From positions 1-62,390 of the forward strand of contig JBDHRV010000003.1 in assembly GCA_039807745.1 (NCBI GenBank): a stretch of DNA of 62,390 bases, in the 5' to 3' direction. A model generated the notes under the pieces. That model worked only from the letters and a program-made list of their open reading frames with translations, was not told the origin of the DNA and searched no databases. Source of the stretch: Burkholderiales bacterium (lineage in GTDB: Bacteria > Pseudomonadota > Gammaproteobacteria > Burkholderiales > JAEUMW01). A program made the position numbers and the translations under genes. Position 1 is the first letter of the stretch; every line of letters begins with the position of its first letter. Shown piece by piece: positions 1 to 62,390 of this stretch.

Positions 1-77
1 TTCGGCGGCGAGCCCGACAAGCCGCGCGGCAAGCACTACGTCGAGCCACGAGGCTATGCCGCGCCACCCGGCACTGG
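1..77. repeat. Contig-end overlap, copy 1
   Basis: Exact 77-nt identity with 62314-62390 (ttcggcggcgagcccgac...ccggcactgg). Confidence 0.95.
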
Positions 78-243
78 GCCGACTGGCGAGACGTGCGGAA
101 CGTGCAAGTGGGCCGTGAACTACACGCGCTTTGCGAAGTGCCGCCATCCGCTGCGCAAATTCAAAAACACGCACGGCAAGGCGACGGATATTCGGATGAG
201 GTCGCCGGCGTGCAGCAAATGGGAAAAGGAACAGCGAGAATGA
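1..243 (+). CDS. Small Cys-rich zinc-ribbon-like protein, 3' part
   Basis: Frame 1 is open from nt 1 to TGA 241-243. Translation: FGGEPDKPRGKHYVEPRGYAAPPGTGPTGETCGTCKWAVNYTRFAKCRH...SPACSKWEKEQRE. Confidence 0.6.
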   Translation, partial: FGGEPDKPRGKHYVEPRGYAAPPGTGPTGETCGTCKWAVNYTRFAKCRHPLRKFKNTHGKATDIRMRSPACSKWEKEQRE

Positions 244-425
244 TCAAGATCAAGATCGAAGGTGCGAACGCCGCAATCGTCGGCAAGCTGATCGCGCAAT
301 CCCTACGTGACAGCGGCCTCAAAGTAAACCACTGGCACGGTGCTACGCCAGCAAGCATTGCTGGCTGTAGACGCGATGCAGCTCGCGAGGGCGCCGACAT
401 CAGCATCGTTTCGATGTCGAGGTAA
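240..425 (+). CDS. Hypothetical protein (61 aa)
   Basis: ATG 240 overlaps the upstream stop (ATGA). This is table ORF 93..425 trimmed to the coupled ATG (MIKIKIEGANAAIVG...). Confidence 0.5.
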   Translation: MIKIKIEGANAAIVGKLIAQSLRDSGLKVNHWHGATPASIAGCRRDAAREGADISIVSMSR

Positions 426-629
426 GTGATGAGTAGCCCTAGGGATGTGCGGAGTATGAGCAACCCCAACGATCCGGCGTATCCGACAGACCGCCGCATC
501 AGCGAAAACTACATGGATTTGGGCGGGTATGGCCGCCGCCGAGAAGTCATATTGAACCAAGGCGGCATGACCATCCGCCAGCGATTCGTGATGGCGGCGA
601 TGCAGGGGCTGTGCGCGAACAAAGATTAG
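426..629 (+). CDS. Hypothetical protein (67 aa)
   Basis: GTG 426 / ATG 429 lie directly after stop 423-425. The ORF is in the table. Confidence 0.5.
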   Translation: MMSSPRDVRSMSNPNDPAYPTDRRISENYMDLGGYGRRREVILNQGGMTIRQRFVMAAMQGLCANKD

Positions 630-662
630 GGAATTACACACTTAACTCCACCAAGGTGATTT

Positions 663-935
663 ATGTGCAATTACCAAGGCTATGAATTCGGCGCGTCCTA
701 CCCGGATTCGGTGTGCATCGACGGCAGGTTGTTCGATGCCGATCACTGCGACGACAAGGGCAACCTCTACGACAACGAGGAAGACATCCCATGCCCGATG
801 TGTCGGCGAGAGGACGCAATTCGCTGGCACGCCAGCAGGGGCATGATCGGGACGTACAAGGAGCGCATGAAGTCAGCGCGCTTGCTCGTGGCTGATATTC
901 ACCACAACCGGAAAACAGGGAATTTCCCGCTATGA
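663..935 (+). CDS. Hypothetical Cys-rich protein (90 aa)
   Basis: AAGGTGA lies upstream of ATG 663. It has Cys pairs (C..C...HC, CPMC). The local sequence is AT-richer. Confidence 0.55.
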   Translation: MCNYQGYEFGASYPDSVCIDGRLFDADHCDDKGNLYDNEEDIPCPMCRREDAIRWHASRGMIGTYKERMKSARLLVADIHHNRKTGNFPL

Positions 936-1282
936 GCGATTGCAGTCACACCATCTCCAGAGAGGAAGCGCAGCGTCTGCTGGCCGCTGCGGATGCGGCC
1001 AAGGCCGCACGCGCCGAGGCAATGCCGACTGAGCAGGATGCCCTGCGCCTGATGACCGACGCCTACAGGCGGCTCCATGAGCTGGGTTGGCGCGAGGCCA
1101 TGTACTGCCCGAAGGACGGCACCCCGTTCCAAGTGATCGAGGCTGGCTCATCCGGCATCCATGATTGCCACTACCACGGCGAATGGCCGAATGGCTGGTG
1201 GATCGCCAGTGCCGGTGATCTATGGCCTTCACATCCCGTCTTGTGGCGCCCAATACCTGACGACGGCAAGCATGGGAGTTAA
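932..1282 (+). CDS. Hypothetical protein (116 aa)
   Basis: ATGA overlap with the upstream gene. The composition looks coding. Confidence 0.55.
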   Translation: MSDCSHTISREEAQRLLAAADAAKAARAEAMPTEQDALRLMTDAYRRLHELGWREAMYCPKDGTPFQVIEAGSSGIHDCHYHGEWPNGWWIASAGDLWPSHPVLWRPIPDDGKHGS

Positions 1283-1394
1283 AGACATAAATCCCAAAGA
1301 TTATGCGCTGGCCGCTGACTGCATTGCCGTCGATGCCGCAAAAATCGCCGACGCCGCGCTGGCCGAGGAAGCAAGGACGAGGAGCAAGGCATGA
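1272..1394 (+). CDS. Possible small protein (40 aa)
   Basis: ATG 1272 lies in table ORF 1161..1394. It ends in an ATGA overlap with the next gene. Confidence 0.3.
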   Translation: MGVKDINPKDYALAADCIAVDAAKIADAALAEEARTRSKA

Positions 1395-1864
1395 GCTGCG
1401 CGGCTGACATCAGTTCATGCGGCCAGTACCGCTATACATTGCGCCGTAACCTGCCAAGCGCAAACAAAGAACTAAAACAAATTCTATGGGTAATGCTCAA
1501 TCCAAGCACAGCCGACGCCACGAACGATGACCCGACCATCCGTCGCTGCGTTGGATTCAGCACGGCCTGGGGTTTTGCTGAAATGGTAGTCGTGAACCTG
1601 TACGCATATCGCGCCACCGATCCGAAAGCGCTGTGGAGTATTCCGGACCCGGTTGGCCCGGACAACGACGACTACATCCGCGAGTACGCAATGTGCAGCG
1701 ACATGACCCTGTGCGCGTGGGGGAAGGCTGGCCCCGATAGAGACCGGGCATTGCATGTGCGCGGCTTGATTCCAAATGCGCACTACCTGCGAATGAACAA
1801 GACCGGCCATCCTGGCCACCCACTCTATCTACCGAAAGGACTCGTGCCGAAGGAGTGGTCATGA
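1391..1864 (+). CDS. DUF1643-family protein (UDG-like fold family)
   Basis: Motifs YRYTL.R, LWVMLNPSTADATNDDPTIRRC, VVNLYAYRATDP, CAWG and GHPGHPLYLP match my memory of DUF1643. The segment is visibly AT-richer. Confidence 0.7.
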   Translation: MSCAADISSCGQYRYTLRRNLPSANKELKQILWVMLNPSTADATNDDPTIRRCVGFSTAWGFAEMVVVNLYAYRATDPKALWSIPDPVGPDNDDYIREYAMCSDMTLCAWGKAGPDRDRALHVRGLIPNAHYLRMNKTGHPGHPLYLPKGLVPKEWS

Positions 1865-2178
1865 GCACTTGGATACCAATATCAGAGCACTTACCGACGC
1901 GCGAGGATGCGGACGAGCGCGGCGAGGTTGTGTGGAGGTGGGCGGATGGGACCACATGCACCGGACGCTTCGAAGATAGCGGGGACGAGGACGATCCGGC
2001 CGTCGCATGGCTGCCCCTCCCCCGTTACACGCCGCCGAAGCCGGGGCCGACGGATGAAGAATTAGATGCGCTGCTCAATCAACTTGCGAGCGCGCACGGC
2101 ACATCCTATCCACGGCGCATCGCGCGCGACTGGTTCGCCGAGGTGACGGCGCGGATTGAGAAGGAGAAGGCGAAATGA
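1861..2178 (+). CDS. DUF551-like protein
   Basis: ATG 1861 overlaps the upstream stop, and AGGAG lies at 1851-1855. The N-terminus is WIPISEHLPT. Confidence 0.55.
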   Translation: MSTWIPISEHLPTREDADERGEVVWRWADGTTCTGRFEDSGDEDDPAVAWLPLPRYTPPKPGPTDEELDALLNQLASAHGTSYPRRIARDWFAEVTARIEKEKAK

Positions 2179-2351
2179 GCTTCTGCATGCATACCGGCAA
2201 CATAACCTGTCCAAACTGCGCGCCACAGCGTGGGGAGTATCACTATTGGCCGTATGAGGCGCGCACAGTCGGTGCGCTGCCGGTGCCGCAACTCACCGAG
2301 GCCGACGTGCGCCGCATCGTGCGCGACGAGCTGGCGAAGGAGAGAGGGTGA
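2175..2351 (+). CDS. Small protein (58 aa), not in the ORF table
   Basis: I translated this by hand as MSFCMHTGNITCPNCAPQRGEYHYWPYE...LAKERG. It has ATGA overlaps at both ends. Confidence 0.5.
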   Translation: MSFCMHTGNITCPNCAPQRGEYHYWPYEARTVGALPVPQLTEADVRRIVRDELAKERG

Positions 2352-2590
2352 TGGTCGCCACAGTACGACGCATCGCACGCCGTCCTTGGTCGATCACCGC
2401 ACAGAACGGGGACCACTTCGAGTTGAAGATCGGCAAGGACTACGAGACCACGCTCGAGCCCTACGACGACGGCTGCATCATCGTGTTTTCGCGCTACTGG
2501 CTGCGCGTGCCGCTGGACCGCTTTGAACTCGACGAGCCGCCACAGGTGATCCCGCGCTGGTGGCAACGACTGAGGGAGTGTCTGCCATGA
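2348..2590 (+). CDS. Hypothetical protein (80 aa)
   Basis: Table ORF with GTG 2348 / ATG 2351 coupled to the upstream stop. Confidence 0.55.
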   Translation: MMVATVRRIARRPWSITAQNGDHFELKIGKDYETTLEPYDDGCIIVFSRYWLRVPLDRFELDEPPQVIPRWWQRLRECLP

Positions 2591-2823
2591 CCTCCCACTT
2601 CCGCGCCCCGACGAGCGAGATGCCGACATGGGTACGCCTGCGACACGACCTTCGCCACCTTGTGCTTCTCGGTGACTACAGCGCAGAGGAAATGCTCGAT
2701 GTTCGCGAAGCCGAAGCCCTGCTCGAAGTGCTGCTCGACATCTGCCCGAATGCCTACGCGCTAGCGCACAATTTCCTGTTGGAACGGCAGAAGGCCGAGC
2801 ACATGAAGGGAGGAGGGAGTTGA
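2587..2823 (+). CDS. Hypothetical protein (78 aa)
   Basis: ATG 2587 overlaps stop 2588-2590. This is table ORF 2560..2823 trimmed. Confidence 0.55.
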   Translation: MTSHFRAPTSEMPTWVRLRHDLRHLVLLGDYSAEEMLDVREAEALLEVLLDICPNAYALAHNFLLERQKAEHMKGGGS

Positions 2824-3284
2824 GCACGCTGCCCTACGAAACCGCCACAAGCGGTGACCGCGCCTTGGTCGAAGTTCAGCGCACGCTGGCGAAGTTCGGC
2901 TGCCAGAGTTTCGGCACGATGATCGACGCCGAGCGCGGCGTGACGATTGTGCAGTTCAAGTGGCGCGAGCGGCAGATCAGTCTGGAAGCGAGCTGGAAGG
3001 GGTATGCGGCGGCTTGGCAGAAAGCTCATCCGTGGTCAACGTACCGCAGTCATAATCGAGCCGCCTACGACAAGAAGGCGCTGGACATAGGCCGGACTGC
3101 CGTGTGCTCGGTCCTGCGCGACTGGGTGAAGGGCCAGGTGACAGCCATTGAATGCGGAGTGATGTCGTTCGATGCAGCGTTCATGCCGCACATGCTGCTG
3201 CCGACGGGCGAGCGCCTGATCGACCGCGCGCAGGCCATGCTTCCGGCGCCGGAGAAACCAAAGGTCGTGGAGTTCAAGCCGTGA
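2820..3284 (+). CDS. Hypothetical protein (154 aa)
   Basis: TTG start preceded by GGAGGAGGGAG. Table ORF. Confidence 0.6.
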   Translation: MSTLPYETATSGDRALVEVQRTLAKFGCQSFGTMIDAERGVTIVQFKWRERQISLEASWKGYAAAWQKAHPWSTYRSHNRAAYDKKALDIGRTAVCSVLRDWVKGQVTAIECGVMSFDAAFMPHMLLPTGERLIDRAQAMLPAPEKPKVVEFKP

Positions 3285-3529
3285 CCACCTGCCCGCACTG
3301 TTCGGCAGAGTTTGAGCCACGCCGGGCCGATCAGGTCTACTGCAGTCCGAAATGCCGCATCGAGCACTACCACGCCACCCGAGGCGACGGAGCGCTACGT
3401 GGCGCGATTACAGCCGTTCGCAGGCTGAAAGGCGGGGCAGTATCGGTTACGACTCGTATGCCGCCAGAATCGGCGCAGAACGCGTTTCGGCTGATTCCCG
3501 GACAGACTGTCGAGGTGGTGGGATCGTGA
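3281..3529 (+). CDS. Small zinc-ribbon protein (82 aa)
   Basis: GTGA overlap at 3281-3284. Motif CPHC...CSPKC. Confidence 0.55.
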   Translation: MTTCPHCSAEFEPRRADQVYCSPKCRIEHYHATRGDGALRGAITAVRRLKGGAVSVTTRMPPESAQNAFRLIPGQTVEVVGS

Positions 3530-3885
3530 TGACGCTCACCCTGGCCGAAGCGGCCGAGATCGCGAAGTGCCACCCGGACACGCTGGCCGATCTGGCCCGT
3601 GCTGGCGAGGCACCGGGTACGAAAATTGGCCGATCGTGGGTATTCTCCGAGCGCCTGCTCGTCGAATGGATCGAAAAACGATGCCTCTCTACCGCCGAGA
3701 GGGCTCCCCGCACTGGTGGGTCCGGTTCTCCGTCGCTGGCCGCAAGGTTAGGAAGTCTGCGGGCACGGCGGATCGCGCGCTCGCGGAAGCGTTCGAGCGG
3801 CGCGAGTACGAGCGAGTGTTCCGGCTCCGCAAGCTCGGCGAACGTGGTGCCCATACGTTCGGCGAGGCATCCGCCCGCTGGTTAG
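3529..3885 (+). CDS. xis: Excisionase-family HTH DNA-binding protein
   Basis: MTLTLAEAAEIAKCHPDTLADLARAGEAPGTKIGRSWVFSERLLVEWIE matches the excisionase/MerR-type HTH pattern. It lies directly upstream of int. The Arg-rich C-terminal tail overlaps int and its true end is uncertain. Confidence 0.65.
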   Translation: MTLTLAEAAEIAKCHPDTLADLARAGEAPGTKIGRSWVFSERLLVEWIEKRCLSTAERAPRTGGSGSPSLAARLGSLRARRIARSRKRSSGASTSECSGSASSANVVPIRSARHPPAG

Positions 3886-4790
3886 ACGAGACGCGCAAGC
3901 GCAGCCTCGCCAAAGACGAGGCGATCCTCGCCTGGTTCGATGAGCACCTGCGCAATGAGCCGCTGGACGGGATTGATCGCGACGCGATTGACGAGCTGCG
4001 CGGGCTGCTCGCGGATGAAGGGCGCGCGCTCGCAACAGTCGATCGCTACATGGCCTTGCTACGCGCGATCCTGCGCAAAGCGCATCGCGAGTGGCGTTGG
4101 CTCGACGCCTTGCCCGCCGTGCCGATGCATCGCCCGGAGTTGACGGAGCCGCGCTTTCTCACGCGAGAAGAGTTCGCCCTGCTGCGCGCAGAGCTGCCGC
4201 CGCACTTGCAACTCGCGGCTGATGTGGCCGTGCGCACCGGGCTGCGCATGCGCTCGATGCTGGCGCTCACCTGGGATCGCGTGGATCTGAAAGCTCGGCG
4301 CGCGTGGGTGCCGGGCGCGCAGATGAAGGCCGGCCGCAGCCACGGCATACCGCTGTCGCGTGAGGTGTGCCGGATTCTCAAGCGCGCGCGCGGCGAGAAC
4401 CCGCACGTATTCACTTTCGAGGGCGCGGCAATCGGTGACTGCAATACAGCCGCGTTCAAGAAGGCAATAGAGCGAGCCGGGATCGGGCCACTGCGCTGGC
4501 ACGACCTGCGTCACACGTGGGCGTCGTGGGCCGTGCAGAGCGGGGTCACGCTGCAGGAGCTGATGGAACTCGGCGGGTGGAAGAGCTACGCGATGGTGCT
4601 GAGATACGCACACCTAGCCCCGGATCACTTGGCTGCGGCCGCTGAAAAAGTGCGCGCTCGGGTACAAACCGGGCACAGCGGAAAACGAGCGAAGCGCGTA
4701 AGTGCCGGAAAACATGGTGGAAAGGGAGGGACTCGAACCCTCGACCCCGGCATTATGAGTGCGGCACGGCTAAGAAAATCAGCAGCTTAG
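3681..4790 (+). CDS. int: Tyrosine integrase
   Basis: MPLYRREGSPHWWVRF start. Catalytic-type motifs RTGLRMRSML, HDLRHTWASW and LRYAH. The ORF reads through the tRNA-derived attP core. Confidence 0.9.
   Translation: MPLYRREGSPHWWVRFSVAGRKVRKSAGTADRALAEAFERREYERVFRLRKLGERGAHTFGEASARWLDETRKRSLAKDEAILAWFDEHLRNEPLDGIDRDAIDELRGLLADEGRALATVDRYMALLRAILRKAHREWRWLDALPAVPMHRPELTEPRFLTREEFALLRAELPPHLQLAADVAVRTGLRMRSMLALTWDRVDLKARRAWVPGAQMKAGRSHGIPLSREVCRILKRARGENPHVFTFEGAAIGDCNTAAFKKAIERAGIGPLRWHDLRHTWASWAVQSGVTLQELMELGGWKSYAMVLRYAHLAPDHLAAAAEKVRARVQTGHSGKRAKRVSAGKHGGKGGTRTLDPGIMSAARLRKSAA
4661..4678. repeat. Direct repeat flanking the attP core (GGTACAAACCGGGCACAG)
   Basis: 17 of 18 positions are identical with 4834-4851. 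A third GGGGCACA lies at 4802-4809. Confidence 0.7.
4715..4762 (-). other. attP core candidate: 3' portion of a tRNA-Met(CAT) gene, not a complete tRNA
   Basis: The reverse complement reads CTCATAA-TGCCG-GGGTC-GAGGG-TTCGAGT-CCCTC-CCTTTCC-A-CCA (anticodon loop, T-arm, acceptor 3' strand, CCA). There is no matching acceptor 5' strand or D-arm. Confidence 0.75.
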
Positions 4791-4833
4791 AAGCCGATAT
4801 CGGGGCACATTCGGCCATTTTCGGGGGTAGCGG

Positions 4834-4851
4834 GGTACAAACGGGGCACAG
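4834..4851. repeat. Direct repeat flanking the attP core (GGTACAAACGGGGCACAG)
   Basis: 17 of 18 positions are identical with 4661-4678. Confidence 0.7.
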
Positions 4852-4857
4852 TGATTT

Positions 4858-5103
4858 CTATCGAGCGCACTCAGTAACCTGTTTCTCGTATTCGAGGATC
4901 GCGCGGTGCTGCGCCTCGATCACGTCCTGAGCCGTGGACCCGTCAGGCAGCGTGACGGCGCGCAGTCGTTTGCAGGCGGCGGGCAGCGGCACGTGGACCG
5001 GCACCTCAACGATTTTCGTCGAGGGCACTACCGCCCGGCCGGCGCAGCCCGTCAAGGAACAGATCAGGTAGAGGCTGGCGCAGGCAATCGAAGCGCGTGT
5101 CAT
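4858..5103 (-). CDS. o-spanin (Rz1-like outer-membrane lipoprotein)
   Basis: The internal ATG 5103 gives MTRASIACASLYLICSLTGC with an LTGC lipobox. It overlaps the i-spanin 3' end in another frame. Confidence 0.7.
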   Translation of the reverse strand: MTRASIACASLYLICSLTGCAGRAVVPSTKIVEVPVHVPLPAACKRLRAVTLPDGSTAQDVIEAQHRAILEYEKQVTECAR

Positions 5104-5449
5104 TGACGGACTCCCGGATCTGGGCGAACTGCGGCGCGACGAGCCGGGCCACAGCAGCCGGTATCGCATCGACCGCGGCGGTGATCGACTGGTCGCGCGC
5201 GCGCAGCGCCTCGGCAGCCGCCTGCTGGCGGGCAGCCGCTTCGCGCTCGATCGCGGCGGACTGGTTCGCCAGCTCGGCGCGGAAGTCCGCGAGCTGCGCG
5301 CGCGCTTCGGCGACGTCGCCGCGCATGATCGCGCGCGTCGCCCAGGTCGCCGTCCCGGCGCCGGCGAGGAACGCGACGCCGGCGAGAATCAGGCACGGGC
5401 CTCGAAACGCTTTGAGCCAGGTCAGCGAGTTGGCGAGCCAGCCGATCAC
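5006..5449 (-). CDS. i-spanin (Rz-like)
   Basis: N-terminal TM segment (CLILAGVAFLAGAGTATWA) followed by an Ala/Gln/Glu/Arg-rich coiled-coil region. It is paired with an overlapping lipoprotein gene. Confidence 0.65.
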   Translation of the reverse strand: MIGWLANSLTWLKAFRGPCLILAGVAFLAGAGTATWATRAIMRGDVAEARAQLADFRAELANQSAAIEREAAARQQAAAEALRARDQSITAAVDAIPAAVARLVAPQFAQIRESVNDTRFDCLRQPLPDLFLDGLRRPGGSALDENR

Positions 5450-5919
5450 GTGGGCGCCTCTAAGGCCTCAAGCTCCGCCCTCAACTCAGCGATGCGTCGC
5501 CGGCGCCGCTCCTCTGCTTCGCGTGCGCGGGTGGCGCGAATCTCGATGAGCCATGCCTCCTGCAGATCGGGGTCCAGCGGCTCGCCGTTGAGCTCGCCGC
5601 CGCCATCCCAGATGAACTGGTTCAGCGGGAAGTGCGCGCGGCAGCCAACACAGAACGTGCCGGAGTAGAAGCGGGGATTGCGCGCATAGGTCTCGGCGAT
5701 CGCCAAACCCATATAAGTCTCCGCGCCGCACCCGATCTGGCGATCCGTCTCGCTCGGATAGGCATGGATGTAGGAGCGCCGCAGCGGCTTCACGAATCCC
5801 TTCGCACGTTCCTCTGGGCTGAGAACGACATAGCCCACTTGCTGGCCATCGGGCCTCAGTACTATGTGGCTGCCGTCCTCTGGCACCGGACTCCCGTCGG
5901 TCAACTCGCGGGCGCTCAT
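5446..5919 (-). CDS. Hypothetical Cys-containing protein (157 aa) coupled to the deformylase
   Basis: ATG 5919 overlaps the def stop (ATGA). Motifs GCG...C.GC, with an Arg/Glu-rich helical tail. Confidence 0.6.
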   Translation of the reverse strand: MSARELTDGSPVPEDGSHIVLRPDGQQVGYVVLSPEERAKGFVKPLRRSYIHAYPSETDRQIGCGAETYMGLAIAETYARNPRFYSGTFCVGCRAHFPLNQFIWDGGGELNGEPLDPDLQEAWLIEIRATRAREAEERRRRRIAELRAELEALEAPT

Positions 5920-6386
5920 CAGGCGACCGCCTTCTCGAGCAGGTCGATGAACAGGCGCCCGTCGAGATGGTCGATCTCGTGCTGGATCACCGCAGCCAGC
6001 AGGCCCGTGGCCTTCATGCGCTTCCACGTCCCATCGAGATCCCGGTAATCCACGACGATCCGCTTCGCGCGGGTCGTGTAGGCAACCGTTCGGCCTTCGT
6101 TGACCGACAGACAGCCGTCGCGCACGCGCTGCGTGTCGTCGGCCTGCACGATCCGCGGATTGACCATCACGTGCGGGTCGATCTGCGAGGGGCTCACGTC
6201 GACCACAATGAGGCAGCGCGGATCGCCCACCTGCACGGCCGCGAGGCCGATGCCGCGCGCGGCGTACATCGTCGCGAGCATGTTCTCGGCGAGCTCGCGC
6301 AGCGGTGCGCCGAACTCTGCCATCTGGCGGGAGACGCTGCGCAGCAACGGATGAGGGTGCTGCAGGATGTCCAGCACGCGACCCAT
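5919..6386 (-). CDS. def: Peptide deformylase
   Basis: All three PDF motifs are present: GIGLAAVQVG, DGCLS (a variant of EGCLS) and QHEIDHLDG. Confidence 0.85.
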   Translation of the reverse strand: MGRVLDILQHPHPLLRSVSRQMAEFGAPLRELAENMLATMYAARGIGLAAVQVGDPRCLIVVDVSPSQIDPHVMVNPRIVQADDTQRVRDGCLSVNEGRTVAYTTRAKRIVVDYRDLDGTWKRMKATGLLAAVIQHEIDHLDGRLFIDLLEKAVA

Positions 6387-6691
6387 CAGAGGATGCGCGC
6401 GCTCACCACCGGCGCCTCGAGCGGCGTGTCATCGGCGATGACGACCACCGCCGAGCCTGGCGCGCTGACCTCGCCGTTCGACGAGCGGGCGCGCAACTCG
6501 AACTGGTAGAGGCCGGGGTCGCTCACGTCGATGTCGATCGAGGTGGCCTCGGCAGCCGGCTCGGCGATGTCGGTGAAGTCCGGCGCGCCTTCGACGCGCA
6601 TGCTGAGCACGTAGCCGACGAGATCCCCAGCGGCGGCCGGCCGGCCGCTGGTGTGCTTCGTCGGTGCTTCCCATTCAACTCGGATCGTCAT
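6386..6691 (-). CDS. FN3-like single-domain protein (101 aa)
   Basis: The pattern VEWEAPTKHTSG...GYVLSMR...YQFELRARSSNGEVS resembles fibronectin type III. GAGGG RBS. Confidence 0.5.
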   Translation of the reverse strand: MTIRVEWEAPTKHTSGRPAAAGDLVGYVLSMRVEGAPDFTDIAEPAAEATSIDIDVSDPGLYQFELRARSSNGEVSAPGSAVVVIADDTPLEAPVVSARIL

Positions 6692-6766
6692 AGTGAGCCC
6701 TCACGTTGCGGGGCGCCTCGAGGACGCGCCCGATGAAAATTTCGACCAGCCACCACCACAGCGCCT

Positions 6767-7327
6767 TCAACTGCACGACGCCACGACCACCTGCGGCTTG
6801 ACCGAGCCGTACCACGTCACGGCGGCGCGCGGCACCGCGTAGAAGCCGTTGACTGTCTGCGTCGGGTCACAGGTCGTACCTGCCGGCACGGTGCCCACCG
6901 GCAGCAGCGCGATCCGGTCGAGCGTGCCGATCACCTGATAGACCACCAGGTCTCGCACGGTGAGGTCGCTCGGCGGATTCGGAGTCGGCGCCTCGAGCAC
7001 CTTGCTCACCGCATTGGTCGGCGCGCTCTCCTGGCTGTAGGTGTTGCGGGCATACACACGTGCGCACCACTTGCCGGGCGCGAGGTTCGTGACCGTGAAG
7101 GTCGCTGCGGGCGCGGCAACCACCTGCTCGCCAGCCTTCGTGCCGAAGTTGTTGCCGCTACACGTCCCCCACTCGACCCGCGTGCCGGTGAGCGAGCCGG
7201 GGCCGCTCGCCGGGATGTTGGTGTTGTCCGTGTTCTTCGTTGGATGGGTCCACGTCAGGACCATGTCCCCGGCGGCCGCAGGCAGCGACAGCAGGCAGGC
7301 GAACAGCGCGATCAGTAGGCGGTGCAT
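6767..7327 (-). CDS. Secreted FN3-like protein with signal peptide (186 aa)
   Basis: ATG 7327 (ATGA overlap) gives MHRLLIALFACLLSLPAAAG, then LTWTHPTKNTDNTNI...RVEWG...ARNTYSQES. Confidence 0.6.
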   Translation of the reverse strand: MHRLLIALFACLLSLPAAAGDMVLTWTHPTKNTDNTNIPASGPGSLTGTRVEWGTCSGNNFGTKAGEQVVAAPAATFTVTNLAPGKWCARVYARNTYSQESAPTNAVSKVLEAPTPNPPSDLTVRDLVVYQVIGTLDRIALLPVGTVPAGTTCDPTQTVNGFYAVPRAAVTWYGSVKPQVVVASCS

Positions 7328-7725
7328 CACAATCCCCTTTCTTTCTCCCGGCGCGCGCGATAGGCGCTCGCCGGCGGCGAGACGGAGCCGACGACGTGAT
7401 TGGTCTCGAGCCACGGCCACCAGCGCCGGACGGCCGAGCGAAAGCCGTGGTAAGCCAGCACCTGTGAGAGGCCGACGCCGATCTCGACCGGCCAGGTCAG
7501 CGCCTCACTCAGGAAGTGCGCGAAGGCCGTGGTCGCAGCGATCGCGAACGCGCGCACCGCGAAGTCGTAGGCCCGCGCGTCGTTGATCCAGTAGTACAGC
7601 GGGAACTTCACGAACTGCGCGAGCCCGCCACCGAACAGCCAGGCGAGCACGATCGTGAGCACCGGCCCCATCGTCGCAATCGCCGCGTCACCGGCGCCCA
7701 TCCATCGCAAGAGGTTGTCGAGCAT
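7327..7725 (-). CDS. Holin candidate (3 predicted TM segments, charged C-terminus)
   Basis: Hydrophobic segments PVLTIVLAWLFGGGLAQFV, AFAIAATTAFAHFL and VEIGVGLSQVLAY, with tail RARREKERGL. It is adjacent to the endolysin. Confidence 0.55.
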   Translation of the reverse strand: MLDNLLRWMGAGDAAIATMGPVLTIVLAWLFGGGLAQFVKFPLYYWINDARAYDFAVRAFAIAATTAFAHFLSEALTWPVEIGVGLSQVLAYHGFRSAVRRWWPWLETNHVVGSVSPPASAYRARREKERGL

Positions 7726-7735
7726 GGTCAGTCCC

Positions 7736-8140
7736 TCACGCTGCCGGATACTTCTTCGCGGACAACTGGAAGTGCGGCATGTCCCACTTCCACAGGTCGT
7801 AGCCCCATTCGATCGGCACGCGCACGCGCGCGGCCGCCTGTTTCATCGCCTTGGCGATGCGGCGGAACGCGGCCAGTGCTTCGGGCGAGTCGAGGTCGCC
7901 GTAGCCACCGGGCCGGTACGGCAGGAGGTCTACGGCGTGTCCGGTGAGGTGGCGCGAGTTCATCGTGCGCGACAGCCCTTTCTGGTAGTACTCGCGCTGC
8001 TTCGCGGTCGTGCGCAGGCCCTCGACGACGCTGAAATCCTGCGGCGTGATCAGGATGGCGTACTTGACGACCGCGACCAGCGCCGGGTGCACGCCCTCGA
8101 GGCGACTGAGCGAGCGGGCCGAGAGGTAGTAGGCGCTCAT
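7736..8140 (-). CDS. Endolysin, peptidase M15 (L-Ala-D-Glu / VanY-like) family
   Basis: SRHLTGHAVDL ... WGYDLWKWDMPHFQL is a typical M15 zinc-peptidase signature. Confidence 0.8.
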   Translation of the reverse strand: MSAYYLSARSLSRLEGVHPALVAVVKYAILITPQDFSVVEGLRTTAKQREYYQKGLSRTMNSRHLTGHAVDLLPYRPGGYGDLDSPEALAAFRRIAKAMKQAAARVRVPIEWGYDLWKWDMPHFQLSAKKYPAA

Positions 8141-8403
8141 CGGTTGTTGCCGAACGTGAGGCGGTCAACGATCGTGTCGAGCCGCTCGAAGATGCGCGAG
8201 TTCTGCGCCTTCATGTCGTCCTTGATGTCGCGCAGTTCCGACTTGATCTCCGCGCGGTCGAGCGAGGCTTGCGCGACGGTCTGGCGGTCGCGCTCAAGTG
8301 CGTCGACCCGCCGCACAAGCTGGCGACCGTTCCACATCAGCACACCCGCGAGACCAAGGATGAGCAGTTCAATGACATGCCACGGCTCCACACCCGCTGC
8401 CAC
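8137..8403 (-). CDS. Membrane-anchored coiled-coil protein (lysis-associated?)
   Basis: GTG 8403 lies just after the upstream stop. TM segment HVIELLILGLAGVLMW followed by a charged helical region. Confidence 0.45.
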   Translation of the reverse strand: MAAGVEPWHVIELLILGLAGVLMWNGRQLVRRVDALERDRQTVAQASLDRAEIKSELRDIKDDMKAQNSRIFERLDTIVDRLTFGNNR

Positions 8404-8410
8404 CGACCCG

Positions 8411-8806
8411 CTACGGCGTCCTGCCGAGGGGGATCTTCGCGACGACCTCGATCTGGTCGACGGTGTTGCGGTCGCGCAGGTCGGGGCAGGATGACTGATG
8501 GGCCACGCCGAGAAGCAACGCACCGGGCGGTATTGCTCCGAAGTGGATCGGCTGACGAGCCCTCACGACGCAGGCTGGATTACCGCCAACGGTGTGCTGA
8601 AAGTCGTAAGCGAAGCCGACCTCGAGGTATGGCTGTCTCTCCGGGCTGACCGTGCAGCCCGATACGACAAGCAAGCCGGCGGCGACACCAATGAGCGCAA
8701 GGACGATCAGGAAGGCGCCCTTTGTGTCGCGATCCCACAGCCGAAAGAACGTGAATATAATGGCGAACGCGAGAACCACCGCAGCGGTCCACTGAAGGTT
8801 ATTCAT
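8411..8806 (-). CDS. Membrane protein / possible lipoprotein (131 aa)
   Basis: MNNLQWTAAVVLAFAIIFTFF, then a second hydrophobic stretch ending in VSGC (lipobox-like). Confidence 0.5.
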   Translation of the reverse strand: MNNLQWTAAVVLAFAIIFTFFRLWDRDTKGAFLIVLALIGVAAGLLVVSGCTVSPERQPYLEVGFAYDFQHTVGGNPACVVRARQPIHFGAIPPGALLLGVAHQSSCPDLRDRNTVDQIEVVAKIPLGRTP

Positions 8807-9287
8807 GAAGCGCGACTCCACTACCGGACGCATCCTGAGCACCCACGGACAGAGCGGCTCGCCTACCTACAGGAGCTGGAGAGCCATGCTCGTGAGGTGT
8901 GGAAACCGAAACCACCCGACGTGGCAACGGTACGGCGCCAAAGGAACCCGGGTTTGCGAGCGGTGGCTCGTATTCGAGAATTTCCTGGCGGATATGGGGC
9001 TCAGGCCGAGTGGAACAACGATTGACAGAATCGACTCCACGGGGGATTACGAGCCCAGCAACTGCCGCTGGGCAACGCAACGGCTGCAGCAGCGGAACAA
9101 GTCGTCGAACCACTTGATTACCCACAACGGGGAGACGCGCTGCATCATGGACTGGGCCGTTGCACTTGGCCTTCCTCACAAGACGCTCTACGAGCGCGTC
9201 AGACGTGGCGAGCGCCCCCCTCATGCGTTTCGCCCGCTCACGCATGCGAGCGGCGCAGCCGCGCGAGCGCATCCGCCAACACCCTGA
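8805..9287 (+). CDS. HNH-family homing-endonuclease-like protein
   Basis: TYRSWRAMLVRC...CERW..FENFLADMG...TIDRIDSTGDYEPSNCRWATQRLQQRN pattern. It is the only plus-strand gene inside the minus-strand late arm. Confidence 0.6.
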   Translation: MKRDSTTGRILSTHGQSGSPTYRSWRAMLVRCGNRNHPTWQRYGAKGTRVCERWLVFENFLADMGLRPSGTTIDRIDSTGDYEPSNCRWATQRLQQRNKSSNHLITHNGETRCIMDWAVALGLPHKTLYERVRRGERPPHAFRPLTHASGAAARAHPPTP

Positions 9288-9318
9288 CTTCTGACCAGCG
9301 TCCAGGTGCCCGGACCCA

Positions 9319-9480
9319 TCACACCTTGTCCGGGTTGCGCGGGTCGCCGCGACCGCCGCCGCCCGTACCGGACGACCCATCGTCGTCGTTGTCGGCGTGG
9401 CGGGCCTTCAGGTAGCGGACGAGGCGCCAGCCGCCGTAGCCACAGACCGCGAGGATGAGGATGGTGATGGCAGCTTCCAT
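9319..9480 (-). CDS. Small membrane protein (53 aa), not in the ORF table
   Basis: I translated this by hand as MEAAITILILAVCGYGGWRLVRYLKARHADNDDDGSSGTGGGGRGDPRNPDKV. GGAGG lies 5 nt upstream. Confidence 0.55.
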   Translation of the reverse strand: MEAAITILILAVCGYGGWRLVRYLKARHADNDDDGSSGTGGGGRGDPRNPDKV

Positions 9481-9550
9481 GGAAACCTCCGGTACGAGGG
9501 TGAGCCGTTTACGTCTCAGTCAACATAGCAGCGGGCATCTTGAGCGCAAG

Positions 9551-11032
9551 TCAGATCACGGCCGGCAGCCCCTCGGATCGGCCAGTCCCCGGCATGTTCC
9601 GGGGCGCCACCGACTGTGCGAACGTGAGGGCGAGGGAGTCGGCGCTGTCGGGGGATGGCAGGCCGATTTTCCGCATATCCTCCTTCGACATCAGCTTGAG
9701 GCGGTTGCCGGCATCGCGCGAGACGGGCTGCGCGACGAGCTCCTGCCTCAGGTCGTCATCCGGCGGGATCTTCGACTCGGTCAACCATTGAGCCATCGTC
9801 CCCCACCACTCGGCCCGGGGGTTGTAGTAATTCAACCGCTCGACCACCACGGAGCGATCGCCGCTGTAGGCGGGCACGACGTTGGTGTAGCGCAGCTGGA
9901 TCAGCCGGTCGTAGACGCCTTTGCCGGCCCCGTGCGCGTCGATGAAGGCCACGTCCGGTCGCTCCTTCGCGAGGATCATGGCGATCTTGTCGGCGAGCAC
10001 CATGTTGTTCGCCTCGGAGAACTTGTAGATGTCCTCCTTGCGCACCAGCGGGCCGCGGCGGAAGGTCAGGACGGTGCGGGAATCGCCGCCGTGAGCGACG
10101 TCGATGCCGCACACGCGCGGCACCGTCATCGGAATGAACTCCTCCTGGATGTCACGGTCGATCGACTCCTGCACGAGCGAGGCGGAAATCAGGCCGGTGG
10201 CCGAGGTCTTGGGCGGCAGGCCGCGCACGCGGACACGCACGAAGTCTGAGTCCTCGCCGTAGTCGTCGACCCACTCATTGAGCTTGGCGTGGTCGGCGGC
10301 CTTCGTCGTGCGCGAGTCGATCGTGTAGGTGAGCCAGCGGTGGCGGAACCGCGTGAAGCAATCCGCGAAGCGGCCGGTCTCAACCGTCGGGTTGCCGAAG
10401 GCGATCCACAGTCCGCCCGGCGTCGTGAAGGCGCCCTCGGAGGCCTGCCAGATGTCGTCGTGGATGGCGCTCGCCTCGTCGTAGACGAACAGCACGTCCT
10501 GCTCGTGCGTGCCTTGGAACGCCGCCGGGTTGTCGCGCGACCACGGGATCGCGTTCGCCGCCCAGAGGTGCCCCTCGCCTTTCAGCCTGAAACTCGTGGC
10601 ACTCCACTCGAACCAGTGACCGTTGAGCGCATGCGTGTAGTTCTTGTTCAGTTCGCGCCAGAGCTTCGTCTCGAGCTGCGTCTTGGTGCCCGCCGTCACC
10701 ACGATCTGCGGATTCGAGCGCGTCGAGAGGAACCACTGGATGATCAGCTGGATCAGCCATGACTTGCCGATGCCGTGACCGGAGCGCACCGCGACCTGGG
10801 TCGTGCGGTCCGGCGTCTGCCCCGTCGCGACCGCCAGCATGTGCGCACCGATGTCGCGCAGCACCGTGGCCTGCCAGAGGTCGGGGCCATCCGGCCAGTT
10901 CGCGTAAGGCGTGCCGGACCTGCCCCACGGGTACATCGTCAGTGCATACCGCCACGGGTCGTACATGCACTCGCTGATCGCTTCGATCAGTTTGATGTCG
11001 TCGTCGGTGGCCTGCAGCGCCTCGGCGGCCAT
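9551..11032 (-). CDS. terL: Terminase large subunit
   Basis: Walker A-like VRSGHGIGKS, Walker B-like VLFVYDEAS, and nuclease-type CGIDVAHGGDSRTV and SPDSADSLALTF. Confidence 0.85.
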   Translation of the reverse strand: MAAEALQATDDDIKLIEAISECMYDPWRYALTMYPWGRSGTPYANWPDGPDLWQATVLRDIGAHMLAVATGQTPDRTTQVAVRSGHGIGKSWLIQLIIQWFLSTRSNPQIVVTAGTKTQLETKLWRELNKNYTHALNGHWFEWSATSFRLKGEGHLWAANAIPWSRDNPAAFQGTHEQDVLFVYDEASAIHDDIWQASEGAFTTPGGLWIAFGNPTVETGRFADCFTRFRHRWLTYTIDSRTTKAADHAKLNEWVDDYGEDSDFVRVRVRGLPPKTSATGLISASLVQESIDRDIQEEFIPMTVPRVCGIDVAHGGDSRTVLTFRRGPLVRKEDIYKFSEANNMVLADKIAMILAKERPDVAFIDAHGAGKGVYDRLIQLRYTNVVPAYSGDRSVVVERLNYYNPRAEWWGTMAQWLTESKIPPDDDLRQELVAQPVSRDAGNRLKLMSKEDMRKIGLPSPDSADSLALTFAQSVAPRNMPGTGRSEGLPAVI

Positions 11033-14000
11033 CAGAACAGCCCCGCGTAGGGCTCGACCTGCCGAGCGATGTCGTTGCGCGCAGCGTTCAGGCGCTCGAT
11101 CTCGGCGCGCTTCTGGTCGCCGGTCAGCGTGCGCGAGCCCTGTACACGGCGCAGCTGCGCATTCAGTTCACGCATGCGCTTGGCGAGGTGATTGAGCTTC
11201 GGGCGCAGCAGCAGGGCTTGACGGTTCTCCTTCGCGACCTCGCGCGCCTGCTCGAACAGCCGCTCGCCCTGAAGCTTCGAGACCGTGCGCGCCGCCTCGT
11301 CTGCCGCGTCCATCATGCGGTAGAGCTCGTCGTGCCAGCGGGTCACGCGCGGCTCGCCGGTGCGCGCGAAGCGGCGCAGCATCACGTCGACCGGCGACTG
11401 CGACGGCGCGTCGTAGTAGCCGCCGGCCGCGCGCACGCTGCGGTCGGCCACTTCCAGGGCCATCATGCCCATACCGCCGAGATAGCCGCGGATCAGGTGC
11501 TCGAGCTGCAGCGGCGAGCGCATGAACGCCGGCGCCGCGTCCGGCATGGCCTGCGCGATGCTGATCAGCGTCGGGGAAGTCCACGGCCGGTACTGCGCCT
11601 CGGGCAGCAGGTTGCGCTCGGCGATCGACAGGATCGGCCGGTTCGTGAAGAAGCTGCGCCCCGCCCAGGCCTCGAGCACCGGCTTGAACGCCTGCGGCAC
11701 CGGATTGAAGGCAAAGGTATCCGTGACCATGCGCACGAGGGACTGCGCGACGTCGCGGAAGCGGTCTTGCCCGCGCATCAGGCGGATCATGCGCTCCGGC
11801 ACCGTGCCGAACAGGGCGCCGACCTCGAAAGGCTTCGGGATGCGCAGGTGCAATTTTCCGAGGAACAGGTGCCAGTTCGCGTCGCGGTCCCATTGCGGGA
11901 GTTCGCGGTAGCGCTCATCGTCATCACCGAGACCCATCAGGGCGATCGTGACCGCGGTCAGCATCAGACCCTTGAACATGAAGCCCATGCGGTTGGCGGT
12001 GAACCCACGCGCGAGGCGGTCGAGGCCCTGAATGCGCGCGTTCAGGAACGGCACCATCATCACGAGCAGCTGCATCGCCGGATGCGCGCCGCGCTGCTGG
12101 AAGTTCAGCACGTCATGGGCCTGATAGGCCGCCTCGGCGTGCGTGCCGCCGCGCTCGCGCACGAGGCGGTAGGTTGCGATGCGGTTGGCGTTCTCCGAGG
12201 CCTGCTGGACCTTCGTATAGACCTTCCAGAGCCGGCGCGGAGAGACCATCGTGCCGGCCATCTCCTCGAGGCGGGTACGGGCGGCGCTGTCGCTCATTTC
12301 GCGCATCAGGGTGCGCTTGAGGTTGCCGCGCTCGTTGTCGTAGACCTGGTCGCCACCAGCGCCGGACATCATCATTTCGGCGACGACCGGATTGTCGGCG
12401 ATGTACGCGACCGCCCCCTTGAGGCTCTCGGTGATGAAGGTCAGTTTCAGCATGTCGCCGACGGACTTGTTCTGGTTCTGCACGACGTTGGAGGCGGTGT
12501 CGCGCAGGTAGTTCGCCATGATGAAGCCGGGCATCGCGGTCACGGCGCGCGTCAGCAGCCGCTTGCTGCCCGAGAGCAGGCCGAAGGTGAACAGGTCGAT
12601 CTGGCGCAGCCACTCGTTCGGGGACATTTCGACGATCGACTGCAGCAGCAGCGGGTCGTGCACCTCGAAGTACTGCGGCTTGCCATCGAACATCACCGAG
12701 ACGATGTTCTTGCCGACGGGGGCGACGCGGCGGAACAGGGTCAGGTAATCGGACGAGGGCTCCTGGCCGACGAGGTTCACGCCCGCGGCCCGCAGGGCCC
12801 GCATCGCCTGATCGGCGCTGATCGTGGTCGGCTGCACCACCTTCGGCAGCCGGGTCGTGGCGACGCCATCGAAGGCGGTCACGATCGCCTGCGCCGCACG
12901 GTTCTTGAACGACGCATCCACCAGATGCGCCGTGTTCATCAGCATCGACTCGAACACGTCCTCGAGCGGGCTCGTGCCGCCGAACAGCGTGCGGATGCGT
13001 GCCCGCTGATTTGCGATCGACTTCTTCAACGAGACGGCGTTCACGCGGCCAGAGACCGACTCCATAGCCCGGTAGAACGGCACATAGTCGTGACGCTCCC
13101 AGATCGCCCTGGCCTCGGGGTCGATCAGGCCCGCCTCCTGCGCCATATCGAGCGTCTGCGTGTTGAAGGTCTGCCAGTCGTCGAACACGTCCTTGAAGAT
13201 CGGGTACTTCTGCTCGAGCTCGAGCGAGCGGTCGATCATTTCCTGGGTGAACAGGCGCTCGCGGCCCTCCTCGATCAGGCGCGAGGCGCGCCGCGCCGCG
13301 GCGTACAGTTCCCACTGAGGCAGCAGGTTGCCGTCGGGGTGATTCACCAGGGGCGCGAAGATTTCGAGGATGCCCTTGCGTCCGTCATTGGCGACGGTAT
13401 AGGCACCGTTCACCCATGCCGGGATGCCCTTGTGCAGGATCGCGGACATCACGGAGCCGAGGTTCTGCGTCGCGACCGTCTGCTTGTAGGGTGAGAGCGC
13501 GGCATCCAGCAGCTTCCCGGCGTTCATCAGCCGCTCGTAGGCGGCAATCGACTGGAACTTGTTGACGATCGCCTGGCGCATGGCGAGACCGGAAATGTCC
13601 GTGACGCGCGTGATGAACAGGCGCATCCGGTCCTTCAGCGGCAGGCCCTCGTGCGCGGCGTTCGCCATGACGTGACGGCGGATGCGCGTGATTTCCGGGT
13701 CCTCGGGCGCGCGGCGCGAGTACAGACGCTCGCGATCCGGCCCCGGCGTCTCAAAGAGCGCCGCAGCGATCGCGTCGTCGAGTGCCTCGATGTCCGTCTC
13801 ACCGAGCGTTTCCTTGTCGAGCACTGCCGGGCGCGTGTAGTAGGCATCCAGCGGCGCACCGGAGCCGATCAGCGGGGAGTCGGCGAGATCCATCGCGTTC
13901 AACTGGCGCAGCGCGGCCTCCTCGGTCGCGGCCGCGTCGATCTTGGCGGCACGAACCCGGTCTGCTCCGGAGATGCGCGCAGCCTCCTGCAGGGCGCGCG

Positions 14001-17000
14001 CGGCACGCGCGATCAGCGCACGCACCTCGGCATCGCTGTATTCGATGTCGACGCCCCACGAGCGCAGCAGGTCGCGAGCCCAGGCGAGCAGCCGGTCGAG
14101 CATCGAGTTCTTCACGCCGCGCTCGGCCATGAGCGCGATCACTTCCTTCGCGTGGCGCACCGGGTCGAGACCGGGCTGCGTCAGCGCCACCTCCTGCCAC
14201 AGCGCGCCGATCGACTTCGAGCCCATCCTGCGCATGTTCCTGACCATGCGCACGGCGCGGTCGATGTCGCCGTACTGCTCAAGCGCGAGATGGCCGAACA
14301 TTTCATGGGTGTACTTGCGCAGCGCCTCCTCGCGGGTCGGCAGCGCCGAGGCGACGAGGTAGATGCGGGACTCGCCATCGAAGTAGACGCCCTCGACATC
14401 ATCGGGGATGCTCGGGTCGCCAGTGGCCTCGCGCAGCGCGGCGACGTCGGCCACAACATGCGTGTTCGCCGCGCCGCGGGTCTTTTCAATGGCCGCGGAA
14501 AGCCATTCCTTGACCTGAGTCACGCTCGCGCCGGCGGCCGGTGTCGCACCGGCACGCGAGTAGAAGGCGTCGTTGGTGATGCGCTCGGAACGATCGGATG
14601 CCATGCGAAGAGAGCCGTTGGCACCGCGCTGCGCGATGTCGAGATCGCGGATATTGCCGGCCGCCAGCGCGGTCATCGCGTTACGAGCCGCGTTCACGGA
14701 CTCCTCGCCTTCCGGAACGACAGCAATCGCTGCCGAGGCATTGGCCTTGCTGGCCTCGGCGAACAGCCGGGCATGACTGGTGCGCGGATCGTCGGTGCGC
14801 AGTCTGCCCATTTCTGCCACGGAAGTCGGCAGCACGCCGACGACGTGATGCCGCCCGTTGAGGAACAGCAATCCGCTCTCCATGCGCGACGCGAACCGCT
14901 CGATCGCCTCCTTGACGTAGGCACTCGATCGCACGATGAACTTGTCGGGCTGGATGCGCGTGAAGCGTCGTTCCAGCATCGGCACGGATTCCTTGCGCAC
15001 CGCGGGCTGAATCCTCTGGTCGAGGTCGCCGTAGGTGCCCGGCGTGTACAACGATGCCTTGCGCGAACCAGGGGCGACCACGATCATCCCGCCGACCTCG
15101 ATGCCGCTGCCGCGCATCAGCGCGTTCAGGTGATCGGTGATCAGATGGTCCGCCTCGCTCTGCTCGATCACGCCCGACGGATGGTTGTGCGCGAAGTAGA
15201 CCTTCGCGACGTTCGGCACGCTGGCGATATGACCGAACACGGTGCCGGGGTCGACGTTGGAGGAATCGCGCAGGCCGACGGTGTGACGCAGCACGGCCAG
15301 CGGGCGGCGCCGCTTGTCGATCGCCAGCATCAGGAACTGTTCCTGCGGGATCTTCCGCAGCGGCGCGATGATGTGCGCAGCAGCAGTCCACTCGTCGATA
15401 GTCGTGATGCCGGTCTTGAATCGGCCGGTCTCGACGAGCGCTACGCGATCGAACGTCCTGGCGGCTTGCTGGCCTTGGAGCGGGAGCGCATCGTTGGCGA
15501 AGATGTCGATCTGTACGGGGCCGGCGGGCTGTACGTTCCCTCGCCCGGCTTTGGCGGGCCGGGAAGCAGCCACCTTTCTTCGGCGGGCTCGTACCTTCGG
15601 GTCTTTTGCGGCTTCGCCTTCATAGACGGCCGCATTCTCCCGCACCTGGGTACTGTCTGTCGAATCAGGCGGCACGACGTTGCCGATGGCGCGCCGCCCG
15701 CCCGCGGCGATCGCTTCCTTGTGGTGCGACTCCGCCTGCAGGGGGCCGAACTTCTCGGCGAGGATCGGCAGCACCCTGCGCGCCTGCTCGGCCGTGATGC
15801 CGGCGCGCATGGAGTTGGCGACGCTGACGAAATCCCCCGTGATGGCGCGCACCTGCGGATCGAGGTAGACATCGCCGCCGCCGCTCTTGGAGCGCGGCGT
15901 CGACAGCAGGAACCCGTCACCATCGGCGAGCAGCCGGACCGAGCCGTCCGCGGTCTCGACGCGCGCCTGCGGGTGGCTCTTGAGCAGCTTCATCGCAGCC
16001 GCGGGCGGCAGTTCGATGGGCTGCGCCGCCTCGAACTCCTTGATGTCGAAGTTGCGCGGCAGCAGCACACCCTGGCGCGTGGCGCCAGTGTCGTCCGTGT
16101 AGTGCACGATCTGGCCGCGCGGCAGCTTGCTGAACCCGGCCAGCAGGTTGCCGGTGACGATGTGCCGGTTCTCTCGGCTCGTGCTCTGCCCGGCGTCGAA
16201 CATCTTGAGGATCGAGCCGAGCAGCGGGTGCTCGGCGCGCGCCTCGACGTAGGTCACGCGAGCCTCGGGCCGAGCCGCGTCCTCGCGGCTCGTCGTGAGC
16301 TTGGAAAACGGTAGCGCAATCTGACGCGCGCCGTCGGCCACCGCAAAGCGCGCGACCCACGAGCCGTTCGCCACCGGCATCTTCACGCCCTTCTTGCGCG
16401 TGATGTCGAGCAGGACGCCGTAGAAGACCGCGCCGTTCTTCAGTTGCAGTTCGTAGGTCTCACCGGGGGTCAGCGTGTCGGCGAGCCCCTTCCACCGATC
16501 GAACTGGCCATCGAGCACGCCGAGGCGCGCGCGTGCCACGACATCCTTGGCGCCGGCGTCGAACATCGCCTTCTCAAGGCCGGCACGGTACTGCTGGAAG
16601 CTGTCGCGCGTATCGCTCGCGGTGCGGCGCCACTTCTCGGCGGCGGCATCCTTGATGTCGTCCCATGCAGCATCCTTGCCGAGACCCGCCTCGCCGGCCG
16701 CCAGTTCACGCACCTGCTCGCTGGTGTAGGGCTTGCCGAGGCGCTTCGCGTCGACCGTCTCGAGGTAGGCCGCGTCGGCAAAGGGACTGTTGGAGTCGCC
16801 CTCGCGCTCAAAGAGCGTGCGCCGCTCGGTCGTCTTGGCGTCGAGCTCGAGCGTTTTCGCCTCAAGCGCGTTCTCGCCCATCGCGTCGGCGCGCGCGATG
16901 GCCTCGCGGTAGCCGGACTCGATCATGTCGTACAGTTCTTCCTGCTCAGCCACCGGCAGCAGCGGGATACGGCCCGTGACCTTGCGCGCCGCGTCCTCGG

Positions 17001-20000
17001 TGACGAAGCCCTCGCTGTCGTTGTCCAGCGGCTCGCCGAGCCGGCGGTGCACGTCCGGCAGGTCCGCCATGAGCTGCGCCACGACCTCATCGCCGTACTG
17101 GTTCAGGAAGTCGACCGTATCCTTGGAGGTCACGGCCGAGGTGCGCGACGCCGTCGTGTTGGCGTTCAGGCTCGCCATCTTCTTCGCGAGCACCGCCGCG
17201 GGGCGCTTCTCGGCCGGCACGTCCGCCACAAGCTGATCGTAGGCCGGGGCCACGACCTGCCCGGTGCGGTGCACGCGGCCGAGCATCTGCATGTGCGTGT
17301 CGATGTTCTTCTCGGCCTGCGCGATGATCATGCGGCGACGGCGCTTGTCCTTGAACTTCTCGCTGGCGTGCAGGGAGAGACCCGTCGCGCCCGCCTGGTT
17401 CAGCACCACCACGTCGAGCTTGCCGCTGTTGAAGTCCGTGATCGTCTTGCGCCGCCCGAAGATGCTCGTGGCCTTGCTGCCGCGCGAGCGGTAGATCGGC
17501 CGCCCACCGGCGCTGCTGTAGTCGATCGTGTGCGTGCGCCCGGTGATTTCCCCGGAGGTGTAGCCGGCGGCCTGGATGCGTGCGTGTATCCAGTCGATCG
17601 GGCTCACTGGCATTGAGGCGATCTCGCCGGCCCCCCGCACGAGCGCCTCGGCCGCCCGGTAGGCGGAGAGCGCGAACGGGCCGAGTTCCTCGTCGCTCAT
17701 GCGGTGGCGGCTCGAGGTGCCGTCGGGGGACTTGATGCGCACATCGCGCGAGCGCTCGAGGTAGCGTGCCAGCAGGTCGCCGAAGGTCAGGTTGATCGCG
17801 TCCCCTGACTTCATGCCGGCCGCCTCGGCGTACTCCTCGATGAACGAGCCCATCGTGTTCGCGACGGTGATGACGGGCTTCTCGCCGCGCTTGAGGGCCT
17901 CGATCGCCAGTTCCGCGGCGCGCTCGGCCTTCAGGCCGAGGAGCATCTGGTCGATCGCGTTGTGCATGATCGAGGTGAAGTTCGTCGACTCCGCCCCGGC
18001 CGCGCCGGTCACGCCGTCGCCGCTGATCTGCTTCGCCTCACGCTTCGCCGCCTGCGCGAGCGCCTTGACGGCCTCCTTCTTGGCGTCGTCGAATTCCTTG
18101 ACCGAGAGCATGATCGCGGAGATCTGCTCCGCCGCCGGGCGATCGACCGTGGTCTCCGCAGTGTTGTACTCCACGCCCTCGAACGATCGCTCGCGCCGGA
18201 TGTACTGACCGGCGCGAGCGAGCATCGAGGCGACGACCTGCTGCAGCGGCACGCCGCCGGCCTGGATCGCATCGGGCAGCGCCTCGACATTGCCACCCAC
18301 CGCCATGCGCATATCGGTCTTGAAGTACAGGTCCATGACCGATGGTCGCTTCGCATAGGTCGCGCTGCTGTAGAACACGCCGCTCGCGAGACCGGCCAGC
18401 GCGCGCGCGAACGCGGCGCGGCCGGTTTTCTTCGATCCGGCGTCAGCTTCCATCTGCCGCTGGTTCTTGCGCGCCGAGTCGTTGCCGCCGGCATTGTGCG
18501 ACTCGTCGAAGATGACGATGGCGTTCGGGGCGATCGCGCGCAGGAACGCCATGCGCGAGGTCTCGGCGCCCTTGAGCGTCTGCATCTGGCTGTAGGTGGT
18601 GAACACGATGTTGTGCGCACCGAGGTCGCCGGTGGAGGCCATCTCCTCGAGCGCCTGGCTGTGCGCCTTGCCGGCCGGTGTCTTGAGCACCACCTTGCCG
18701 TCGTCGTCGAGCGGCACCTTCTCGCCGGCATTGGTCATCAGCGGGCGGATGTCCTGCATGCCGATGTCCGTGAGGTCGCGGTACATGTCGGCGTAGAGGT
18801 TCGGCTTCTCGGTGACGAAGATCGGCGTGCGCCCGTTCTTCAACGCATAGCGGATGACGCCGGCCACCACGCGCCCTTTGCCGACGCCGGTCTGGTCGCC
18901 GATGATGAACCCGGCGCCGCGCTGCATCTGGTCGAGCGCGAGCGCAAGTGCGTCGACCTGTTCGCCGGAGAAGTACTTGCCGATGCTCGACGGTTCATAG
19001 CCGAGCTCGCGCGCCACGTACTCATCGAGGGGGCCGACACGGTCGACGAGCGCCGAGAGCGAGTCGGCGATCGCCGAGCGCATGTTGGAGGGAACGAGCG
19101 TGCCGACGCTGTCAGCACTACTGGTTGGCTCGTAAGGGCTCTGGCCCTCGCTCGCTACGGGAGCCTTGCCATCAGGGCGGCCCACACCTCGAGCCGATCC
19201 GTCGGATCGGCCTGGTCCGCCACGATCTGCATTCGCGCTGCCAGCATTTCCACCGGCTTCGCTTCCCGGTCGGGCAGCGCCCCGTGCGCTTCCAGCCGCT
19301 CGCGAATCGCCGGATTGCTCCAGACCAGTTGGTTCCCCGCCGACCCCGGTGGCACGCTCGCCTCGTCCTGATACAGCCCCGCGTCCCACAGATTCCGGCG
19401 CAGCCGCTCGGCCGCCTCCGGCGGATTGCGAGAGGCGTCCACCAGCCCCTGTATCCGGTCCGCGAGCAGGCCCAGAAACAGATCGCGATCCAGCGCCTGA
19501 GTCGGGGCGCACAAGACCGCCGCGAGGAACACGCCCGGTTCCTTCTGCGTCGGCGCCCAGGCCACTTGCTTGTCCATCGCCCGACTCCAGGAGCGGCGCC
19601 ATCGCCGCCCAATCACTATACACCCTAGGGACATCGGCGGCCGGGAGGTCCCTCGAGGACTTCCCGCGGCCATGAATCACGATGACGTCAACGGGCCAGC
19701 CAGCCCCCTGCCGCTCGTAGAGCTCGCCGGCGACCGTGAAGTGGTCCACGACGTTGTAGAGGCGATACAGGTGATAGAAGAACTTGCGCTTGGCCGCCCC
19801 GTTGTAGGCGTCCGAGCGCGCCTCCTCGGTGCGCGCCAGCTTGTTGATGCCACCGATGATGAGCACGGCGCGCCCGTCGTCCTTGAGGTAGGACAGCGCG
19901 TGCAGCGAAATCGCGTGGTCGATCTCGTTCGTCTGCATCGACGGGAAGTCGCCGCCGACATCGACCGTGAAGCCGCGCGTCGCCCCGGAGTCGGTGCGCA

Positions 20001-23000
20001 CGACGCCGAAGGGCGGGTTGGCGATCACGACGTCCTGCTTATGATCAGGCGCCGTGGCGTCGCTCATGGCATCGCCGACGACCGGATTGAAGCCCATCGC
20101 CTGCAGCGCTGCCGCGCGATCTGGATTCAGTTCGACCGCGTGCGTGTTCCTGGGACTCGCCTCGATCAGCAGCATGCCGTTGCCGGCCGAGGGCTCGTAG
20201 ACGGAGGTCTCGCTCGTGACGCCCGCGAGGCGCGAAGCCAGGAACGCGAGCGGCGCCGGGGTCGAGTACGCTTGCTGCGCCACGCTCGTCGAGGTGCGCG
20301 TGCTGAGCTTGGGCTGCTTGCGGTAGAGGTCCACGAGGTCAGCGAATGTGCGGGCCGGGTCGTTCCCTTCGCCCGCGATGTCGCGCGCTGCGGCCACCAC
20401 GGCCGTTTCGATGATTTCGTCGACGTACTTCAGATCAGCGTCGGTGATCGGTTGCCCGGTCAGTTCGCTGAGGAACTTGCGCGCCTCGACGATCGACTTG
20501 AACCCCTCGCCGCGCAGGCGGGACACAAGCGCATCCATCGCAGCGCCCACCGCCGCCGCTTCGGCGGCGTCATCGGTCTCGCTGGCGCTGGACTCCGGGG
20601 CCGTATCGACGGGTGCAGCCAGGTTGGCCTCCTGCCAACCGCGCGACCACTCCTTCGCCGCCTTCAGCGTCTGGTCAGCCGTGATGACTTCGGTCGGCAC
20701 GGCGGCCGGCTTGCCAGCCAGGAATGCAGCCTTGCCCTGCTCGTAGGGGCTCAGGGTCTGCGTGGGCCGCCCGGCGCTGTCCGCTTCATGCAGATCGAAT
20801 GCCTCGACGTCACCGGCCGAGTCCATCTGCTTCTCGAAGGGCTTTGCGCGCGGGTCGTACTTGACCGCCATGTACCACGACTTGAGGAACGGGCGCACCG
20901 CCTCGCCGAGATCGGCGATCATGGCCTCGGCGAAGGCCGCGAACGTGCGCGCGCCCTTCTCGATGTGATAGCCGGCGAGCGTGATGCCCGCGTTCAGCAG
21001 TTCGGGGTCAATGCCGGTGTTGATCTGCCCGAGTTTCTTGCGCAGCACCGCGCGCGCAGCTTCAGCGGCGTCCTCGGTGAAGATCGTGTTCTTCGAGGGT
21101 CTTGGGGCTGCCTTCGGCGCCGCGGTCTCGGTGAGGTCCGTCTGCTGGCGCGCCTGGCTGAACAAGTCGGACGGATCGCCGGTCTCGGTCGAGTCCTGCC
21201 CGCTGTTGCGCTTCTCGTCGCGCCGGCGCTGCTCGTCGGCGAGCGCCTGCTTCGATACCGGCGCCTCGCCGAACAGGTCGCGCTCTGGTGCCTTCCCGGC
21301 CGGCGGAGCCGGCGCGGCGTCTGGCGGTGCGGCGATCTCGTACTGCTTCGCGAGCCGATCCGCGAGCGCCGTGGCCGCCTCGCGCATTGCCGGCGTGTGG
21401 TCGGCCTGCTGGTTCGACGCGATGCCCCGCATCCAGTTATGCAGGATCGTGGCGGCGCCGTTGATCGCCTCCTCGCGCGTGTCAGCCATGCTCGGTACGC
21501 GGTCATCGAGCGGGCCGGTGCGGCCGAGCATGGTGCCGGTGCGGAACTGGTAGCCGGAGACCGCGCCCCACCGACCATCGGCGAAGCGCCCGAACAGGAT
21601 GTGGGCTTCGAGGCCCTTCTTGCCGCCGGTGATGAATTCGAGCCGTTCTTGGCTCTCGGGCCGCTCGGGGCGGCGCGGCGTTACTTTTGCCGGAGCTTCT
21701 TCGCGACCGCCGCGTCGAACATTTCCCGCATCTGCCTGATCGCCCCGGCGCGCTTCTCCGGCGGGAGGCTGCGCAGGAGGGCCTTGTCCTCCTGAATCAT
21801 CCGGTGCAGGGCCGGATTCCTCGCCGCGAGCGCTCTCGTTTTCTCGCCGGAACCACTCATCTTGCGCGCGTTCCTCGTCGTTGAGGTGGGCATGGTACTC
21901 CTGAATGTCCGCCTCGGACATCACGCTGGCGGCACGCTCCTCGGCCCGGCGCCGCAGCAACTTGACCAGATCCGCATCGCTGATCGCGTTGGCCCGGACG
22001 GTCTGTTCGGCCGCCTCGGTCATACCCTCGATGACGCGCTGCTCGCGCGCGGTGAGTTTCTCGCCCGCGAGCGCCTTCTCGACCAGCGCGACATAGTCGC
22101 CGTCCTTGCCGAGCTTGGTGGACAGGCCCGCGAACCACGGCTCATGCGGCAGCCATTTCGTGCGGCCAACGACGGTGCTGTAGTCCGGGCTGTCTGGGTC
22201 GTCGGACTTGCGGATCATGCGCCCGCCGGTCTCAGACCATCCGGCATGGGGCGCCATGCGGCGCAGTTCTTCGGTCACACCGGGGACGGCCAGCCGCTCC
22301 GCCGTCTCGGGCGCGACGTTCGGGTAGCGGGAATGGGCAGCTTCGTCCGGGGTGAGATCGGCCGCGCTGCCCTGCGGGCTCTGCGCCGGCGTGCTGTGCG
22401 CGCCATCGGCGAGCCAGGCCTTGAACTGTTCCGGCGTGAACTGCGCGATGCCGAGCAGGCCCTTCTCCATGCGCTGACCGAGCCGGCCGCTGAATGAGGC
22501 GCGGTAGGCGGCGCGCGCAGCGTCGACGTCGGCGTAGCCCATGAAGGTCTTGTGCTCGTCGAACTGCCCCGTCTCGAGGTTCGCCTGGTTGAACACGAAG
22601 ATGGGCAGCGAGGCGTTCTCGGGATCTGGCCCGAGCGTGACGTCGATGTGGTCCTTGTCCTTGCCGACGGTGCCGCGGATGTAGCCGTAGTGGTCCGGCA
22701 TCGTCGTTTTCCACGCCCTGCCGTCCTTGTTGGTACCGCTGCGCACCGACCCGCGCGGATTCTCGATGCTGATGTCGAGCCCCTGCACGCGGACATGGCC
22801 CTTGGCATAGTTGCCGGCCTCCTTCTGCGCCTCGGTGGGTTCGGCCTTGCCGTTCGTCGGCGAGGTCGCCGCAGCGTTCGCGGCCGCGTCGATCGACGAT
22901 GGCTGCTGAGCCGTTTGCGGCTCACCCTGGGCAGCGCCAGCCCCGGCGGCGGCCGTCTCGGCCCCTACCGCTGCCTCGCTACCGGCCTGGGGCTGCCCCG

Positions 23001-24657
23001 CTCCTGCGGCTCCTGCGTCGGTCTCAGGGGCGGTCCCGGTGGCGTCCGTGATCAGGTCGCGGAGCGCCTGCGCCGCCTCCGGCATCGTGATCTGCTTGCG
23101 CACCGCGGCCCGCGTGATCTGCTGCACAGCGCCGACGTCGATCCCCTCGGTGGCCTGCGCCTGACGGGCGAGCGCGCTCAGGGTCGCCATGTTGACCTGT
23201 TCGTCCACCGGCGCCGCAGCCTCCGGCGCGCCCCCGGGCGGCGGTGCGCCAGGCGGAGATCCCGGCGCCGTGCCAGCGGCCGGGGCGTCCGGCGCCGGGC
23301 TCGTGGCAGACGCTGCGCCGCCCGGCCGACCCGTCGCGTAACCGATGCCACCGCCGATCAGGCCACCCGCGGCCGCGCCGCCCACCGCCTGGTTCGCTGC
23401 CTGCAGGTACGGGTCGGCCTGATCACCTGTGACGCCCGCCTCGCGCAGCGCCAGCGCCTGCAGCGCACCCTCGGCGCCGGACTGCACGAACTCCTGCCCC
23501 ATTTCCTCGAGCGCACTGACGCCGGCGTTCGCCGCGCGGCCGCGCGCGGCATGCGCAGCCGCCTCGGCGACGCGGCCGGTCAACAACTGGCGCGCGCGAC
23601 CGGCGACCGGGCCGGCGATCGGGCCAGCGGCGAACGTCGTCGCCGCGACCTTCAGGCCCGTAGCGCTGCCGAGCTCGTTGGCGAGTGTCTCGCGGGCATA
23701 GAGAAATCGCTCCTCTGGACCAAGTTCCTGCGCAGCGTCGTAGATTTCCATGAACCGCGGGGAATGGCGCAGCGTCGCCATGTCGAGCGCGTTGACCTGA
23801 TCACGCACCTGCTGCTCGGCAAGTGGTGCCGCGACGGAGGTCTCGCCGAGCCCGTAGCCGGCAGCGTCGAGGATGGCGTCGATCTTCTTCAGGCGCGCCT
23901 CGGCGGCCGTATTGCCGGCGCGCGCGAGACGCTCGAGACCGGCGCGGCGGAACAGCCCCTTCGTGCCCGAGCGCAACAGCTGAGCGGCACCACCACCGGC
24001 GCCGATGCCTGCGACGACACCGGGGATACTTTGTCCCGCCTGCCCGAGCAGCGTGAGGATGTCTGCGTCGCCCCATGTGAGGTTGCCCTCGGCGTCGCGG
24101 CCGACCCAGTTCTTCTGCAGCGAGGCCTGCATCTGCGGGCTCATCTCGCTCTGGATGTCCTGCTGCAGGGCCTGGAACGCGGCATCGCGCACCTGGGTCT
24201 GCTCGCCGAGCTGCTGCACGACGTCGAGGTTCGCCTTCGGGTTCACCTTCTGCGCGACGTTGCCCATGAGGCGTATCGCCGCTTCCTGCACGGTCCCCGG
24301 TGTCGGGATCGGCGAGGTGGCGACCTCGCGCACAAGGTTTGCCGTTCCGCTGGCGAGCACCTTCGGCGCATCGGACAACTTGCCGCGGGTGAACGGCGAG
24401 AAGAAGGCGTCGAGCGCGCCTCGCGGCAACTGGTCCGGCGAGTACAGTCGCTGCTGTGGGTCGATCGTCGGCTGCTGCGGCTGCGACGGGATCAGTTCCT
24501 GCGCGGCAGGACGCCCCCATGATTCATCGAGCAGTGGATCGACGCCGCGATCCGGCAGCGACCGCGCAAGCTGGATCAGCGGGTCGCGGTCGAAGTCATC
24601 GCTCGCGGAAAGATTCGCGAGAAGTTCGCCCTCATCAAAGAGGGGGATGCGGGCCAT
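11032..24657 (-). CDS. Giant polyvalent protein (4541 aa), probably virion-packaged or ejected
   Basis: Single uninterrupted ORF with ATGA overlaps at both ends. It lies between ejection-type proteins and terL. Several enzyme motifs are listed below as sub-features. Confidence 0.9.
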   Translation of the reverse strand: MARIPLFDEGELLANLSASDDFDRDPLIQLARSLPDRGVDPLLDESWGRPAAQELIPSQPQQPTIDPQQRLYSPDQLPRGALDAFFSPFTRGKLSDAPKVLASGTANLVREVATSPIPTPGTVQEAAIRLMGNVAQKVNPKANLDVVQQLGEQTQVRDAAFQALQQDIQSEMSPQMQASLQKNWVGRDAEGNLTWGDADILTLLGQAGQSIPGVVAGIGAGGGAAQLLRSGTKGLFRRAGLERLARAGNTAAEARLKKIDAILDAAGYGLGETSVAAPLAEQQVRDQVNALDMATLRHSPRFMEIYDAAQELGPEERFLYARETLANELGSATGLKVAATTFAAGPIAGPVAGRARQLLTGRVAEAAAHAARGRAANAGVSALEEMGQEFVQSGAEGALQALALREAGVTGDQADPYLQAANQAVGGAAAGGLIGGGIGYATGRPGGAASATSPAPDAPAAGTAPGSPPGAPPPGGAPEAAAPVDEQVNMATLSALARQAQATEGIDVGAVQQITRAAVRKQITMPEAAQALRDLITDATGTAPETDAGAAGAGQPQAGSEAAVGAETAAAGAGAAQGEPQTAQQPSSIDAAANAAATSPTNGKAEPTEAQKEAGNYAKGHVRVQGLDISIENPRGSVRSGTNKDGRAWKTTMPDHYGYIRGTVGKDKDHIDVTLGPDPENASLPIFVFNQANLETGQFDEHKTFMGYADVDAARAAYRASFSGRLGQRMEKGLLGIAQFTPEQFKAWLADGAHSTPAQSPQGSAADLTPDEAAHSRYPNVAPETAERLAVPGVTEELRRMAPHAGWSETGGRMIRKSDDPDSPDYSTVVGRTKWLPHEPWFAGLSTKLGKDGDYVALVEKALAGEKLTAREQRVIEGMTEAAEQTVRANAISDADLVKLLRRRAEERAASVMSEADIQEYHAHLNDEERAQDEWFRRENESARGEESGPAPDDSGGQGPPAQPPAGEARRGDQADAGNVRRGGREEAPAKVTPRRPERPESQERLEFITGGKKGLEAHILFGRFADGRWGAVSGYQFRTGTMLGRTGPLDDRVPSMADTREEAINGAATILHNWMRGIASNQQADHTPAMREAATALADRLAKQYEIAAPPDAAPAPPAGKAPERDLFGEAPVSKQALADEQRRRDEKRNSGQDSTETGDPSDLFSQARQQTDLTETAAPKAAPRPSKNTIFTEDAAEAARAVLRKKLGQINTGIDPELLNAGITLAGYHIEKGARTFAAFAEAMIADLGEAVRPFLKSWYMAVKYDPRAKPFEKQMDSAGDVEAFDLHEADSAGRPTQTLSPYEQGKAAFLAGKPAAVPTEVITADQTLKAAKEWSRGWQEANLAAPVDTAPESSASETDDAAEAAAVGAAMDALVSRLRGEGFKSIVEARKFLSELTGQPITDADLKYVDEIIETAVVAAARDIAGEGNDPARTFADLVDLYRKQPKLSTRTSTSVAQQAYSTPAPLAFLASRLAGVTSETSVYEPSAGNGMLLIEASPRNTHAVELNPDRAAALQAMGFNPVVGDAMSDATAPDHKQDVVIANPPFGVVRTDSGATRGFTVDVGGDFPSMQTNEIDHAISLHALSYLKDDGRAVLIIGGINKLARTEEARSDAYNGAAKRKFFYHLYRLYNVVDHFTVAGELYERQGAGWPVDVIVIHGRGKSSRDLPAADVPRVYSDWAAMAPLLESGDGQASGLGADAEGTGRVPRGGLVRPDSGAGSRSVSGPARGPDTGAGGRLSQSAGGGRAAAPESVGRGAVSGRGERATGVGGEPTGLEQSGDSRAAGSARGAARPGSEAGGNAGSANADRGGPGRSDGSARGVGRPDGKAPVASEGQSPYEPTSSADSVGTLVPSNMRSAIADSLSALVDRVGPLDEYVARELGYEPSSIGKYFSGEQVDALALALDQMQRGAGFIIGDQTGVGKGRVVAGVIRYALKNGRTPIFVTEKPNLYADMYRDLTDIGMQDIRPLMTNAGEKVPLDDDGKVVLKTPAGKAHSQALEEMASTGDLGAHNIVFTTYSQMQTLKGAETSRMAFLRAIAPNAIVIFDESHNAGGNDSARKNQRQMEADAGSKKTGRAAFARALAGLASGVFYSSATYAKRPSVMDLYFKTDMRMAVGGNVEALPDAIQAGGVPLQQVVASMLARAGQYIRRERSFEGVEYNTAETTVDRPAAEQISAIMLSVKEFDDAKKEAVKALAQAAKREAKQISGDGVTGAAGAESTNFTSIMHNAIDQMLLGLKAERAAELAIEALKRGEKPVITVANTMGSFIEEYAEAAGMKSGDAINLTFGDLLARYLERSRDVRIKSPDGTSSRHRMSDEELGPFALSAYRAAEALVRGAGEIASMPVSPIDWIHARIQAAGYTSGEITGRTHTIDYSSAGGRPIYRSRGSKATSIFGRRKTITDFNSGKLDVVVLNQAGATGLSLHASEKFKDKRRRRMIIAQAEKNIDTHMQMLGRVHRTGQVVAPAYDQLVADVPAEKRPAAVLAKKMASLNANTTASRTSAVTSKDTVDFLNQYGDEVVAQLMADLPDVHRRLGEPLDNDSEGFVTEDAARKVTGRIPLLPVAEQEELYDMIESGYREAIARADAMGENALEAKTLELDAKTTERRTLFEREGDSNSPFADAAYLETVDAKRLGKPYTSEQVRELAAGEAGLGKDAAWDDIKDAAAEKWRRTASDTRDSFQQYRAGLEKAMFDAGAKDVVARARLGVLDGQFDRWKGLADTLTPGETYELQLKNGAVFYGVLLDITRKKGVKMPVANGSWVARFAVADGARQIALPFSKLTTSREDAARPEARVTYVEARAEHPLLGSILKMFDAGQSTSRENRHIVTGNLLAGFSKLPRGQIVHYTDDTGATRQGVLLPRNFDIKEFEAAQPIELPPAAAMKLLKSHPQARVETADGSVRLLADGDGFLLSTPRSKSGGGDVYLDPQVRAITGDFVSVANSMRAGITAEQARRVLPILAEKFGPLQAESHHKEAIAAGGRRAIGNVVPPDSTDSTQVRENAAVYEGEAAKDPKVRARRRKVAASRPAKAGRGNVQPAGPVQIDIFANDALPLQGQQAARTFDRVALVETGRFKTGITTIDEWTAAAHIIAPLRKIPQEQFLMLAIDKRRRPLAVLRHTVGLRDSSNVDPGTVFGHIASVPNVAKVYFAHNHPSGVIEQSEADHLITDHLNALMRGSGIEVGGMIVVAPGSRKASLYTPGTYGDLDQRIQPAVRKESVPMLERRFTRIQPDKFIVRSSAYVKEAIERFASRMESGLLFLNGRHHVVGVLPTSVAEMGRLRTDDPRTSHARLFAEASKANASAAIAVVPEGEESVNAARNAMTALAAGNIRDLDIAQRGANGSLRMASDRSERITNDAFYSRAGATPAAGASVTQVKEWLSAAIEKTRGAANTHVVADVAALREATGDPSIPDDVEGVYFDGESRIYLVASALPTREEALRKYTHEMFGHLALEQYGDIDRAVRMVRNMRRMGSKSIGALWQEVALTQPGLDPVRHAKEVIALMAERGVKNSMLDRLLAWARDLLRSWGVDIEYSDAEVRALIARAARALQEAARISGADRVRAAKIDAAATEEAALRQLNAMDLADSPLIGSGAPLDAYYTRPAVLDKETLGETDIEALDDAIAAALFETPGPDRERLYSRRAPEDPEITRIRRHVMANAAHEGLPLKDRMRLFITRVTDISGLAMRQAIVNKFQSIAAYERLMNAGKLLDAALSPYKQTVATQNLGSVMSAILHKGIPAWVNGAYTVANDGRKGILEIFAPLVNHPDGNLLPQWELYAAARRASRLIEEGRERLFTQEMIDRSLELEQKYPIFKDVFDDWQTFNTQTLDMAQEAGLIDPEARAIWERHDYVPFYRAMESVSGRVNAVSLKKSIANQRARIRTLFGGTSPLEDVFESMLMNTAHLVDASFKNRAAQAIVTAFDGVATTRLPKVVQPTTISADQAMRALRAAGVNLVGQEPSSDYLTLFRRVAPVGKNIVSVMFDGKPQYFEVHDPLLLQSIVEMSPNEWLRQIDLFTFGLLSGSKRLLTRAVTAMPGFIMANYLRDTASNVVQNQNKSVGDMLKLTFITESLKGAVAYIADNPVVAEMMMSGAGGDQVYDNERGNLKRTLMREMSDSAARTRLEEMAGTMVSPRRLWKVYTKVQQASENANRIATYRLVRERGGTHAEAAYQAHDVLNFQQRGAHPAMQLLVMMVPFLNARIQGLDRLARGFTANRMGFMFKGLMLTAVTIALMGLGDDDERYRELPQWDRDANWHLFLGKLHLRIPKPFEVGALFGTVPERMIRLMRGQDRFRDVAQSLVRMVTDTFAFNPVPQAFKPVLEAWAGRSFFTNRPILSIAERNLLPEAQYRPWTSPTLISIAQAMPDAAPAFMRSPLQLEHLIRGYLGGMGMMALEVADRSVRAAGGYYDAPSQSPVDVMLRRFARTGEPRVTRWHDELYRMMDAADEAARTVSKLQGERLFEQAREVAKENRQALLLRPKLNHLAKRMRELNAQLRRVQGSRTLTGDQKRAEIERLNAARNDIARQVEPYAGLF
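11035..13710 (-). other. Giant protein aa ~3650-4541: unrecognised C-terminal region with one hydrophobic segment
   Basis: I recognise no motif here. The TM-like FMFKGLMLTAVTIALMGLG lies at nt ~11926-11979, and there is a terminal coiled-coil-like tail. Confidence 0.5.
14068..14475 (-). other. Giant protein aa ~3395-3530: zincin-like metallopeptidase candidate
   Basis: YTHEMFGHLALEQYG, i.e. an HExxGH hexapeptide (nt 14290-14307). This spacing is known from M49 DPP-III. Confidence 0.4.
15058..15435 (-). other. Giant protein aa ~3075-3200: RadC-like JAB/JAMM module
   Basis: FAHNHPSGVIEQSEAD (nt 15172-15189 encode HNHPSG), which fits the JAMM H.H...S..D arrangement. Confidence 0.75.
17098..18975 (-). 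other. Giant protein aa ~1895-2520: Strawberry-notch-type SF2 helicase module
   Basis: P-loop GDQTGVGKGR, DExH box FDESH (nt 18496-18507), and C-terminal LNQAGATGLSLHA...MLGRVHRTGQ. Confidence 0.8.
19138..19584 (-). other. Giant protein aa ~1692-1840: Gly/Arg/Ser/Ala low-complexity linker
   Basis: GDGQASGLGADAEGTGRVPRGG...GGPGRSDGSARGVGRPDG. No secondary-structure-like pattern is visible. Confidence 0.7.
19648..20295 (-). other. Giant protein aa ~1455-1670: N6-adenine DNA methyltransferase module
   Basis: Motif I VYEPSAGNG (nt 20176-20196) and motif IV NPPF (nt 20008-20019). Confidence 0.8.
22522..22824 (-). other. Giant protein aa ~612-712: family-I inorganic-pyrophosphatase-like module
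   Basis: GNYAKGHVRVQGLDISIENPRGSVRSG...W...MPDHYGYIRGTVGKDKDHIDVTLG parallels the PPase E.P.GS / YG.I..T...DGD..DV motifs. Confidence 0.55.
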
Positions 24658-25328
24658 CAGGGCCCCGCGTCGGGAATCAAGAACTGCGATCTCGTCGCGC
24701 CTTGATTGTCCTCGCTGAACGATCTCGGCAGCGGGAATTTGCCGATCTGCTCATCCAGTGCGCGCCGCCTCTGATCAGCTTCTTTCAGGTCGGACAACAA
24801 ACTGGCGGCGAACTCATCGGTCTGCGCGAGCCTACCGAAGCCCTCGGCCCCCGCGTCGCCCGTCAAGGCCGAGCCGATCGTCTGTTTCTGGTAGGCCGCG
24901 ATCTTCTGTTTGGCGCGCGAGATGTCGTCGATCGCCTTCTGGCGCTGAGAGGTCAAGCCCTCGCGATAGCGGGTATCTTCGCGTCGCGCTTCGCTCTCTC
25001 GCTGAGAAGTCTCTCGGTTCGATGCGCGCGTTTCCTGCGCCTCGATCAGCTGCTTCTGACGCCCGAAGGCGCCGCGCTCGCGCGTCTCGGCGCGCTCGTC
25101 GGCGTGCTTCTGCAGCATCTCGGCCTTCTCGTACTGCTTGTCGGAGAGCTCGAGCGCGTTCTTGTGGCGCACACCCTCGGTCTCGAGGTCGAGCTTCTGG
25201 CGCAGGCGCAGCAGGTTCTCCTGGCGCATCTGCTCGACTTCCTGCTCTTCGCGCCGCGCCGCGCGCCCGGCCATGATGTTCAAGCCTTCCGCGGCCCCGG
25301 CAAGACCTTGCGACCAGTTCAGTCCCAT
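24657..25328 (-). CDS. Charged coiled-coil protein (223 aa), internal-virion/ejection candidate
   Basis: ATG 25328 (ATGA overlap). Very Glu/Arg/Gln/Lys-rich helical sequence. Confidence 0.55.
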   Translation of the reverse strand: MGLNWSQGLAGAAEGLNIMAGRAARREEQEVEQMRQENLLRLRQKLDLETEGVRHKNALELSDKQYEKAEMLQKHADERAETRERGAFGRQKQLIEAQETRASNRETSQRESEARREDTRYREGLTSQRQKAIDDISRAKQKIAAYQKQTIGSALTGDAGAEGFGRLAQTDEFAASLLSDLKEADQRRRALDEQIGKFPLPRSFSEDNQGATRSQFLIPDAGP

Positions 25329-25993
25329 CAGCCTGCCTCCTGTGGCGCGCCCGCCGAGGCGCCAGCCGGCGCGAGCTGGCTCTGCGCCATCTGCATGAAC
25401 TCGGGGTCTGCCGTGCCGCTCTCGACTTCCTGTGCGACACCGCGCGCCCACTCGTCCTGCGCCTCTGCCGTGCGCCGCTCACCGTCCGGCCCGCGCAGCT
25501 GCGCCTCGCCGTAGGCTTTCGTCGCCTCGAGCATCGCCATGCGCACCTGCTGGTCGAACTCTGTGCCGCCCTGCCCGACTTCCTCCTGCGAGTCGTCCGG
25601 TGCGTCGAACGGGAAGATGCCGGCGGCGACGCCGACCTGCATCAGTTCCGGCACGACGTAGCCAGCGGCTTCCTCGAGGATGTCCTCGGCGACTGGCTCG
25701 CGCGTGCCCGCCTGCTTCTGGTCGCTGACCGTCGACAGGATGCGATAGGCGGCGCGGCCGACGACTTCCGCGACGGACTGCGAGGGGTCGTGCAGCATCT
25801 GCAGCGTCTGATCGCGCGACTCGCGGCCGTGGATGAAGCGCAGGGACTTGTTGACGACCTGGCTGAGCTCGGCCTCCTCGCCCGGCGTTGCGGGGATCTC
25901 GCCGCTCGCTGGCTCGCCGCCCGGGATGAGCTGCGGGCGCACGCTCTGCGGGTCTGCCGCGGCGGCCGGCGGCTGCGCGCGCGGCGGCGTCAC
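25328..25993 (-). CDS. Hypothetical acidic protein (221 aa)
   Basis: GTGA overlap at 25990-25993. Table ORF. Confidence 0.55.
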   Translation of the reverse strand: MTPPRAQPPAAAADPQSVRPQLIPGGEPASGEIPATPGEEAELSQVVNKSLRFIHGRESRDQTLQMLHDPSQSVAEVVGRAAYRILSTVSDQKQAGTREPVAEDILEEAAGYVVPELMQVGVAAGIFPFDAPDDSQEEVGQGGTEFDQQVRMAMLEATKAYGEAQLRGPDGERRTAEAQDEWARGVAQEVESGTADPEFMQMAQSQLAPAGASAGAPQEAG

Positions 25994-26892
25994 GCCACAC
26001 CTCCCTGCATGGTAGCGAAGTCATCCATGTAGCTCGGGATCAGTTCCGAGGTGCCGGCGCCGTAGCGATACGGCTGGCTCACCATCGCCGCGCGCGAGGC
26101 GCGCACATCCGCTGGCGCCTGATTCGACACACTCGGCAGGTTCGGACGACTCGGGGACGCCTTCTCCGTCGAGGGCTGCTCGGTCGGGATGAGCGAGGCC
26201 GCCGTGGGACCTTTGCCTTCATCACCGTAGAACGCGCCCTTCCAGCGTTTCTGCGCCTCGGCGATCTGGCGCGCCGACGGTTGGAGCAGGCCGCTCACCG
26301 CCTTCATGCCCGTCGAGGCGAGCAGCAGCTTGTCGGACAGCGCCATGCCGGCCTGTGCGGTACCACCCGCCGCCGCCGGAGTGACGGACGCGACGCCGGC
26401 CTCGGCGGCTGCCTTGGTCGCCGCGATCGGCGCGCCGCCCGCCACGCTCGTCGCCGCTGGCGTCACGGCCACGGCAGCCTGTGATGCCGCTGGCGTGATC
26501 AGTCCTGCCGCACCGGCTTTCGTCGCGCCGGCCGCCAACGCGCCAGCGCTCACGCCGGTCTCGGCGAGCGCTGCCACAGACGTTCCCTTCGCCAGCGCAC
26601 CACCGACGAGTCCGCCGCTCTTGCCGAGCGCAGCCAGTCCGAACTTCGCTGCGACCTTGGTGAAGATGCCGGTGCCCGCGGAGGCACCGGCACCGATGCC
26701 GGTGCCGAGTATTCCTCCCCCTGCGAATCCTGGCATCGATGCCGCGAAACTCGCCGTGGCCGGCATGGCCGAGAGCGCGAGCCCCGCGGTGAAGTAGATC
26801 GCCACCGCCGCGAGAATCGGCTTCCAGACTTTTTTGACGATCTTGACGACCTTCTTGAAGACCTTCTTCACCGCTTTCGCTACACCGCTCAT
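25990..26892 (-). CDS. Gly/Ala-rich membrane-active protein (300 aa), ejection-channel candidate
   Basis: Lys-rich amphipathic N-terminus, TM segment ILAAVAIYFTAGLALSA, and long glycine-zipper-like stretches. Confidence 0.55.
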   Translation of the reverse strand: MSGVAKAVKKVFKKVVKIVKKVWKPILAAVAIYFTAGLALSAMPATASFAASMPGFAGGGILGTGIGAGASAGTGIFTKVAAKFGLAALGKSGGLVGGALAKGTSVAALAETGVSAGALAAGATKAGAAGLITPAASQAAVAVTPAATSVAGGAPIAATKAAAEAGVASVTPAAAGGTAQAGMALSDKLLLASTGMKAVSGLLQPSARQIAEAQKRWKGAFYGDEGKGPTAASLIPTEQPSTEKASPSRPNLPSVSNQAPADVRASRAAMVSQPYRYGAGTSELIPSYMDDFATMQGGVA

Positions 26893-27359
26893 ATCGCGAC
26901 CTCCATCGCCTCGTAGCGCGAGAGCCGGTACAGGCCGCCGCAGCGCTCGAAGCCGAGCCCCTCGTAGAACATCTGCGCACCGTCAACGTGCCGGCCGCTC
27001 GACTGTCCGAGCAGCACCTCCACGACGTTCGGCCGGGACCATGCCCACCGACAGAAATCCCTCACCAGCGCCTCTCCTGCGCCCGACTGGTATGAGACGA
27101 GGATGTGATCGGTGGCGTAGTGTCGGCTCGACCACCAGTGCTCGAACGTCTCGCCCATCAGCGCAGCGACTATCTTGCCCTCGGGCATCGCCAGCGCAAG
27201 GTACCCGCCGGGCGAGGAAATACAGCGCCGCATCGTGGCGCGCGCGCGATCCAGATCGTGCGTGATCGTGGCGTAGGGTGAGCGGCGCTTGAAGGCGAGA
27301 AAGAACTCGACCAGCTGCGGGATGTCCGCGTGGGTCGCCTGGCGAATCCCCGCGGTCAC
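26889..27359 (-). CDS. GNAT-family N-acetyltransferase
   Basis: 156 aa with acetyl-CoA motif-A-like YQSGAGEALVRDF and C-terminal MFYEGLGFE. GTGA overlap with the upstream gene. Confidence 0.7.
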   Translation of the reverse strand: MTAGIRQATHADIPQLVEFFLAFKRRSPYATITHDLDRARATMRRCISSPGGYLALAMPEGKIVAALMGETFEHWWSSRHYATDHILVSYQSGAGEALVRDFCRWAWSRPNVVEVLLGQSSGRHVDGAQMFYEGLGFERCGGLYRLSRYEAMEVAI

Positions 27360-28153
27360 GTCCAGCCCCGGGTCGAACCCCTGCGCCAGCGGCAGCGCGC
27401 CGCGAGACCGTTCCCCTCGGGCTCCGCGCCACCGAGCAGGCGCGGGATGCCGCGGCGCGCGGCCGACGGAATCGACGGCATCGAAATGAACTGGTTGGCG
27501 TGCGCGATCACCGGATCACCGTAGACCGCCGATGACGGCAGGCCTTCCAGCGGCACGGTCACGTTGCCCGTGATCGAAATGGCGTGCGAACCATAGACCG
27601 CCGCCGAGGCCAGTCCGTCTGGCGGGATCACCGGCACCTGCGCCTTGGCGAGCGTGTGCGCGCCATAGACGGCGCTCGTCGTCACGCCCTGGCCGTTCAG
27701 GCCGAGCACCTCGGCGCCACCGCTCGAAATCGTGAAGGTGCCGTACAGGGCCGCGCTTGGCACGCCGATCGACGGCACCGCCTTCTCGACGAGGATCGTC
27801 CCATAGGCCGCGGCCGAGCCGACCCCGCTGATCGGGCCGATCGTGCGCGCCGCGACATTCGCGAGCGCATGCGTGCCATAGACTGCGGCGCTCGCGACAC
27901 CTGACAGATCGTCGAGGTACTGGATGCTGCCGGACGAGCCGATCGTGTGACTGCCATAGGCCGCCGCGGAACCGAGGTTGCCGACGGGGCCGAGAGCGCG
28001 CGCGGCGACGTTCGCGAAGGTGTGCGACCCGTAAACCCCCGCGCTGCCTACGCTGGTGACATCCTCGATGATCTGGCCGAACAGCGGCCCGTCGAGATCG
28101 TCGAAGTAGATCTCGCCGTTCGGCCCGGACAGGTCATCGAAGATGATTGCCAT
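27356..28153 (-). CDS. Repeat protein with 8 copies of a [ST][AS][AG][AVL]YG motif (tail/fibre-associated?)
   Basis: Copies are SAGVYGSH, SAAAYGSH, SAAVYGTH, SAAAYGTI, SAALYGTF, TSAVYGAH, SAAVYGSH and SSAVYGDP. The C-terminal 45 aa are Arg-rich and odd. Confidence 0.6.
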   Translation of the reverse strand: MAIIFDDLSGPNGEIYFDDLDGPLFGQIIEDVTSVGSAGVYGSHTFANVAARALGPVGNLGSAAAYGSHTIGSSGSIQYLDDLSGVASAAVYGTHALANVAARTIGPISGVGSAAAYGTILVEKAVPSIGVPSAALYGTFTISSGGAEVLGLNGQGVTTSAVYGAHTLAKAQVPVIPPDGLASAAVYGSHAISITGNVTVPLEGLPSSAVYGDPVIAHANQFISMPSIPSAARRGIPRLLGGAEPEGNGLAARCRWRRGSTRGWT

Positions 28154-28156
28154 GCG

Positions 28157-29311
28157 CTACTCGTAGTCCGGCACGATCCAGCGAACCCCGCTGCGCACGG
28201 GCGATCCGCTCTTGAAGAACGAGACCAGGATGGGGTCGTTGAGGGCGAGCGCGCCGCGCGCGACCGCCTGATCGACTTCGCCGCTCCCGTTGGTTGACAC
28301 CGTGATTGCTTGATCTGGATTCGGCGCGCCGGTCGTCGGAGCCTGGCGCCACACCAGCATGACGATGCCGCTCTCGCTCGCCACCGGGGCGCCGAACTTG
28401 TCGATCAGGATCTCGCGCACGAACACGCGCGCCTGAATCTGCACGACGTAGCCGGCGGCATTCGATGCTCCGTCGTTCTCGGTCACGAACAGGTAAAGAT
28501 TCGTGTCGAGCGACAGCGCGCCCTTTGTTACGGTGATCGTGATCGAGGTCGCGCTCCATGCTGTGATCGTCTGCGTGACCGCGCCGCCATCGGCAACGTT
28601 GTTCGTCGGCGACAGGCGAACTGATCCGCTGCCCTGCGAGGCTCCGAAGTTGGTACCGGTGATGACGACACCGGTCTCACCGTTGTAGAACGCCTCGTCA
28701 CCGGCGTCGGTGATGGTTGGCACCGTGCCAGCGGTGATGTTCCCTCCCTCGAAGTCATCAAGGTAGAACGCCGCCGAAAGAATAAGCCCCGGCGCACCGG
28801 TTGAAAGGCTGGCGTCCGTGGCGTTGAGTCCGGTGATCTGCGTGCCGTTACGGAACACGCGAAGCGAAGTCCCTTCGACCTCCAGCGAGATCACGTCGTT
28901 GACCGACCACGCCTGATCCACATTCGCCAGCGACGTATTGGTCCCATTGACGACCTTGCCGACGCGCGTGGTGTAGCTCGGCCCGCCATCGTCCATCTGC
29001 ACGATGGCGTAGTAGAAGTCTCGCGCAGCATCCGTATCGCCGCTGGCGCGAACGATCACGCCGGCCCAGTAGTTCGCGCTCTGAAAATCGAAGTTGAGAA
29101 GCTTCGCCGCCGCGTACTGGTCATTCGTGAATGAACCCGCGCCCACCCATCGTGCGGCAGCATTGTCGGCACCATTCCCTGTTGCGCCGGTGATCCGCGT
29201 CGACGAATTGATGCTGATATCGCCGCCGCCGCCGGAGTTCAGTTGCGCCCAGTTCGCCCCAAGGCTGGCACGGTTGAAGTTGTCTGCTGCTACCGGTTGA
29301 CGTGCTGCCAT
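28157..29311 (-). CDS. Tail fibre/spike-like protein with lectin-like N-terminal and IPT/TIG-like middle domain
   Basis: DNFNRASLGANWAQL...FYLDDFEG (ConA/LamG-like pattern) and TITDAGDEAFYNGETGVVITGTNFG (IPT-like). Confidence 0.5.
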   Translation of the reverse strand: MAARQPVAADNFNRASLGANWAQLNSGGGGDISINSSTRITGATGNGADNAAARWVGAGSFTNDQYAAAKLLNFDFQSANYWAGVIVRASGDTDAARDFYYAIVQMDDGGPSYTTRVGKVVNGTNTSLANVDQAWSVNDVISLEVEGTSLRVFRNGTQITGLNATDASLSTGAPGLILSAAFYLDDFEGGNITAGTVPTITDAGDEAFYNGETGVVITGTNFGASQGSGSVRLSPTNNVADGGAVTQTITAWSATSITITVTKGALSLDTNLYLFVTENDGASNAAGYVVQIQARVFVREILIDKFGAPVASESGIVMLVWRQAPTTGAPNPDQAITVSTNGSGEVDQAVARGALALNDPILVSFFKSGSPVRSGVRWIVPDYE

Positions 29312-29312
29312 G

Positions 29313-30476
29313 TCAGGTTCCCGCCGGGCGATATGCCTGCGCTCGGTTCGTCGCTAGCGTCGCCCAGATGTGTGATTTGATCGTCGGTGCATAGACGAAG
29401 CGGCCGTGATTCTCCGTGCTCACCGAGCGCGCGCTCGCGCCGCCTGCGGCGCTGAAGGTCTCCGTCGTCCATGCCCACGAACTGTTCCACGGATCGGCGG
29501 GGTTCGACGGCTTCAACCAACGGACCTGCGTGGGACTCGTGTCAACGATGCTCGCGAACCCCTGCACATCGGGATTCCACGCGAGCGAGCTCGAGCCGGC
29601 TCCCTGCGTCCCGCTCGGGGAAATCTGCTTGCGCGCATTGGCCCCCGTCTGCCCCGCCTCCACCTGCGCGAGGTTGTAGATCCAGGTCTGCTCGCTGCTG
29701 AATGTTCCGCGCAGGACGAGGAACCGGGTTCCCGGAATGACCCCACCACAGAAGTCGTTGCCGGTGTTGATGCCGAGTCCGTAGCTGGTGATGGCGCCGG
29801 CTTGCGTTACTCGATGGATGTTCGAGACATCGCCACCGCCGAACCACCAGAAATGCGACCCCGGCTCCTGCACCATCGTCTTGGTCGTGATGCTGCCGGC
29901 CGGGATACCGGATGAATTGATGAACTGCGACCACGTTTCGGTGGCGAAGTTGAACTGCCACCACGCGCCAGTCCGCGCGTTGCCGATACTGTCGACGGCA
30001 GGCTGCGTGGCAGATATCAGCGAGCCGTAGGCACCTCCGCCATTTGCGCTCGAGCGAATTCCGAGCGTGTGGTAAGTGTGCGGCGGCGCCGGCGTGCCGT
30101 CGGGGAAGGCGCCAGCGCTCGTCAGTGATTGCGTCGGCGAGTACGGCGACGGATTGCCCATCCGCGACCAGAGCTGCGTCGCGAGATCGAATCGGTAGAC
30201 CTCGTTTCCAGAGCCGCCCAGGTGGCCACCGCCCCACGTCACGTAGGAACCGAGCGCGCCGAGTTCCGGTGCGAACACACCCGAGGTCCACGTATCGAAT
30301 GCGGCATTCTGATGCGACGAACCCGAGTAGACGCAGTTGTCGGCCGGGCACGGGTTGACGTTGGTCGGCATGTTCGTCGACACGTCACGGAACGTGCCCG
30401 GAGCCGGCACCCATGACGGAAGCCCGCCGCCACCGCCAGCCTGACGTCTGATCGTGATGGGATTGCTTATGGCCAT
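29313..30476 (-). CDS. Kelch/beta-propeller-like tail-associated protein
   Basis: Repeated GGH..G..N.VY.FD..T..W-type segments. It sits among the fibre genes. Confidence 0.4.
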   Translation of the reverse strand: MAISNPITIRRQAGGGGGLPSWVPAPGTFRDVSTNMPTNVNPCPADNCVYSGSSHQNAAFDTWTSGVFAPELGALGSYVTWGGGHLGGSGNEVYRFDLATQLWSRMGNPSPYSPTQSLTSAGAFPDGTPAPPHTYHTLGIRSSANGGGAYGSLISATQPAVDSIGNARTGAWWQFNFATETWSQFINSSGIPAGSITTKTMVQEPGSHFWWFGGGDVSNIHRVTQAGAITSYGLGINTGNDFCGGVIPGTRFLVLRGTFSSEQTWIYNLAQVEAGQTGANARKQISPSGTQGAGSSSLAWNPDVQGFASIVDTSPTQVRWLKPSNPADPWNSSWAWTTETFSAAGGASARSVSTENHGRFVYAPTIKSHIWATLATNRAQAYRPAGT

Positions 30477-30480
30477 GTCG

Positions 30481-32115
30481 TCATGCCTGCGGACACGGGA
30501 TCGGCTGCAAGGAGCAGATCACCTGGTCGAACTCGTTCCAGGTCGCGGCAGGCTGCGCGGCCCACTGCACGCCTCCCGTGAACGGATTGAACTGCATCCA
30601 GGTAAACCCATAGGGGTGGCGACCGGAAGGGTCCGACCCGTTCTGCGAGCCGTTATCGAACGCCCATATGAAGTCGCTCTTGGAGAAAATCCTGGTCCAC
30701 GTCGTCTGTCCCTGCGGCGCCACGAACCACTCGATCAGCGTGTCGCGTGAACCGTTGTTTGCTGACGAGGACAACGTCGTCGACCCGTACTGATGCCCGG
30801 GGCGGATGCGATGCATCACCGTGACCCACTCGTTCTCCGGCCACGTCCAGCACCCGGACTGATTGTTATAGGTACAGGCGTTGGTATACCCCGGCTGCTT
30901 CTGGCCGAGATCAGGCCCATTGCTTTGCGGCTCCTCGAGCCCGGAGTTGAACATCTGCTCCCACGATGTGTAGTGCGTGGGCACGCTCTTGTTCGTCAAA
31001 TAGCCGGTCGAGCGCCAGACATACTCCTGCGAGGGGTCTTGGTAGTTGCAGGTGACGTAACCCATCTTCGCGTAGGGCATGCCGGACGCGAAGTGTCCGG
31101 GGCTGAATCGCACGCGATACTGCAGATACAGTTCGCTACCGAGCATGATGCCGGTGCGCGCCGGCGAGCCGACCGGCACGCCGTTGTAGTCGGGATGCAT
31201 GATCCCGTGCATGAGCGCGCTGTTCCACTGGTCGATCGCGGATGTACCAGGACCCACTGGCACTCCGGGCTGGTTGATGTCGCCGGGCTGCGGTTGGATC
31301 GGGCGGCGCCATGCGATGGCATTCCCGTCGCCCGGACTTGCGCGCTGCGCGACCGTCTGACGCATGCAGCCATCGCCAGAGATAATCCCGCGACCCGCCT
31401 CGAACGTTTGGCCTGCCATCGGCGTGCTGGTCTGCCAGCGCGTGACGTCGCTCGCGGACTGGAACCGCTGCGCCCACAGAACGCCTGCTCCACTGATGCG
31501 GCTCGCCCAATCCGCCGCGGCGTCACCCCCGCCGCCGCCCGGCGTGTAGTCCTCGATGAGAACGCCGGTCACGTCGGCGATCGCGCCCTCCTCGCCATCG
31601 TCGACCAGTAGCTTGTTCGCGCTGTCGAGCGTGACACCCGCAGGCAGCGGCGCCGAACTCTCGTGCAGGCGGTAGTTCGACGAGCCCGGCGGCACGAACT
31701 GCGCGAACGAGATCGACTTCGGCGTTCCTGCCGGCGAGAAGTCAGCGAGCCAAGGGTTCGGGTTCGTCCACTCGTTCGCCGCTGGCGTCGTGATGTTGGC
31801 CGTGCCCGAGTAGCCCGACACGTTCGGCACGCTCGCCGCATCCGCGGCACGGGCGCGATAGTAGTAGGCGGTCTCCGGGTCGAGGTTTGTGTCGTCGTAG
31901 GGGAAGATGCTCGCCCCCGCGGCGATCTGCGACCAGCCGGACGAGCCGTTCGGGCTTCGCTCGAGGCGATACTCACCGATTCCCGAGGCATCCGAACTCC
32001 CCTCGGTCAGAGACACACGAGCCGACGTAGCGCTCAGCACGCTCGCCGAAATCGTGGGCACCGTCGGCGCGTTTACGTCATGCCCGGTGCCAATGCGGAT
32101 CGCCTGATGCGCCAC
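30481..32115 (-). CDS. Tailspike/depolymerase candidate with N-terminal FN3 domain
   Basis: FN3 pattern (VSLTEGSSDASGIGEYRLERSPNGSSGW...AYYYRARAADAA), then a ~430-aa beta-rich domain of unknown family. Confidence 0.45.
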   Translation of the reverse strand: MAHQAIRIGTGHDVNAPTVPTISASVLSATSARVSLTEGSSDASGIGEYRLERSPNGSSGWSQIAAGASIFPYDDTNLDPETAYYYRARAADAASVPNVSGYSGTANITTPAANEWTNPNPWLADFSPAGTPKSISFAQFVPPGSSNYRLHESSAPLPAGVTLDSANKLLVDDGEEGAIADVTGVLIEDYTPGGGGGDAAADWASRISGAGVLWAQRFQSASDVTRWQTSTPMAGQTFEAGRGIISGDGCMRQTVAQRASPGDGNAIAWRRPIQPQPGDINQPGVPVGPGTSAIDQWNSALMHGIMHPDYNGVPVGSPARTGIMLGSELYLQYRVRFSPGHFASGMPYAKMGYVTCNYQDPSQEYVWRSTGYLTNKSVPTHYTSWEQMFNSGLEEPQSNGPDLGQKQPGYTNACTYNNQSGCWTWPENEWVTVMHRIRPGHQYGSTTLSSSANNGSRDTLIEWFVAPQGQTTWTRIFSKSDFIWAFDNGSQNGSDPSGRHPYGFTWMQFNPFTGGVQWAAQPAATWNEFDQVICSLQPIPCPQA

Positions 32116-32120
32116 GAGCC

Positions 32121-32354
32121 TTACGCGGCCGGCTGACCCTTGAGCGCGGCGATCTTGCTGCGCACCGCGTCGAGTTCGGGCACGACGGCGGCTGCCTCAC
32201 GGCGCGCCGTGGCGCTGGCGGCCATCGCTGTCGCGCGGGCCTCCTCGAGCCGGGTCTCATGCGTCACGAGTTCCGCGATCTGAGCCTGCTTCTTCTCGCG
32301 CGCGGCGAGCTTCAGGGCGCGCTCCTCGGAGACGTCCGGGGTGTTGTCGGTCAT
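32121..32354 (-). CDS. Small coiled-coil protein (77 aa)
   Basis: ATG 32354 within table ORF 32121..32540. Translation: MTDNTPDVSEERALKLAAREKKQAQIAEL... Confidence 0.5.
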   Translation of the reverse strand: MTDNTPDVSEERALKLAAREKKQAQIAELVTHETRLEEARATAMAASATARREAAAVVPELDAVRSKIAALKGQPAA

Positions 32355-32355
32355 G

Positions 32356-32727
32356 TCAGTGTTCTCCGTTGCGATGTTTGATGAGGGATGGCGTGCCGAC
32401 CGCCTTGCGAGACGGCACGCCGCGCAGCGGCATCGCCTTGCGCGTGGCGCTGTCCCACTGCGCATCGTTGTAGGCTGCCTCGCGGATCTTCGGGTTGTTC
32501 GACAGCGCGAAAGGCGCGCCGGTGCGCACGAGCGCGGCATCCTGCGCGATGATGATGTTCGCCTTCTCGTACTCCTCGCCGGCGCGCGCGGCCCGCCGGA
32601 AGGAGTCTGCGATCTCGTTGCATGCTTGCCACGGGATCGAGGCGACGGCCTGACCGTTCAGGATCATCAGCGTGCGCGAAGGGTCGAAAGAGTCGCGCTG
32701 CAGGGTGAGCGTGCCCTTCTGCTTCAT
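32356..32727 (-). CDS. Hypothetical protein (123 aa)
   Basis: ATG 32727 overlaps the LAGLIDADG gene stop (ATGA). Translation starts MKQKGTLTLQRDSFDPSRT... Confidence 0.5.
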   Translation of the reverse strand: MKQKGTLTLQRDSFDPSRTLMILNGQAVASIPWQACNEIADSFRRAARAGEEYEKANIIIAQDAALVRTGAPFALSNNPKIREAAYNDAQWDSATRKAMPLRGVPSRKAVGTPSLIKHRNGEH

Positions 32728-33236
32728 GCGGCCACCTGTTCGGCGAGGCGCGCGTTGTACTCGCGCTGGCGGCGATTCGTGCACTCCCGGCAGCGCCGCT
32801 TGCGCACGCTGCCATCGTGGTTGGTTTCGATCACCAGGTTATCGCCGACGAGTTCGTGGCCGTGCTTGCAGCGCTTCTGGCGGCCGTGCTTGATCGGTGC
32901 GCGCTTCCACTCCTCGAGCAGTTGCTCGATGCGCTTGCGGCGACGCTCTCCAAGGTAGGTGAACAGGGTCATCGCGAGGCCGGCGGCGTGTTCGGCGTTC
33001 GTGACCCGCCAGTTCCAGACTCGCTTGCCTGTTTTCGTGCGACGAGAGTGTTCGACAACGAATCCGACGCCAGCGATCGCATGCGCTCGACGCACGACAT
33101 CCTCGTCGGTCATTGCGATCTGCAGCACAATGCGGTTCATCTTCTTGCCATGAACCGTGCGCATGTAGACGCAACCCTCGCCTTCAAAGAGACCGGCGAG
33201 CCACGCGAGATTGATCGGCGTGCGTAGTTCGTTCAT
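32724..33236 (-). CDS. LAGLIDADG-family homing endonuclease (free-standing)
   Basis: N-terminal LAWLAGLFEGEGCV motif. C-terminal Cys/His zinc-like CKHGH...CRECTNRRQREY. Confidence 0.7.
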   Translation of the reverse strand: MNELRTPINLAWLAGLFEGEGCVYMRTVHGKKMNRIVLQIAMTDEDVVRRAHAIAGVGFVVEHSRRTKTGKRVWNWRVTNAEHAAGLAMTLFTYLGERRRKRIEQLLEEWKRAPIKHGRQKRCKHGHELVGDNLVIETNHDGSVRKRRCRECTNRRQREYNARLAEQVAA

Positions 33237-33239
33237 GAA

Positions 33240-33650
33240 CTACAGCCGAGCAATGCGATTGGTGCCATTATCCCATTGAATGGTCACGTTCCCTCCGTCA
33301 GGAGTTAACGGCAGCCCCGTCGCCGTATCGAAGTTCAGCAGCAGGCGCCGCGCCGAGTCCGCACCGCCATCGTGGCAGTAGATGTCGACGCTCTCGAACT
33401 GGTCGCCGGTGACCGACACCAGCGTCACGTCGGCGGCGTCGAGGTAGCCCTTCGTGTTGGTCTTGCTCGCGAAGCTACCGCTGACGGCCACGCGCGCACC
33501 CGCGGCGCGATCGTTGAGGAAGTCGTCGTTCGCGAGGTCGATGCTGGTATCGGCCTCGTCGATACAGACGACCCGGATGTCGCTGGTATCCCAGGCCACA
33601 TCGCCGCCCGCGAAACCTTCCAGCCCTGCGTCGTACCATGCATTCGCCAT
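33240..33650 (-). CDS. Hypothetical virion-module protein (136 aa)
   Basis: ATG 33650 preceded by AAGGAG. This is table ORF 33240..34199 trimmed. Confidence 0.55.
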   Translation of the reverse strand: MANAWYDAGLEGFAGGDVAWDTSDIRVVCIDEADTSIDLANDDFLNDRAAGARVAVSGSFASKTNTKGYLDAADVTLVSVTGDQFESVDIYCHDGGADSARRLLLNFDTATGLPLTPDGGNVTIQWDNGTNRIARL

Positions 33651-33673
33651 CGTCAGTCTCCTTGGAAAAGCGG

Positions 33674-34015
33674 TTAGAGGAAGCGCCGGTAGCTCGACAT
33701 GTGCGCGGCCGACGCGCCCCCATCGGCGCGCAGCCGCACGCGATCGAAGCAGCCGACGAGCACGGCCAGTTCGCCGACGGCGATGCCCAGGGCCCACGAC
33801 GACGGATTGGACGAGTTGAGCTTCATCACCGCGACCGGGAACGAGGCCGAGTCGGTCCACGTCACGCCGTTGTCGATCGACACTTCCACGAGCACCGCGC
33901 CATCGGTGACGCGGATCAGGTGCTCGGTGGCGGCGGACACGTCCTCGGAGGTGAGCACGAGATCGCCGTCCGAGTCGGCCGAGCCGGATTTCTTGACGTC
34001 GTAGGGGTGCGGCAC
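33674..34015 (-). CDS. Hypothetical protein (113 aa)
   Basis: Table ORF with tight spacing in the operon. Confidence 0.5.
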   Translation of the reverse strand: MPHPYDVKKSGSADSDGDLVLTSEDVSAATEHLIRVTDGAVLVEVSIDNGVTWTDSASFPVAVMKLNSSNPSSWALGIAVGELAVLVGCFDRVRLRADGGASAAHMSSYRRFL

Positions 34016-34024
34016 GGGCGGCTC

Positions 34025-35278
34025 CTAGAACTGGTTGAGGACGACGTTGGTGCGGCCACGCGAGCCGCCGCCGGCGATCGGGCTCGTGCCCGGGATGCTG
34101 CTCGGCGGCACACCGCCGCCGGGCGTGATGTCTGGCACGCCATTGCCTGAGCCGCCGGACGGCTGCAGTGGGCCGCTCGGCGCCGGGGTCTTGCCCCAAT
34201 CCTCGTCCCAGAAGGGCGATTGCCGGTAGTACGCGGCGATCGCATCGAGGTCGGTCTGCAGGCGGTTGCGTGCGTTGGCGACCGCGGTGGACTGCTGGCT
34301 CGCGTTGAGCCCCTCGGTCTGGTAGATCGTCGCGATCTCGTTCGACGCGGCCGTCATGCGGTCCGTGACCGACGCGAGGTACTGGCTCTGCAGCCGCGGC
34401 CCGACGTCGGCCTTCTGGGCCGCCTCGGCCTGCGCGGCGATCTGCTCGAGCGTCTGCGCGTGCTGCAGGTTCATGCGCTCGATCTGCTGTAGCTGCTCGG
34501 CCTGCGAGAGGCCGAGCCGCTGACCGTACTCGGCGATCATCAGCGCCTGGCTGTTCTGGAAGCGACGATCCTCGAGCTGCAGGTCGTATCCGGCGGCGCG
34601 GTCCTGCTGCAGGAGACGGAAATCCTGGTCCATCTGCTGCAGGCGGGCACTCGCATCAGTCTGCGCGGAAATCTCCTGCAGCCGCTGCTGGCCTTCCCGC
34701 GTGAGCAGCTGCACGCGCGCGGCGGTCTCCTGGCTCAGCAGCGAGCTCTGGTTCTGGTAGGACTGGTCACCGAGGCGCAGCTGCCCCTGGATGCCGGCCT
34801 CCTGAAGCCCGAACTGGTTGATCGCGCCGAGGTTCGCGTTCGTGCGGTTGAAGTTGGCTGTCGCATCGAACTGCGCGATCGGCAGCGCCGAGTCGATCAG
34901 CGCCTTCTCGCCGGACTGCGCCGCCATCGTCGAGTTCTGCAAGCCGCGCGAGGTCGCGAATTCCTGCGCCCGTGTCCGTGCGCTCTGCAGCAGCGGGGAC
35001 TGCTCGTCGAGCAGGGTTTTCAACTGGCCGCTCGCGGTCTCGCTGGCGTTCAGGCCGGCGACGACGGGCTGCCCGGTGACGCCGACCGTGCTCATGCCGG
35101 ACACGGCGGGCGCGCTCGGCTCCGCCGTCGGGATCAGGCTCGCCGGCGGCGGGCTCGTGGCCGGCGCGCTCGGCGTCGTCACGCCGGCGGCCTGCTGCGT
35201 CGTGCCGAGCGTCTGCGCTGGCGTCACCGGATTCGCGCCGGGCAGCGTCTCAGGTTGTGGGATCAGTGAGTCAGCCAT
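34025..35278 (-). CDS. Gln/Ala-rich structural protein (417 aa)
   Basis: Pro/Thr-rich N-terminus, long Q-rich helical core, Gly-rich C-terminus. Table ORF. Confidence 0.55.
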   Translation of the reverse strand: MADSLIPQPETLPGANPVTPAQTLGTTQQAAGVTTPSAPATSPPPASLIPTAEPSAPAVSGMSTVGVTGQPVVAGLNASETASGQLKTLLDEQSPLLQSARTRAQEFATSRGLQNSTMAAQSGEKALIDSALPIAQFDATANFNRTNANLGAINQFGLQEAGIQGQLRLGDQSYQNQSSLLSQETAARVQLLTREGQQRLQEISAQTDASARLQQMDQDFRLLQQDRAAGYDLQLEDRRFQNSQALMIAEYGQRLGLSQAEQLQQIERMNLQHAQTLEQIAAQAEAAQKADVGPRLQSQYLASVTDRMTAASNEIATIYQTEGLNASQQSTAVANARNRLQTDLDAIAAYYRQSPFWDEDWGKTPAPSGPLQPSGGSGNGVPDITPGGGVPPSSIPGTSPIAGGGSRGRTNVVLNQF

Positions 35279-35312
35279 GTCTCAACACACCGGGCCTCGG
35301 ATTAGCATGTCA

Positions 35313-35332
35313 TCGGGCATCGCTAGCGCAAG
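35313..35332. repeat. 20-nt exact repeat TCGGGCATCGCTAGCGCAAG, copy 1
   Basis: Identical to 47868-47887. It spans the P4H stop codon and the gap before gene 34025..35278. Confidence 0.9.
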
Positions 35333-35952
35333 GGCGGCCCGTGAATCCAGTTCACGAGCGCGTAGCGCACGCCGCGCGTGATCTCCGACACCTGATGCGG
35401 CGTCCAGCACGCGAAGGCGACGGCGTCACCGGCGTTGCGGTAGTTCAGCGTCTCGGACTGGTGAGACATGAGCGTGAGCGCACAGCCCTCGTAGTCCTCG
35501 CCGGCCGACAGCTGCGCGAGGATCGTGAGCTTCCTGCGCCCCATGTAGCCGGCGCCGAAGTCCTGATGCCAGTTGTAGTGGCCGGGGATCTCGTCCGACG
35601 TTTTCGGCGCCTCGTAGCGCAGCACCTGAAACGGCTCGAGCAGGCCGGTGAGGTCGAAGCGCCAGTAGGTCTCGTTGGCCCATTGCACGCGCATCGTGAC
35701 GCGCTCGTAGAGCCAGGCGTGCTCGGCGCTGAACGGCAGCGTGGCCGTGCTCACGCAGCGGTAGGCGGGATCGACTCGCGCCGCCTCACCGGAGCCGACC
35801 GCGGCCGGCGCCCATCCGGCGTGCTCGGCGGCCACGATGATCGCAGCGCACTCCGGCGGCGACAGCAGCGCGTTCGCGCCGGTCCACTGGACGTGCGAGG
35901 GGTAGTCCTGCGCGAGCGGTGCAGGCGTGAAGAAGTAGCCGGTCGTGTTCAT
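35323..35952 (-). CDS. 2OG-Fe(II) oxygenase, prolyl-4-hydroxylase-like
   Basis: H.D (NWHQDF), [22 protein letters not shown], and the distal His/Arg of [33 protein letters not shown] overlap with the collagen-like gene. Confidence 0.75.
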
Positions 35953-36788
35953 GAGGTGTTGTCGATCACGTTCAGGGTGGCGGTGGCGGTTTCGAGCGAC
36001 TGGTTGCCCTGCGGATCAGTCACGCGCACGCGCACACCCTGCACGAAGGTTGAATTGCCCGGACCTGCTGTCGGCGGGAAGCGCACGACTTGGCTCGAGG
36101 CGTTCGAGGGGTTCAGGAACGAAGTGCCGCTGACGTTCGGTGCGACGAACGTCCACTGGTCATACGTGGGCGCGCCCGGCGCGCCGCCGGTGTAGCCCGC
36201 GATCATCGGCCCGACGCTCTGCGCGCCTGTCGAGCCCCCGGGTGCGAACACGGTCTTGGTCGAACTGCCGAGCAGCGCGTTGAGACCCGGTGGGCCTGCC
36301 GGCCCCGGCGGCCCCGCAGGTCCCGTCGAACCCGTGGGACCTTGAGGCCCCTGCGGTCCAGTCGGCGACGGTCCGGGTGGCGAGGAGCCCGTCGGTCCCG
36401 TCGGCCCCTGCAGTCCCGTTGGCCCTTTCGGCGAAGGTCCCGTCGGGCCCGTCGGCCCTGCAGGTCCGGTCGGGCCTTGAGGCGAGGGCCCGGTCGGACC
36501 CGGCAAGCCGGTCGCGCCCGTCGGTCCGGGCGGTCCCTGCGGCGAGGAGCCCTGTGGTCCGCGCGGCCCCGGCGGACCACGGAATTCAGGTAGCGATGGG
36601 CCTGTCGGGCCAGCCGGCCCCGCCGGTCCCGGTGGGCCTTGCGGCGACGGACCCGGCGGGCCAGGTGGGCCTGACGGTCCGGCCGGACCCACCGATCCTG
36701 TTGGCCCGGGCGTGCCAGGACCTCCGGTCGGCCCGGTCGGGCCGGGCGGGCCAGATGGCATGACGATGAATTGCCGGTAGGTGCTCAA
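35949..36788 (-). CDS. Collagen-like fibre protein B (G-X-Y repeats plus ~110-aa globular C-terminus)
   Basis: [19 protein letters not shown]... with SPQ/SPK interruptions. The start is uncertain (TTG 36788 or ATG 36761). Confidence 0.75.
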
Positions 36789-37351
36789 CCCGGAGGCCCT
36801 GCCGGACCAGCCGGCCCCTGCGGACCTTGCGGCCCGGTCGGACCCGGTGGTCCTGCTGGCCCGGTCGGACCCGTGGGACCTGCCGGACCTGTCGGCCCGG
36901 TCGGACCTGTCGGCCCCGGCGGGCCGGTGTTGCCCTGCGGTCCCGTCGGTCCCGCTGGCCCGGGCGGTCCCTGCGGGCCGGTCGGTCCCGGCGGCCCCGT
37001 AGCGCCCGCCGGTCCTGTCGGCCCCGTCGGCCCCACCGGCCCCGGTGGTCCAGCGGGACCTGTCGTGCCCGGCGGTCCTGCCGGTCCCGTCGGGCCAGGC
37101 GGACCGAGGCCCGCGGGACCCGTCGGCCCGGGCGGCCCGGCCGGTCCTGCGGCGCCCGTCGGCCCGGGCGGTCCCGGAGGCCCTGCCGGACCTTGCGGTC
37201 CCTGCGGGCCGGTCGGTCCCGGCGCCGACGGCCCGGCCGGTCCCGTGGGCCCTGTGGGTCCCGGCGGCCCCACCACGCGCAGCGCGCTGTACACGCTCAC
37301 GTCAGACCCCTCGCACCAGACGCCAACCGCGCGTGGCATCGGAGTAGGCAA
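36785..37351 (-). CDS. Collagen-like fibre protein A (almost entirely G-X-Y repeats)
   Basis: About 160 aa of GP[PTAQ] triplets ending ...GPAGPPG-stop. The start is uncertain (ATG 37351/37339 or GTG 37300, which lies 1 nt after the upstream stop). Confidence 0.7.
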
Positions 37352-38045
37352 GCTCGAAGGCGGCGTTCGTGTCGTTCACCGTCATGTTCTCGAGCAGGCC
37401 CATGATGCGCAGGCCGTTGCGGGCGATCGTGATGTTGTTCGCGCCGATGTTGCCGTCGATGTGGGTGACGCTGATCGCCTGGTCGTTGATGCTCGGCGCC
37501 GCAGGCAACGTGATCGTCACCGCCCCGCCGCTGACGTCGACCATCAGGTCATCGCCCGCCACGGCCGAGTACGGGGACTGCGCGCTCGTGATGATCTTCG
37601 AGCGGCGCACCGCCCTGTAGACCTCGATCAGGTCGATAACCTTCGTCCAGCGGGACGCCGCGAGATCCGTCGAGAACGTTCCGGAGGTGTGCGCGATGCG
37701 GCACACGTACAGGGACTTCTCCGTGCCCTGTGCCACGACGTCGTTCACCGCGTAGGCCGTGGCGGTCAGCCAGTCGCCGCGCCATGCCCAGAGCATGCTC
37801 ACGATCGCGGCTTTGCCGTTGGCGTCGAAGCCGAGCGCGCGCCCGGCGCGCTGGCCGGCGCTCTCGGCGATCTGGAAATCCGCCTCGGCCGGCGTCGCGC
37901 CGTTGGTGAAGCGAATCGCGCGGTTCATCTCGTTCGCGACCGAGTCGAGCGCCCCGTCGATCTCGCCGAATTGCTGGTTCACTTCGCCCGAGCGTGCGAT
38001 CTCGCCCGGCGAGAGGTTGGCGATCCAGTTCCAGAACCTGCTCAT
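37302..38045 (-). CDS. Tail-fibre N-terminal/anchor protein with CBM5/12-like motif
   Basis: ATG 38045 (ATGA overlap). [35 protein letters not shown] resembles the W..Y..GD.V...G..Y.C...HTS carbohydrate-binding motif. Confidence 0.55.
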
Positions 38046-40162
38046 GACACGACTCGCTCCAATCTGCGGAAGGACTGCTGCAGGCTCACGCCATCGACCG
38101 CATACGAGGCATGCAGCGTGGATTCGCTCGAGATCAGGAACGACAGGTTCTGGCCGGAGCCCTCGAGCTTGATCGCGACGCGCCCCTGGTAGCCGGAATT
38201 CCAGCGGAACTGGTCCCACCGGCTGACATCCCAGAAGCCGCCGCCGGCGATGAGGTCGACGTTGTGCACGGGATCTCCGGGGACATCCGTGCGCGCATAG
38301 GTGTAGTCGACGCCGATCGAGACCTCGCAGCTGCCCTCGGTCACGATGTCGAACTCGGCGCGGCGGTAGCGCTTGATCCGCGCCGGCGCGCGCGAGTGGT
38401 GGAACGGTAGCCGCAGGAAAGCGGTGATCGGTGCCCCATCGAAGCTGGTGCCGGAGTCGGCGACGTAGACGTAGCCGTCATCGGAGCCAAAGACGATGCG
38501 CTCGGCGCCGGTGGTGAGCTCGCCGCTGAAGATGCAGCGCACCACCCTGCCCCAATCGCAGCGAAGATGCGCGATGGGCTTGCGGTCGCGCATCGTGATC
38601 GACACGATCTGCCCATCGGAGAAGAAGCAGCGGTACAGGTTCTGGTTCTTGCTGATGCAGCTGGCGGTGGCGATCGCCTTCAGTTCGGTGATGAGCGGCG
38701 CGACCTTCGAGGAGATCGAGTTGCCGGCGTAGTTGCCGAAGCGGTCGGTCGTGGCGAGCGTGGCGAACCCGCGATCATCGAGGTAGGTGCCCTGCCCGAT
38801 GCGCTGGATCGTCCAGGGCATCGCGCCGACCTCGATGTTGTAGTCGCGCATGGCATAGCCGCCGGCCGTGCCCTCGATGTACTTGGTGATGTTGCGCGCG
38901 AACACGAACAGCACCGTGCCGACCTCCTCGAGGAAGCCGGTGGGCTCATCGCCGATACCGAGCTCGGCCGCGCCGGTCAGGATCGTCCATTGCGCAGGAT
39001 CGAACACGCCTGACTTCTGGATGCTGCCGCCCTGGAAGGCGTACCACAGCTGGTTCTGGTGCACGGCGAGGTACTGCGGCGCATCGTTCGTCATGCCAGT
39101 CTCGATCTGGCAGAAGAACGCGCCGGCGCCGTCCTGGAACTCAAAGCCCCGGTTGACGCCATCGACGCCGTACAGGCGCGTCGTGCGGGTATGGCCGTAG
39201 AAGTTGCGGACGCGGAACTCGTAGCGCCCGCCGGGCGCGAGCGTCTGCGCCGCGCTCGCCCCATCAGCCGTCGCGCGGTTGGTGCCCCCGACACGCAGGC
39301 TCTCGCTGTTCTGGTAGGGACCGCTCGCGAGCCCGGTCAGGATCAGGTAGCCAGCGGCATCGTTGCCGGAGAACGTGCCGCTCGTGATGACGATGCGCCG
39401 CACCGTGGCGGTGGCGCCCGAGGTGTTGCCGGTGAGCGTGTCGCCCTCGGCGATGCCGGCGGCCTGCCCGGCCGTGAACTTCAGCTTCCAGCCGAGCGCG
39501 ACTGCGGTCCAGCCGCTCGAGCTCTCGACGTACATCACGCAGGCCGTGCCGCCCGCGTTGTCGCGGAAGGCGTAGGTGAGGCCGCGGTAGAGCACGACGC
39601 CGCGCACTGGCCCGCTGCCGGGCAGGGCCGCGATCTGCGCGCGCTGGTCGGCGGTGGCGAGCGCGTGGTACTCGAGGTCGCGCTCGTCGGTCGTCGTGCT
39701 GTTCTGCACTGGCGCGCCATCGAGCAGCGCCGAGAAGGCGCCGCTGCTCAGCGCGGTGTCATCGGTCCAGGTGCCGGTGAGGCGCCCGACGATGATTTCA
39801 CCGATGCCGTCGTTGTCGTCGTCCTCGAACTTCAGCACGACGGCGGTCCCGCCGCTCGCGGCCGTGATGGTGGCGCCCACGATGGCATCGTTGGCGACGT
39901 TGCCCTGGGCATCGAAGGCCACGACCCAATACGGCGCCTGTGACGGCAACGTGCGGCCATCGAAGCGCTCGTAGCCGGCGCTGCGGCGATAGCCGCCCTC
40001 GACCTTCGCCTCGAAGTTCAGGCATCCGAGCAGTTCTCCGGGCTTGACCTTGAGTGAGGCGGCGACGAGGTTCAGGCCGCCTTCCAGGGAGTAGTAGTCC
40101 TCGTCGTTCACGCGCGTCGGGCGCGTGTTGCGGGCGATGCGGCGCGTCTCGGCGAGGTTCAC
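38042..40162 (-). CDS. Large tail/nozzle protein (706 aa; T7 gp12-like position)
   Basis: Assigned by position downstream of capsid and the 236-aa gene. I recognise no motif. Confidence 0.4.
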
Positions 40163-40869
40163 CGTGACCTCTCGGTGGCGCGATCCTCGGGCGAGGCGGC
40201 GCGCCGGCGGTACTGGAAGGCCTCGAGGTAGCCGCTTTCGAGCTTCTCGAGCAGGTCGGGGTACTCGCTGAGCGCGGCGCTGACGAGCTCAGGCGCATCC
40301 TCACGGTCGGCGTACATCACGAGCGCGCGCACGAGAATGAGGCGGTGAAACTCCTCGGGGATCAGCGGCACATCGCTGTTGGCGGCGAGCGGCACCGGCG
40401 CGCGGTAGAACGCGCCCTTCAGGATGTAGGACTGGTCGGCCGGACAGTTGAACTGCAGCGTCTGGTCCGGCATCACCGTGAACGCCTCTGGCTGGCCCGC
40501 CGTGGCGGTGTCCGGGTCGTAGCACTGGTCGAACTGCGCGCGATCGAGGTAGGTCAGCAGCGACCATGCCGGCGCGGTCGGCGGCGCCGGGGAAATCTTC
40601 AGGTTGTGCGTCTCCCAGAGCCGCGCGCGCACGCCGGCGGGATCGTTCGGGAGTGACGGGACGGAATCCGGCGCGCTGAGCGTGCCGCTGTAGCGCGTGA
40701 ACAGGTAGCGCCAGTCGAGCCAGAGGTTGTCGATGTAGAGCGCGGCATCGCGCACCCATCGCACGACGTTGCCGAGCTCGCCGACCTGGTTCTCGACCGA
40801 TGACGGTCCGGTGCCGCCCGCCAGTCCGAATTGAGCGACGAAGTCCTGGCAGAGGGTCCGGTAATCCAC
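40159..40869 (-). CDS. Tail adaptor/tubular protein A candidate (236 aa)
   Basis: Assigned by position only. Confidence 0.35.
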   Translation of the reverse strand: MDYRTLCQDFVAQFGLAGGTGPSSVENQVGELGNVVRWVRDAALYIDNLWLDWRYLFTRYSGTLSAPDSVPSLPNDPAGVRARLWETHNLKISPAPPTAPAWSLLTYLDRAQFDQCYDPDTATAGQPEAFTVMPDQTLQFNCPADQSYILKGAFYRAPVPLAANSDVPLIPEEFHRLILVRALVMYADREDAPELVSAALSEYPDLLEKLESGYLEAFQYRRRAASPEDRATERSR

Positions 40870-40881
40870 GGCGCGCCGGGC

Positions 40882-41289
40882 TTACGCCTCGACGGCGTAC
40901 TTCAGCAGCCAGGCCGTGTACAGCTTCGCTGCGTTGTCACCCGAGTACGTCGGGCCACCGGCCTCGCGCGTGAGCTGCGCGAGCTCATCGAGCGGCCGCT
41001 CGAGCAGCACGCTCGCGCGCGGATCGGCGAGCAGCGCCTCCATCTCCTCCTTGTGGATCGCCTTGTCGGCCGGCGAGGATGACGGCGGCACGGCTTTCGT
41101 CACCGCTGTCGCGACCGCGCCCTTCTCGCTGCGTAGGTAGTCGCGGTTCGCGCCGAAGTAGTGTCCGGCCTGCACGTAGCGCGCCGGCTCGCTGTCCTCG
41201 GCGCCGCTGCCGTAGATTTCGCCATACGGCTGATCCGGGTTGAACACCGGTGCCGGACTGACCTTGTGGGGTTTGTCTGCTTTCGCCAT
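40882..41289 (-). CDS. Hypothetical head/tail-junction protein (135 aa)
   Basis: Table ORF with coding-like composition. Confidence 0.5.
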   Translation of the reverse strand: MAKADKPHKVSPAPVFNPDQPYGEIYGSGAEDSEPARYVQAGHYFGANRDYLRSEKGAVATAVTKAVPPSSSPADKAIHKEEMEALLADPRASVLLERPLDELAQLTREAGGPTYSGDNAAKLYTAWLLKYAVEA

Positions 41290-41296
41290 GCCGGCC

Positions 41297-41548
41297 TCAG
41301 TAGTAGAAGTTGCGACGGCGCAGCGTCTGGCGCGAGGCGTAGCCGTCCTCGAGGCGCGCCTGCCCCGCCGACTCCCCGCCGGTGGCCATGCCGGTCGATT
41401 CCCGCAGCGTCACCTGCCCACAGCCGCCGCGGTCGTTGTACGGCGGCAGGAAGTCAGGCGACTGCGTGACGCGATCGCGGCCACGACCATCCGGATCGTG
41501 GCCGCTACGCGCCGGTTCTTCGGTGACGAACAGCCCGTTCGGCACCAC
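41297..41548 (-). CDS. Possible small protein (83 aa)
   Basis: GTG 41548 lies within table ORF 41297..41620, downstream of stop 41568. Confidence 0.3.
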   Translation of the reverse strand: MVPNGLFVTEEPARSGHDPDGRGRDRVTQSPDFLPPYNDRGGCGQVTLRESTGMATGGESAGQARLEDGYASRQTLRRRNFYY

Positions 41549-41567
41549 TGGCGGGCGTCTCGCCACC

Positions 41568-41744
41568 TCAGCGGTACTTGTGCTTGCCGTCGCCGACGGC
41601 CTTGGCGCGCTTGCCGGCACCGAGGCGCGCGCTCTGCGCGTCGTAGTTGCCGGGCTTGAACTCGCCCTTGCCCTTCGCCGATTCCTTCTGGTACGTGCCG
41701 CTCTCGAGGCCCGCGCCCAGCTGTCCGTCTCGCTTGTCGCTCAT
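41568..41744 (-). CDS. Small Lys/Gly-rich protein (58 aa), not in the ORF table
   Basis: I translated this by hand as MSDKRDGQLGAGLESGTYQKESAKGKGEFKPGNYDAQSARLGAGKRAKAVGDGKHKYR. GGAGA lies upstream. Confidence 0.5.
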   Translation of the reverse strand: MSDKRDGQLGAGLESGTYQKESAKGKGEFKPGNYDAQSARLGAGKRAKAVGDGKHKYR

Positions 41745-41771
41745 CGCGCTCTCCGTTCGATGTTGAAGGAC

Positions 41772-41789
41772 GGGGCGCTTGCGCGCCCC
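41772..41789 (-). other. GC-rich stem-loop (7-bp stem, 4-nt loop) in the intergenic gap
   Basis: GGGGCGC-TTGC-GCGCCCC. There is no U-tract, so I do not call it a terminator. Confidence 0.35.
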
Positions 41790-41803
41790 TTCCCTACCTG
41801 GCC

Positions 41804-42196
41804 TTACGACCAGGCGATGCCGAGGTTGACGTCGCCGACGCCGGCCGGCGCGCCGCCGGTCGGTGCCACCGTCTCGATCTGGATCGAGGAGACGCCATCG
41901 CGCACGAGGTCGATGTCGCTCTTGATCGCGCCCGCGAAGTCACGCGCGTTGTACGCGGTGTTCGCCGCCGCCGTGCCCATGCCGAGCGAGGCGTACTTCG
42001 AGGTGTCGCCGGCGATGCCGACGTTGACGAAGCCCTGCGTGGTGACGGCCGTGAACAGGGTCGTCACGCTCACATGCAGGTCGGTGATCACGCCGCGCGT
42101 GCAGCGCACCGGCGGCTTGATGTGCCGCGTGATGGCGCTGGTGAAGTTCTGGGCCGGCCAGATGTAGCTGCGCTCGGTCGGGTTGCTGTAGCTCAT
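41804..42196 (-). CDS. Capsid-associated protein candidate (130 aa)
   Basis: It lies immediately downstream of the major capsid gene, with a strong GGAGGAG RBS. Confidence 0.45.
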   Translation of the reverse strand: MSYSNPTERSYIWPAQNFTSAITRHIKPPVRCTRGVITDLHVSVTTLFTAVTTQGFVNVGIAGDTSKYASLGMGTAAANTAYNARDFAGAIKSDIDLVRDGVSSIQIETVAPTGGAPAGVGDVNLGIAWS

Positions 42197-42214
42197 GGTC
42201 GTTTTCTCCTCCCG

Positions 42215-43219
42215 TTACGCCGCCGACTGCCAGAACATGATGCGGGCGTCCTTGTTGCCGGCGCCCGCATGCACGATTCCGAAACCGCCGAGGTAGTACC
42301 AGGCGATGCCCTTGTCCCGACCGTAGTCGCCGGGGATCTTGCCGCGCATTTCCTCCGGCACGACGACCGCCTCCGCGACCGTGTCCTCGCCGAAGAAGAA
42401 CACCCAGTCCGAGGCGTTGCCGTTCCACGGGTCGGACGTGCGGAAGTTGTAGGCGGTCGAGTCCTCGGCTCCGCCCTTCTTCACATGCGTCTGCTCGATG
42501 AAACGGATGCCCTCGTAGCGGCCGATCTCGCCGTTCATGATCATGCGGAAGCCGCTGTCCACGTACTGGTGCAGCGACTCGAGCTCGTTCTTGAACGCGC
42601 GGAAGGTGCGCGGCCAGGCGATGGCGAAGTAGTCGTTCGCCTGGTACGCCGGGATGTTGCGCTCCTTCATCGCATCGGAGATCGCCTTGACGTGCGCGCG
42701 GTTGAGCGGCACGGAGTTGGTGACGCCGATCGAGCCGGAGTCGACCACCACCACGTCGGTCGTGGAGTTGCCAGAGGCCGCGTTGACCTTGAGGTTGGTC
42801 AGGCGGAACTGGTTGAACGCCGCGCCGTCGAGCGTTTTCGTGGTGTCGTTGCCGAGCACGCGGTTGATGATCTTCTGCACCGGATGCTTCGAGAAGTTGT
42901 CGAGCTTCGCGGTGTAGGGGACCGAGTTGCCGTACTCGTCGATCGTCAGGCTCGCCTGACCGACCGTGAAGTTCGTCTCGGGCAGCTTCTGGTTCTCGTT
43001 GAGCTTGTCGCCGCCGTCGACGAGGTCGCTGTAGACGTCCCAGAAGAACTTGTCGCCGCGCCCGTACGTCTTGCCCGTGCCGGCTTCCGTGGCGTCCTGC
43101 GCGTCGCAGAACTGGCGGAAGCGCATCGCGGGCTGAACGGCCGTGCGCAGATAGACGGAGAGCTCATCCGAGTACATGTACCCGCCGAGCTGATTGACGG
43201 ACCAGACTTGACCAGCCAT
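42215..43219 (-). CDS. Major capsid protein (HK97-fold type)
   Basis: 334 aa, AAGGAG RBS, positioned after the scaffold gene. The composition and length are typical. Confidence 0.7.
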   Translation of the reverse strand: MAGQVWSVNQLGGYMYSDELSVYLRTAVQPAMRFRQFCDAQDATEAGTGKTYGRGDKFFWDVYSDLVDGGDKLNENQKLPETNFTVGQASLTIDEYGNSVPYTAKLDNFSKHPVQKIINRVLGNDTTKTLDGAAFNQFRLTNLKVNAASGNSTTDVVVVDSGSIGVTNSVPLNRAHVKAISDAMKERNIPAYQANDYFAIAWPRTFRAFKNELESLHQYVDSGFRMIMNGEIGRYEGIRFIEQTHVKKGGAEDSTAYNFRTSDPWNGNASDWVFFFGEDTVAEAVVVPEEMRGKIPGDYGRDKGIAWYYLGGFGIVHAGAGNKDARIMFWQSAA

Positions 43220-43232
43220 TTACGATTCTCCT

Positions 43233-44456
43233 TTAACGGCTGGCGCGTCGCTCGGCGATAGCACTGTTGGAGCCGCTGCGCGCGCGCAAATTGCGGATGT
43301 AGGCGCGATTGAGCTCGGCCATCGTCGGGGATCTCGTCTCGGCGGCAGGAGCAGCGCGCCCCGCGGCAGAGGATGACACCGGCAGACGCGCCTTGACGGT
43401 GCGCCGCAGTTCCAACTGCTGCGAGGCCTGCGTCGACGTCGTGCCCGAAAGGCCCGTCTGACGGGCGATCCGCACACCGACATCACGCGCCAGCGTCTCG
43501 AGGGGAATCCCATCGAGGGCCGGGTCTCTCATTCGCTCCAGGATCAGCGCCGTGGCGTCCCGCATGGCGGTCGGATCGTTCGTGATGGCGGCAAACTCGC
43601 TGGCGAACATGGCGTTCGCGGCGCGAATCTCCTCGGCATCGCGGCTGTAACCCTGGCCTGCAGGCTTCGCGGACGGCGATGCGGGCGATGCAGCCGGCGT
43701 GGACCGACCGAGTCGCTCGTTGATCTTGCTGTCGACGAATTCCTCGTACTTGGCCGACGCGGTGTTCGCGTCGTTTTCCAACAGCGCTTCCAGCGCCTGA
43801 CGGATCACTTCCTTGCGATCCACGGCTGCCTGCTCGCCCGAGGGTGGAGAGGCTGCCGCCGTATTGGGTGCCGAGGCCGCCGGCGCACTGGCGCGGGCCT
43901 CGATTTCGCGCAGCGTCCGTGAGGCGCGCGCAAGCAGCGTGTCCGCTGCGAGAGTTTTCTGGTAGGCCGCGACGCCGCCCGCGGCGGTCACATCCGCCGT
44001 CGGGACCTCGATCTGGCGGCCGTAGACGGTGACGACGGTCGTGTCGGCGCTGGCATCGGCCGCCCCAGAGGCGGCAGGGGACCGAGAAACCCCCGGGGCG
44101 GCGTCCGCCGTCGCTTCTACACGAGATACGTCAGGATCACCGCTGCCCTCGTCCGCCGGATCGGCGGCGGGCGCCGGCGTCTCGGCGACCGGGGTCAGCT
44201 TCGCGAGCATCGACTCCGCATGGCGCGCGGCGATGGCGGCGCGCACGGGGTCATCGAAGGGTTTGGCAGCCGGCGCCGCTTCGGTCTCGCCGTCTGGATC
44301 GTTCTCGATCACCGCCTCGTGAGCCGTTTCCGGCTCACTGTCGGCCGCAGCAGAGACGGGCTCGTCCACCGGCGCGCCCCCTGTGGGGTCGGGGTGGTTG
44401 GCTTTCGCGCCTTCATCGTCGGCGCGGAATCCGTCGAGACGATCCTCTGCGCTCAT
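43233..44456 (-). CDS. Scaffolding protein candidate
   Basis: Ala/Glu/Asp-rich 407 aa located between the portal and capsid genes. Confidence 0.55.
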   Translation of the reverse strand: MSAEDRLDGFRADDEGAKANHPDPTGGAPVDEPVSAAADSEPETAHEAVIENDPDGETEAAPAAKPFDDPVRAAIAARHAESMLAKLTPVAETPAPAADPADEGSGDPDVSRVEATADAAPGVSRSPAASGAADASADTTVVTVYGRQIEVPTADVTAAGGVAAYQKTLAADTLLARASRTLREIEARASAPAASAPNTAAASPPSGEQAAVDRKEVIRQALEALLENDANTASAKYEEFVDSKINERLGRSTPAASPASPSAKPAGQGYSRDAEEIRAANAMFASEFAAITNDPTAMRDATALILERMRDPALDGIPLETLARDVGVRIARQTGLSGTTSTQASQQLELRRTVKARLPVSSSAAGRAAPAAETRSPTMAELNRAYIRNLRARSGSNSAIAERRASR

Positions 44457-44845
44457 GTGCCTCGATAACCTGCAAGCGGGTCGTTGGCGTCGTTCTCGTG
44501 GTCGATGGCGATCATGGCCTGCTCGGCCATCATCCCCTCACGCACGATCACGCTCATGCGACGCAAAATACCGATGTTCATTCTCAGCGCAAGTAGGGCG
44601 CGGCTTTCGGTCTCGGCGTTGGGCAACTGCACGTCATCGGTCAGCGTGCGCAACGCCCGCACCGCCTCGACAACGCAGCTGTGCACGAGCACGCGCCCTG
44701 CGCCGGTGCGCATGAACGCCTGCATCGCCTCGCCGTCCTTGAACACATCGAGCAGCCCCTCCTCGGGGCCGAGGCCCTCGCGGATCGCGCGCTCCTGGTG
44801 AGCCAGAAACTCCTCGGTGACTTCGCTCTCGTTTGTCATGGTCAA
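44453..44845 (-). CDS. Hypothetical protein (130 aa)
   Basis: ATGA overlaps at both ends. Confidence 0.5.
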   Translation of the reverse strand: MTMTNESEVTEEFLAHQERAIREGLGPEEGLLDVFKDGEAMQAFMRTGAGRVLVHSCVVEAVRALRTLTDDVQLPNAETESRALLALRMNIGILRRMSVIVREGMMAEQAMIAIDHENDANDPLAGYRGT

Positions 44846-47178
44846 CCTTCGGCGAAGGGCACGAGGTTGAAGCGGCCGCGCGCGATCGTGCCAGCATTGT
44901 CATCGCCGGGCAGGTCCATCGGGCCATCGCTGCGGCCACCCTCCCCGCCGGTTTCCGCGGCCTGTTCGCGCGCGTTGTTGTCGATGGCGAGCAGGAATTC
45001 GCGGTTGTCCTGCTGAATCTCGTGGCTCAGCGCCTCGCGCTGCAGGATCAGTTCGCGCTTCTTGACCTCGGACTGCTCCATCGCGAGCGCGCGGTCGATC
45101 TCCTCGAGTTGCAGCGTCTTGGCGCGCAGCTGCGCATCGAGCAGCGCGATACGCTCGCGCGTCTCCCCATCCATCGCGGCCTGCTGAAGCCGCGCCTGTG
45201 CCTGGATGTTCGCGACCTCGACGCGCGACTGCGCCTCGAGTTGCCGGCCGGCGAGCAGCTGCTCGAGCTGCGCGACGCGCTGCTGCAGCGCCTCCTTCTC
45301 CGGGTCGCCGCCTTCCTTGCCGGTGTTGTAGAAGCGCGAGCCGTTGCGGAAACCGAGCGCGCCGAACACTTCCTTGACGATCTCGCCACCGTTCACCCCT
45401 GGGGCCTGCTCCGGGGCGAGCTGCGCGACGGTCGTCACGCCCATCGAGATCCGCGCGATGCGCTTCTCCGGGCTCGTCGCGCCCATGCCGACCGAGGTGC
45501 GTACCCGCACTTTCAGCGCGAGCAGGTCGAGCACGCGCTCGAGCGAGAGGCCGGAGCGCACGACGACATCGTTGAGCAGCTGCTCGTCGGTCTCGTACAT
45601 CTGCTCGAGCGCGTAGAGCTGGTTGATGAGCGGCTCGACGAAGGTCTCCGTGAACGTGCGGATCTCGAGCTCCTTGACCTTGTCCGCATCGCCCGAGAGC
45701 AGGTTCATGCCGCCCACGGTCTCATTCAGCTGCCGGTTCGTGCCTACCGAGGCGGCGGAGAAGTTGCCGGCGAGTTCGTCGAATTCGACGTTGACGCGGT
45801 CCGCCTCGGCGAACACCGAGGCCGGCAGGTCCTGCTGCTTCAACTCGCGCAGGTCGCGCGTCACATCCTCGGTCGTGATGACAGAGTTCGCGACACCGTA
45901 CTTCAGCGTCTCGATGTCGATCGAGCCGCCGCGGCGCGCGAGCCAGCGGCCGAGCGTGGCGTTGCGGATACCGTCGATGCGCAGGTTGGCGAGCTCGTTC
46001 AACTCCTTCTGCGTCTCGGCGACCATCATGACCGGCGCGGTCGGGTACGCCTTGTGCGCCTCCACCGCGCAGGTGCCCATCACGAAGGGGCGCGACATGC
46101 CATCTTCGTCGAGGTGCGGATAGACCTCGGAGACCGGCCGCGGGACCGAGAGCATCGCGCGGGTGTCAATCATGTCGTAGACGTAGTCGATGCCCTTCAC
46201 GCGCATGAACACGCGATGTATCCACACGATCTCGAGGTCCGGCGCGCCCTTGCGGGCATCGTAGACGTCGGCCTGGCCGGTCTGGCGCGAGGTACGCACG
46301 GTGTCGTGATCATTGCCGGAGAAGGTCCACCAGCTGGCATCGGTCACGTTCTCGAAGTACCAGAGCCCCTCGTACTCGGCGTTCTTCTCCTCGATCATCG
46401 CCTTCACGTCGCCGACGTACATCGGCATGCGGAAGATCAGGTACGGAGAGGTGTTGATCGGGTCGCGCCAGTCGCAGGCCGGGTCGAGGATCAGGTTCTC
46501 GATCGGCACGAGATCGACGGCCGGGCGGTCGGTGATGACCTCCTCGACCTCCTCGCGCGTGAGGTTGCCATCCTCGTCCTCCACCAGTTGCTCGGTGAGG
46601 CGGGTGCGGTACTTCCAGTGCAGGTGCGCGATCGGGCGGCCCGTGACGTAGGCCTCCTGTGCCGCGCCGATGAGCGTCTGGAACCACGGCAGCGTGCGCT
46701 CGAGGCGGTACTGGATCAGGTACTTCGCGACCTCGGCGGCATCGGCCTGGTCCGGGTTCGCGTCGTCCCATGAGTCGGTGGTGAGCAGGTCCTCGGTCGA
46801 GAAGAACGCGACGGCGGTGGCCGCCTCACCGCGGCGCACGAGGGAGCGCGACTTCGGCCGAAAGACCTGCGAGCGCAGCTTGTAGTACTCGTGGTAGTAC
46901 TTCGAGCCCGGCGCGTGCCTCGACTGGAAGTGCGCATAACCCGCCGCGACCTGCGCGCTGATGCTGGCCTCGAACCAGTCCTTGCCGGTCTGGTGCGCGC
47001 GCTGCGCGAACTCGGTCCACTGGCGGATCGACAGGCCGCCGGCGACCTCGGTGTCCTCGGCGCGCGGCTCGCCGTCGACGCCGTCCTTTTCCTGCTCGGC
47101 CGCCAGTTCATCCGCCGCAAGATCGGCGGCGAGGCGGGCTGGCGAGCCCAGGACGGGGGGTTCAGTCGCCTCGAACAT
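44842..47178 (-). CDS. Portal protein
   Basis: 778 aa with a long C-terminal coiled coil (barrel-like), upstream of scaffold and capsid. Confidence 0.7.
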   Translation of the reverse strand: MFEATEPPVLGSPARLAADLAADELAAEQEKDGVDGEPRAEDTEVAGGLSIRQWTEFAQRAHQTGKDWFEASISAQVAAGYAHFQSRHAPGSKYYHEYYKLRSQVFRPKSRSLVRRGEAATAVAFFSTEDLLTTDSWDDANPDQADAAEVAKYLIQYRLERTLPWFQTLIGAAQEAYVTGRPIAHLHWKYRTRLTEQLVEDEDGNLTREEVEEVITDRPAVDLVPIENLILDPACDWRDPINTSPYLIFRMPMYVGDVKAMIEEKNAEYEGLWYFENVTDASWWTFSGNDHDTVRTSRQTGQADVYDARKGAPDLEIVWIHRVFMRVKGIDYVYDMIDTRAMLSVPRPVSEVYPHLDEDGMSRPFVMGTCAVEAHKAYPTAPVMMVAETQKELNELANLRIDGIRNATLGRWLARRGGSIDIETLKYGVANSVITTEDVTRDLRELKQQDLPASVFAEADRVNVEFDELAGNFSAASVGTNRQLNETVGGMNLLSGDADKVKELEIRTFTETFVEPLINQLYALEQMYETDEQLLNDVVVRSGLSLERVLDLLALKVRVRTSVGMGATSPEKRIARISMGVTTVAQLAPEQAPGVNGGEIVKEVFGALGFRNGSRFYNTGKEGGDPEKEALQQRVAQLEQLLAGRQLEAQSRVEVANIQAQARLQQAAMDGETRERIALLDAQLRAKTLQLEEIDRALAMEQSEVKKRELILQREALSHEIQQDNREFLLAIDNNAREQAAETGGEGGRSDGPMDLPGDDNAGTIARGRFNLVPFAEG

Positions 47179-47677
47179 CGCGAAGCGCGGCTCCGATACT
47201 GGCGTCAGTCAGGATACCGGCGTGCCCGGTCTCGATGCCCTGACGAATCTGCTGCGAGCGGTAGCTCTTGCGCACGCTGCCCGGCAGGTCCGAGACGTCG
47301 GCGCGGTGCTGGCCGAGGTGCAGCGGTGTCCCGCGGTACTGGTCGCGCTGCGACTCGTAGGGTCCAGCGCGAAAGCCGAAGCGCTCGAGCAGTTCGCCCG
47401 CGGCGCGGATCACATGGCGCAGCTGCGGATCGTTCTGCAGGCGCTCGATCTTGAGCGTGTAGCCCCACTTGCCGGACAGGCGCATCGAGAAGATGTTCAC
47501 GATCCGGCCGCGCTCGTCGGGCTGGATGGCCCAGAGCCAGCCGGGATACTCGCGCTCGAGGCGGTCAGCGGCCTCCTTCACGAGCAGGACGAGACTGGCG
47601 TGCGCGACGATCTCGCCAGGCGCAAAGACCGTGCCTTCCGGGTCGCCGTCCGGGTCGCGCGGGTTCGCGGCCCTCAC
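47162..47677 (-). CDS. Hypothetical protein (171 aa)
   Basis: GTG 47677 (GTGA overlap). This is table ORF 47162..48118 trimmed, because its N-terminal 147 aa are Arg-rich and look non-coding. Confidence 0.45.
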   Translation of the reverse strand: MRAANPRDPDGDPEGTVFAPGEIVAHASLVLLVKEAADRLEREYPGWLWAIQPDERGRIVNIFSMRLSGKWGYTLKIERLQNDPQLRHVIRAAGELLERFGFRAGPYESQRDQYRGTPLHLGQHRADVSDLPGSVRKSYRSQQIRQGIETGHAGILTDASIGAALRDVRGD

Positions 47678-47850
47678 TTCGAGCCTGCCTCGTCGAAGAA
47701 CTTGCGGGCCACGGAGCGGCCGGCACCGAACTCGTAGGCGACGTAGCGATTGCGCGTCGCGAAGGCGCGAGGCCCTTCGGCGGCACGCACCATGTCGCGC
47801 CAGGTGGTCTGACGACGCACGGGCGCTTTCGTGGGTTTGACCGTCGGCAT
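47674..47850 (-). CDS. Small basic protein (58 aa), not in the ORF table
   Basis: I translated this by hand as MPTVKPTKAPVRRQTTWRDMVRAAEGPRAFATRNRYVAYEFGAGRSVARKFFDEAGSK. Confidence 0.5.
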   Translation of the reverse strand: MPTVKPTKAPVRRQTTWRDMVRAAEGPRAFATRNRYVAYEFGAGRSVARKFFDEAGSK

Positions 47851-47867
47851 GTCGGCCGATGATGCCG

Positions 47868-47887
47868 TCGGGCATCGCTAGCGCAAG
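47868..47887. repeat. 20-nt exact repeat TCGGGCATCGCTAGCGCAAG, copy 2
   Basis: Identical to 35313-35332. It lies in the 42-nt gap upstream of gene 47674..47850. Confidence 0.9.
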
Positions 47888-47892
47888 TGGCG

Positions 47893-48156
47893 CTACTTCA
47901 GCGCGAACCAGCCGTCCTCGGTGTGCAGTTCGTAGGTCACGATGCCGGGCTCGCTCGTCGTGTAGAGCTGGCGGATGAACGCCGTGCCGCAGTGGTGGCA
48001 CAGCGCGGGAGCGCCGACCTCGCGCTGCTGCCCCGCGCCGAACTCGAACCAGCGCGGGTCGATGCCCGGCGGCTGGCGGATGATGTCGTAGCGCAGGCGC
48101 GCGATCGTCGCGCGGCACCGCGGGTTTGAGCAGGTCAGGCGCGTCCCCGCCGGCAT
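47893..48156 (-). CDS. Zinc-ribbon-like protein (87 aa)
   Basis: CSNPRC...CHHC. ATG 48156 was chosen because it lies downstream of the terS stop. Confidence 0.45.
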   Translation of the reverse strand: MPAGTRLTCSNPRCRATIARLRYDIIRQPPGIDPRWFEFGAGQQREVGAPALCHHCGTAFIRQLYTTSEPGIVTYELHTEDGWFALK

Positions 48157-48169
48157 CAGCGGACGCGGA

Positions 48170-49012
48170 TCAGGCTTTGCGAGCAACGGCGGCCTCCGGT
48201 TCAACGGCGGGGATCAGTGGCACGACCTCGGTGCTCGTGGTGACGAGCTTGCCGTCGACGATGCGGAACTTCGAGACGTTCTGCGGGGGCGCGAGGCGCT
48301 TGGCGAGCTCGAGTTGCTGGCCCTTCGCGCGCGCCTGGCGCTCGCGCAGCTCCTCGGCGAGGCAGCCAGTGCCCTTGCCGTCCTCGTTCGCGCGCCGTGC
48401 CTCGTGGTAGACCTCGATCAGCTTCGTCAGCGCATCCTGGGCGCGCTGGCGGTCAACCATGTCGATCTTCGTGATCTGCCCATCGCGGATCGTCACCGAG
48501 CGGATGCTGACGGCCTTCGCCCGGTCCTCGCGTGCCGCATCGAGGTTGAAGCGGTAGCCGCTGACGTACTCGACGCCGTCCTTCGTGACGACCGGGATGT
48601 TGTCGGCGTGCTCGAGGAAGTCGACCGGGGTGGTGTCGATGTCGGCCTTGTACTGCGCGATGAGATCACGCAGTTCCTCGGTGGCGCCGCGCACGAGCGC
48701 GCCGATCAGTTCTTCGACGCGCGCGCGCACCTGGGGGCGCGCCAGCAGTTCGCTCGCCTTCACGGCGGCCACAGCCCGGTTCACGTTCGGGTTGATGCGC
48801 TGGTACGCCTGCGCGCCGTTCATGCCAGACACGACGTAGTAGGCGGCGAACGTCTCCTCGAGGATTTTGCTGCGGTACCTGACCTGCTCGCCTATCTTGG
48901 GCAGGTTGGCGTGCGGCTTGCCTGCCTTCTTCTTCGCCCTGCCCTTTCGTTTCGGCTTCGGCTTCGGATCGGCCGCGGGCCCGGGATCAGGGGTTTCTAC
49001 CTCGCCGGCCAC
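48170..49012 (-). CDS. terS: Terminase small subunit candidate
   Basis: EETFAAYYVVSGMNGAQAYQRINPNVNRAVAAVKASELLARPQVRARVEEL resembles the terminase small-subunit HTH region. The N-terminus is basic. Confidence 0.6.
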   Translation of the reverse strand: MAGEVETPDPGPAADPKPKPKRKGRAKKKAGKPHANLPKIGEQVRYRSKILEETFAAYYVVSGMNGAQAYQRINPNVNRAVAAVKASELLARPQVRARVEELIGALVRGATEELRDLIAQYKADIDTTPVDFLEHADNIPVVTKDGVEYVSGYRFNLDAAREDRAKAVSIRSVTIRDGQITKIDMVDRQRAQDALTKLIEVYHEARRANEDGKGTGCLAEELRERQARAKGQQLELAKRLAPPQNVSKFRIVDGKLVTTSTEVVPLIPAVEPEAAVARKA

Positions 49013-49407
49013 AACTGGATCTCCACGCCGTATCTGGCGAGCACCTGCTTACGCTTGTTCCGTGAGACCTGCAAATCCTTGCCCTTGGCATCCTCGACGA
49101 TGACTTCGCCGTCGTTGCGCCGGTAGAGGAAGTCGGCACGGTACGTGACACCGCCCTCGAGGATGAACACCGGCTGCACGCACAGCCAGAGGATCTCGCC
49201 CGCGAGCATCAGCAACTTGAGCTCGCCGTAGCGGCGCGCCTCGAGCTTGGAGTCGAACAGGTAGCCATCGACCATCGTGCGCTTCGCGCTGTACTTGCCT
49301 GCCGGCGGTGGCACAAAGAGCCCGGCGGTGGCCGGAACCGTGGCCTCCATGCGCTGCTTGGCGGCGTCCACGTCCTTGCGACGCCATCGCGGGCGCACGA
49401 CTCTCAT
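48997..49407 (-). CDS. DUF1064-family protein (PD-(D/E)XK-like nuclease)
   Basis: KYSAKRTMVDGYLFDSKLEARRYGELKLL...YRADFLY...VIVEDAKG matches my memory of DUF1064. Confidence 0.7.
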   Translation of the reverse strand: MRVVRPRWRRKDVDAAKQRMEATVPATAGLFVPPPAGKYSAKRTMVDGYLFDSKLEARRYGELKLLMLAGEILWLCVQPVFILEGGVTYRADFLYRRNDGEVIVEDAKGKDLQVSRNKRKQVLARYGVEIQLWPAR

Positions 49408-49694
49408 TGCCCTTCCTCGAGACGGTGGATCAGGTTCGCCGCATGCAGGATGCGCAGCGCCGCCGCGTGCCGGCGGATCACTTCCTCGCGCTGGCGCATC
49501 AGGATTTCCTTCTCCGCCACGAGCCGCTCGACGTGCTCGAGCATCTGGCGGCAGATGCGCTGCGCCTGCTCACCATCCGCGATCGCTGCGGTCATCGTCT
49601 CGTTGAGCAGCCCGGCACGGCGGCTGAGCAGCTTTTCCAGCCGCGCGACGCGCTGCGTGAGCGTGAGTTTCTTCCTCGGCTTCTTCGTGCTCAT
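49404..49694 (-). CDS. Coiled-coil protein (96 aa)
   Basis: Table ORF with ATGA overlaps. Confidence 0.5.
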   Translation of the reverse strand: MSTKKPRKKLTLTQRVARLEKLLSRRAGLLNETMTAAIADGEQAQRICRQMLEHVERLVAEKEILMRQREEVIRRHAAALRILHAANLIHRLEEGQ

Positions 49695-50092
49695 GGCGAT
49701 GACGCCTCCTGACGGGTAGATTGCCGCTGCGCCATGCGCTCGCGGCGTGCGGCGATGGCCTCGGGCCGGTCGCTCGGGAACGGTGGCAGTCCCCGGGCCT
49801 TGCGCCAGGCCCGATACACGCGCTGCATCACGCGCCGAGACTCGCGGCCGCGCGCGGTCTTGAGGTAGCGCTGGAGGTATTCGCGCTTGTAGGCACGCCT
49901 CTCGGGCTGCGCCTCACGCTCCCGATCCTTCTCCCGGCGCGTCTCGAGGGTCGTCTGCCGCCACTGCGCCACCTGCGCGCGCCGGCACAGCTTGCACATC
50001 GACGCATGGCGGCCGTGCCGCTCGATGTAGAAGCCCTTGAGCGCCTTCACCGCGCCGCAGACCCTGCAGCACTTCTTCGTGTGCACCGTCAT
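49691..50092 (-). CDS. Zinc-finger, Arg-rich protein (133 aa)
   Basis: KKCCRVCGAVKALKGFY...CKLCRR, followed by basic repeats. Confidence 0.5.
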   Translation of the reverse strand: MTVHTKKCCRVCGAVKALKGFYIERHGRHASMCKLCRRAQVAQWRQTTLETRREKDREREAQPERRAYKREYLQRYLKTARGRESRRVMQRVYRAWRKARGLPPFPSDRPEAIAARRERMAQRQSTRQEASSP

Positions 50093-50367
50093 GGCGCTGC
50101 CACCTGAGCCATATTCGGCTCACCGAACTGACGCGAGAGGCTGCGCGCGTGCCGCGTGCACGCCGCGCGCACTGTGCGCAGCTGCGTCGAGGCCTCGAGG
50201 AGCTCGGCGCTGCGGCGCCGCGCCGGGCCGAGTTGCGGGTCCGGCAGGTACCAGGCCATGTAGAGCTTGCGGCCCGGGTTGGGCTCGGTGCGCAGCACGC
50301 TGTAGGTGCGCTCCCCGTCGGTGCCCTCCTCGCGGTCGATCGCGACGCGCTTCCACTCGAGCGTCAT
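50089..50367 (-). CDS. Hypothetical protein (92 aa)
   Basis: ATG 50367 (ATGA overlap) within table ORF 50089..50409. Confidence 0.45.
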   Translation of the reverse strand: MTLEWKRVAIDREEGTDGERTYSVLRTEPNPGRKLYMAWYLPDPQLGPARRRSAELLEASTQLRTVRAACTRHARSLSRQFGEPNMAQVAAP

Positions 50368-50540
50368 GACAGCAGCCTCCACCACAGCCACAGGCACAAC
50401 GAGACCCATGCGACCATGATCGTAGCCATGATCCAGGCCTGCCAGACCGGGATCGGTGGCGGGCGCCGCGGCGGCATGAGGTGCACGCGACCGAAACGAT
50501 GTCGTGTGGCGATGCGCCGGTATCCGGGCTGAGTGTTCAT
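50364..50540 (-). CDS. Small protein with C-terminal TM segment (58 aa)
   Basis: ATG 50540 within table ORF 50364..50903. It ends in WIMATIMVAWVSLCLWLWWRLL. Confidence 0.4.
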   Translation of the reverse strand: MNTQPGYRRIATRHRFGRVHLMPPRRPPPIPVWQAWIMATIMVAWVSLCLWLWWRLLS

Positions 50541-50544
50541 GTCA

Positions 50545-51681
50545 TTACTTCCTCTTACCGCCCTGCGCTGAGAACAACGCAGAGAGCTTCTGAGCCGTTT
50601 TCGTCTCACCCGGCCTGCGGGTCGGATTTTTCCCGATCGCGGCGCCTGCGCCGCCAGCGTTCGATTCCGGGGCCGTTTCAGCAGCATCCGTGAACGCACG
50701 GCAGAACTCGGCCTTGAGGCGAGCTTCCTCGCCGACGCGGCGCAGCTTCCATCGGGACCAGCCGCCGAACTGCGCGAGGGCGCGCTCGGTGCGAGTGTCG
50801 CGCTGTGCGCCGTCGGTGGCCACGAGCGCATCGAACGCGGCGCGTGCCGCGGGGTCGTCCTCGGGCTTGCCGGCCGGGGCTTGCGGGATCGGGAACGGCC
50901 CACGCCACATGCCGGTGCCGTTGAAGAACTTCGAGGGCTTCGTGATGAAGCGGGTTCGCTCGTTGCCCATCGCCTGCTGCTGCAGGCAGTAGGCGGCGGA
51001 GCCGGCGACGAGGTCGTCGGTCGCCACTCCCTCCTCGACGCGGGCGTAAAACTCGCGCTCGGCGAGCAGCCACTCGGAGTCGGTGAACGTGCCGGCGGGG
51101 TAGCTGGCCTTGGCGCGCAGGAAGGCGGCGCGGCTGCGGTCGGTTTCCCGTGGAACAGTTCCGGGCGTTACGCGGCTCGCGCGCGCGTTCTTCACTCTGG
51201 TCTGGTCTGGTCTGGTCTGGTCTGGTCTGGCATCGTTATGTGATGCGTCACGCTCCGTTACGTCATGCGTTACGTTGCGCTGCTTCTGCCTCCATCGGTA
51301 TGCTGCCTGGCGCTTGGCGTTGCCCTTCCTGAGACTGGCGGAGCTACCGTTATGGTCGAGAAAATCAGGCAATTTTACGTGTTCCGCGTCGATGACCTGA
51401 AGCCAATCAGTGGGGAGTGCTGCGGCGAAGCCGTGGATGCCGACGACCTCGTCTATCTCGTCGAGCGTGGCATCGAGGATGTCGTTTTCATCGAGATGGG
51501 TGTCCGCGTACGACCACAACTTGAACAGTCCGCCGAGCACCATGTTCTCGATGTGGGCGTGACTGATTTCAACGCCGCCCGTTACGGATACGCCGCGTAA
51601 CACGTTACGTAACGCTCTCACCACGCGCTTGAACCGGAGCGATTCGACGAGCGCCTTCTCGAGCTTGATCCAGCCGCTCAT
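50545..51681 (-). CDS. Replication organiser/initiator candidate (O/DnaD-like N-terminus)
   Basis: N-terminal W.KL....L...F...V....G.FKLWSYA...WL pattern, early-right position after the cro-like gene, and an internal iteron field. Confidence 0.45.
   Translation of the reverse strand: MSGWIKLEKALVESLRFKRVVRALRNVLRGVSVTGGVEISHAHIENMVLGGLFKLWSYADTHLDENDILDATLDEIDEVVGIHGFAAALPTDWLQVIDAEHVKLPDFLDHNGSSASLRKGNAKRQAAYRWRQKQRNVTHDVTERDASHNDARPDQTRPDQTRVKNARASRVTPGTVPRETDRSRAAFLRAKASYPAGTFTDSEWLLAEREFYARVEEGVATDDLVAGSAAYCLQQQAMGNERTRFITKPSKFFNGTGMWRGPFPIPQAPAGKPEDDPAARAAFDALVATDGAQRDTRTERALAQFGGWSRWKLRRVGEEARLKAEFCRAFTDAAETAPESNAGGAGAAIGKNPTRRPGETKTAQKLSALFSAQGGKRK
51166..51614. promoter_or_regulatory. 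ori-like repeat field inside the replication gene
   Basis: CGTTACG / CGTAACG heptamers at 51166, 51256, 51268, 51580, 51603 and 51608, plus CGTAAC at 51596. CGTTATG variants at 51234 and 51348. The palindrome CGTTACGTAACG lies at 51603-51614. There is an AT-richer patch at ~51355-51385. Confidence 0.5.
51196..51230. repeat. Pentanucleotide tandem repeat (TCTGG)x7 inside a coding region
   Basis: Seven perfect units. They encode RPDQTRPDQTR on the minus strand. Confidence 0.95.
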
Positions 51682-51845
51682 GCGCGCGGCTCCGTGTTGG
51701 CCATGCGCTGCGCGTCACGCTCCCTGATCGCGCGCTCGTATCGCTCGCGCCAGCGAGCCTTGCTCTGCGGTGTGCTCGCCACGACCATCCAATGCCAGAG
51801 CCGGTCGATCTCGAGATCCGTGGCGGTGCGCTCGGGCAGCTTCAC
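51678..51845 (-). CDS. Small protein (55 aa)
   Basis: GTG 51845 (GTGA overlap) within table ORF 51678..51890. Confidence 0.4.
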   Translation of the reverse strand: MKLPERTATDLEIDRLWHWMVVASTPQSKARWRERYERAIRERDAQRMANTEPRA

Positions 51846-52051
51846 GAACGGCGCTCGAGGCGATACTGCGCGACGCGGCTGTCCCCACACCGGATGAGCT
51901 TCGAGGTGATCGGGTGCCCCTGGCGCTTCAGGTCATGCACGCGCGCCCCGAGGCGGAAGGCACCGAAGCGGCGCAGGGCTTCGAGGGGCGTGAGCGTTCG
52001 GCCGCGAGCGAGGTAGTCGATGATGCGGGCGTTCTGGCTGCGCTTCCTCAT
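51842..52051 (-). CDS. Winged-helix/HTH DNA-binding protein (69 aa)
   Basis: MRKRSQNARIIDYLARGRTLTPLEALRRFGAFRLGARVHDLKRQGHPI resembles an HTH_39-like pattern. Confidence 0.6.
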   Translation of the reverse strand: MRKRSQNARIIDYLARGRTLTPLEALRRFGAFRLGARVHDLKRQGHPITSKLIRCGDSRVAQYRLERRS

Positions 52052-52227
52052 GGGGCTCTCCCGGCGGCGGCCTCGGCGGCGCGCACGGCTGAATCGAAGT
52101 AGCGACGGATCGAGGCCTCGGCGGCCGCCCCCTCGAGCACGAGGTAGGCGTCCAGTTCGATGACTTCGCCGAGTGGGACCGCCGCGCTCGCGCGGCGCTC
52201 CTGGAACTCGAAGTAGGACGGGCTCAT
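52048..52227 (-). CDS. Small protein (59 aa), not in the ORF table
   Basis: I translated this by hand as MSPSYFEFQERRASAAVPLGEVIELDAYLVLEG... It has ATGA overlaps at both ends. Confidence 0.45.
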   Translation of the reverse strand: MSPSYFEFQERRASAAVPLGEVIELDAYLVLEGAAAEASIRRYFDSAVRAAEAAAGRAP

Positions 52228-52463
52228 TTGCGGCGTCCCCCGCTGTCCCTGCTGTGGGCCTGAGTGGCCCCTGCATGGGCCTCGTCGGTGGCCAGCGCGA
52301 CCAGTACGGTGGCGGCATGGATGTATTTCGCTGCCAGTTCATCGAGCGCATCACGCGCGATTTCCTGCTGCGAGCGGCCGCTGCTGTGCGCCGCGGCCTG
52401 CAGCCAGGCGCGTGTCCGCTTCGTGATTTTCAGCCGCTTCAGGTCCGCGAGATCCACGCTCAC
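52224..52463 (-). CDS. Early regulatory protein candidate (79 aa)
   Basis: Second gene of the rightward early operon. It contains the HTH-like segment RSQQEIARDALDELA. Confidence 0.45.
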   Translation of the reverse strand: MSVDLADLKRLKITKRTRAWLQAAAHSSGRSQQEIARDALDELAAKYIHAATVLVALATDEAHAGATQAHSRDSGGRRK

Positions 52464-52663
52464 GGCCGCGCGCCCTGGGTGTCGGCCTGCAGGGAGCGGA
52501 TCAGGTCGTAGTGCTCGACCATGATCGCCTTGGGCAGTCCACGATGTTTCCAGTTGTTGATCCGCTGTTGCAGACCGGGCCGCACTTCGAGCCCGAGAAG
52601 GTCCGCAAACGCTAGATCACCGCCCGCAGCCTCAATCAGCTGCACCGTCTTTTCAGGTGTCAT
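52460..52663 (-). CDS. cro: Cro-like (YdaS/Cro family) regulator
   Basis: 67 aa, first gene after the PR-like promoter. Pattern AAGGDLAFADLLGLE...INNWKHRGLPKA. Confidence 0.65.
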   Translation of the reverse strand: MTPEKTVQLIEAAGGDLAFADLLGLEVRPGLQQRINNWKHRGLPKAIMVEHYDLIRSLQADTQGARP

Positions 52664-52673
52664 GGGAGGGAGA

Positions 52674-52701
52674 ATTAAACACTATGTTTAATTCATGTCA
52701 A
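52674..52701 (-). promoter_or_regulatory. PR-like sigma70 promoter
   Basis: Minus strand reads TTGACA (52696-52701), a 16-nt spacer, then TTTAAT (52674-52679). The -10 element ends about 10 nt before ATG 52663, which implies a near-leaderless mRNA. Confidence 0.6.
52675..52691. promoter_or_regulatory. Operator OR1-like palindrome TTAAACA-CTA-TGTTTAA
   Basis: Perfect 7+7 inverted repeat that overlaps the PR-like -10 and spacer. Confidence 0.7.
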
Positions 52702-52712
52702 ACGCATTGTTG
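52700..52712. promoter_or_regulatory. Operator OR2-like imperfect site AAACG-CAT-TGTTG
   Basis: Two mismatches to AAACA-N3-TGTTT. Its centre is 23 bp from OR1 and 24 bp from OR3. Confidence 0.4.
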
Positions 52713-52720
52713 CGTGCACC

Positions 52721-52739
52721 CCTAAACAGATTGTTTAGG
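52721..52739. promoter_or_regulatory. Operator OR3-like palindrome CCTAAACA-GAT-TGTTTAGG
   Basis: Perfect 8+8 inverted repeat ending 9 nt before the repressor ATG 52748. Confidence 0.7.
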
Positions 52740-52747
52740 CTACCCTC

Positions 52748-53149
52748 ATGTCCGGCTCGAATAGCCCTGAACCCCTGAGCGCGATGCTGGCCCGCGCCAG
52801 CAAACACCTGCTCGATCGCATCGAGAAACGCGGTATCACCGCCACCGATCTCGCCCGCTCGCTCGGCATCGAGGCCTCGCAGAACGTGACGAACTGGAAG
52901 CGCCGCGGGATGCCGGCCAACAAGTTGATCCAGGCCGCCGTGCACTACGGGTATTCCGTCGACGAGCTTCTCGGCCAGACCACCGCATCTGCACCGAAGC
53001 CAGGCCCCGCCGTCCCTGCGGCGCTGCTCGACAGTCTCGCGGAGCTCGATGCCGATGGGCGCGACGATGTCATCTGGTACGCACAGCAACGAGCACAGAA
53101 GGCGCGCGAGAGGTCGCCTCGTCGGCGGAGGAAAAGCCCGGCGGCGTGA
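52748..53149 (+). CDS. cI-like HTH repressor (no S24 peptidase domain)
   Basis: HTH segment GITATDLARSLGIEASQNVTNWKRRGMP. It is divergent from the cro-like gene and has no SD sequence, so it may be leaderless. Confidence 0.6.
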   Translation: MSGSNSPEPLSAMLARASKHLLDRIEKRGITATDLARSLGIEASQNVTNWKRRGMPANKLIQAAVHYGYSVDELLGQTTASAPKPGPAVPAALLDSLAELDADGRDDVIWYAQQRAQKARERSPRRRRKSPAA

Positions 53150-53211
53150 CATGGACGCCGGCTCGACACTGACCGAACACGACATCATGCAGTTGCTGGG
53201 CTGCGCCGATC

Positions 53212-53445
53212 GTGAGCCGTAAATCGAACGCACACCTGGCCCGCACGCTGACGGCGGTGATCGCCGAGCACCCCACGCTCTCCACGCAGCGCGCGCTGGC
53301 GCGGCGCAGCGGCATCGGCCAGCGCACCATCAGCCGGATTTGCCGCGGCGAGGCCAGCCCACGGGTTGATACCATCGAGCGGCTCGCGGATGTGCTCGGA
53401 GTGGATGTCGCGATGTTCCTGCGCCGGCGACGGAGAATTCGGTGA
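53212..53445 (+). CDS. XRE-family HTH protein (77 aa)
   Basis: TQRALARRSGIGQRTISRICRGEASPRVDTIERLADVLGVDV is a classical HTH_3 pattern. Confidence 0.7.
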   Translation: MSRKSNAHLARTLTAVIAEHPTLSTQRALARRSGIGQRTISRICRGEASPRVDTIERLADVLGVDVAMFLRRRRRIR

Positions 53446-53711
53446 ACCTGCTGTACGCCGGCGCCGTGCTCGCTGCTCTCGTCGCGTGGTTCTACCTCGG
53501 TCGCGCGCTCGAGCGCCGCCGCACGCTCCCTGCCCTGCTCGGCGCGATCGCGCTGCTCGTCGTCACCCTGATCGGCGCCGTCGCAGCCATCACGGCCACC
53601 GCCAGTGATGATGACCTGATCGGCGGCCAGGTCCAGTGGCTCGCGCTGCTGCTGATCCTGTTCTCCTGCGGTTTCACCGCCAGCATCTACAGCCGCTATC
53701 GGGGGAAGTAG
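53442..53711 (+). CDS. Three-TM membrane protein in the immunity region (89 aa)
   Basis: Hydrophobic segments LLYAGAVLAALVAWFYL, ALLGAIALLVVTLIGAVAAI and WLALLLILFSCGFTASI. ATGA overlap with the upstream HTH gene. Confidence 0.6.
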   Translation: MNLLYAGAVLAALVAWFYLGRALERRRTLPALLGAIALLVVTLIGAVAAITATASDDDLIGGQVQWLALLLILFSCGFTASIYSRYRGK

Positions 53712-53716
53712 CCGTA

Positions 53717-53731
53717 GAAACATTTCGTTTG
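53717..53731. promoter_or_regulatory. Operator OL2-like imperfect site GAAACA-TTT-CGTTTG
   Basis: One mismatch to AAACA-N3-TGTTT. It overlaps the PL-like -35 element. Confidence 0.45.
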
Positions 53732-53756
53732 ACATGAACGAAACATAGTGTTTATC
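53729..53756 (+). promoter_or_regulatory. PL-like promoter carrying OL1 (AAACATAGTGTTTA, 53741-53754)
   Basis: TTGACA (53729-53734), a 16-nt spacer, then TTTATC. nt 53726-53754 match the reverse complement of 52676-52704 at 27 of 29 positions. Confidence 0.6.
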
Positions 53757-53785
53757 CTGCCTCCACCCTACAGAGGCTGGCAGGC

Positions 53786-54313
53786 ATGAACACCAACGAA
53801 CCCCAGATTCCTCCGGCGCACCGCGCCACCGCACAGACCTACCGCTGCGCACAGTGCACGTGGGAAGGGCGCGACCCGAACCTCACCGACGTCTCCGACC
53901 TGTACCCGCCCGAGCACGAGCGCGCCGGCGAACTGGCGCACACGCATCGCGCGGTGTGCCCGGCCTGCGGCAAGCGGGTGCTCGCGATCGGGCCGGTGCA
54001 GCCGCTGCAGCACTACGACCACAGCGGCTCGGCCAACGCCGCGTGGCTGCGCGAGGTCGATGACCTGTTCGTGCACGAGCTTGCGGTCGCAGCCTCATCG
54101 CTCGAACTCGAGTCCCCGCCGGCGGACATCGACATCCGCGTCCTGCCGACGATGACCGTCGAGCAGGTCGCGCGGCTCTGCCACGAACTGTCCGATGGCG
54201 AGCACGAGGTCTACTGCCGCATCGAGCATGTGTCCGGGCAGCCCGTGCACTACCTCGTGCGCGAGCCGCGCAACGATCAGGAAGTGCCGGCCTGGCTGCG
54301 GAGGACGGCATGA
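53786..54313 (+). CDS. Zinc-ribbon protein (175 aa), first gene of the leftward early operon
   Basis: CAQC...CPAC. GAGG lies 10 nt upstream. Confidence 0.55.
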   Translation: MNTNEPQIPPAHRATAQTYRCAQCTWEGRDPNLTDVSDLYPPEHERAGELAHTHRAVCPACGKRVLAIGPVQPLQHYDHSGSANAAWLREVDDLFVHELAVAASSLELESPPADIDIRVLPTMTVEQVARLCHELSDGEHEVYCRIEHVSGQPVHYLVREPRNDQEVPAWLRRTA

Positions 54314-54564
54314 GCACGCTGCGCTTCCTCTCCCCGTTGCTCGTCGGGTCGACTGCTTTGCTCGTCATGCTCCTGATGTTCTCCTGCGCCACGCCTCGCG
54401 TGGTCGACACGGAAGCCTGCCGCATCGCGCAGATGGACATCGCTGCGGCCGAGGCGTGCCTCGCCGAGCCGACCTGCGCCGCGAAGTGGGACGGCGACCT
54501 GTTCCGCATGCAGTTGAACGCCAACCGCGACTACGTGGCGCAGCGCTGTGGGGTGCGGCCGTGA
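54310..54564 (+). CDS. Small secreted/lipoprotein candidate (84 aa)
   Basis: The signal-like LLVGSTALLVMLLMFSC is followed by a domain with 5 more Cys. Confidence 0.5.
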   Translation: MSTLRFLSPLLVGSTALLVMLLMFSCATPRVVDTEACRIAQMDIAAAEACLAEPTCAAKWDGDLFRMQLNANRDYVAQRCGVRP

Positions 54565-54830
54565 GCGCGCATACGCCGGGACCGTGGACTCTCGCCGAAG
54601 GTCGCAGCGGCTACCAGTTCTGGCCACTCATCCAGCACGGCGGCAAGGACATCGCCGTCTGCTCCCGACAGGTCGACGAGACGGACGCCAACGCCCGCCT
54701 GATCGCCGCCGCGCCGGATCTGTACGAGGCGCTGCGCGCCATGATCGACTGCGCAGGGGATGACGATGCGCGCGCCTACCGCGCCGTGACGCAGGCGAAA
54801 GCCGCGCTCGCGAAGGCGGTGCAGCCGTGA
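54561..54830 (+). CDS. Hypothetical protein (89 aa)
   Basis: GTGA overlap at 54561-54564, within table ORF 54195..54830. Confidence 0.5.
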   Translation: MSAHTPGPWTLAEGRSGYQFWPLIQHGGKDIAVCSRQVDETDANARLIAAAPDLYEALRAMIDCAGDDDARAYRAVTQAKAALAKAVQP

Positions 54831-55276
54831 GCGCCCGCCTGATCAAGGTCTCGAGCGCCGGCGAGCTGCTGCCGGCAGATGCCGCCGACTGGGTCGCGGT
54901 CTACCACCCGGAGCACGAGCTGATCTGGACACGCGATGTGCTGGATTGCGGCGCGGTGCCGTGGCAGCGCGCCGTCGAGGCTGCGAGTGCCGTGACGCTC
55001 TGCGGCTGGACGGACTGGCGCGCGCCGTCGCACATCGACTACGCCTACCTGATCGACAACGACCTGTACGGCCCGGTCCTCGACACCGACTACTTCACGG
55101 TCGCGGATCGATACCAGTGGGAGTGGACGGGCACCGCCTGCAAGCCCTCGGGCTGCGCGCGTTGCGTGGTTCTCGACGGCGGCTACTCGTTCATCGGTCG
55201 CCAGGACTACCGCCTTCACGCCCGCGCGGTGCGCGCCGGTCAGTTATCTGGGCTCTTGGGCGGGAAGGCCACGTGA
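54827..55276 (+). CDS. DUF1566-family protein
   Basis: CGWTDWRAPSHIDYAYLID...ARAVRAGQ resembles the GW.LPT..EL...vRpVR pattern. Confidence 0.6.
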   Translation: MSARLIKVSSAGELLPADAADWVAVYHPEHELIWTRDVLDCGAVPWQRAVEAASAVTLCGWTDWRAPSHIDYAYLIDNDLYGPVLDTDYFTVADRYQWEWTGTACKPSGCARCVVLDGGYSFIGRQDYRLHARAVRAGQLSGLLGGKAT

Positions 55277-55386
55277 ACGCGCCGCTGATGTCCGGCGACC
55301 TCGCCGCGCACGCCTTCGCGGCCGTGCTGATCGTGGCCGGGATCTGCGGCGCGATCGGCTGGATGCTTGAGTGGTGGCGGTCATGA
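55273..55386 (+). CDS. Possible tiny TM protein (37 aa)
   Basis: GTGA overlap. Hydrophobic AFAAVLIVAGICGAIGWMLEWW. Confidence 0.3.
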   Translation: MNAPLMSGDLAAHAFAAVLIVAGICGAIGWMLEWWRS

Positions 55387-55547
55387 GGCCGCGCACCGAA
55401 CCGTGCGGCTGCAAGAGCACCGACACGCAGTGGACCCATCTGTGCGCCGAGCACCGGCGCGAATTCGACGACACCCACCAGCGCTGGCACGCCGAGCACG
55501 AGCAGGCGCGCGCGCGGAAGGAACCGGCATGCCCACCGCAATCCTGA
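55383..55547 (+). CDS. Small Cys/His protein (54 aa), not in the ORF table
   Basis: I translated this by hand as MRPRTEPCGCKSTDTQWTHLCAEHRREFDDTHQRWHAEHEQARARKEPACPPQS. Confidence 0.4.
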   Translation: MRPRTEPCGCKSTDTQWTHLCAEHRREFDDTHQRWHAEHEQARARKEPACPPQS

Positions 55548-55873
55548 CCAACGGCAACGTCCTGATCGTGCTGTACGACATGCTCGTTGATTTCGAGCGC
55601 AACGCGACCTCCGATCCTGAGCGGGGCCAGGAAGTGCTGGAGATGATGTACGCGACCGTGCGCGACAAGCTGCTGGCTAGCAAGCCGGAGCCGCACGAGA
55701 CGGCCGCTGCGCTGTTCCTGAGCGAGTACTTCAAGCACCGCGGCGACTGGACCGCGATGCGCTGCTGCATCGAACGGTCGATCACGTCGGCCGCCGTCGA
55801 CGTAGACGCCCTGCGGGCGAACCTGCGGGCGCAGCCGCTCCCCTCGTTCTTCAACAAACAAGCCGCGCAGTAA
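55529..55873 (+). CDS. Hypothetical protein (114 aa)
   Basis: ATG 55529 within table ORF 55367..55873. Confidence 0.5.
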   Translation: MPTAILTNGNVLIVLYDMLVDFERNATSDPERGQEVLEMMYATVRDKLLASKPEPHETAAALFLSEYFKHRGDWTAMRCCIERSITSAAVDVDALRANLRAQPLPSFFNKQAAQ

Positions 55874-55912
55874 GCGCCGCGGCGTCCACCACCACTCCAA
55901 AGGCAGGGAAAC

Positions 55913-56116
55913 ATGAGCACACGCATCTATCGAATCGAGATCGGCGAGCCGACGACGCCGCTGATCGGCCCCTTCCTCGTGCGCGCCAAGACACGCGCGC
56001 AGGCGCTGTCGAGCGTGCTCGACCCGCTGGTGCGCATCGACGTGGCGAACCAGGAGGACCTGCTCTCGCTCGTCGCGGCCGGCACCAAGGTCACCGATGC
56101 GAAGGAGGCCCCATGA
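55913..56116 (+). CDS. Hypothetical protein (67 aa)
   Basis: Table ORF, coupled to bet. Confidence 0.5.
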   Translation: MSTRIYRIEIGEPTTPLIGPFLVRAKTRAQALSSVLDPLVRIDVANQEDLLSLVAAGTKVTDAKEAP

Positions 56117-56943
56117 GCGCCAAGGGAACACATGCTGCCGTGGCCGGACCGGCCGCGCCCGCCGCCGCGCCGACCCTCGCCGGCAAGCCCAGCCTCGTCA
56201 TGCGCATCGCGAGCCGCTTCGGCGTCGATGCCGACAAGATGCTCGACACGCTCAAGCAGACGGCGTTTCGCACCGAGAAGCCGGCCAGCAACGAGCAGAT
56301 GATGGCGCTGCTCGTCGTCGCGGAGCAGTACGGACTGAATCCGTGGACGAAGGAAATCTACGCCTTCGAGGACAAGTACAAGGGCATCGTCCCGGTGGTG
56401 TCGATCGACGGATGGGTGCGCATCATCAACGAGCGCCCTGAACTCGACTTCATCACCTTCGACTACGCGCCAGATGACTCCGAGGATGCGTGGATCGAGT
56501 GCACGATCGGCCGCAAGGATCGCAGCCGGCCCATCGTCGTGCGCGAGTACCTCAAGGAGTGCTACCGCAAAACGGGACCGTGGGACTCGCATCCGCGCCG
56601 CATGCTGCGCCACAAGACCCTGATCCAGTGCGCGCGCGTGGCCTTCGGATTCGCAGGCATCTACGACCCTGATGAGGCCGAGCGCATTCGCGACGCGAAT
56701 GCCATCGAAGGCTCGTTCACGGCGGTCAGCACGAAGCCGGCCACCGAGGCGCCGAAAGCCATCGAGAGCAAGACGGAAGCGCCGAACGTCGTGCCCGTCG
56801 GCGACCTGCAGCGCCTGATCGACAAGACCGGCATCCCGGAATCGGGCTTCCTGCACCGCTTCGAGATCGACTGCATCGAGTCGCTGCCGCTGAGCCGCGT
56901 CGGCGAGGCTTTCGAGTATCTGCATGGCATCAATGCGGGCTGA
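56113..56943 (+). CDS. bet: Bet-family single-strand annealing recombinase
   Basis: Long stretches match lambda Bet as I remember it: AEQYGLNPWTKEIYAFEDKYKGIVPVVSIDGWVRIINE and GPWDSHPRRMLRHKTLIQCARVAFGFAGIYDPDEAERI. Confidence 0.85.
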   Translation: MSAKGTHAAVAGPAAPAAAPTLAGKPSLVMRIASRFGVDADKMLDTLKQTAFRTEKPASNEQMMALLVVAEQYGLNPWTKEIYAFEDKYKGIVPVVSIDGWVRIINERPELDFITFDYAPDDSEDAWIECTIGRKDRSRPIVVREYLKECYRKTGPWDSHPRRMLRHKTLIQCARVAFGFAGIYDPDEAERIRDANAIEGSFTAVSTKPATEAPKAIESKTEAPNVVPVGDLQRLIDKTGIPESGFLHRFEIDCIESLPLSRVGEAFEYLHGINAG

Positions 56944-57514
56944 GTCGCTCCACTTCGACGCGGAGTCGCACACGTACCGGCTCGCCGGTCGTGTGCTGCC
57001 GAGCGTGACGCAGGCGCTGCGGTTCCTCGAGAACTTCGAGAATGTTCCGCAGCGCCTGCTCGAGGCGGCTGCCGAGTTTGGTCGGCACGTCCACGAGGCC
57101 TGCCACCTGCACAACATGGGGCGCCTCGACTGGAGCGCGCTCGACCCCGCCCTGCACCCATACGTCTCGGCCTACGACAAGTTCCTGATCGAGACCGGCT
57201 TCGTCGTCACGGCCAGCGAGGAGCGCGTCGTGAATGCCCGGTACGGTTTCGCCGGCACACTTGATGTGCGCGGCCGCTACAAGCGGCGCCCAGGCCTCGT
57301 CGACATCAAGTCGACAGCGGCCCTGCCCGCGACGGTCGGGCCACAAACGGCCGCCTATGAGAAGTGCTGCGAGGGATCTCACCGCCGCTACGCGCTGCTG
57401 CTGCGTCCAGATGGCGAGTTTCGATTCAAGCCACTCACCGACCTGCGCGACTGGCCGCTGTTTCTGTCCTGTCTGAACCTGCACAACTACAAGGGATCAC
57501 ACCATGCCCCCTGA
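56924..57514 (+). CDS. PD-(D/E)XK (Cas4/RecB-like) exonuclease, Bet partner
   Basis: HTYRL.GRVLPSVTQAL, GRHVHEA, and GTLDVRG...LVDIKS (D...D.K). Confidence 0.65.
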   Translation: MASMRAESLHFDAESHTYRLAGRVLPSVTQALRFLENFENVPQRLLEAAAEFGRHVHEACHLHNMGRLDWSALDPALHPYVSAYDKFLIETGFVVTASEERVVNARYGFAGTLDVRGRYKRRPGLVDIKSTAALPATVGPQTAAYEKCCEGSHRRYALLLRPDGEFRFKPLTDLRDWPLFLSCLNLHNYKGSHHAP

Positions 57515-58289
57515 AACCGACTTCACGACCAAGCCCGAGGTGATCGAGGCCCGTGAGCTCGCCGAGCGCGCCACCACCGCCGTCAACGGCTACCGCATCG
57601 CCACGCCCGAGCAGTACATCGAGAGCGCGACCGTGCTGCGCAAGATCAAGGCCGGCCAGAAGCGCCTCGAGGAACTGCGCACCGCGATCACGAAGCCGCT
57701 GAACGCTGCCCTCAAGGCCGCGAACGACCTGTTCCGCGCGCCGGCCGAGCAGCTCGCCCAGGTCGAGCGGCAGATCAAGGCAGAGATCAACCGCTACGAC
57801 GCCGAGCAGGAGCGGATTCGCCGCGAGGAGCAGCGCCGCGCTGAAGAAGTGGCGCGCCGCGAGCGCGAGGTCGCCGAGGCGAAGGCCCGCGCCGCGCGCG
57901 AGAAGGCGGACGCCGAGGCCGCTGAACTGCGCCGCCGTGCAGAGGAGGAAGCCGCTGCCGGCCGCGCCGCCGAGGCCGCGAAGCTCGCGGCGAAGGCGGA
58001 CTCGAAGGTCGAACGTGCCGAAGCGCGCGCCGATGCGCTCGAACTGCAGGCGGCGTCCGTCGTCGCGCCCGTGATCCAGCGCGAGGCACCGAAGGTGGCT
58101 GGCATCGCCAAGCGTACCGTCTGGCTGTTCGAGGTGACCGACCCCGCGAAGGTCAACCCGGCTTTCACCATTCCCGACGAGAAGAAGATCAGGAAGCTGG
58201 TCAACTCACTCGGCGCCGATGCCGCCCCGCTGCTCGGCGACGGCGTGCGCGTCTGGTCCGAGCAGCAGATCGCCGCAGGGGCCGCCTGA
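57504..58289 (+). CDS. Coiled-coil protein (Gp157-like?)
   Basis: Central Ala/Glu/Arg coiled coil. Its position after the recombination genes is typical. Confidence 0.4.
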   Translation: MPPETDFTTKPEVIEARELAERATTAVNGYRIATPEQYIESATVLRKIKAGQKRLEELRTAITKPLNAALKAANDLFRAPAEQLAQVERQIKAEINRYDAEQERIRREEQRRAEEVARREREVAEAKARAAREKADAEAAELRRRAEEEAAAGRAAEAAKLAAKADSKVERAEARADALELQAASVVAPVIQREAPKVAGIAKRTVWLFEVTDPAKVNPAFTIPDEKKIRKLVNSLGADAAPLLGDGVRVWSEQQIAAGAA

Positions 58290-58319
58290 ACCGCCATCCA
58301 CACGAGGAGCCTGACCACC

Positions 58320-58685
58320 ATGCCACGCCCATTCTTTGAAACCCTGCGCGAGCTGCGCGCCGGCCGCACGCTCGAGGACCTGCAGGACGCGCTCACCGAA
58401 GCCGTGCAGGCCGTCGCGGACACCGGCAAGCACGCCGAGATCAAGCTGACGCTGCGCGTGCGCCCGCCGCGCAAGGGCAGTGCCGCCTACGTCACGATCG
58501 AGGATGACGTGACCGTGAAGCTGCCGAAGCGCGATCGCGGCGACACCGTGTTCTTCCCGCTGCCGGACGGCTCGCTCAGCCGGCAGGACCCCAACCAGAT
58601 GTCGCTCGGGCTCAGGTCCGTGGCAGACCCCACCGTCGATCTCGCCACCGGCGAGATTCTCACCCCTTCCAGGAGCCAGCAGTAA
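58320..58685 (+). CDS. Hypothetical protein (121 aa)
   Basis: Table ORF. Confidence 0.5.
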   Translation: MPRPFFETLRELRAGRTLEDLQDALTEAVQAVADTGKHAEIKLTLRVRPPRKGSAAYVTIEDDVTVKLPKRDRGDTVFFPLPDGSLSRQDPNQMSLGLRSVADPTVDLATGEILTPSRSQQ

Positions 58686-59488
58686 TGGATGCCGAAACCA
58701 TCAAGGAGATCGTGAACACGATCCGCGTTCAGCCGCCCGTCCTCAGCCGCATCGACGAGGAAACCGCCTATGCGGTCGTGCCCGAGGGCTACAACATCAC
58801 CGACGTCAGCCACCTGTTGCCGCCGCCGAACCGCCCGAAGCAGCGCGTAGCGCTGCTGTCGATCGAGTCATTCAGCGAGTACGTGTGGAAGTTCAAGGGC
58901 GAGCACGCTGCGGTCTTCGCCAACGAGGCGCAGGTGTCCTACGAGGCGGTGCTCGACTACCACGCGCCGGTCGGTCGCGGGACCTGCGATCACGTCGCGA
59001 CCTTCAAGTGCCAGCACTCGCCGCAATGGCTGGCATGGATCAACCAGAACGGCAAGTTGGTCAAACAGGGCGAGTTCGCGCGCCACATCGAGAACAACCT
59101 GCTCGACATCTGCGAGCCGTCGTCTGCCGACATGATGCAGGTCGCGCTCTCGCTCGACGTGAAGAAGAACGTCAAGTTCCAGAGCGACATCCGCCTCAGC
59201 AACGGCCAGCACCAGTTCCGCTACGAGGAGGAGATCCGCGGCACCGTGCGCGCGCTCGACATCGAAGTGCCAGAAACCTTCCGCCTGTTCATCCCCGTGT
59301 TCGACGATGAGGGCGCCTACGAGATTGCCGCGCGCCTGCGCTACCGGCTGCAGGAGGGCGAGTTGCTGATGGGCTACGAACTCGTGCGCCACCAGCAGGT
59401 GCTGCGCGACGCGACCAAGGCGATCACGAAGAAGATTCGCGAGGCGCTGTTCATCACTGACATGTACGTCGGGGCGCGGGTGTCGTGA
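58685..59488 (+). CDS. YfdQ/DUF2303-family protein
   Basis: 267 aa. The length and the ...SFSEYV...FAN......VLDYH...W..H.A.F... pattern match my memory of DUF2303. Confidence 0.55.
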   Translation: MDAETIKEIVNTIRVQPPVLSRIDEETAYAVVPEGYNITDVSHLLPPPNRPKQRVALLSIESFSEYVWKFKGEHAAVFANEAQVSYEAVLDYHAPVGRGTCDHVATFKCQHSPQWLAWINQNGKLVKQGEFARHIENNLLDICEPSSADMMQVALSLDVKKNVKFQSDIRLSNGQHQFRYEEEIRGTVRALDIEVPETFRLFIPVFDDEGAYEIAARLRYRLQEGELLMGYELVRHQQVLRDATKAITKKIREALFITDMYVGARVS

Positions 59489-59799
59489 CCACCACACCCT
59501 CCTTCCAAGCCTGGGCCATCGTGGAACTGTTCGGGCACCAGCGCTGCGCAGGGCGCATCAGCGAGCAGACGATCGGCGGCGAGACCTTCATCCGCGTCGA
59601 CATCCCGAAAAGCGACGGCAGCGAGTACACGCGGCTGTTCGGCAAGGGCGCCATCTACTGCATCAACATCTGTGAGGAGGCCACGGCGCGCGAGTACGCC
59701 TCGCGGACGTACGCGCCGCTGCAGCCCTACACGTCGTTGCCGGCGCCGCCCGATGACCCTGATCCGGACGACGATCCGGTGATACAGGACTGCCGATGA
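59485..59799 (+). CDS. Hypothetical protein (104 aa)
   Basis: AIVELFGHQRCAGRISEQTIGGETFIRVDIP is a pattern common in prophage early regions. Confidence 0.5.
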   Translation: MTTTPSFQAWAIVELFGHQRCAGRISEQTIGGETFIRVDIPKSDGSEYTRLFGKGAIYCINICEEATAREYASRTYAPLQPYTSLPAPPDDPDPDDDPVIQDCR

Positions 59800-61763
59800 T
59801 GCGCGGCACCCTCGAGATCCGCCACGGTCACCTGTTCTGCGGCATCGGCGGCGGCGCGAAGGGATTCAAGCGCGCATCGGCGCGCGTCGGTCACCTGGCC
59901 GCCCGCTTCCGCTGCATCGGCGGGATCGACGTCGACCCGTCGGCGATCCGTGACTTCGGTGCGGTTGCCGGCGTGCCCGGCACCGTGCTCGACCTGTTCT
60001 CGCGCGAACAGTACATCGACTTCCACGGTCACGAGCCGCCGGCGGGCTGGCGCGAAGCGGTGCCGGCCGACATCCATGCGGCATTCGGTCACGAGCGCCC
60101 GCACATCCTGTTCCTGTCGGCGCCGTGCAAGGGATTCTCCGGGCTCACCTCGGAAAGCCGCAGCCGCAGCGCGCGGTATCAGGCGCTCAATGCGCTCACC
60201 GAGCGGGCACTGTTGCTCGCGCTCGAGGCATACGCCGACGATCCGCCCGAGTTCATCCTGTTCGAGAACGTGCCGCGCATCCAGACGCGCGGCCGCGCGA
60301 TGCTCGATCGCATCGAGCAGATGCTCGGCGCCTACGGCTACGCTAGCGCGGAGACGACGCACGACTGCGGCGAGCTCGGCGGACTGGCGCAGTCGCGCAA
60401 GCGCTTCTTGATGGTCTGCCGCCACGTCGAGAAGGTGCCGCCGTTCCTGTACGAGCCACCGAAGCGGCCTCTCCGTGCGGTTGGCGACATCCTCGGCCGC
60501 ATGCCGCTGCCCGGCGACCTGGCCGCGGGGCCAATGCATCGCGTGCCCTCGCTGCAGTGGAAGACATGGGTGCGCCTCGCCTTCGTCGAGGCCGGCTCCG
60601 ACTGGCGCAGCCTGCGCAAGCTGGCCGTCGAGAACGGCTACCTGCGCGACTACGCGCTCGCGCCGGATGCCGCCTATCACCCCGGCGTCTATGGCGTTCA
60701 GCCGTGGGAGAAGCCCAGCGGCGTTATCACCAGCGAGGCGCGACCGTCGAACGGCAAGTTCAGCGTCGCCGACCCGCGCTTCGCGCAGAGCGCGCACTGG
60801 CACGACGGACAAGCCTACGGCGTGAAGCGGTGGGAGCAGCCGGCGGACACGATCACTGGCCAGAGCACGCCCGGACAGGGCCGCTTCTCGGTGGCTGATC
60901 CGCGCCCTCACAGCGGGCCACTGTTCAGCAAGTACGCGGTCACGCGGTGGGATGGCCGTACCGGCACGGTCATCAGCGGAGACGACACAGGCGCCTACGC
61001 GGTCTCCGATCCTCGCGTCGGCAACGGCGACGCCGGCCCGAAGTTCAACAACTGCTACCGCGTCGTGCCGCTCGATCAGCCCGCCCCATCGGTGACGGCC
61101 GGCACCGGCCCATCCGCCGGCGGACTGGCGGTTGCCGATCCGCGCTACGCTTGGCGCGACGCGCATGAGAGCAAGATGCGCGTCTCGCGATGGGATCAGC
61201 CATCACGCACTGTCACCAGTTCCGATCGTGTCGGCAGCGGGGCGCTCTCAGTGGCAGACCCACGCCCCGCCGGCATCAATCGCCAGAAGGGCGATCACTA
61301 CCTGACCGCTGGCTTCTACGGCGTCGTCCCGTGGGACCGATACGCCGGCACCGTCTCGGCGAGCATGTCGCACGACAACGGCTACGGCAGCGTCGCTGAT
61401 CCTCGGTGCCTGCCGGCGCCGGACGCGCGTCTCGTGGCCGTGATCCGCTCGCTCGACAACACCTGGCACCGGCCGTTCACGACGCTCGAGTTAGCGGCGC
61501 TGCAATCCCTGATCGACCCCGAAGACCTCTTCGCGCCGACCCCGTTCGTACTCGATGGTAGTTCGGACTCAATGTGGCGCGAGCACATCGGCAATATGGT
61601 GCCGCGCGATGCGGCGGCTGCCATCGGCAGCGAGATCGGCCGCACGCTACTGCTCGCGTGGAGCGGCGAGACGTTTGCGCTCGGCTCGACACCGATATGG
61701 GTGCGCCCGATTGCGATCGCCGCTGCGGTGGCAATTCCTCGAACCGAGAGGTCCGCAGCATGA
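59796..61763 (+). CDS. DNA (cytosine-5) methyltransferase with expanded repeat-containing variable region
   Basis: Motif I LFCGIGGG, IV SAPCKGFS, VI FENVP, VIII QSRKRF, IX TTLELAALQS, X IGNMVP. There are six SVADPR-type repeats between motifs VIII and IX. Confidence 0.85.
   Translation: MMRGTLEIRHGHLFCGIGGGAKGFKRASARVGHLAARFRCIGGIDVDPSAIRDFGAVAGVPGTVLDLFSREQYIDFHGHEPPAGWREAVPADIHAAFGHERPHILFLSAPCKGFSGLTSESRSRSARYQALNALTERALLLALEAYADDPPEFILFENVPRIQTRGRAMLDRIEQMLGAYGYASAETTHDCGELGGLAQSRKRFLMVCRHVEKVPPFLYEPPKRPLRAVGDILGRMPLPGDLAAGPMHRVPSLQWKTWVRLAFVEAGSDWRSLRKLAVENGYLRDYALAPDAAYHPGVYGVQPWEKPSGVITSEARPSNGKFSVADPRFAQSAHWHDGQAYGVKRWEQPADTITGQSTPGQGRFSVADPRPHSGPLFSKYAVTRWDGRTGTVISGDDTGAYAVSDPRVGNGDAGPKFNNCYRVVPLDQPAPSVTAGTGPSAGGLAVADPRYAWRDAHESKMRVSRWDQPSRTVTSSDRVGSGALSVADPRPAGINRQKGDHYLTAGFYGVVPWDRYAGTVSASMSHDNGYGSVADPRCLPAPDARLVAVIRSLDNTWHRPFTTLELAALQSLIDPEDLFAPTPFVLDGSSDSMWREHIGNMVPRDAAAAIGSEIGRTLLLAWSGETFALGSTPIWVRPIAIAAAVAIPRTERSAA
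60690..61406 (+). repeat. Six tandem ~40-47-aa repeats inside the C5-MTase (consensus Y.V..W..P..T[IV]T......G..SVADPR)
   Basis: The units end in FSVADPR, FSVADPR, YAVSDPR, LAVADPR, LSVADPR and GSVADPR. Confidence 0.85.
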
Positions 61764-62266
61764 CCCGAGGCTACGCAGCCATCGCGCTTGTGAATCCGAA
61801 GTCGCGGGAGAACGTCGGCGGCGCCCTACGCGCGGCGGGCTGCTACGACGCCTCGCTGGTAGTCATTGCTGGCACTCGACCGGAGCATTACATGGGACGC
61901 ATCGCTACCGACACACAGAAGGCGTATCGACATATCCCGACGCTGCGAGTCGATGATGTGTTCGACGCTTTGCCCTACGACTGCGTCCCGGTTGCAGTCG
62001 ATCTCGTGCCGCACGCGAAATGTCTGTTTGGCTTCACCCATCCCGAGCGCGCGTTCTACATCTTCGGCCCGGAAGATGGAACGCTCGGGAAGGATGTGAC
62101 CGACCGCTGCAAATATGCAGTCTCGGTCCCGACGCGGTACTGCATGAACCTGGCCGCGACGACGAACGTCGTGCTGTACGACCGCATGAGCAAACAAAGA
62201 ACCCTGGATTTTGCTTTATCGCCGCAGGCTGGCGACGGTGCGGACGCACGAAAGGCGGGCTTGTGA
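61760..62266 (+). CDS. SPOUT (SpoU/TrmH-type) RNA 2'-O-methyltransferase
   Basis: Motif 1 NVGGALRAAG, motif 2 YIFGPEDGTLG, motif 3 VSVPTRYCMNLAATTNVVLYD. ATGA overlap with the C5-MTase stop. Confidence 0.75.
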   Translation: MTRGYAAIALVNPKSRENVGGALRAAGCYDASLVVIAGTRPEHYMGRIATDTQKAYRHIPTLRVDDVFDALPYDCVPVAVDLVPHAKCLFGFTHPERAFYIFGPEDGTLGKDVTDRCKYAVSVPTRYCMNLAATTNVVLYDRMSKQRTLDFALSPQAGDGADARKAGL

Positions 62267-62390
62267 TTTTGGAACGAGCGCCACGACCCGCAGACGCCAC
62301 CACGCCCGACCTATTCGGCGGCGAGCCCGACAAGCCGCGCGGCAAGCACTACGTCGAGCCACGAGGCTATGCCGCGCCACCCGGCACTGG
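62263..62390 (+). CDS. Small Cys-rich zinc-ribbon-like protein, 5' part (continues across the junction into 1..243)
   Basis: GTG 62263 overlaps the SPOUT stop (GTGA). The frame is continuous with 1..243 once the overlap is collapsed, giving 97 aa with ETCGTC...KC...PAC. Confidence 0.6.
   Translation, partial: MILERAPRPADATTPDLFGGEPDKPRGKHYVEPRGYAAPPGT
62314..62390. repeat. Contig-end overlap, copy 2
   Basis: Exact 77-nt identity with 1-77. Confidence 0.95.

What the first reader, a model, noticed from the sequence alone, without database searches (positions are those of the whole stretch)
11032..24657. A 13.6-kb single ORF encodes a 4541-aa polyvalent protein in the ejection-protein slot next to terL
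One uninterrupted minus-strand ORF takes up about one fifth of the genome. Its start overlaps the upstream stop, and its stop overlaps the terL start (ATGA at both ends). It sits after Gly-rich and coiled-coil internal-virion-type genes, which is the position held by injected proteins such as T7 gp16 or N4 vRNAP in podoviruses. I can read at least five enzyme signatures in it: PPase-like, N6A-MTase, Sbno-type helicase, RadC/JAB and HExxGH. More than half of the length has no motif I recognise. The protein class is already known: polyvalent proteins described by Iyer, Aravind and colleagues, and P1 DarB. From memory, Burkholderia Bcep22-type podophages carry a virion protein of roughly this size. 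The specific domain string, its delivery route and its targets are untested here.
Basis: partly seen in the sequence, partly recalled or inferred. Interest (0 to 1): 0.8.

Follow-up and report, generated by a model that had tools for sequence, protein, structure and literature searches.

The report
Giant phage protein hiding nested gene
A real 4541-residue multi-enzyme phage protein of a known kind, probably carried in the virus particle and injected with the DNA, whose gene also encodes, in a second reading frame, a small conserved protein that no database or annotation I could search records.

Summary
The 13.6-kb ORF (11032..24657, minus strand; 4541 aa, 488 kDa) is real. It takes up 21.9% of a circular genome of about 62.3 kb. 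Profile searches confirm InPase, N6-adenine MTase, Sbno helicase and RadC/JAB, and add a C-terminal LPD38 module. HExxGH is a strictly conserved motif with no family assignment. The junctions read TGATG, not ATGA.

The architecture is a conserved C-terminal module of about 900 aa plus swappable N-terminal cargo. That module is shared with PTXU04_00025 (needed for infection) and carries the domain found in virion protein phi24B gp47. Comparable giants of 3100-5600 aa turned up in about 90 other phage or MAG loci. As a giant protein it is therefore a new member of a known kind, the phage-type polyvalent protein.

The unexpected result is that the MTase-helicase linker is dual-coding. In the +1 frame (19155..19577) sits a 140-aa acidic protein, "ORF B", with its own Shine-Dalgarno site and ATG. 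Its AlphaFold2 model has pLDDT 95 and matches no solved fold. Relatives sit at the same site and in the same frame in nearly all related giants (GC 37-68%), and substitution patterns show that selection acts on the +1 frame. ORF B's function is unknown.

A second, unrelated nested ORF is present in cultured Bcep22- and GP4-like phages.

The parts
11032..24657 (-). Giant ORF: 4541 aa, 488 kDa polyvalent protein
   Evidence: GC3 is 0.86. Continuous homologous giant ORFs occur in about 90 other loci.
23371..24498 (-). N-terminal conserved region (aa 54-429), function unknown
   Evidence: BLASTP to Bcep22 gp75 aa 239-583: 30% identity, E = 4e-7. L009 giant: 53% over aa 254-412. No Pfam hit.
22411..22833 (-). 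InPase-like domain (aa 609-749)
   Evidence: PF18823, E = 1.6e-46. Also matches the unmodelled C-terminus of the Pa193 portal, 9b41.
21681..21893 (-). ORF A: candidate second nested ORF in the +1 frame (70 aa; AGGAG lies 4 nt upstream of the ATG). Evidence comes from this genome only.
   Evidence: Codon log-odds over giant aa 921-1020: +1 frame 0.5-0.8, frame 0 -0.15 to 0.27. ORF and Shine-Dalgarno site. No relatives found.
20788..21141 (-). Conserved mid-domain of about 100 aa (aa 1173-1290), function unknown
   Evidence: 50-67% identical to segments of Bcep22 gp75, Skulduggery, Atu_ph08, PBC5 and several IMG/VR giants. No Pfam or NCBIfam hit.
15733..20535 (-). DarB-like methylase-helicase module (aa 1375-2975): N6-adenine MTase, linker, Sbno-type SF2 helicase and its conserved C-terminal extension
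   Evidence: One contiguous homology unit, 36-60% identical to proteins of 1800-2000 aa named 'strawberry notch family' and to 80 of 80 IMG/VR giants. Pfam hits. Motifs: EPSAGNG 1488, NPPF 1547, GVGKGR 1924, DESH 2051, GRVHRTGQ 2460.
19108..19590 (-). Low-complexity Gly/Arg/Ser/Ala linker of the giant protein (aa 1690-1850), read in frame 0; this is the dual-coding stretch
   Evidence: Frame-0 GC1/2/3 is about 0.83/0.80/0.40-0.57, against 0.69/0.49/0.87 elsewhere in the ORF.
19155..19577 (-). ORF B: nested gene in the +1 frame, a 140-aa acidic protein (MDKQVAW...ARLP)
   Evidence: see the full report.
19585..19588 (-). Shine-Dalgarno-like GGAG, 7 nt upstream of the ORF B start codon
   Evidence: The equivalent motif precedes 91% of 45 distinct nested starts, against 7% of other off-frame ATGs.
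15064..15387 (-). RadC-like JAB domain (aa 3091-3198), JAMM-type HNHPSG...D motif intact
   Evidence: PF04002, E = 5.7e-15; motif.
13978..14517 (-). Conserved HExxGH region (aa 3381-3560): HEMFGH at 3451-3456 and an invariant Glu in AKEVIA at 3503-3508. Candidate variant metallopeptidase.
   Evidence: Motif invariant in nine homologues. No Pfam or NCBIfam model. In several homologues it is contiguous with the C-terminal module.
11035..13740 (-). Conserved C-terminal module (aa 3640-4541) containing LPD38 (aa 4247-4412) and one hydrophobic helix (aa 4225-4243). Proposed virion-incorporation and ejection part.
   Evidence: PF18857, E = 6.7e-44. Homologues. AF2 model pLDDT 74.6, pTM 0.71. TM-score 0.85-0.87 to the C-termini of PTXU04 and related phage giants. 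No PDB fold match. Hydrophobic helix.
9551..11032 (-). terL (493 aa); its start overlaps the giant ORF's stop by 1 nt
   Evidence: phrog_2. tblastn to phage terminases. Junction. Same adjacency in L009, L004 and L005.
24657..28153 (-). Five small upstream ORFs, including a TM plus Gly/Ala-rich 300-aa protein and a charged, coiled-coil-like protein. They are syntenic with relatives.

Best explanation
The locus encodes two things.

(1) A phage-type polyvalent protein of 488 kDa. It consists of a conserved C-terminal module of about 900 aa (LPD38-containing, with one hydrophobic helix), preceded by a conserved HExxGH region and by exchangeable cargo. The cargo here is an InPase-like phosphohydrolase, a DarB-like N6-adenine methylase plus Sbno helicase unit, and a RadC/JAB domain.

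Inferred mechanism: the protein is made late with the virion proteins and incorporated into the capsid through its conserved C-terminal (and perhaps N-terminal) parts. It is then ejected with the DNA. There the methylase-helicase unit and the other enzymes act on incoming DNA or on host defences, as proposed for P1 DarB. The HExxGH domain may cleave cargo away from the anchor.

(2) A nested gene. Inside the part of the gene that encodes the disordered MTase-helicase linker, the +1 frame encodes a folded, acidic 140-aa protein (ORF B). It is translated from its own Shine-Dalgarno site and ATG.

Inferred: because it is locked inside the methylase-helicase unit across phyla, ORF B is most likely a functional partner of that unit. 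It could be a chaperone or packaging adaptor, a regulator or inhibitor in the producing cell, or an anti-restriction factor in its own right.

What is shown: the existence of the ORF, its domains, its module boundaries, its synteny, and the dual coding under selection.

What is not shown: packaging, ejection, the enzymatic targets, and the function of ORF B.
For: The giant ORF and its domains:
- ORF, translation and chance expectation.
- Module boundaries from homologues.

Conserved C-terminal anchor with variable cargo:
- PTXU04_00025 (2197 aa) and Vibrio phage 1.232.O gp28 (3292 aa) share only the C-terminal 860 aa, in the same genomic position.
- The fold recurs with TM-score up to 0.87 in phage giants carrying RelA/SpoT, lysozyme or methylase cargo.
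- The closest relatives swap cargo: L009 has Zeta_toxin and LPD37, L004 has InPase only.

Virion association and essentiality in relatives.

Synteny of small ORFs, giant and terL.

ORF B as a real gene:
- The coding signature shifts to the +1 frame.
- 63 representative homologues at E <= 1e-3, nearly all 135-155 aa and aligned end to end.
- A profile hit in 57 of 80 IMG/VR loci and 5 of 14 MAG loci, always inside the giant ORF and always at a +1 offset, at GC 0.39-0.68.
- 24 of 25 further giants without a profile hit (GC 0.37-0.68) carry a +1 ORF at the same site, and its short form is related to ORF B (hhalign probability 89.7%).
- An ATG within about 4 codons of the expected N-terminus in 56 of 58 loci, lengths of 128-148 aa, and stops at the equivalent position.
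- A Shine-Dalgarno motif in 91%, against a 7% background.
- AF2 pLDDT 95.3, pTM 0.90.
- A free-standing DUF3293::ORF B fusion next to hsdS.
- Between close pairs, substitutions fall on the +1-frame wobble position (670/247/286). In the helicase control they fall on frame-0 position 3 (476/327/2084).
- Recoding ORF B synonymously leaves the giant's frame open with mean probability 0.02.
Against: No experimental data exist for this phage, so packaging and ejection rest on homologues and on gene position.

The C-terminal module has no structural similarity to any solved ejection protein (best Foldseek E = 1.3). It has only one hydrophobic helix.

Similarity to P1 DarB itself was not detected with short segment queries. 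The PHROG 'DarB-like' hit covers aa 514-1369, not the MTase-helicase unit.

HExxGH has no family assignment.

ORF B has no functional annotation, no fold match, and no similarity to the P1 DarB packaging partner Ulx. It was not found by tblastn in cultured phages or in plasmids. Its translation has not been observed.

Many ORF B database entries come from short contigs, where gene callers may simply prefer that frame.

The related loci are phylogenetically non-independent, so the pooled counts overstate the number of independent observations.
Confidence: 0.75

Rival explanations
1. ORF B is not translated on its own. Ribosomes reach the +1-frame sequence by programmed frameshifting out of the giant's frame. 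The product would be a truncated protein, running from the N-terminus through the MTase and ending in the ORF B domain.
For: Same strand and a +1 offset in every locus. The free-standing homologue P0046 shows that the domain can work as the C-terminal part of a larger protein. Phages use programmed frameshifts in structural genes (established knowledge).
Against: An ATG at the expected N-terminus in 56 of 58 loci, with a Shine-Dalgarno motif in 91%, would not need to be conserved under frameshifting. I did not look for a conserved slippery site. The +1 frame is generally closed by stop codons just upstream of the ATG (for the window).
Confidence: 0.07
2. ORF B is not a gene. The +1-frame 'family' is a by-product of nucleotide conservation in a compositionally biased linker, and gene callers propagated it into databases from short contigs.
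For: Database members P0105, P0106 and P0048 lie on contigs of 0.9-1.4 kb. Given the linker's frame-0 sequence, the +1 frame stays open fairly often (median probability 0.19). Frame-0 identity is not far below +1 identity (0.335 against 0.387).
Against: The phase of substitutions follows the +1 frame. Start, stop and Shine-Dalgarno site are conserved. AF2 gives pLDDT 95 from a 43-sequence alignment. The BLOSUM score per residue is 1.37 for +1 against 0.87 for frame 0. The domain also exists outside any giant gene, fused to DUF3293. The nested ORF is present in 37-43% GC lineages, where long off-frame ORFs are improbable.
Confidence: 0.05
3. The giant protein is not packaged or injected. It acts inside the producing cell late in infection, for example by methylating progeny DNA, and its position beside the structural genes is incidental.
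For: There are no virion data for this phage. The C-terminal module shows no similarity to solved ejection proteins. A methylase-helicase could in principle protect progeny DNA before packaging.
Against: Proteins with the same size, position or domains are found in purified virions: JC1 gp69 and phi24B gp47. According to the literature cited, P1 DarB acts from the virion. InPase domains also occur fused to portal proteins. The gene is the last one of the virion module in several lineages.
Confidence: 0.1
4. The 13.6-kb ORF is an assembly artefact or a fusion of several genes, with frameshifts or stops hidden by consensus errors.
For: It is a metagenome-type circular assembly. Two stretches lose the frame-0 coding signature.
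Against: Frame 0 has no stop codon in 4541 codons, against a maximum of 587 in shuffles. Homologues align across the module junctions. About 90 independent loci have continuous giants of 3100-5600 aa with the same MTase-linker-helicase continuity. The two anomalous stretches are explained by nested coding rather than by frameshifts.
Confidence: 0.03

Closest known systems
Phage-type polyvalent proteins (Iyer, Burroughs, Anand, de Souza & Aravind 2017, J Bacteriol; PMC5512222)
   Same: Many effector domains in one polypeptide. Encoded beside the portal-terminase packaging genes. Contains InPase and LPD38, the phage-type marker domains, and the methylase-helicase dyad with a Strawberry-notch-type ATPase.
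   Different: It carries RadC/JAB, which that paper listed as found only in the polyvalent proteins of conjugative elements. It has an HExxGH region instead of a recognised HExxH MPTase. The gene contains a nested +1-frame gene; the passages of the paper that I retrieved do not mention nested genes, and I did not search the paper for them.
Bcep22 gp75 / JC1 gp69 'DarB-like antirestriction' virion proteins (Lessievirus)
   Same: Podophage genomes of about 61-64 kb at 65-67% GC. A giant of 4515-4602 aa takes about 22% of the genome and is the last gene of the virion module. JC1 gp69 was detected in CsCl-purified virions. Three homologous segments are shared: N-terminal region, mid-domain and LPD38 module. 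Their genes also contain a nested +1 ORF in a low-complexity linker.
   Different: There is no nucleotide similarity. Only about 1000 aa are alignable, at 24-50% identity. The portal lineage differs (SU10/PTXU04-type here). Bcep22 has no ORF B, and its nested ORF ('ORF C') is unrelated and lies at a different position.
Escherichia phage PTXU04 gp25 (PTXU04_00025) and Vibrio phage 1.232.O gp28
   Same: The C-terminal 860 aa are homologous at 36-37% identity, with TM-score 0.85-0.87. The gene is in the same position after about five small ORFs. The portals are related. Knock-down of PTXU04_00025 shows it is critical for infection.
   Different: They are 2197 and 3292 aa, with different N-terminal content. 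The ORF B profile gives no hit in those loci. terL is not adjacent in PTXU04.
phi24B gp47 (2811 aa; LPD5, LPD1, LPD38, MuF-C)
   Same: An LPD38-containing giant protein of a podophage. It is abundant in the virion proteome, invisible in cryo-EM maps, and proposed to be an ejection protein.
   Different: Known to me only from the paper. I made no direct sequence comparison. Its cargo domains differ.
Phage P1 DarB (2255 aa) antirestriction protein
   Same: An N6-adenine methylase plus SF2 helicase in one virion-associated polypeptide, encoded next to the portal gene. It is the functional model for the aa 1375-2975 module.
   Different: Short-segment BLASTP found no similarity. P1 darB has no ORF B. 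P1's small partner gene ulx lies downstream rather than nested, and it is unrelated to ORF B (hhalign probability 0.2%).
Embedded phage genes such as Rz1 within Rz (spanins)
   Same: A small gene lies wholly inside a larger gene on the same strand, in the +1 frame, with its own start. The two products of Rz/Rz1 are functional partners. The fully embedded Rz1 arrangement is noted; the +1 frame and the partnership are established knowledge of spanins.
   Different: The host gene here encodes a disordered inter-domain linker of a 488-kDa protein. ORF B is a soluble, acidic helical protein and not a lipoprotein. A partnership with the host protein is only inferred.

Membership tests
Phage-type polyvalent protein (Iyer et al. 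2017) | Two or more (up to about 15) distinct effector or enzymatic domains in one polypeptide | tested here: met
   InPase, N6_Mtase, AAA_34/Helicase_C_4, RadC and LPD38 all score above the Pfam cut-offs.
Phage-type polyvalent protein (Iyer et al. 2017) | Encoded in a (pro)phage with a portal-terminase system, among the late/virion genes | tested here: met
   Portal, major capsid protein, tail genes and terL lie on the same strand, and terL is adjacent. The synteny is conserved.
Phage-type polyvalent protein (Iyer et al. 2017) | Presence of domains restricted to the phage type (InPase, LPD38) | tested here: met
   PF18823 at 1.6e-46 and PF18857 at 6.7e-44. The paper's list is quoted.
Phage-type polyvalent protein (Iyer et al. 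2017) | Packaged in the capsid and delivered into the host at infection | not testable with these tools
   Only by analogy: JC1 gp69 and phi24B gp47 in virions.
Phage-type polyvalent protein (Iyer et al. 2017) | Zincin-like metallopeptidase (HExxH helix plus a Glu-bearing helix) for processing; frequent but not obligatory | tested here: inconclusive
   The motif is HExxGH, with a conserved Glu 49 residues downstream. It is invariant in nine homologues. There is no profile hit and no structure was predicted.
DarB-like methylase-helicase antirestriction module (P1 DarB) | N6-adenine MTase and SF2 helicase fused in one virion-gene-linked polypeptide | tested here: met
   Pfam hits plus motifs I/IV (MTase) and I/II/VI (helicase). 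One contiguous homology unit, aa 1375-2975.
DarB-like methylase-helicase antirestriction module (P1 DarB) | Detectable sequence homology to P1 DarB itself | tested here: inconclusive
   BLASTP with two segments of about 100 aa found nothing in P1 DarB. No full-length or profile comparison was made. The phrog_10089 hit covers aa 514-1369 only.
DarB-like methylase-helicase antirestriction module (P1 DarB) | Protects incoming phage DNA from type I restriction | not testable with these tools
   This needs plating assays on hosts with and without type I R-M systems.
Strawberry-notch (Sbno) type SF2 helicase | AAA_34 N-terminal ATPase plus the Helicase_C_4 C-terminal domain, with intact motifs | tested here: met
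   92.6 and 93.3 bits, against cut-offs of 27 and 30.5. GVGKGR, DESH and GRVHRTGQ are present.
RadC-like JAB domain | Profile match and an HxH...D (JAMM-type) metal site | tested here: met
   PF04002 at 55.8 bits, against a cut-off of 22.1. HNHPSGVIEQSEAD at aa 3157.
   Among PDB sequences the only hit is the InPase part of a portal. Foldseek of the C-terminal module gave a best E of 1.3, and 9k2v scored E = 5.8. The resemblance is positional only.
Overlapping (overprinted) protein-coding gene: ORF B | Alternative-frame ORF with start and stop conserved across divergent relatives | tested here: met
   56 of 58 with an ATG at the expected site; 128-148 aa; equivalent stops. Same site and frame in 62 profile-positive loci plus 24 more.
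Overlapping (overprinted) protein-coding gene: ORF B | Purifying selection acting on the alternative frame | tested here: met
   Substitution phase 670/247/286 in the overlap, against 476/327/2084 in the control. BLOSUM 1.37 against 0.87. GC2-type signature in the +1 frame.
Overlapping (overprinted) protein-coding gene: ORF B | Own translation-initiation signal | tested here: met
   Shine-Dalgarno-like run in 91% of 45 distinct starts, against 7% of 4240 background ATGs. In the window, GGAG lies 7 nt upstream.
Overlapping (overprinted) protein-coding gene: ORF B | Evidence that the protein is made | not testable with these tools
   This needs ribosome profiling or proteomics. AF2 pLDDT 95.3 and the free-standing fusion P0046 are indirect support.

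The most novel reading that the evidence does not exclude
The disordered inter-domain linkers of giant virion-delivered phage proteins regularly harbour overprinted genes. The ORF B superfamily, locked in the +1 frame of the methylase-helicase linker across bacterial phyla, would then be an obligate and so far unrecognised partner of DarB-like antirestriction modules. It could be a packaging chaperone, an in-cell inhibitor, or an acidic anti-restriction factor with a new fold. The unrelated nested ORF in Bcep22/GP4-like phages and the candidate ORF A in this genome would be further instances of the same principle.
Probability: 0.4. Interest if true: 0.85.

Novelty: new variant of a known kind. 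Interest (0 to 1): 0.7.

Why it matters
As a giant polyvalent protein, this is another member of a class described in 2017. Its function is still barely tested. It adds one correction: RadC does occur in phage-type polyvalent proteins. It also gives a clearer anatomy, with a conserved C-terminal LPD38 anchor of unsolved fold, a conserved HExxGH region, and swappable cargo.

The nested gene matters more.

- A same-strand overlap of about 420 nt is maintained, in the same frame and at the same site, from 37% to 68% GC and across phages assigned to Proteobacteria, Firmicutes, Bacteroidota and candidate phyla. That makes it one of the more deeply conserved overlapping genes seen in tailed phages.
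- Standard gene callers miss it by design. It is absent from Pfam, PHROGs, NCBIfam and PADLOC.
- It implies that DarB-like antirestriction modules have a missing component. This could explain why such modules have been hard to reconstitute.
- It is directly testable in cultured phages: BS-TP4 for the ORF B type, and Bcep22, JC1 and GP4 for the second family. Virion proteomics already exist for some of these phages and could be re-searched.
- It also warns that the low-complexity 'linkers' of giant phage proteins should be checked for second reading frames.

Tried and rejected
Searches and tests that led nowhere:
- The homologue search with the full 4541-aa query timed out, so I used segments instead.
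- Megablast of the ORF against phage records found nothing.
- Pfam at E <= 5 on eight unassigned segments gave nothing credible.
- NCBIfam gave nothing for ORF A, ORF B, ORF C, the HExxGH region or the mid-domain.
- PADLOC gave nothing for ORF B.
- Foldseek against the PDB gave nothing significant for the C-terminal module or for ORF B.
- tblastn with ORF B against the phage and plasmid collections found nothing. Cultured carriers only appeared once I inspected the linkers directly.
- The ORF B alignments were too divergent for pattern-based genome scans.

Ideas I rejected:
- ORF B as a relative of P1 Ulx (hhalign probability 0.2%).
- ORF A as a relative of the Bcep22 nested ORF (no alignment).
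- The long linker exists only where ORF B is present. Linkers are long everywhere, because nearly all of them carry a nested ORF.
- Hidden compensating frameshifts as the cause of the GC3 collapse. Frame 0 stays open in every lineage, and the substitution phase fits dual coding.

ORF A had no relatives in the viral contigs or in the fetched loci. It remains a single-genome candidate.
Full report
**1. The observation**

An uninterrupted minus-strand ORF runs from 24657 to 11032. It starts with ATG and encodes 4541 aa. Thirty shuffles of the window gave stop-free runs of 399 codons on average and 587 at most. GC3 over the ORF is 0.86. The protein has a mass of 488 kDa and contains no cysteine.

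The window ends with the same 77 nt it begins with. It is therefore a circular assembly of 62,313 bp, and the ORF occupies 21.9% of it.

Both junctions read TGATG, a one-base overlap between stop and start, not ATGA. The downstream gene is terL. The upstream genes belong to a podophage-type virion module:
- an SU10-type portal at 44842..47178;
- the major capsid protein at 42215..43219;
- tail and fibre genes;
- five small ORFs, among them a TM plus Gly/Ala-rich protein and a charged, coiled-coil-like protein.

**2. Domains**

Pfam supports the following:

| Domain | Residues | E-value |
|---|---|---|
| InPase | 609-749 | 1.6e-46 |
| N6_Mtase | 1466-1601 | 2.9e-6 |
| AAA_34 | 1908-2173 | 2.8e-26 |
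| Helicase_C_4 | 2369-2534 | 2.9e-26 |
| RadC | 3091-3198 | 5.7e-15 |
| LPD38 | 4247-4412 | 6.7e-44 |

The catalytic motifs are present: EPSAGNG and NPPF in the methylase; GVGKGR, DESH and GRVHRTGQ in the helicase; HNHPSG...D in RadC.

No profile matches the region. Even so, H-E-x-x-G-H is invariant in nine homologues, and a conserved AKEV[IL]A lies 49 residues downstream. From memory, HExxGH plus a distal Glu is the zinc site of M49 peptidases. Iyer et al. describe variant zincin-like peptidases as the processing enzymes of polyvalent proteins. A metallopeptidase role is a reasonable guess and nothing more.

**3. Module anatomy from homologues**

Local BLAST against retrieved homologues shows the following.
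- aa 1375-2975 is one conserved methylase-linker-helicase unit. All 80 viral loci fetched with the helicase segment share it.
- The C-terminal conserved block is aa 3640-4541. In some homologues it reaches back to about aa 3261-3390 and includes the HExxGH region.
- aa 54-429 and aa 1173-1290 are conserved with Bcep22 gp75 and others.

Altogether about 75% of the protein belongs to a recognisable homology module, against 22% covered by Pfam.

**4. Conserved anchor, variable cargo**

The C-terminal 860 aa are 36-37% identical to the C-termini of PTXU04 gp25 (2197 aa) and Vibrio phage 1.232.O gp28 (3292 aa). Both occupy the same slot after about five small ORFs, and their portals are the closest to this one.

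An AlphaFold2 model of the module (pLDDT 74.6, pTM 0.71) matches no solved structure (best E = 1.3). It does match the C-termini of at least 63 predicted phage proteins, with TM-scores up to 0.87. Those proteins carry RelA/SpoT, lysozyme or methylase cargo.

The closest uncultivated relatives are L009, L004 and L005, with terL 49-75% identical. They keep the order small ORFs, giant, terL but differ in cargo: Zeta_toxin and LPD37 in L009, InPase only in L004.

Giants of 3100-5632 aa were present in essentially all 80 viral loci and in MAG contigs assigned to many phyla. Cultured Bacteroides phage BS-TP4 has one of 5391 aa. The size is therefore not exceptional.

**5. Evidence for the delivery route (indirect)**

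- JC1 gp69 (4515 aa, 22.1% of the genome) gave 51 unique peptides from CsCl-purified virions.
- phi24B gp47, an LPD38 protein, is abundant in virions and was proposed to be an ejection protein.
- Knock-down of PTXU04_00025 shows it is critical for infection.
- InPase domains also occur at the capsid-internal C-terminus of portal proteins.

Bcep22 gp75 shares only three segments with this protein. RadC is present even though Iyer et al. listed it as restricted to the polyvalent proteins of conjugative elements.

**6. The unexpected part: a nested gene**

While checking for hidden frameshifts, I found that the frame-0 coding signature collapses in two linker stretches, aa ~921-1020 and ~1671-1850. 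In both, the +1 frame scores as coding.

In the second stretch the +1 frame holds an ORF of 140 aa (19577..19155), with GGAG 7 nt upstream of its ATG. In frame 0 the same DNA reads as a Gly/Arg/Ser/Ala low-complexity linker.

The evidence that this 'ORF B' is a real gene:
- (a) An exhaustive HMMER search found 63 representative homologues at E <= 1e-3. Nearly all are 135-155 aa and align end to end.
- (b) A family profile hits 57 of 80 viral loci and 5 of 14 MAG loci. Every hit is inside the giant ORF, every hit has a +1 offset, and GC ranges from 0.39 to 0.68.
- (c) 56 of 58 have an ATG within about 4 codons of the expected N-terminus. Lengths are 128-148 aa, and stops fall at the equivalent position.
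- (d) A Shine-Dalgarno-like run precedes 91% of distinct starts, against 7% of other off-frame ATGs in the same genes.
- (e) In the overlap, frame-0 GC1/2/3 is 0.76/0.67/0.38, against 0.59/0.42/0.55 elsewhere. The universal low-GC2 signature has moved to the +1 frame.
- (f) Between close relatives, substitutions fall mainly on the +1-frame wobble position (670/247/286). In the helicase control they fall on frame-0 position 3 (476/327/2084).
- (g) The AlphaFold2 model has pLDDT 95.3 and pTM 0.90.
- (h) A free-standing copy exists, fused to DUF3293, beside a type I specificity subunit in a defence-island-like locus.

If ORF B is recoded synonymously, the giant's frame stays open with mean probability 0.02. 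The continuity of the giant ORF is therefore also under selection.

Twenty-four of the 25 related giants that lack a profile hit still carry a +1 ORF of 88-154 aa at the same site. BS-TP4 is one of them. The shorter form is related to ORF B (hhalign probability 89.7%, E = 1.9e-6).

The family is acidic, with a median pI of 4.4. It has no solved-fold match and no entry in Pfam, PHROGs, NCBIfam or PADLOC. It is unrelated to P1 Ulx and absent from P1 darB. I found no description of it in the searchable literature.

**7. Mechanism**

Shown: a continuous giant ORF; its domain string; its conserved modules and synteny; and a dual-coding linker in which both reading frames are maintained.

Inferred:
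- The giant protein is made late and enters the capsid through its conserved terminal modules.
- It is ejected with the DNA.
- Its methylase-helicase unit and other enzymes counter host defences, as proposed for P1 DarB.
- The HExxGH domain may release cargo from the anchor.
- ORF B is translated from its own start. Because it is physically locked to the methylase-helicase unit, it is most likely a partner of that unit: a chaperone or adaptor, an inhibitor in the producing cell, or an anti-restriction factor.

Its appearance beside a type I R-M locus fits a link to HsdM-like methylases. The support for that link is thin.

**8. Other nested ORFs**

The first anomalous stretch contains ORF A (21893..21681; 70 aa; AGGAG 4 nt upstream). 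It has no relatives and remains a candidate.

Bcep22 gp75 shows the same anomaly at aa ~1440-1560. There the +1 frame encodes a 107-aa ORF preceded by AAGGAGG. It is conserved in 41 Burkholderia and Ralstonia phage records, always underneath the annotated giant gene. In GP4 the frame, length and Shine-Dalgarno site are the same, and the +1 alignment score is twice that of frame 0. Nested genes in the linkers of these giant genes therefore look recurrent.

**9. Verdict**

As a polyvalent protein it is a new member of a known kind.

The conserved nested gene makes the locus a new variant. It raises the interest of the finding and can be tested directly in cultured phages.

Limits:
- there are no expression or virion data for this phage;
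- the related loci are not phylogenetically independent;
- the function of ORF B is unknown.

Noticed in passing
window 21681-21893 (minus strand, +1 frame of the giant ORF): ORF A, a second candidate nested ORF of 70 aa. AGGAG lies 4 nt upstream of its ATG. It sits in a charged, low-complexity stretch (giant aa ~921-991) where the +1 frame scores as coding and frame 0 does not. No relatives were found anywhere.
   Followed up: partly
L092 (Bcep22, NC_005262 record 52337-52660) and L093 (Ralstonia phage GP4, locus 1501-1821): An unrelated 107-aa ORF in the +1 frame inside the annotated 'DarB-like antirestriction' giant gene, with a strong Shine-Dalgarno site. It is conserved in 41 Burkholderia and Ralstonia phage records and annotated in none. 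Between Bcep22 and GP4 the +1-frame alignment score is 160, against 81 for frame 0.
   Followed up: partly
L089 (Bacteroides phage BS-TP4, PQ571277.1; gp3 = locus 514-16689): This cultured phage has a 5391-aa giant protein next to its portal. Its MTase-helicase linker holds an unannotated 119-aa ORF in the +1 frame (giant aa ~2841). That makes it a tractable system for testing the nested gene.
   Followed up: partly
L085-L087 (Logan contigs; P0046 at L085 2460-3458): A free-standing 332-aa protein that fuses DUF3293 (PF11697) to the ORF B domain. It lies between a type I R-M specificity gene plus an HNH-like ORF and a MerR regulator plus a PD-(D/E)XK/RNase_H-like nuclease. This is the only ORF B context found outside giant phage genes.
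   Followed up: partly
window 35323-37351 (minus strand): Two adjacent ORFs (35949-36788 and 36785-37351) consist largely of collagen-like Gly-X-Y repeats, with 58 and 54 triplets. They are probably tail fibres. A 2OG-Fe(II) oxygenase-like gene (35323-35952) lies immediately downstream and could be a prolyl hydroxylase acting on them.
   Followed up: no
window 1-77 and 62314-62390: An identical 77-nt direct repeat at both ends of the window. This is the signature of a circular contig from a k-mer assembler, so the window is a complete genome of about 62,313 bp.
   Followed up: yes
window 15064-15387 (RadC domain of the giant protein): RadC/JAB occurs here in a phage-type polyvalent protein, alongside InPase and LPD38. 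It also occurs in P0022 and P0038. This contradicts the 2017 statement that RadC is confined to the polyvalent proteins of conjugative elements.
   Followed up: partly
window 59796-61763 (plus strand): A 655-aa protein with a C5-cytosine DNA methylase domain (PF00145; phrog_116/32684). It is a second DNA-modification function in the genome, separate from the N6-adenine methylase inside the giant protein.
   Followed up: no
window 38042-40162 (minus strand): A 706-aa protein in the tail region whose C-terminus (aa 535-695) matches a PHROG annotated as amidase. It may be a virion-associated peptidoglycan hydrolase, which would explain why the giant protein has no lysozyme or SLT domain.
   Followed up: no
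L090 (Acinetobacter phage MD-2021a, locus 5221-11181): This is the only related methylase-helicase gene I examined whose linker has no nested ORF; the longest alternative-frame ORF there is 31 aa. The protein is a 1986-aa stand-alone 'N-6 DNA methylase', not a giant, and could serve as a natural negative control.
   Followed up: no

What the first reader, a model, noticed from the sequence alone, without database searches (positions are those of the whole stretch)
59796..61763. C5 DNA methyltransferase with six tandem TRD-like repeats, possibly multispecific
All of the conserved C5-MTase motifs I checked for are present: I, IV, VI, VIII, IX and X. The variable region between motifs VIII and IX is expanded to ~350 aa. 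It contains six consecutive 40-47-aa units, each with the pattern W-(E/D)-x-P-x-x-T-(I/V)-T ... G-x-x-SVADPR (nt 60690-61406). Multispecific MTases of Bacillus phages (SPR, phi3T, rho11s) carry several ~40-aa target-recognising domains in tandem. Six units would be an unusually large array. It could give blanket protection against many host restriction systems.
Basis: partly seen in the sequence, partly recalled or inferred. Interest (0 to 1): 0.65.

Follow-up and report, generated by a model that had tools for sequence, protein, structure and literature searches.

The report
Phage cytosine methylase with six reader cassettes
A temperate phage carries a DNA cytosine-5 methyltransferase whose single DNA-reading segment is replaced by six different ~40-residue cassettes, drawn from a repertoire that relatives mix and match, so one enzyme probably marks several DNA sequences to evade host restriction, though no methylation has been measured.

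Summary
ORF 59796-61763 (+) encodes a 655-aa C5 DNA methyltransferase with motifs I, IV, VI, VIII, IX and X. Between VIII and IX lie six 37-47-aa units, each ending in (A/S)DPR. A unit profile finds exactly these six places in the 3.7-Mb assembly.

The gene belongs to a very large, sporadically distributed (pro)phage family (>7000 clusters at 90% identity) with 2 to 11 units. Six is the family's ordinary size.

Units fall into about 18 recurrent types; this protein reads A-B-G-D-F-C. Each unit resembles same-type units in other proteins far more than its own neighbours. Proteins with 97-100% identical cores differ in internal units. No protein holds two internal units of one fine type.

Type-specific residues sit in two blocks on an invariant scaffold. 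These blocks align weakly with DNMT1 TRD loops I and II.

The best reading is a multispecific orphan methyltransferase built from recognition cassettes (about 0.55). It works like the Bacillus phage enzymes but shows no sequence relationship to M.SPBetaI TRDs, the one member compared.

Function is untested. I found no description in the searchable literature; earlier agents of this scan read related genes the same way.

The parts
59796..61763 (+). C5 DNA methyltransferase gene (655 aa, P0001)
   Evidence: ORF; PF00145 E 1.3e-13; phrog_116; Foldseek to DNMT1, M.HaeIII and M.HhaI. It is the only PF00145 gene in the assembly.
59835..59852 (+). Motif I, FCGIGG (AdoMet binding)
   Evidence: Pattern match.
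60123..60140 (+). Motif IV, PCKGFS (catalytic Cys111)
   Evidence: P110 and C111 are invariant in 122 distant family representatives. An intein is inserted at about this point in some relatives.
60264..60272 (+). Motif VI, ENV
   Evidence: invariant.
60390..60404 (+). Motif VIII, QSRKR
60594..60614 (+). GSDWRSL, conserved entry of the variable region (matches DNMT1 'GSDWRDL')
   Evidence: Family profile against PDB, domain 2 alignment; nearly invariant columns.
60660..60779 (+). Unit 1, type A (aa 289-328): ...YGVQPWEKPSGVITSEARPSNGKFSVADPR
   Evidence: profile hit E 7.4e-17. Type A is first in 108 of 121 relatives.
60780..60905 (+). Unit 2, type B (aa 329-370): ...WHDGQAYGVKRWEQPADTITGQSTPGQGRFSVADPR
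   Evidence: profile hit E 5.5e-17.
60906..61016 (+). Unit 3, type G (aa 371-407): ...LFSKYAVTRWDGRTGTVISGDDTGAYAVSDPR
   Evidence: profile hit E 4.9e-12. Its best match is unit 6 of 8 in P0038 (S 0.86).
61017..61145 (+). Unit 4, type D (aa 408-450): ...KFNNCYRVVPLDQPAPSVTAGTGPSAGGLAVADPR
   Evidence: profile hit E 2.8e-15.
61146..61265 (+). Unit 5, type F (aa 451-490): ...HESKMRVSRWDQPSRTVTSSDRVGSGALSVADPR
   Evidence: profile hit E 6.8e-17.
61266..61406 (+). Unit 6, type C (aa 491-537), the terminal unit next to motif IX: ...GDHYLTAGFYGVVPWDRYAGTVSASMSHDNGYGSVADPR
   Evidence: profile hit E 1.2e-14. Type C is last in 116 of 121 relatives. It aligns, weakly, with mDNMT1 residues 1509-1531.
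61470..61505 (+). Motif IX, RPFTTLELAALQ
61590..61604 (+). Motif X, GNMVP
   Evidence: aligned to DNMT1 'GNAVPP'.
59485..59799 (+). Upstream 104-aa ORF whose stop overlaps the MTase start (ATGA); same operon
   Evidence: phrog_29525, unknown function.
61760..62266 (+). Downstream SpoU/SPOUT methyltransferase gene whose start overlaps the MTase stop (ATGA)
   Evidence: Sequence; PF00588 E 2.4e-14.

Best explanation
The gene encodes an orphan C5-cytosine DNA methyltransferase of a temperate phage. Its one catalytic core (motifs I-VIII plus IX-X) is combined with six different recognition cassettes.

Each ~40-aa cassette is a copy of the conserved core of a canonical C5-MTase target-recognising domain. 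It has an invariant scaffold (V..W....TV...G..VADPR) and two type-specific segments. These are the 5-8 residues before and including 'YG', and the loop between 'TVT' and 'G..SVADPR'. They correspond in position to the two major-groove-reading TRD loops of DNMT1.

Inferred mechanism: the cassettes take turns presenting their loops to DNA held by the shared catalytic domain. The enzyme would then methylate several short, probably GC-rich motifs, at most one per active cassette. Phage DNA would be protected against several restriction systems at once. Some cassettes, perhaps the near-constant A and C, may be structural or inactive.

Repertoires evolve by gain, loss and replacement of whole cassettes at the conserved VADPR junctions.

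Shown here: the enzyme family, the cassette anatomy, the type repertoire, and cassette exchange between near-identical cores. Inferred: that cassettes bind DNA independently, and that more than one motif is methylated.
For: (1) The catalytic machinery is complete. All six motifs checked are present, PF00145 is matched, and the core fold matches DNMT1, M.HaeIII and M.HhaI. Inteins sit at motif IV in some relatives, as they do at essential active sites.

(2) The unit is homologous to the canonical TRD core. hhalign of the unit profile against the monospecific CATCGATG MTase printed in PMC11954522 gives probability 71.5% and E 3.6e-5 over 30 columns. The terminal unit falls on mDNMT1 1509-1531. 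That segment spans the end of TRD loop I (1501-1516) and the start of loop II (1530-1537), the loops that read the CpG in the major groove (PMC6316889).

(3) The conservation pattern is that of specificity determinants. Scaffold columns are near-invariant across all types. Mutual information with unit type exceeds 1.4 bits only in the two loop blocks. Those blocks are conserved within a type (within-type entropy H 0.55-1.8 bits), more so than the W-D-x-P segment (H 2.1-2.6).

(4) Modularity. There are about 18 recurrent types and 93 architectures among 121 proteins. The units of P0001 score 0.16-0.51 against each other but 0.74-0.86 against same-type units at other positions in other proteins.

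(5) Cassette exchange. Cores that are 97-100% identical carry different internal units, for example P0024 ABMDJKC against P0087 ABMDGC, and P0017 AABGDKC against P0113 AABDEC. Ten of 24 type pairs occur in both orders.

(6) Non-redundancy. At fine clustering no protein has two internal units of one type. The observed count is 0 against 69 expected, and 0 of 2000 shuffles reach it.

(7) Context. The gene lies in an early operon of a circular ~62-kb temperate phage, next to Bet/Exo and DUF2303 genes. No restriction gene is adjacent. The same phage encodes a 4541-aa polyvalent protein with an N6-MTase domain, which would be a second candidate anti-restriction device.

(8) The family is sporadic (11 of 401 genomes of the phylum). 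It also occurs in cultured Pseudomonas, Achromobacter, Marinobacter and Sinorhizobium phages.
Against: - No methylation data exist for this gene or, as far as I could find, for any family member.
- AlphaFold2 gave no confident structure for the array in two runs with different alignments (pLDDT below 50). Nothing shows how a cassette would dock.
- The unit profile alone finds no solved MTase. The DNMT1 alignment of the terminal unit is not significant on its own (score -2.6).
- A backbone order is largely kept: B before D before E or F in about 98% of cases. A and C are almost fixed at the ends. Part of the 'type' signal could therefore be positional orthology in a structured array.
- The shuffle tests ignore relatedness among the proteins.
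- Units show no similarity to the TRDs of M.SPBetaI, one of the experimentally proven multispecific enzymes.
Confidence: 0.55

Rival explanations
1. The enzyme is effectively monospecific. Only the terminal cassette next to motif IX (type C), the position of the TRD core in ordinary C5 MTases, reads the target. The other units would be pseudo-TRDs or a flexible, non-specific DNA-binding or spacer array that aids processivity or oligomerisation.
For: Type C is last in 116 of 121 relatives, and it is the unit that aligns with DNMT1. A is almost always first. A backbone order is conserved. AlphaFold predicts no fold for the array. From my own knowledge, pseudo-TRDs exist in the Bacillus phage enzymes (Lange et al. 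1991); this was not checked here.
Against: A spacer would not be expected to conserve type-specific loops. Nor would it be expected to exchange internal units between 97-100% identical cores, or to avoid duplicate types. In distant 2-unit relatives the terminal position is held by other types.
Confidence: 0.2
2. The enzyme is a relaxed or near-non-specific hypermethylase. The cassettes each have very low specificity (1-2 bases), so together they methylate most cytosines in phage DNA. There would be no set of discrete sites.
For: The loops are Gly/Ser/Thr-rich and short. The genome is 67% G+C. [quoted passage not shown]
Against: About 18 sharply distinct, conserved types and active cassette turnover imply that the units differ in what they do. 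With near-total methylation, adding or swapping cassettes would bring little gain.
Confidence: 0.12
3. The units read one long composite site. They would bind successive DNA segments, as zinc fingers or TALE repeats do, so that the array specifies one long, rare target or a regulatory site.
For: Tandem units with a hypervariable loop on a constant scaffold, and partly conserved order.
Against: Each unit corresponds to the part of a canonical TRD that surrounds the flipped base, not to a flanking reader. Order is permuted for 10 of 24 type pairs. A rare long site would not protect a 62-kb phage from restriction.
Confidence: 0.05
4. The repeat array is unrelated to DNA recognition. It could be a decoy, a DNA mimic or a protein-interaction region, or the enzyme could be inactive.
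For: Low-confidence, loop-rich region with 48% G/P/S/T/A.
Against: The region is near neutral (pI 8.65; K+R 26 against D+E 24), not acidic like DNA mimics. All catalytic motifs are intact and invariant across the family. The array occupies exactly the TRD slot.
Confidence: 0.03

Closest known systems
Multispecific C5 MTases of temperate Bacillus phages (M.SPRI, M.Phi3TI, M.Rho11sI, M.H2I, M.SPBetaI)
   Same: One phage-borne orphan C5 MTase core with several contiguous ~40-aa recognition modules between motifs VIII and IX. [quoted passage not shown] Modules differ between related enzymes.
   Different: No detectable homology of the units to the M.SPBetaI TRD region (hhalign probability 0.1%). 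Cores are only 24% identical. Here the modules are clearly homologous repeats on an invariant scaffold ending in VADPR. There are 2-11 of them rather than the 2 to about 4 of the Bacillus enzymes (that figure is from my own knowledge). They are drawn from at least 18 types, in a family of thousands spread over Proteobacteria and their phages. Independent specificities are proven for the Bacillus enzymes and untested here.
Canonical monospecific C5 MTases of the DNMT1-like 'GxDWRxL ... YGR.xWD..s.T.tT ... G..hP' kind (the CATCGATG MTase of PMC11954522; the DNMT1 catalytic domain)
   Same: Same core fold and motifs. Same entry motif GSDWRSL. One unit matches their TRD core preceding motif IX.
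   Different: Those enzymes have a single such element. Here it is repeated six times with diversified loops.
M.(phi)BssHII, a multispecific prophage C5 MTase of Bacillus stearothermophilus (Sethmann et al. 1999, cited in PMC8936443)
   Same: A prophage-borne C5 MTase with several TRDs.
   Different: [quoted passage not shown] Here they form one uninterrupted array. No sequence comparison was made here.
Type I HsdS and Type IIG specificity-domain shuffling
   Same: Specificity evolves by swapping whole recognition domains at conserved junctions.
   Different: Different fold and chemistry (N6-adenine). There are two TRDs that read a bipartite site jointly, not an array of alternative modules.

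Membership tests
C5 cytosine DNA methyltransferases (Pfam PF00145) | Ordered motifs I (FxGxGG), IV (PCxxxS with catalytic Cys), VI (ENV), VIII (QxRxR), IX and X (GNxVP) | tested here: met
   All six found in order. PF00145 at 51.6 bits against a cut-off of 22.
C5 cytosine DNA methyltransferases (Pfam PF00145) | Class I AdoMet-MTase fold of the large domain | tested here: met
   AF2 core pLDDT >90. Foldseek probability 1.00 to DNMT1, MET1, M.HaeIII (1dct) and M.HhaI.
C5 cytosine DNA methyltransferases (Pfam PF00145) | Transfers methyl to C5 of cytosine in DNA | not testable with these tools
Multispecific phage C5 MTases (SPR/phi3T/rho11s/H2/SPbeta type) | Several contiguous ~40-aa TRDs between motifs VIII and IX on one core | tested here: met
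   Six units of 37-47 aa fill aa 289-537 without gaps. This is met as anatomy only.
Multispecific phage C5 MTases (SPR/phi3T/rho11s/H2/SPbeta type) | Each TRD confers an independent target specificity; deleting one removes one specificity | not testable with these tools
   Needs a methylome of wild type and deletion mutants.
Multispecific phage C5 MTases (SPR/phi3T/rho11s/H2/SPbeta type) | Sequence kinship with that enzyme lineage (core and TRDs) | tested here: not met
   Unit profile against M.SPBetaI: probability 0.1%. Whole proteins: 24% identity over 220 aa of the core only, E 5e-4.
Multispecific phage C5 MTases (SPR/phi3T/rho11s/H2/SPbeta type) | Phage-borne orphan enzyme without a cognate restriction gene | tested here: met
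   Neighbours are Bet/RecT, exonucleases, DUF2303, a small ORF and SPOUT. The contig is a circular temperate phage. In phage Dobby the neighbours are primase-helicase and a PAPS-reductase-like gene. Not every ORF of the contig was annotated.
Canonical TRD core of DNMT1-like C5 MTases | The unit is homologous to the 'YGR.xWD...T.tT-loop-G..hP' element before motif IX | tested here: inconclusive
   hhalign probability 71.5%, E 3.6e-5 against one monospecific MTase. The DNMT1 alignment is consistent in register but not significant. The unit profile finds no MTase in PDB.
Structural beta-solenoid or propeller repeat | Units pack into one rigid repeated fold | tested here: inconclusive
   Two AF2 runs gave pLDDT below 50 and no secondary structure over the array. 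This neither supports nor excludes it.

The most novel reading that the evidence does not exclude
A very large, so far undescribed family of proteobacterial (pro)phage C5 methyltransferases has turned the TRD core into an open-ended array of plug-in cassettes. It would hold 2-11 or more units from dozens of types, joined at an invariant VADPR junction. Each cassette would be sufficient to direct the shared catalytic core to a different short motif. The architecture would have arisen independently of the Bacillus phage enzymes. The family would then be a natural, readable 'code' linking a ~40-aa module to an m5C target, usable to predict phage methylomes and to build designer methyltransferases.
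Probability: 0.35. Interest if true: 0.8.

Novelty: new variant of a known kind. Interest (0 to 1): 0.62.

Why it matters
Multispecific C5 methyltransferases are known from a handful of Bacillus phages studied in the 1980s and 1990s. To my knowledge, how several recognition domains share one catalytic centre has never been resolved structurally.

If this family works the same way, it is far larger. It has thousands of clusters in Proteobacteria and in cultured Pseudomonas phages such as phiCTX, Dobby, LKA5 and H66. Its arrays are longer, and its modules are homologous and classifiable.

That would make the module-to-motif relationship testable at scale. It would explain how temperate phages cross many restriction barriers with one gene. 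It would also bear on phage host-range prediction and on engineering methyltransferases with chosen specificities.

In this assembly the gene is the only C5 MTase, so any m5C found there would report on it directly.

Tried and rejected

(2) Structure of the array. AF2 with the 121-sequence family alignment gave a confident core, but the array stayed below pLDDT 50. A second run used a five-unit relative (P0072) with a same-length alignment of 84 sequences. It was worse, with mean pLDDT 45.6. The solenoid question stays open.

(3) Unit profile against PDB sequences. The only hit was a chance one to a viral coat protein, E 1.5.

(4) Homology of the units to M.SPBetaI TRDs: none. Descent from the Bacillus lineage is rejected.

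(5) Silent donor cassettes elsewhere in the genome, as in a pilin-like variation system: none. The profile hits only the six units.

(6) DNA mimic or decoy reading: rejected on charge, pI 8.65.

(7) Recent DNA duplication: rejected. There is no DNA tandem repeat, and the junction codons differ synonymously.

(8) One-unit ancestors. The shortest complete relatives found have two units (P0280, P0362). The 380-430-aa hits are truncated or frameshifted fragments.

(9) Literature. Six full-text searches found no description of this family and no methylome of its phages (plus 41 for DNMT1). The classic Trautner-lab papers are not held.

(10) Horizontal transfer of single cassettes between very divergent cores (unit at least 88% identical with core at most 66% identical): no such pair among 17,050. 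Exchange is visible only as differing content between close cores.
Full report
OBSERVATION

The ORF at 59796-61763 (+) is open and encodes 655 aa. It matches PF00145 (E 1.3e-13), TIGR00675 weakly and phrog_116 'DNA methyltransferase' (E 1.5e-52).

The motifs are all present and in order: I FCGIGG (aa 14-19), IV PCKGFS (110-115), VI ENV (157-159), VIII QSRKR (199-203), IX RPFTTLELAALQ (559-570) and X GNMVP (599-603). The AlphaFold2 core is confident (pLDDT >90 for about 210 residues). By Foldseek it matches DNMT1, MET1, M.HaeIII and M.HhaI with probability 1.00.

The 355 residues between motifs VIII and IX hold six (A/S)DPR anchors at aa 325, 367, 404, 447, 487 and 534. These define six contiguous units of 37-47 aa, nt 60660-61406.

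This is not chance. 'DPR' occurs six times against 0.28 expected, with a maximum of 4 in 20,000 shuffles. A 40-position profile built from 60 units, 54 of them from other proteins, hits exactly these six places in the whole 3.7-Mb assembly (E 5e-17 to 5e-12) and nothing else.

The repeats are ancient. There is no DNA-level tandem repeat. The units are 30-53% identical to unit 1. The VADPR codons differ at synonymous positions.

CONTEXT

The window is a whole contig of a 258-contig assembly. Its two ends share a 77-base direct overlap, so the molecule is circular.

It is a temperate phage. It has an integrase (3567-4790), a major head protein, a portal, an amidase and a replication initiator.

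The MTase lies in a + strand operon. Upstream are a Bet/RecT annealing protein, two exonucleases, phrog_204, DUF2303 and a small ORF whose stop overlaps the MTase start (ATGA). Downstream is a SpoU/SPOUT methyltransferase whose start overlaps the MTase stop (ATGA).

No restriction gene is adjacent. It is the only PF00145 gene in the assembly, and there is no Vsr.

THE FAMILY

The protein has more than 7000 relatives among clusters at 90% identity. It has 382 representatives at 50% identity with E at most 1e-30 to the N-terminal core alone.

Relatives occur in 11 of 401 genomes sampled across the phylum, a sporadic distribution. They also occur in cultured phages: Pseudomonas phages PotUPM1, PP9W, LKA5, Dobby, phiCTX and H66 plus a YuA-like series, Achromobacter CF418P1, Marinobacter PS3 and Sinorhizobium phages.

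Among the 121 closest proteins the unit count runs from 5 to 11. Length follows 43.8 x n + 384 (r 0.95). Distant complete members have as few as two units (P0280, P0362).

CASSETTE BEHAVIOUR

Clustering the 815 units gives about 18 recurrent types with sharp signatures. This protein reads A-B-G-D-F-C.

Its units score 0.16-0.51 against each other. They score 0.74-0.86 against same-type units of other proteins, often at other positions. Its unit 3, for example, best matches unit 6 of 8 in P0038.

The 121 proteins show 93 architectures. Proteins whose cores are 97-100% identical differ in internal units: ABMDJKC against ABMDGC, and AABGDKC against AABDEC. There are 152 such pairs with core identity of at least 85%.

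At fine clustering (71 types) no protein contains two internal units of one type. Shuffling predicts 69 duplicates, and 0 of 2000 shuffles are as low as the observed value.

There are counterweights. A is first in 108 and C last in 116 of the 121 proteins. A backbone order is mostly kept, with B before D before E or F. Still, 10 of 24 frequent type pairs occur in both orders, and phage Dobby reads A-B-E-D-F-C. No case was found of a near-identical cassette in very divergent cores. The shuffle tests ignore relatedness.

WHAT A UNIT IS

An alignment of all units shows an invariant scaffold: V, W, V, G and V-A-D-P-R. The type-specific information (mutual information above 1.4 bits) is confined to two blocks. 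One is the 5-8 residues before and including 'YG'. The other is the loop between T-V-T and G-x-x-S-V-A-D-P-R.

Within a type these blocks are conserved (within-type entropy H 0.55-1.8 bits). That is stronger conservation than in the W-D-x-P segment (H 2.1-2.6). This is the pattern expected of specificity determinants.

The unit profile aligns with 'ATFPSVYGRMEWDKPSPTITTQCFGFGNGRF', the segment preceding motif IX in a characterised monospecific (CATCGATG) MTase printed in PMC11954522. The hhalign probability is 71.5% and E 3.6e-5.

phmmer places the terminal unit (aa 501-523) on mouse DNMT1 1509-1531. The register is consistent, but the score is not significant on its own. In DNMT1, TRD loop I is residues 1501-1516 and loop II is 1530-1537, and both contact the CpG in the major groove (PMC6316889). 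The two variable blocks of a unit therefore coincide with the end of loop I and with loop II.

The family's 'GSDWRSL' also matches DNMT1 'GSDWRDL' at the entry of the TRD.

The array is near neutral (pI 8.65), not acidic.

STRUCTURE

Two AlphaFold2 runs gave pLDDT below 50 and no secondary structure over the array. One used P0001 with the 121-sequence alignment. The other used the five-unit relative P0072 with 84 same-length sequences.

This neither supports nor excludes a rigid repeat fold. TRD loops of DNMT3A order only on DNA binding (PMC6316889), so disorder in isolation would not be surprising.

COMPARISON WITH THE KNOWN

The closest known system in function is the multispecific C5 MTases of temperate Bacillus phages. 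These array several TRDs in one polypeptide to defeat many R-M systems (PMC12707154; primary papers are cited but not held).

I fetched M.SPBetaI from NC_001884. The unit profile shows no similarity to it (probability 0.1%). The cores are 24% identical over 220 aa (E 5e-4).

The architecture is therefore shared and the lineage is not. This family looks like an independent, much larger and more regular realisation of the same idea. I found no paper describing it.

Earlier agents of this scan reached the same reading on related genes in other genomes. I treated those as leads and re-derived the evidence here.

VERDICT

The most likely reading (0.55) is a multispecific orphan C5 MTase built from exchangeable recognition cassettes, serving anti-restriction. 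The main rivals are:
- a monospecific enzyme with pseudo-TRDs or a spacer array (0.20);
- a relaxed hypermethylase (0.12);
- composite long-site reading (0.05);
- a non-recognition or inactive array (0.03).

The decisive test is a methylome of the expressed enzyme and of cassette deletions.

Noticed in passing
window 11032-24657 (-): A 4541-aa ORF is a 'polyvalent protein'. It has InPase, N6_Mtase, Strawberry-notch-like helicase (AAA_34, Helicase_C_4, ResIII), RadC/JAB and LPD38 domains. If it works like other phage polyvalent proteins, it would be a second anti-restriction device in the same phage.
   Followed up: partly
window 61760-62266 (+): A SpoU/SPOUT RNA methyltransferase gene (PF00588, E 2.4e-14) starts in an ATGA overlap with the C5-MTase stop.
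   Followed up: partly
window 1-77 and 62314-62390: The contig's two ends share a 77-base direct overlap, so the ~62.3-kb molecule is circular or terminally redundant. The operon therefore continues from the SPOUT gene into the start of the window.
   Followed up: partly
window 56113-59488 (+): A recombination module lies upstream of the MTase: Bet/RecT-like annealing protein (56113-56943), two exonuclease-like genes (56924-57514 and 57504-58289), phrog_204 (58320-58685) and DUF2303 (58685-59488).
   Followed up: partly
family members P0242, P0250, P0292 (also P0266, P0277, P0287): Some relatives are 830-1200 aa because an intein (Hint plus a LAGLIDADG homing endonuclease) is inserted at about residue 110, at the catalytic motif IV. 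Pfam was run on P0242, P0250 and P0292 only.
   Followed up: partly
L005 (Pseudomonas phage Dobby MK034952) 3501-6640: Dobby's family member has six units in the order A-B-E-D-F-C. It overlaps a downstream 'phosphoadenosine phosphosulfate reductase'-like gene, so the partner gene downstream of the MTase varies between phages (SPOUT here).
   Followed up: no
whole assembly G000: This is the only PF00145 C5 MTase detected in the 3.7-Mb assembly, and no Vsr (PF03852) is present. Any m5C in this organism would come from the phage enzyme, and 5mC deamination would go unrepaired by very-short-patch repair.
   Followed up: no
window 3567-4790 (+): A tyrosine integrase (phrog_1, E 8.6e-63) marks the phage as temperate.
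   Followed up: no
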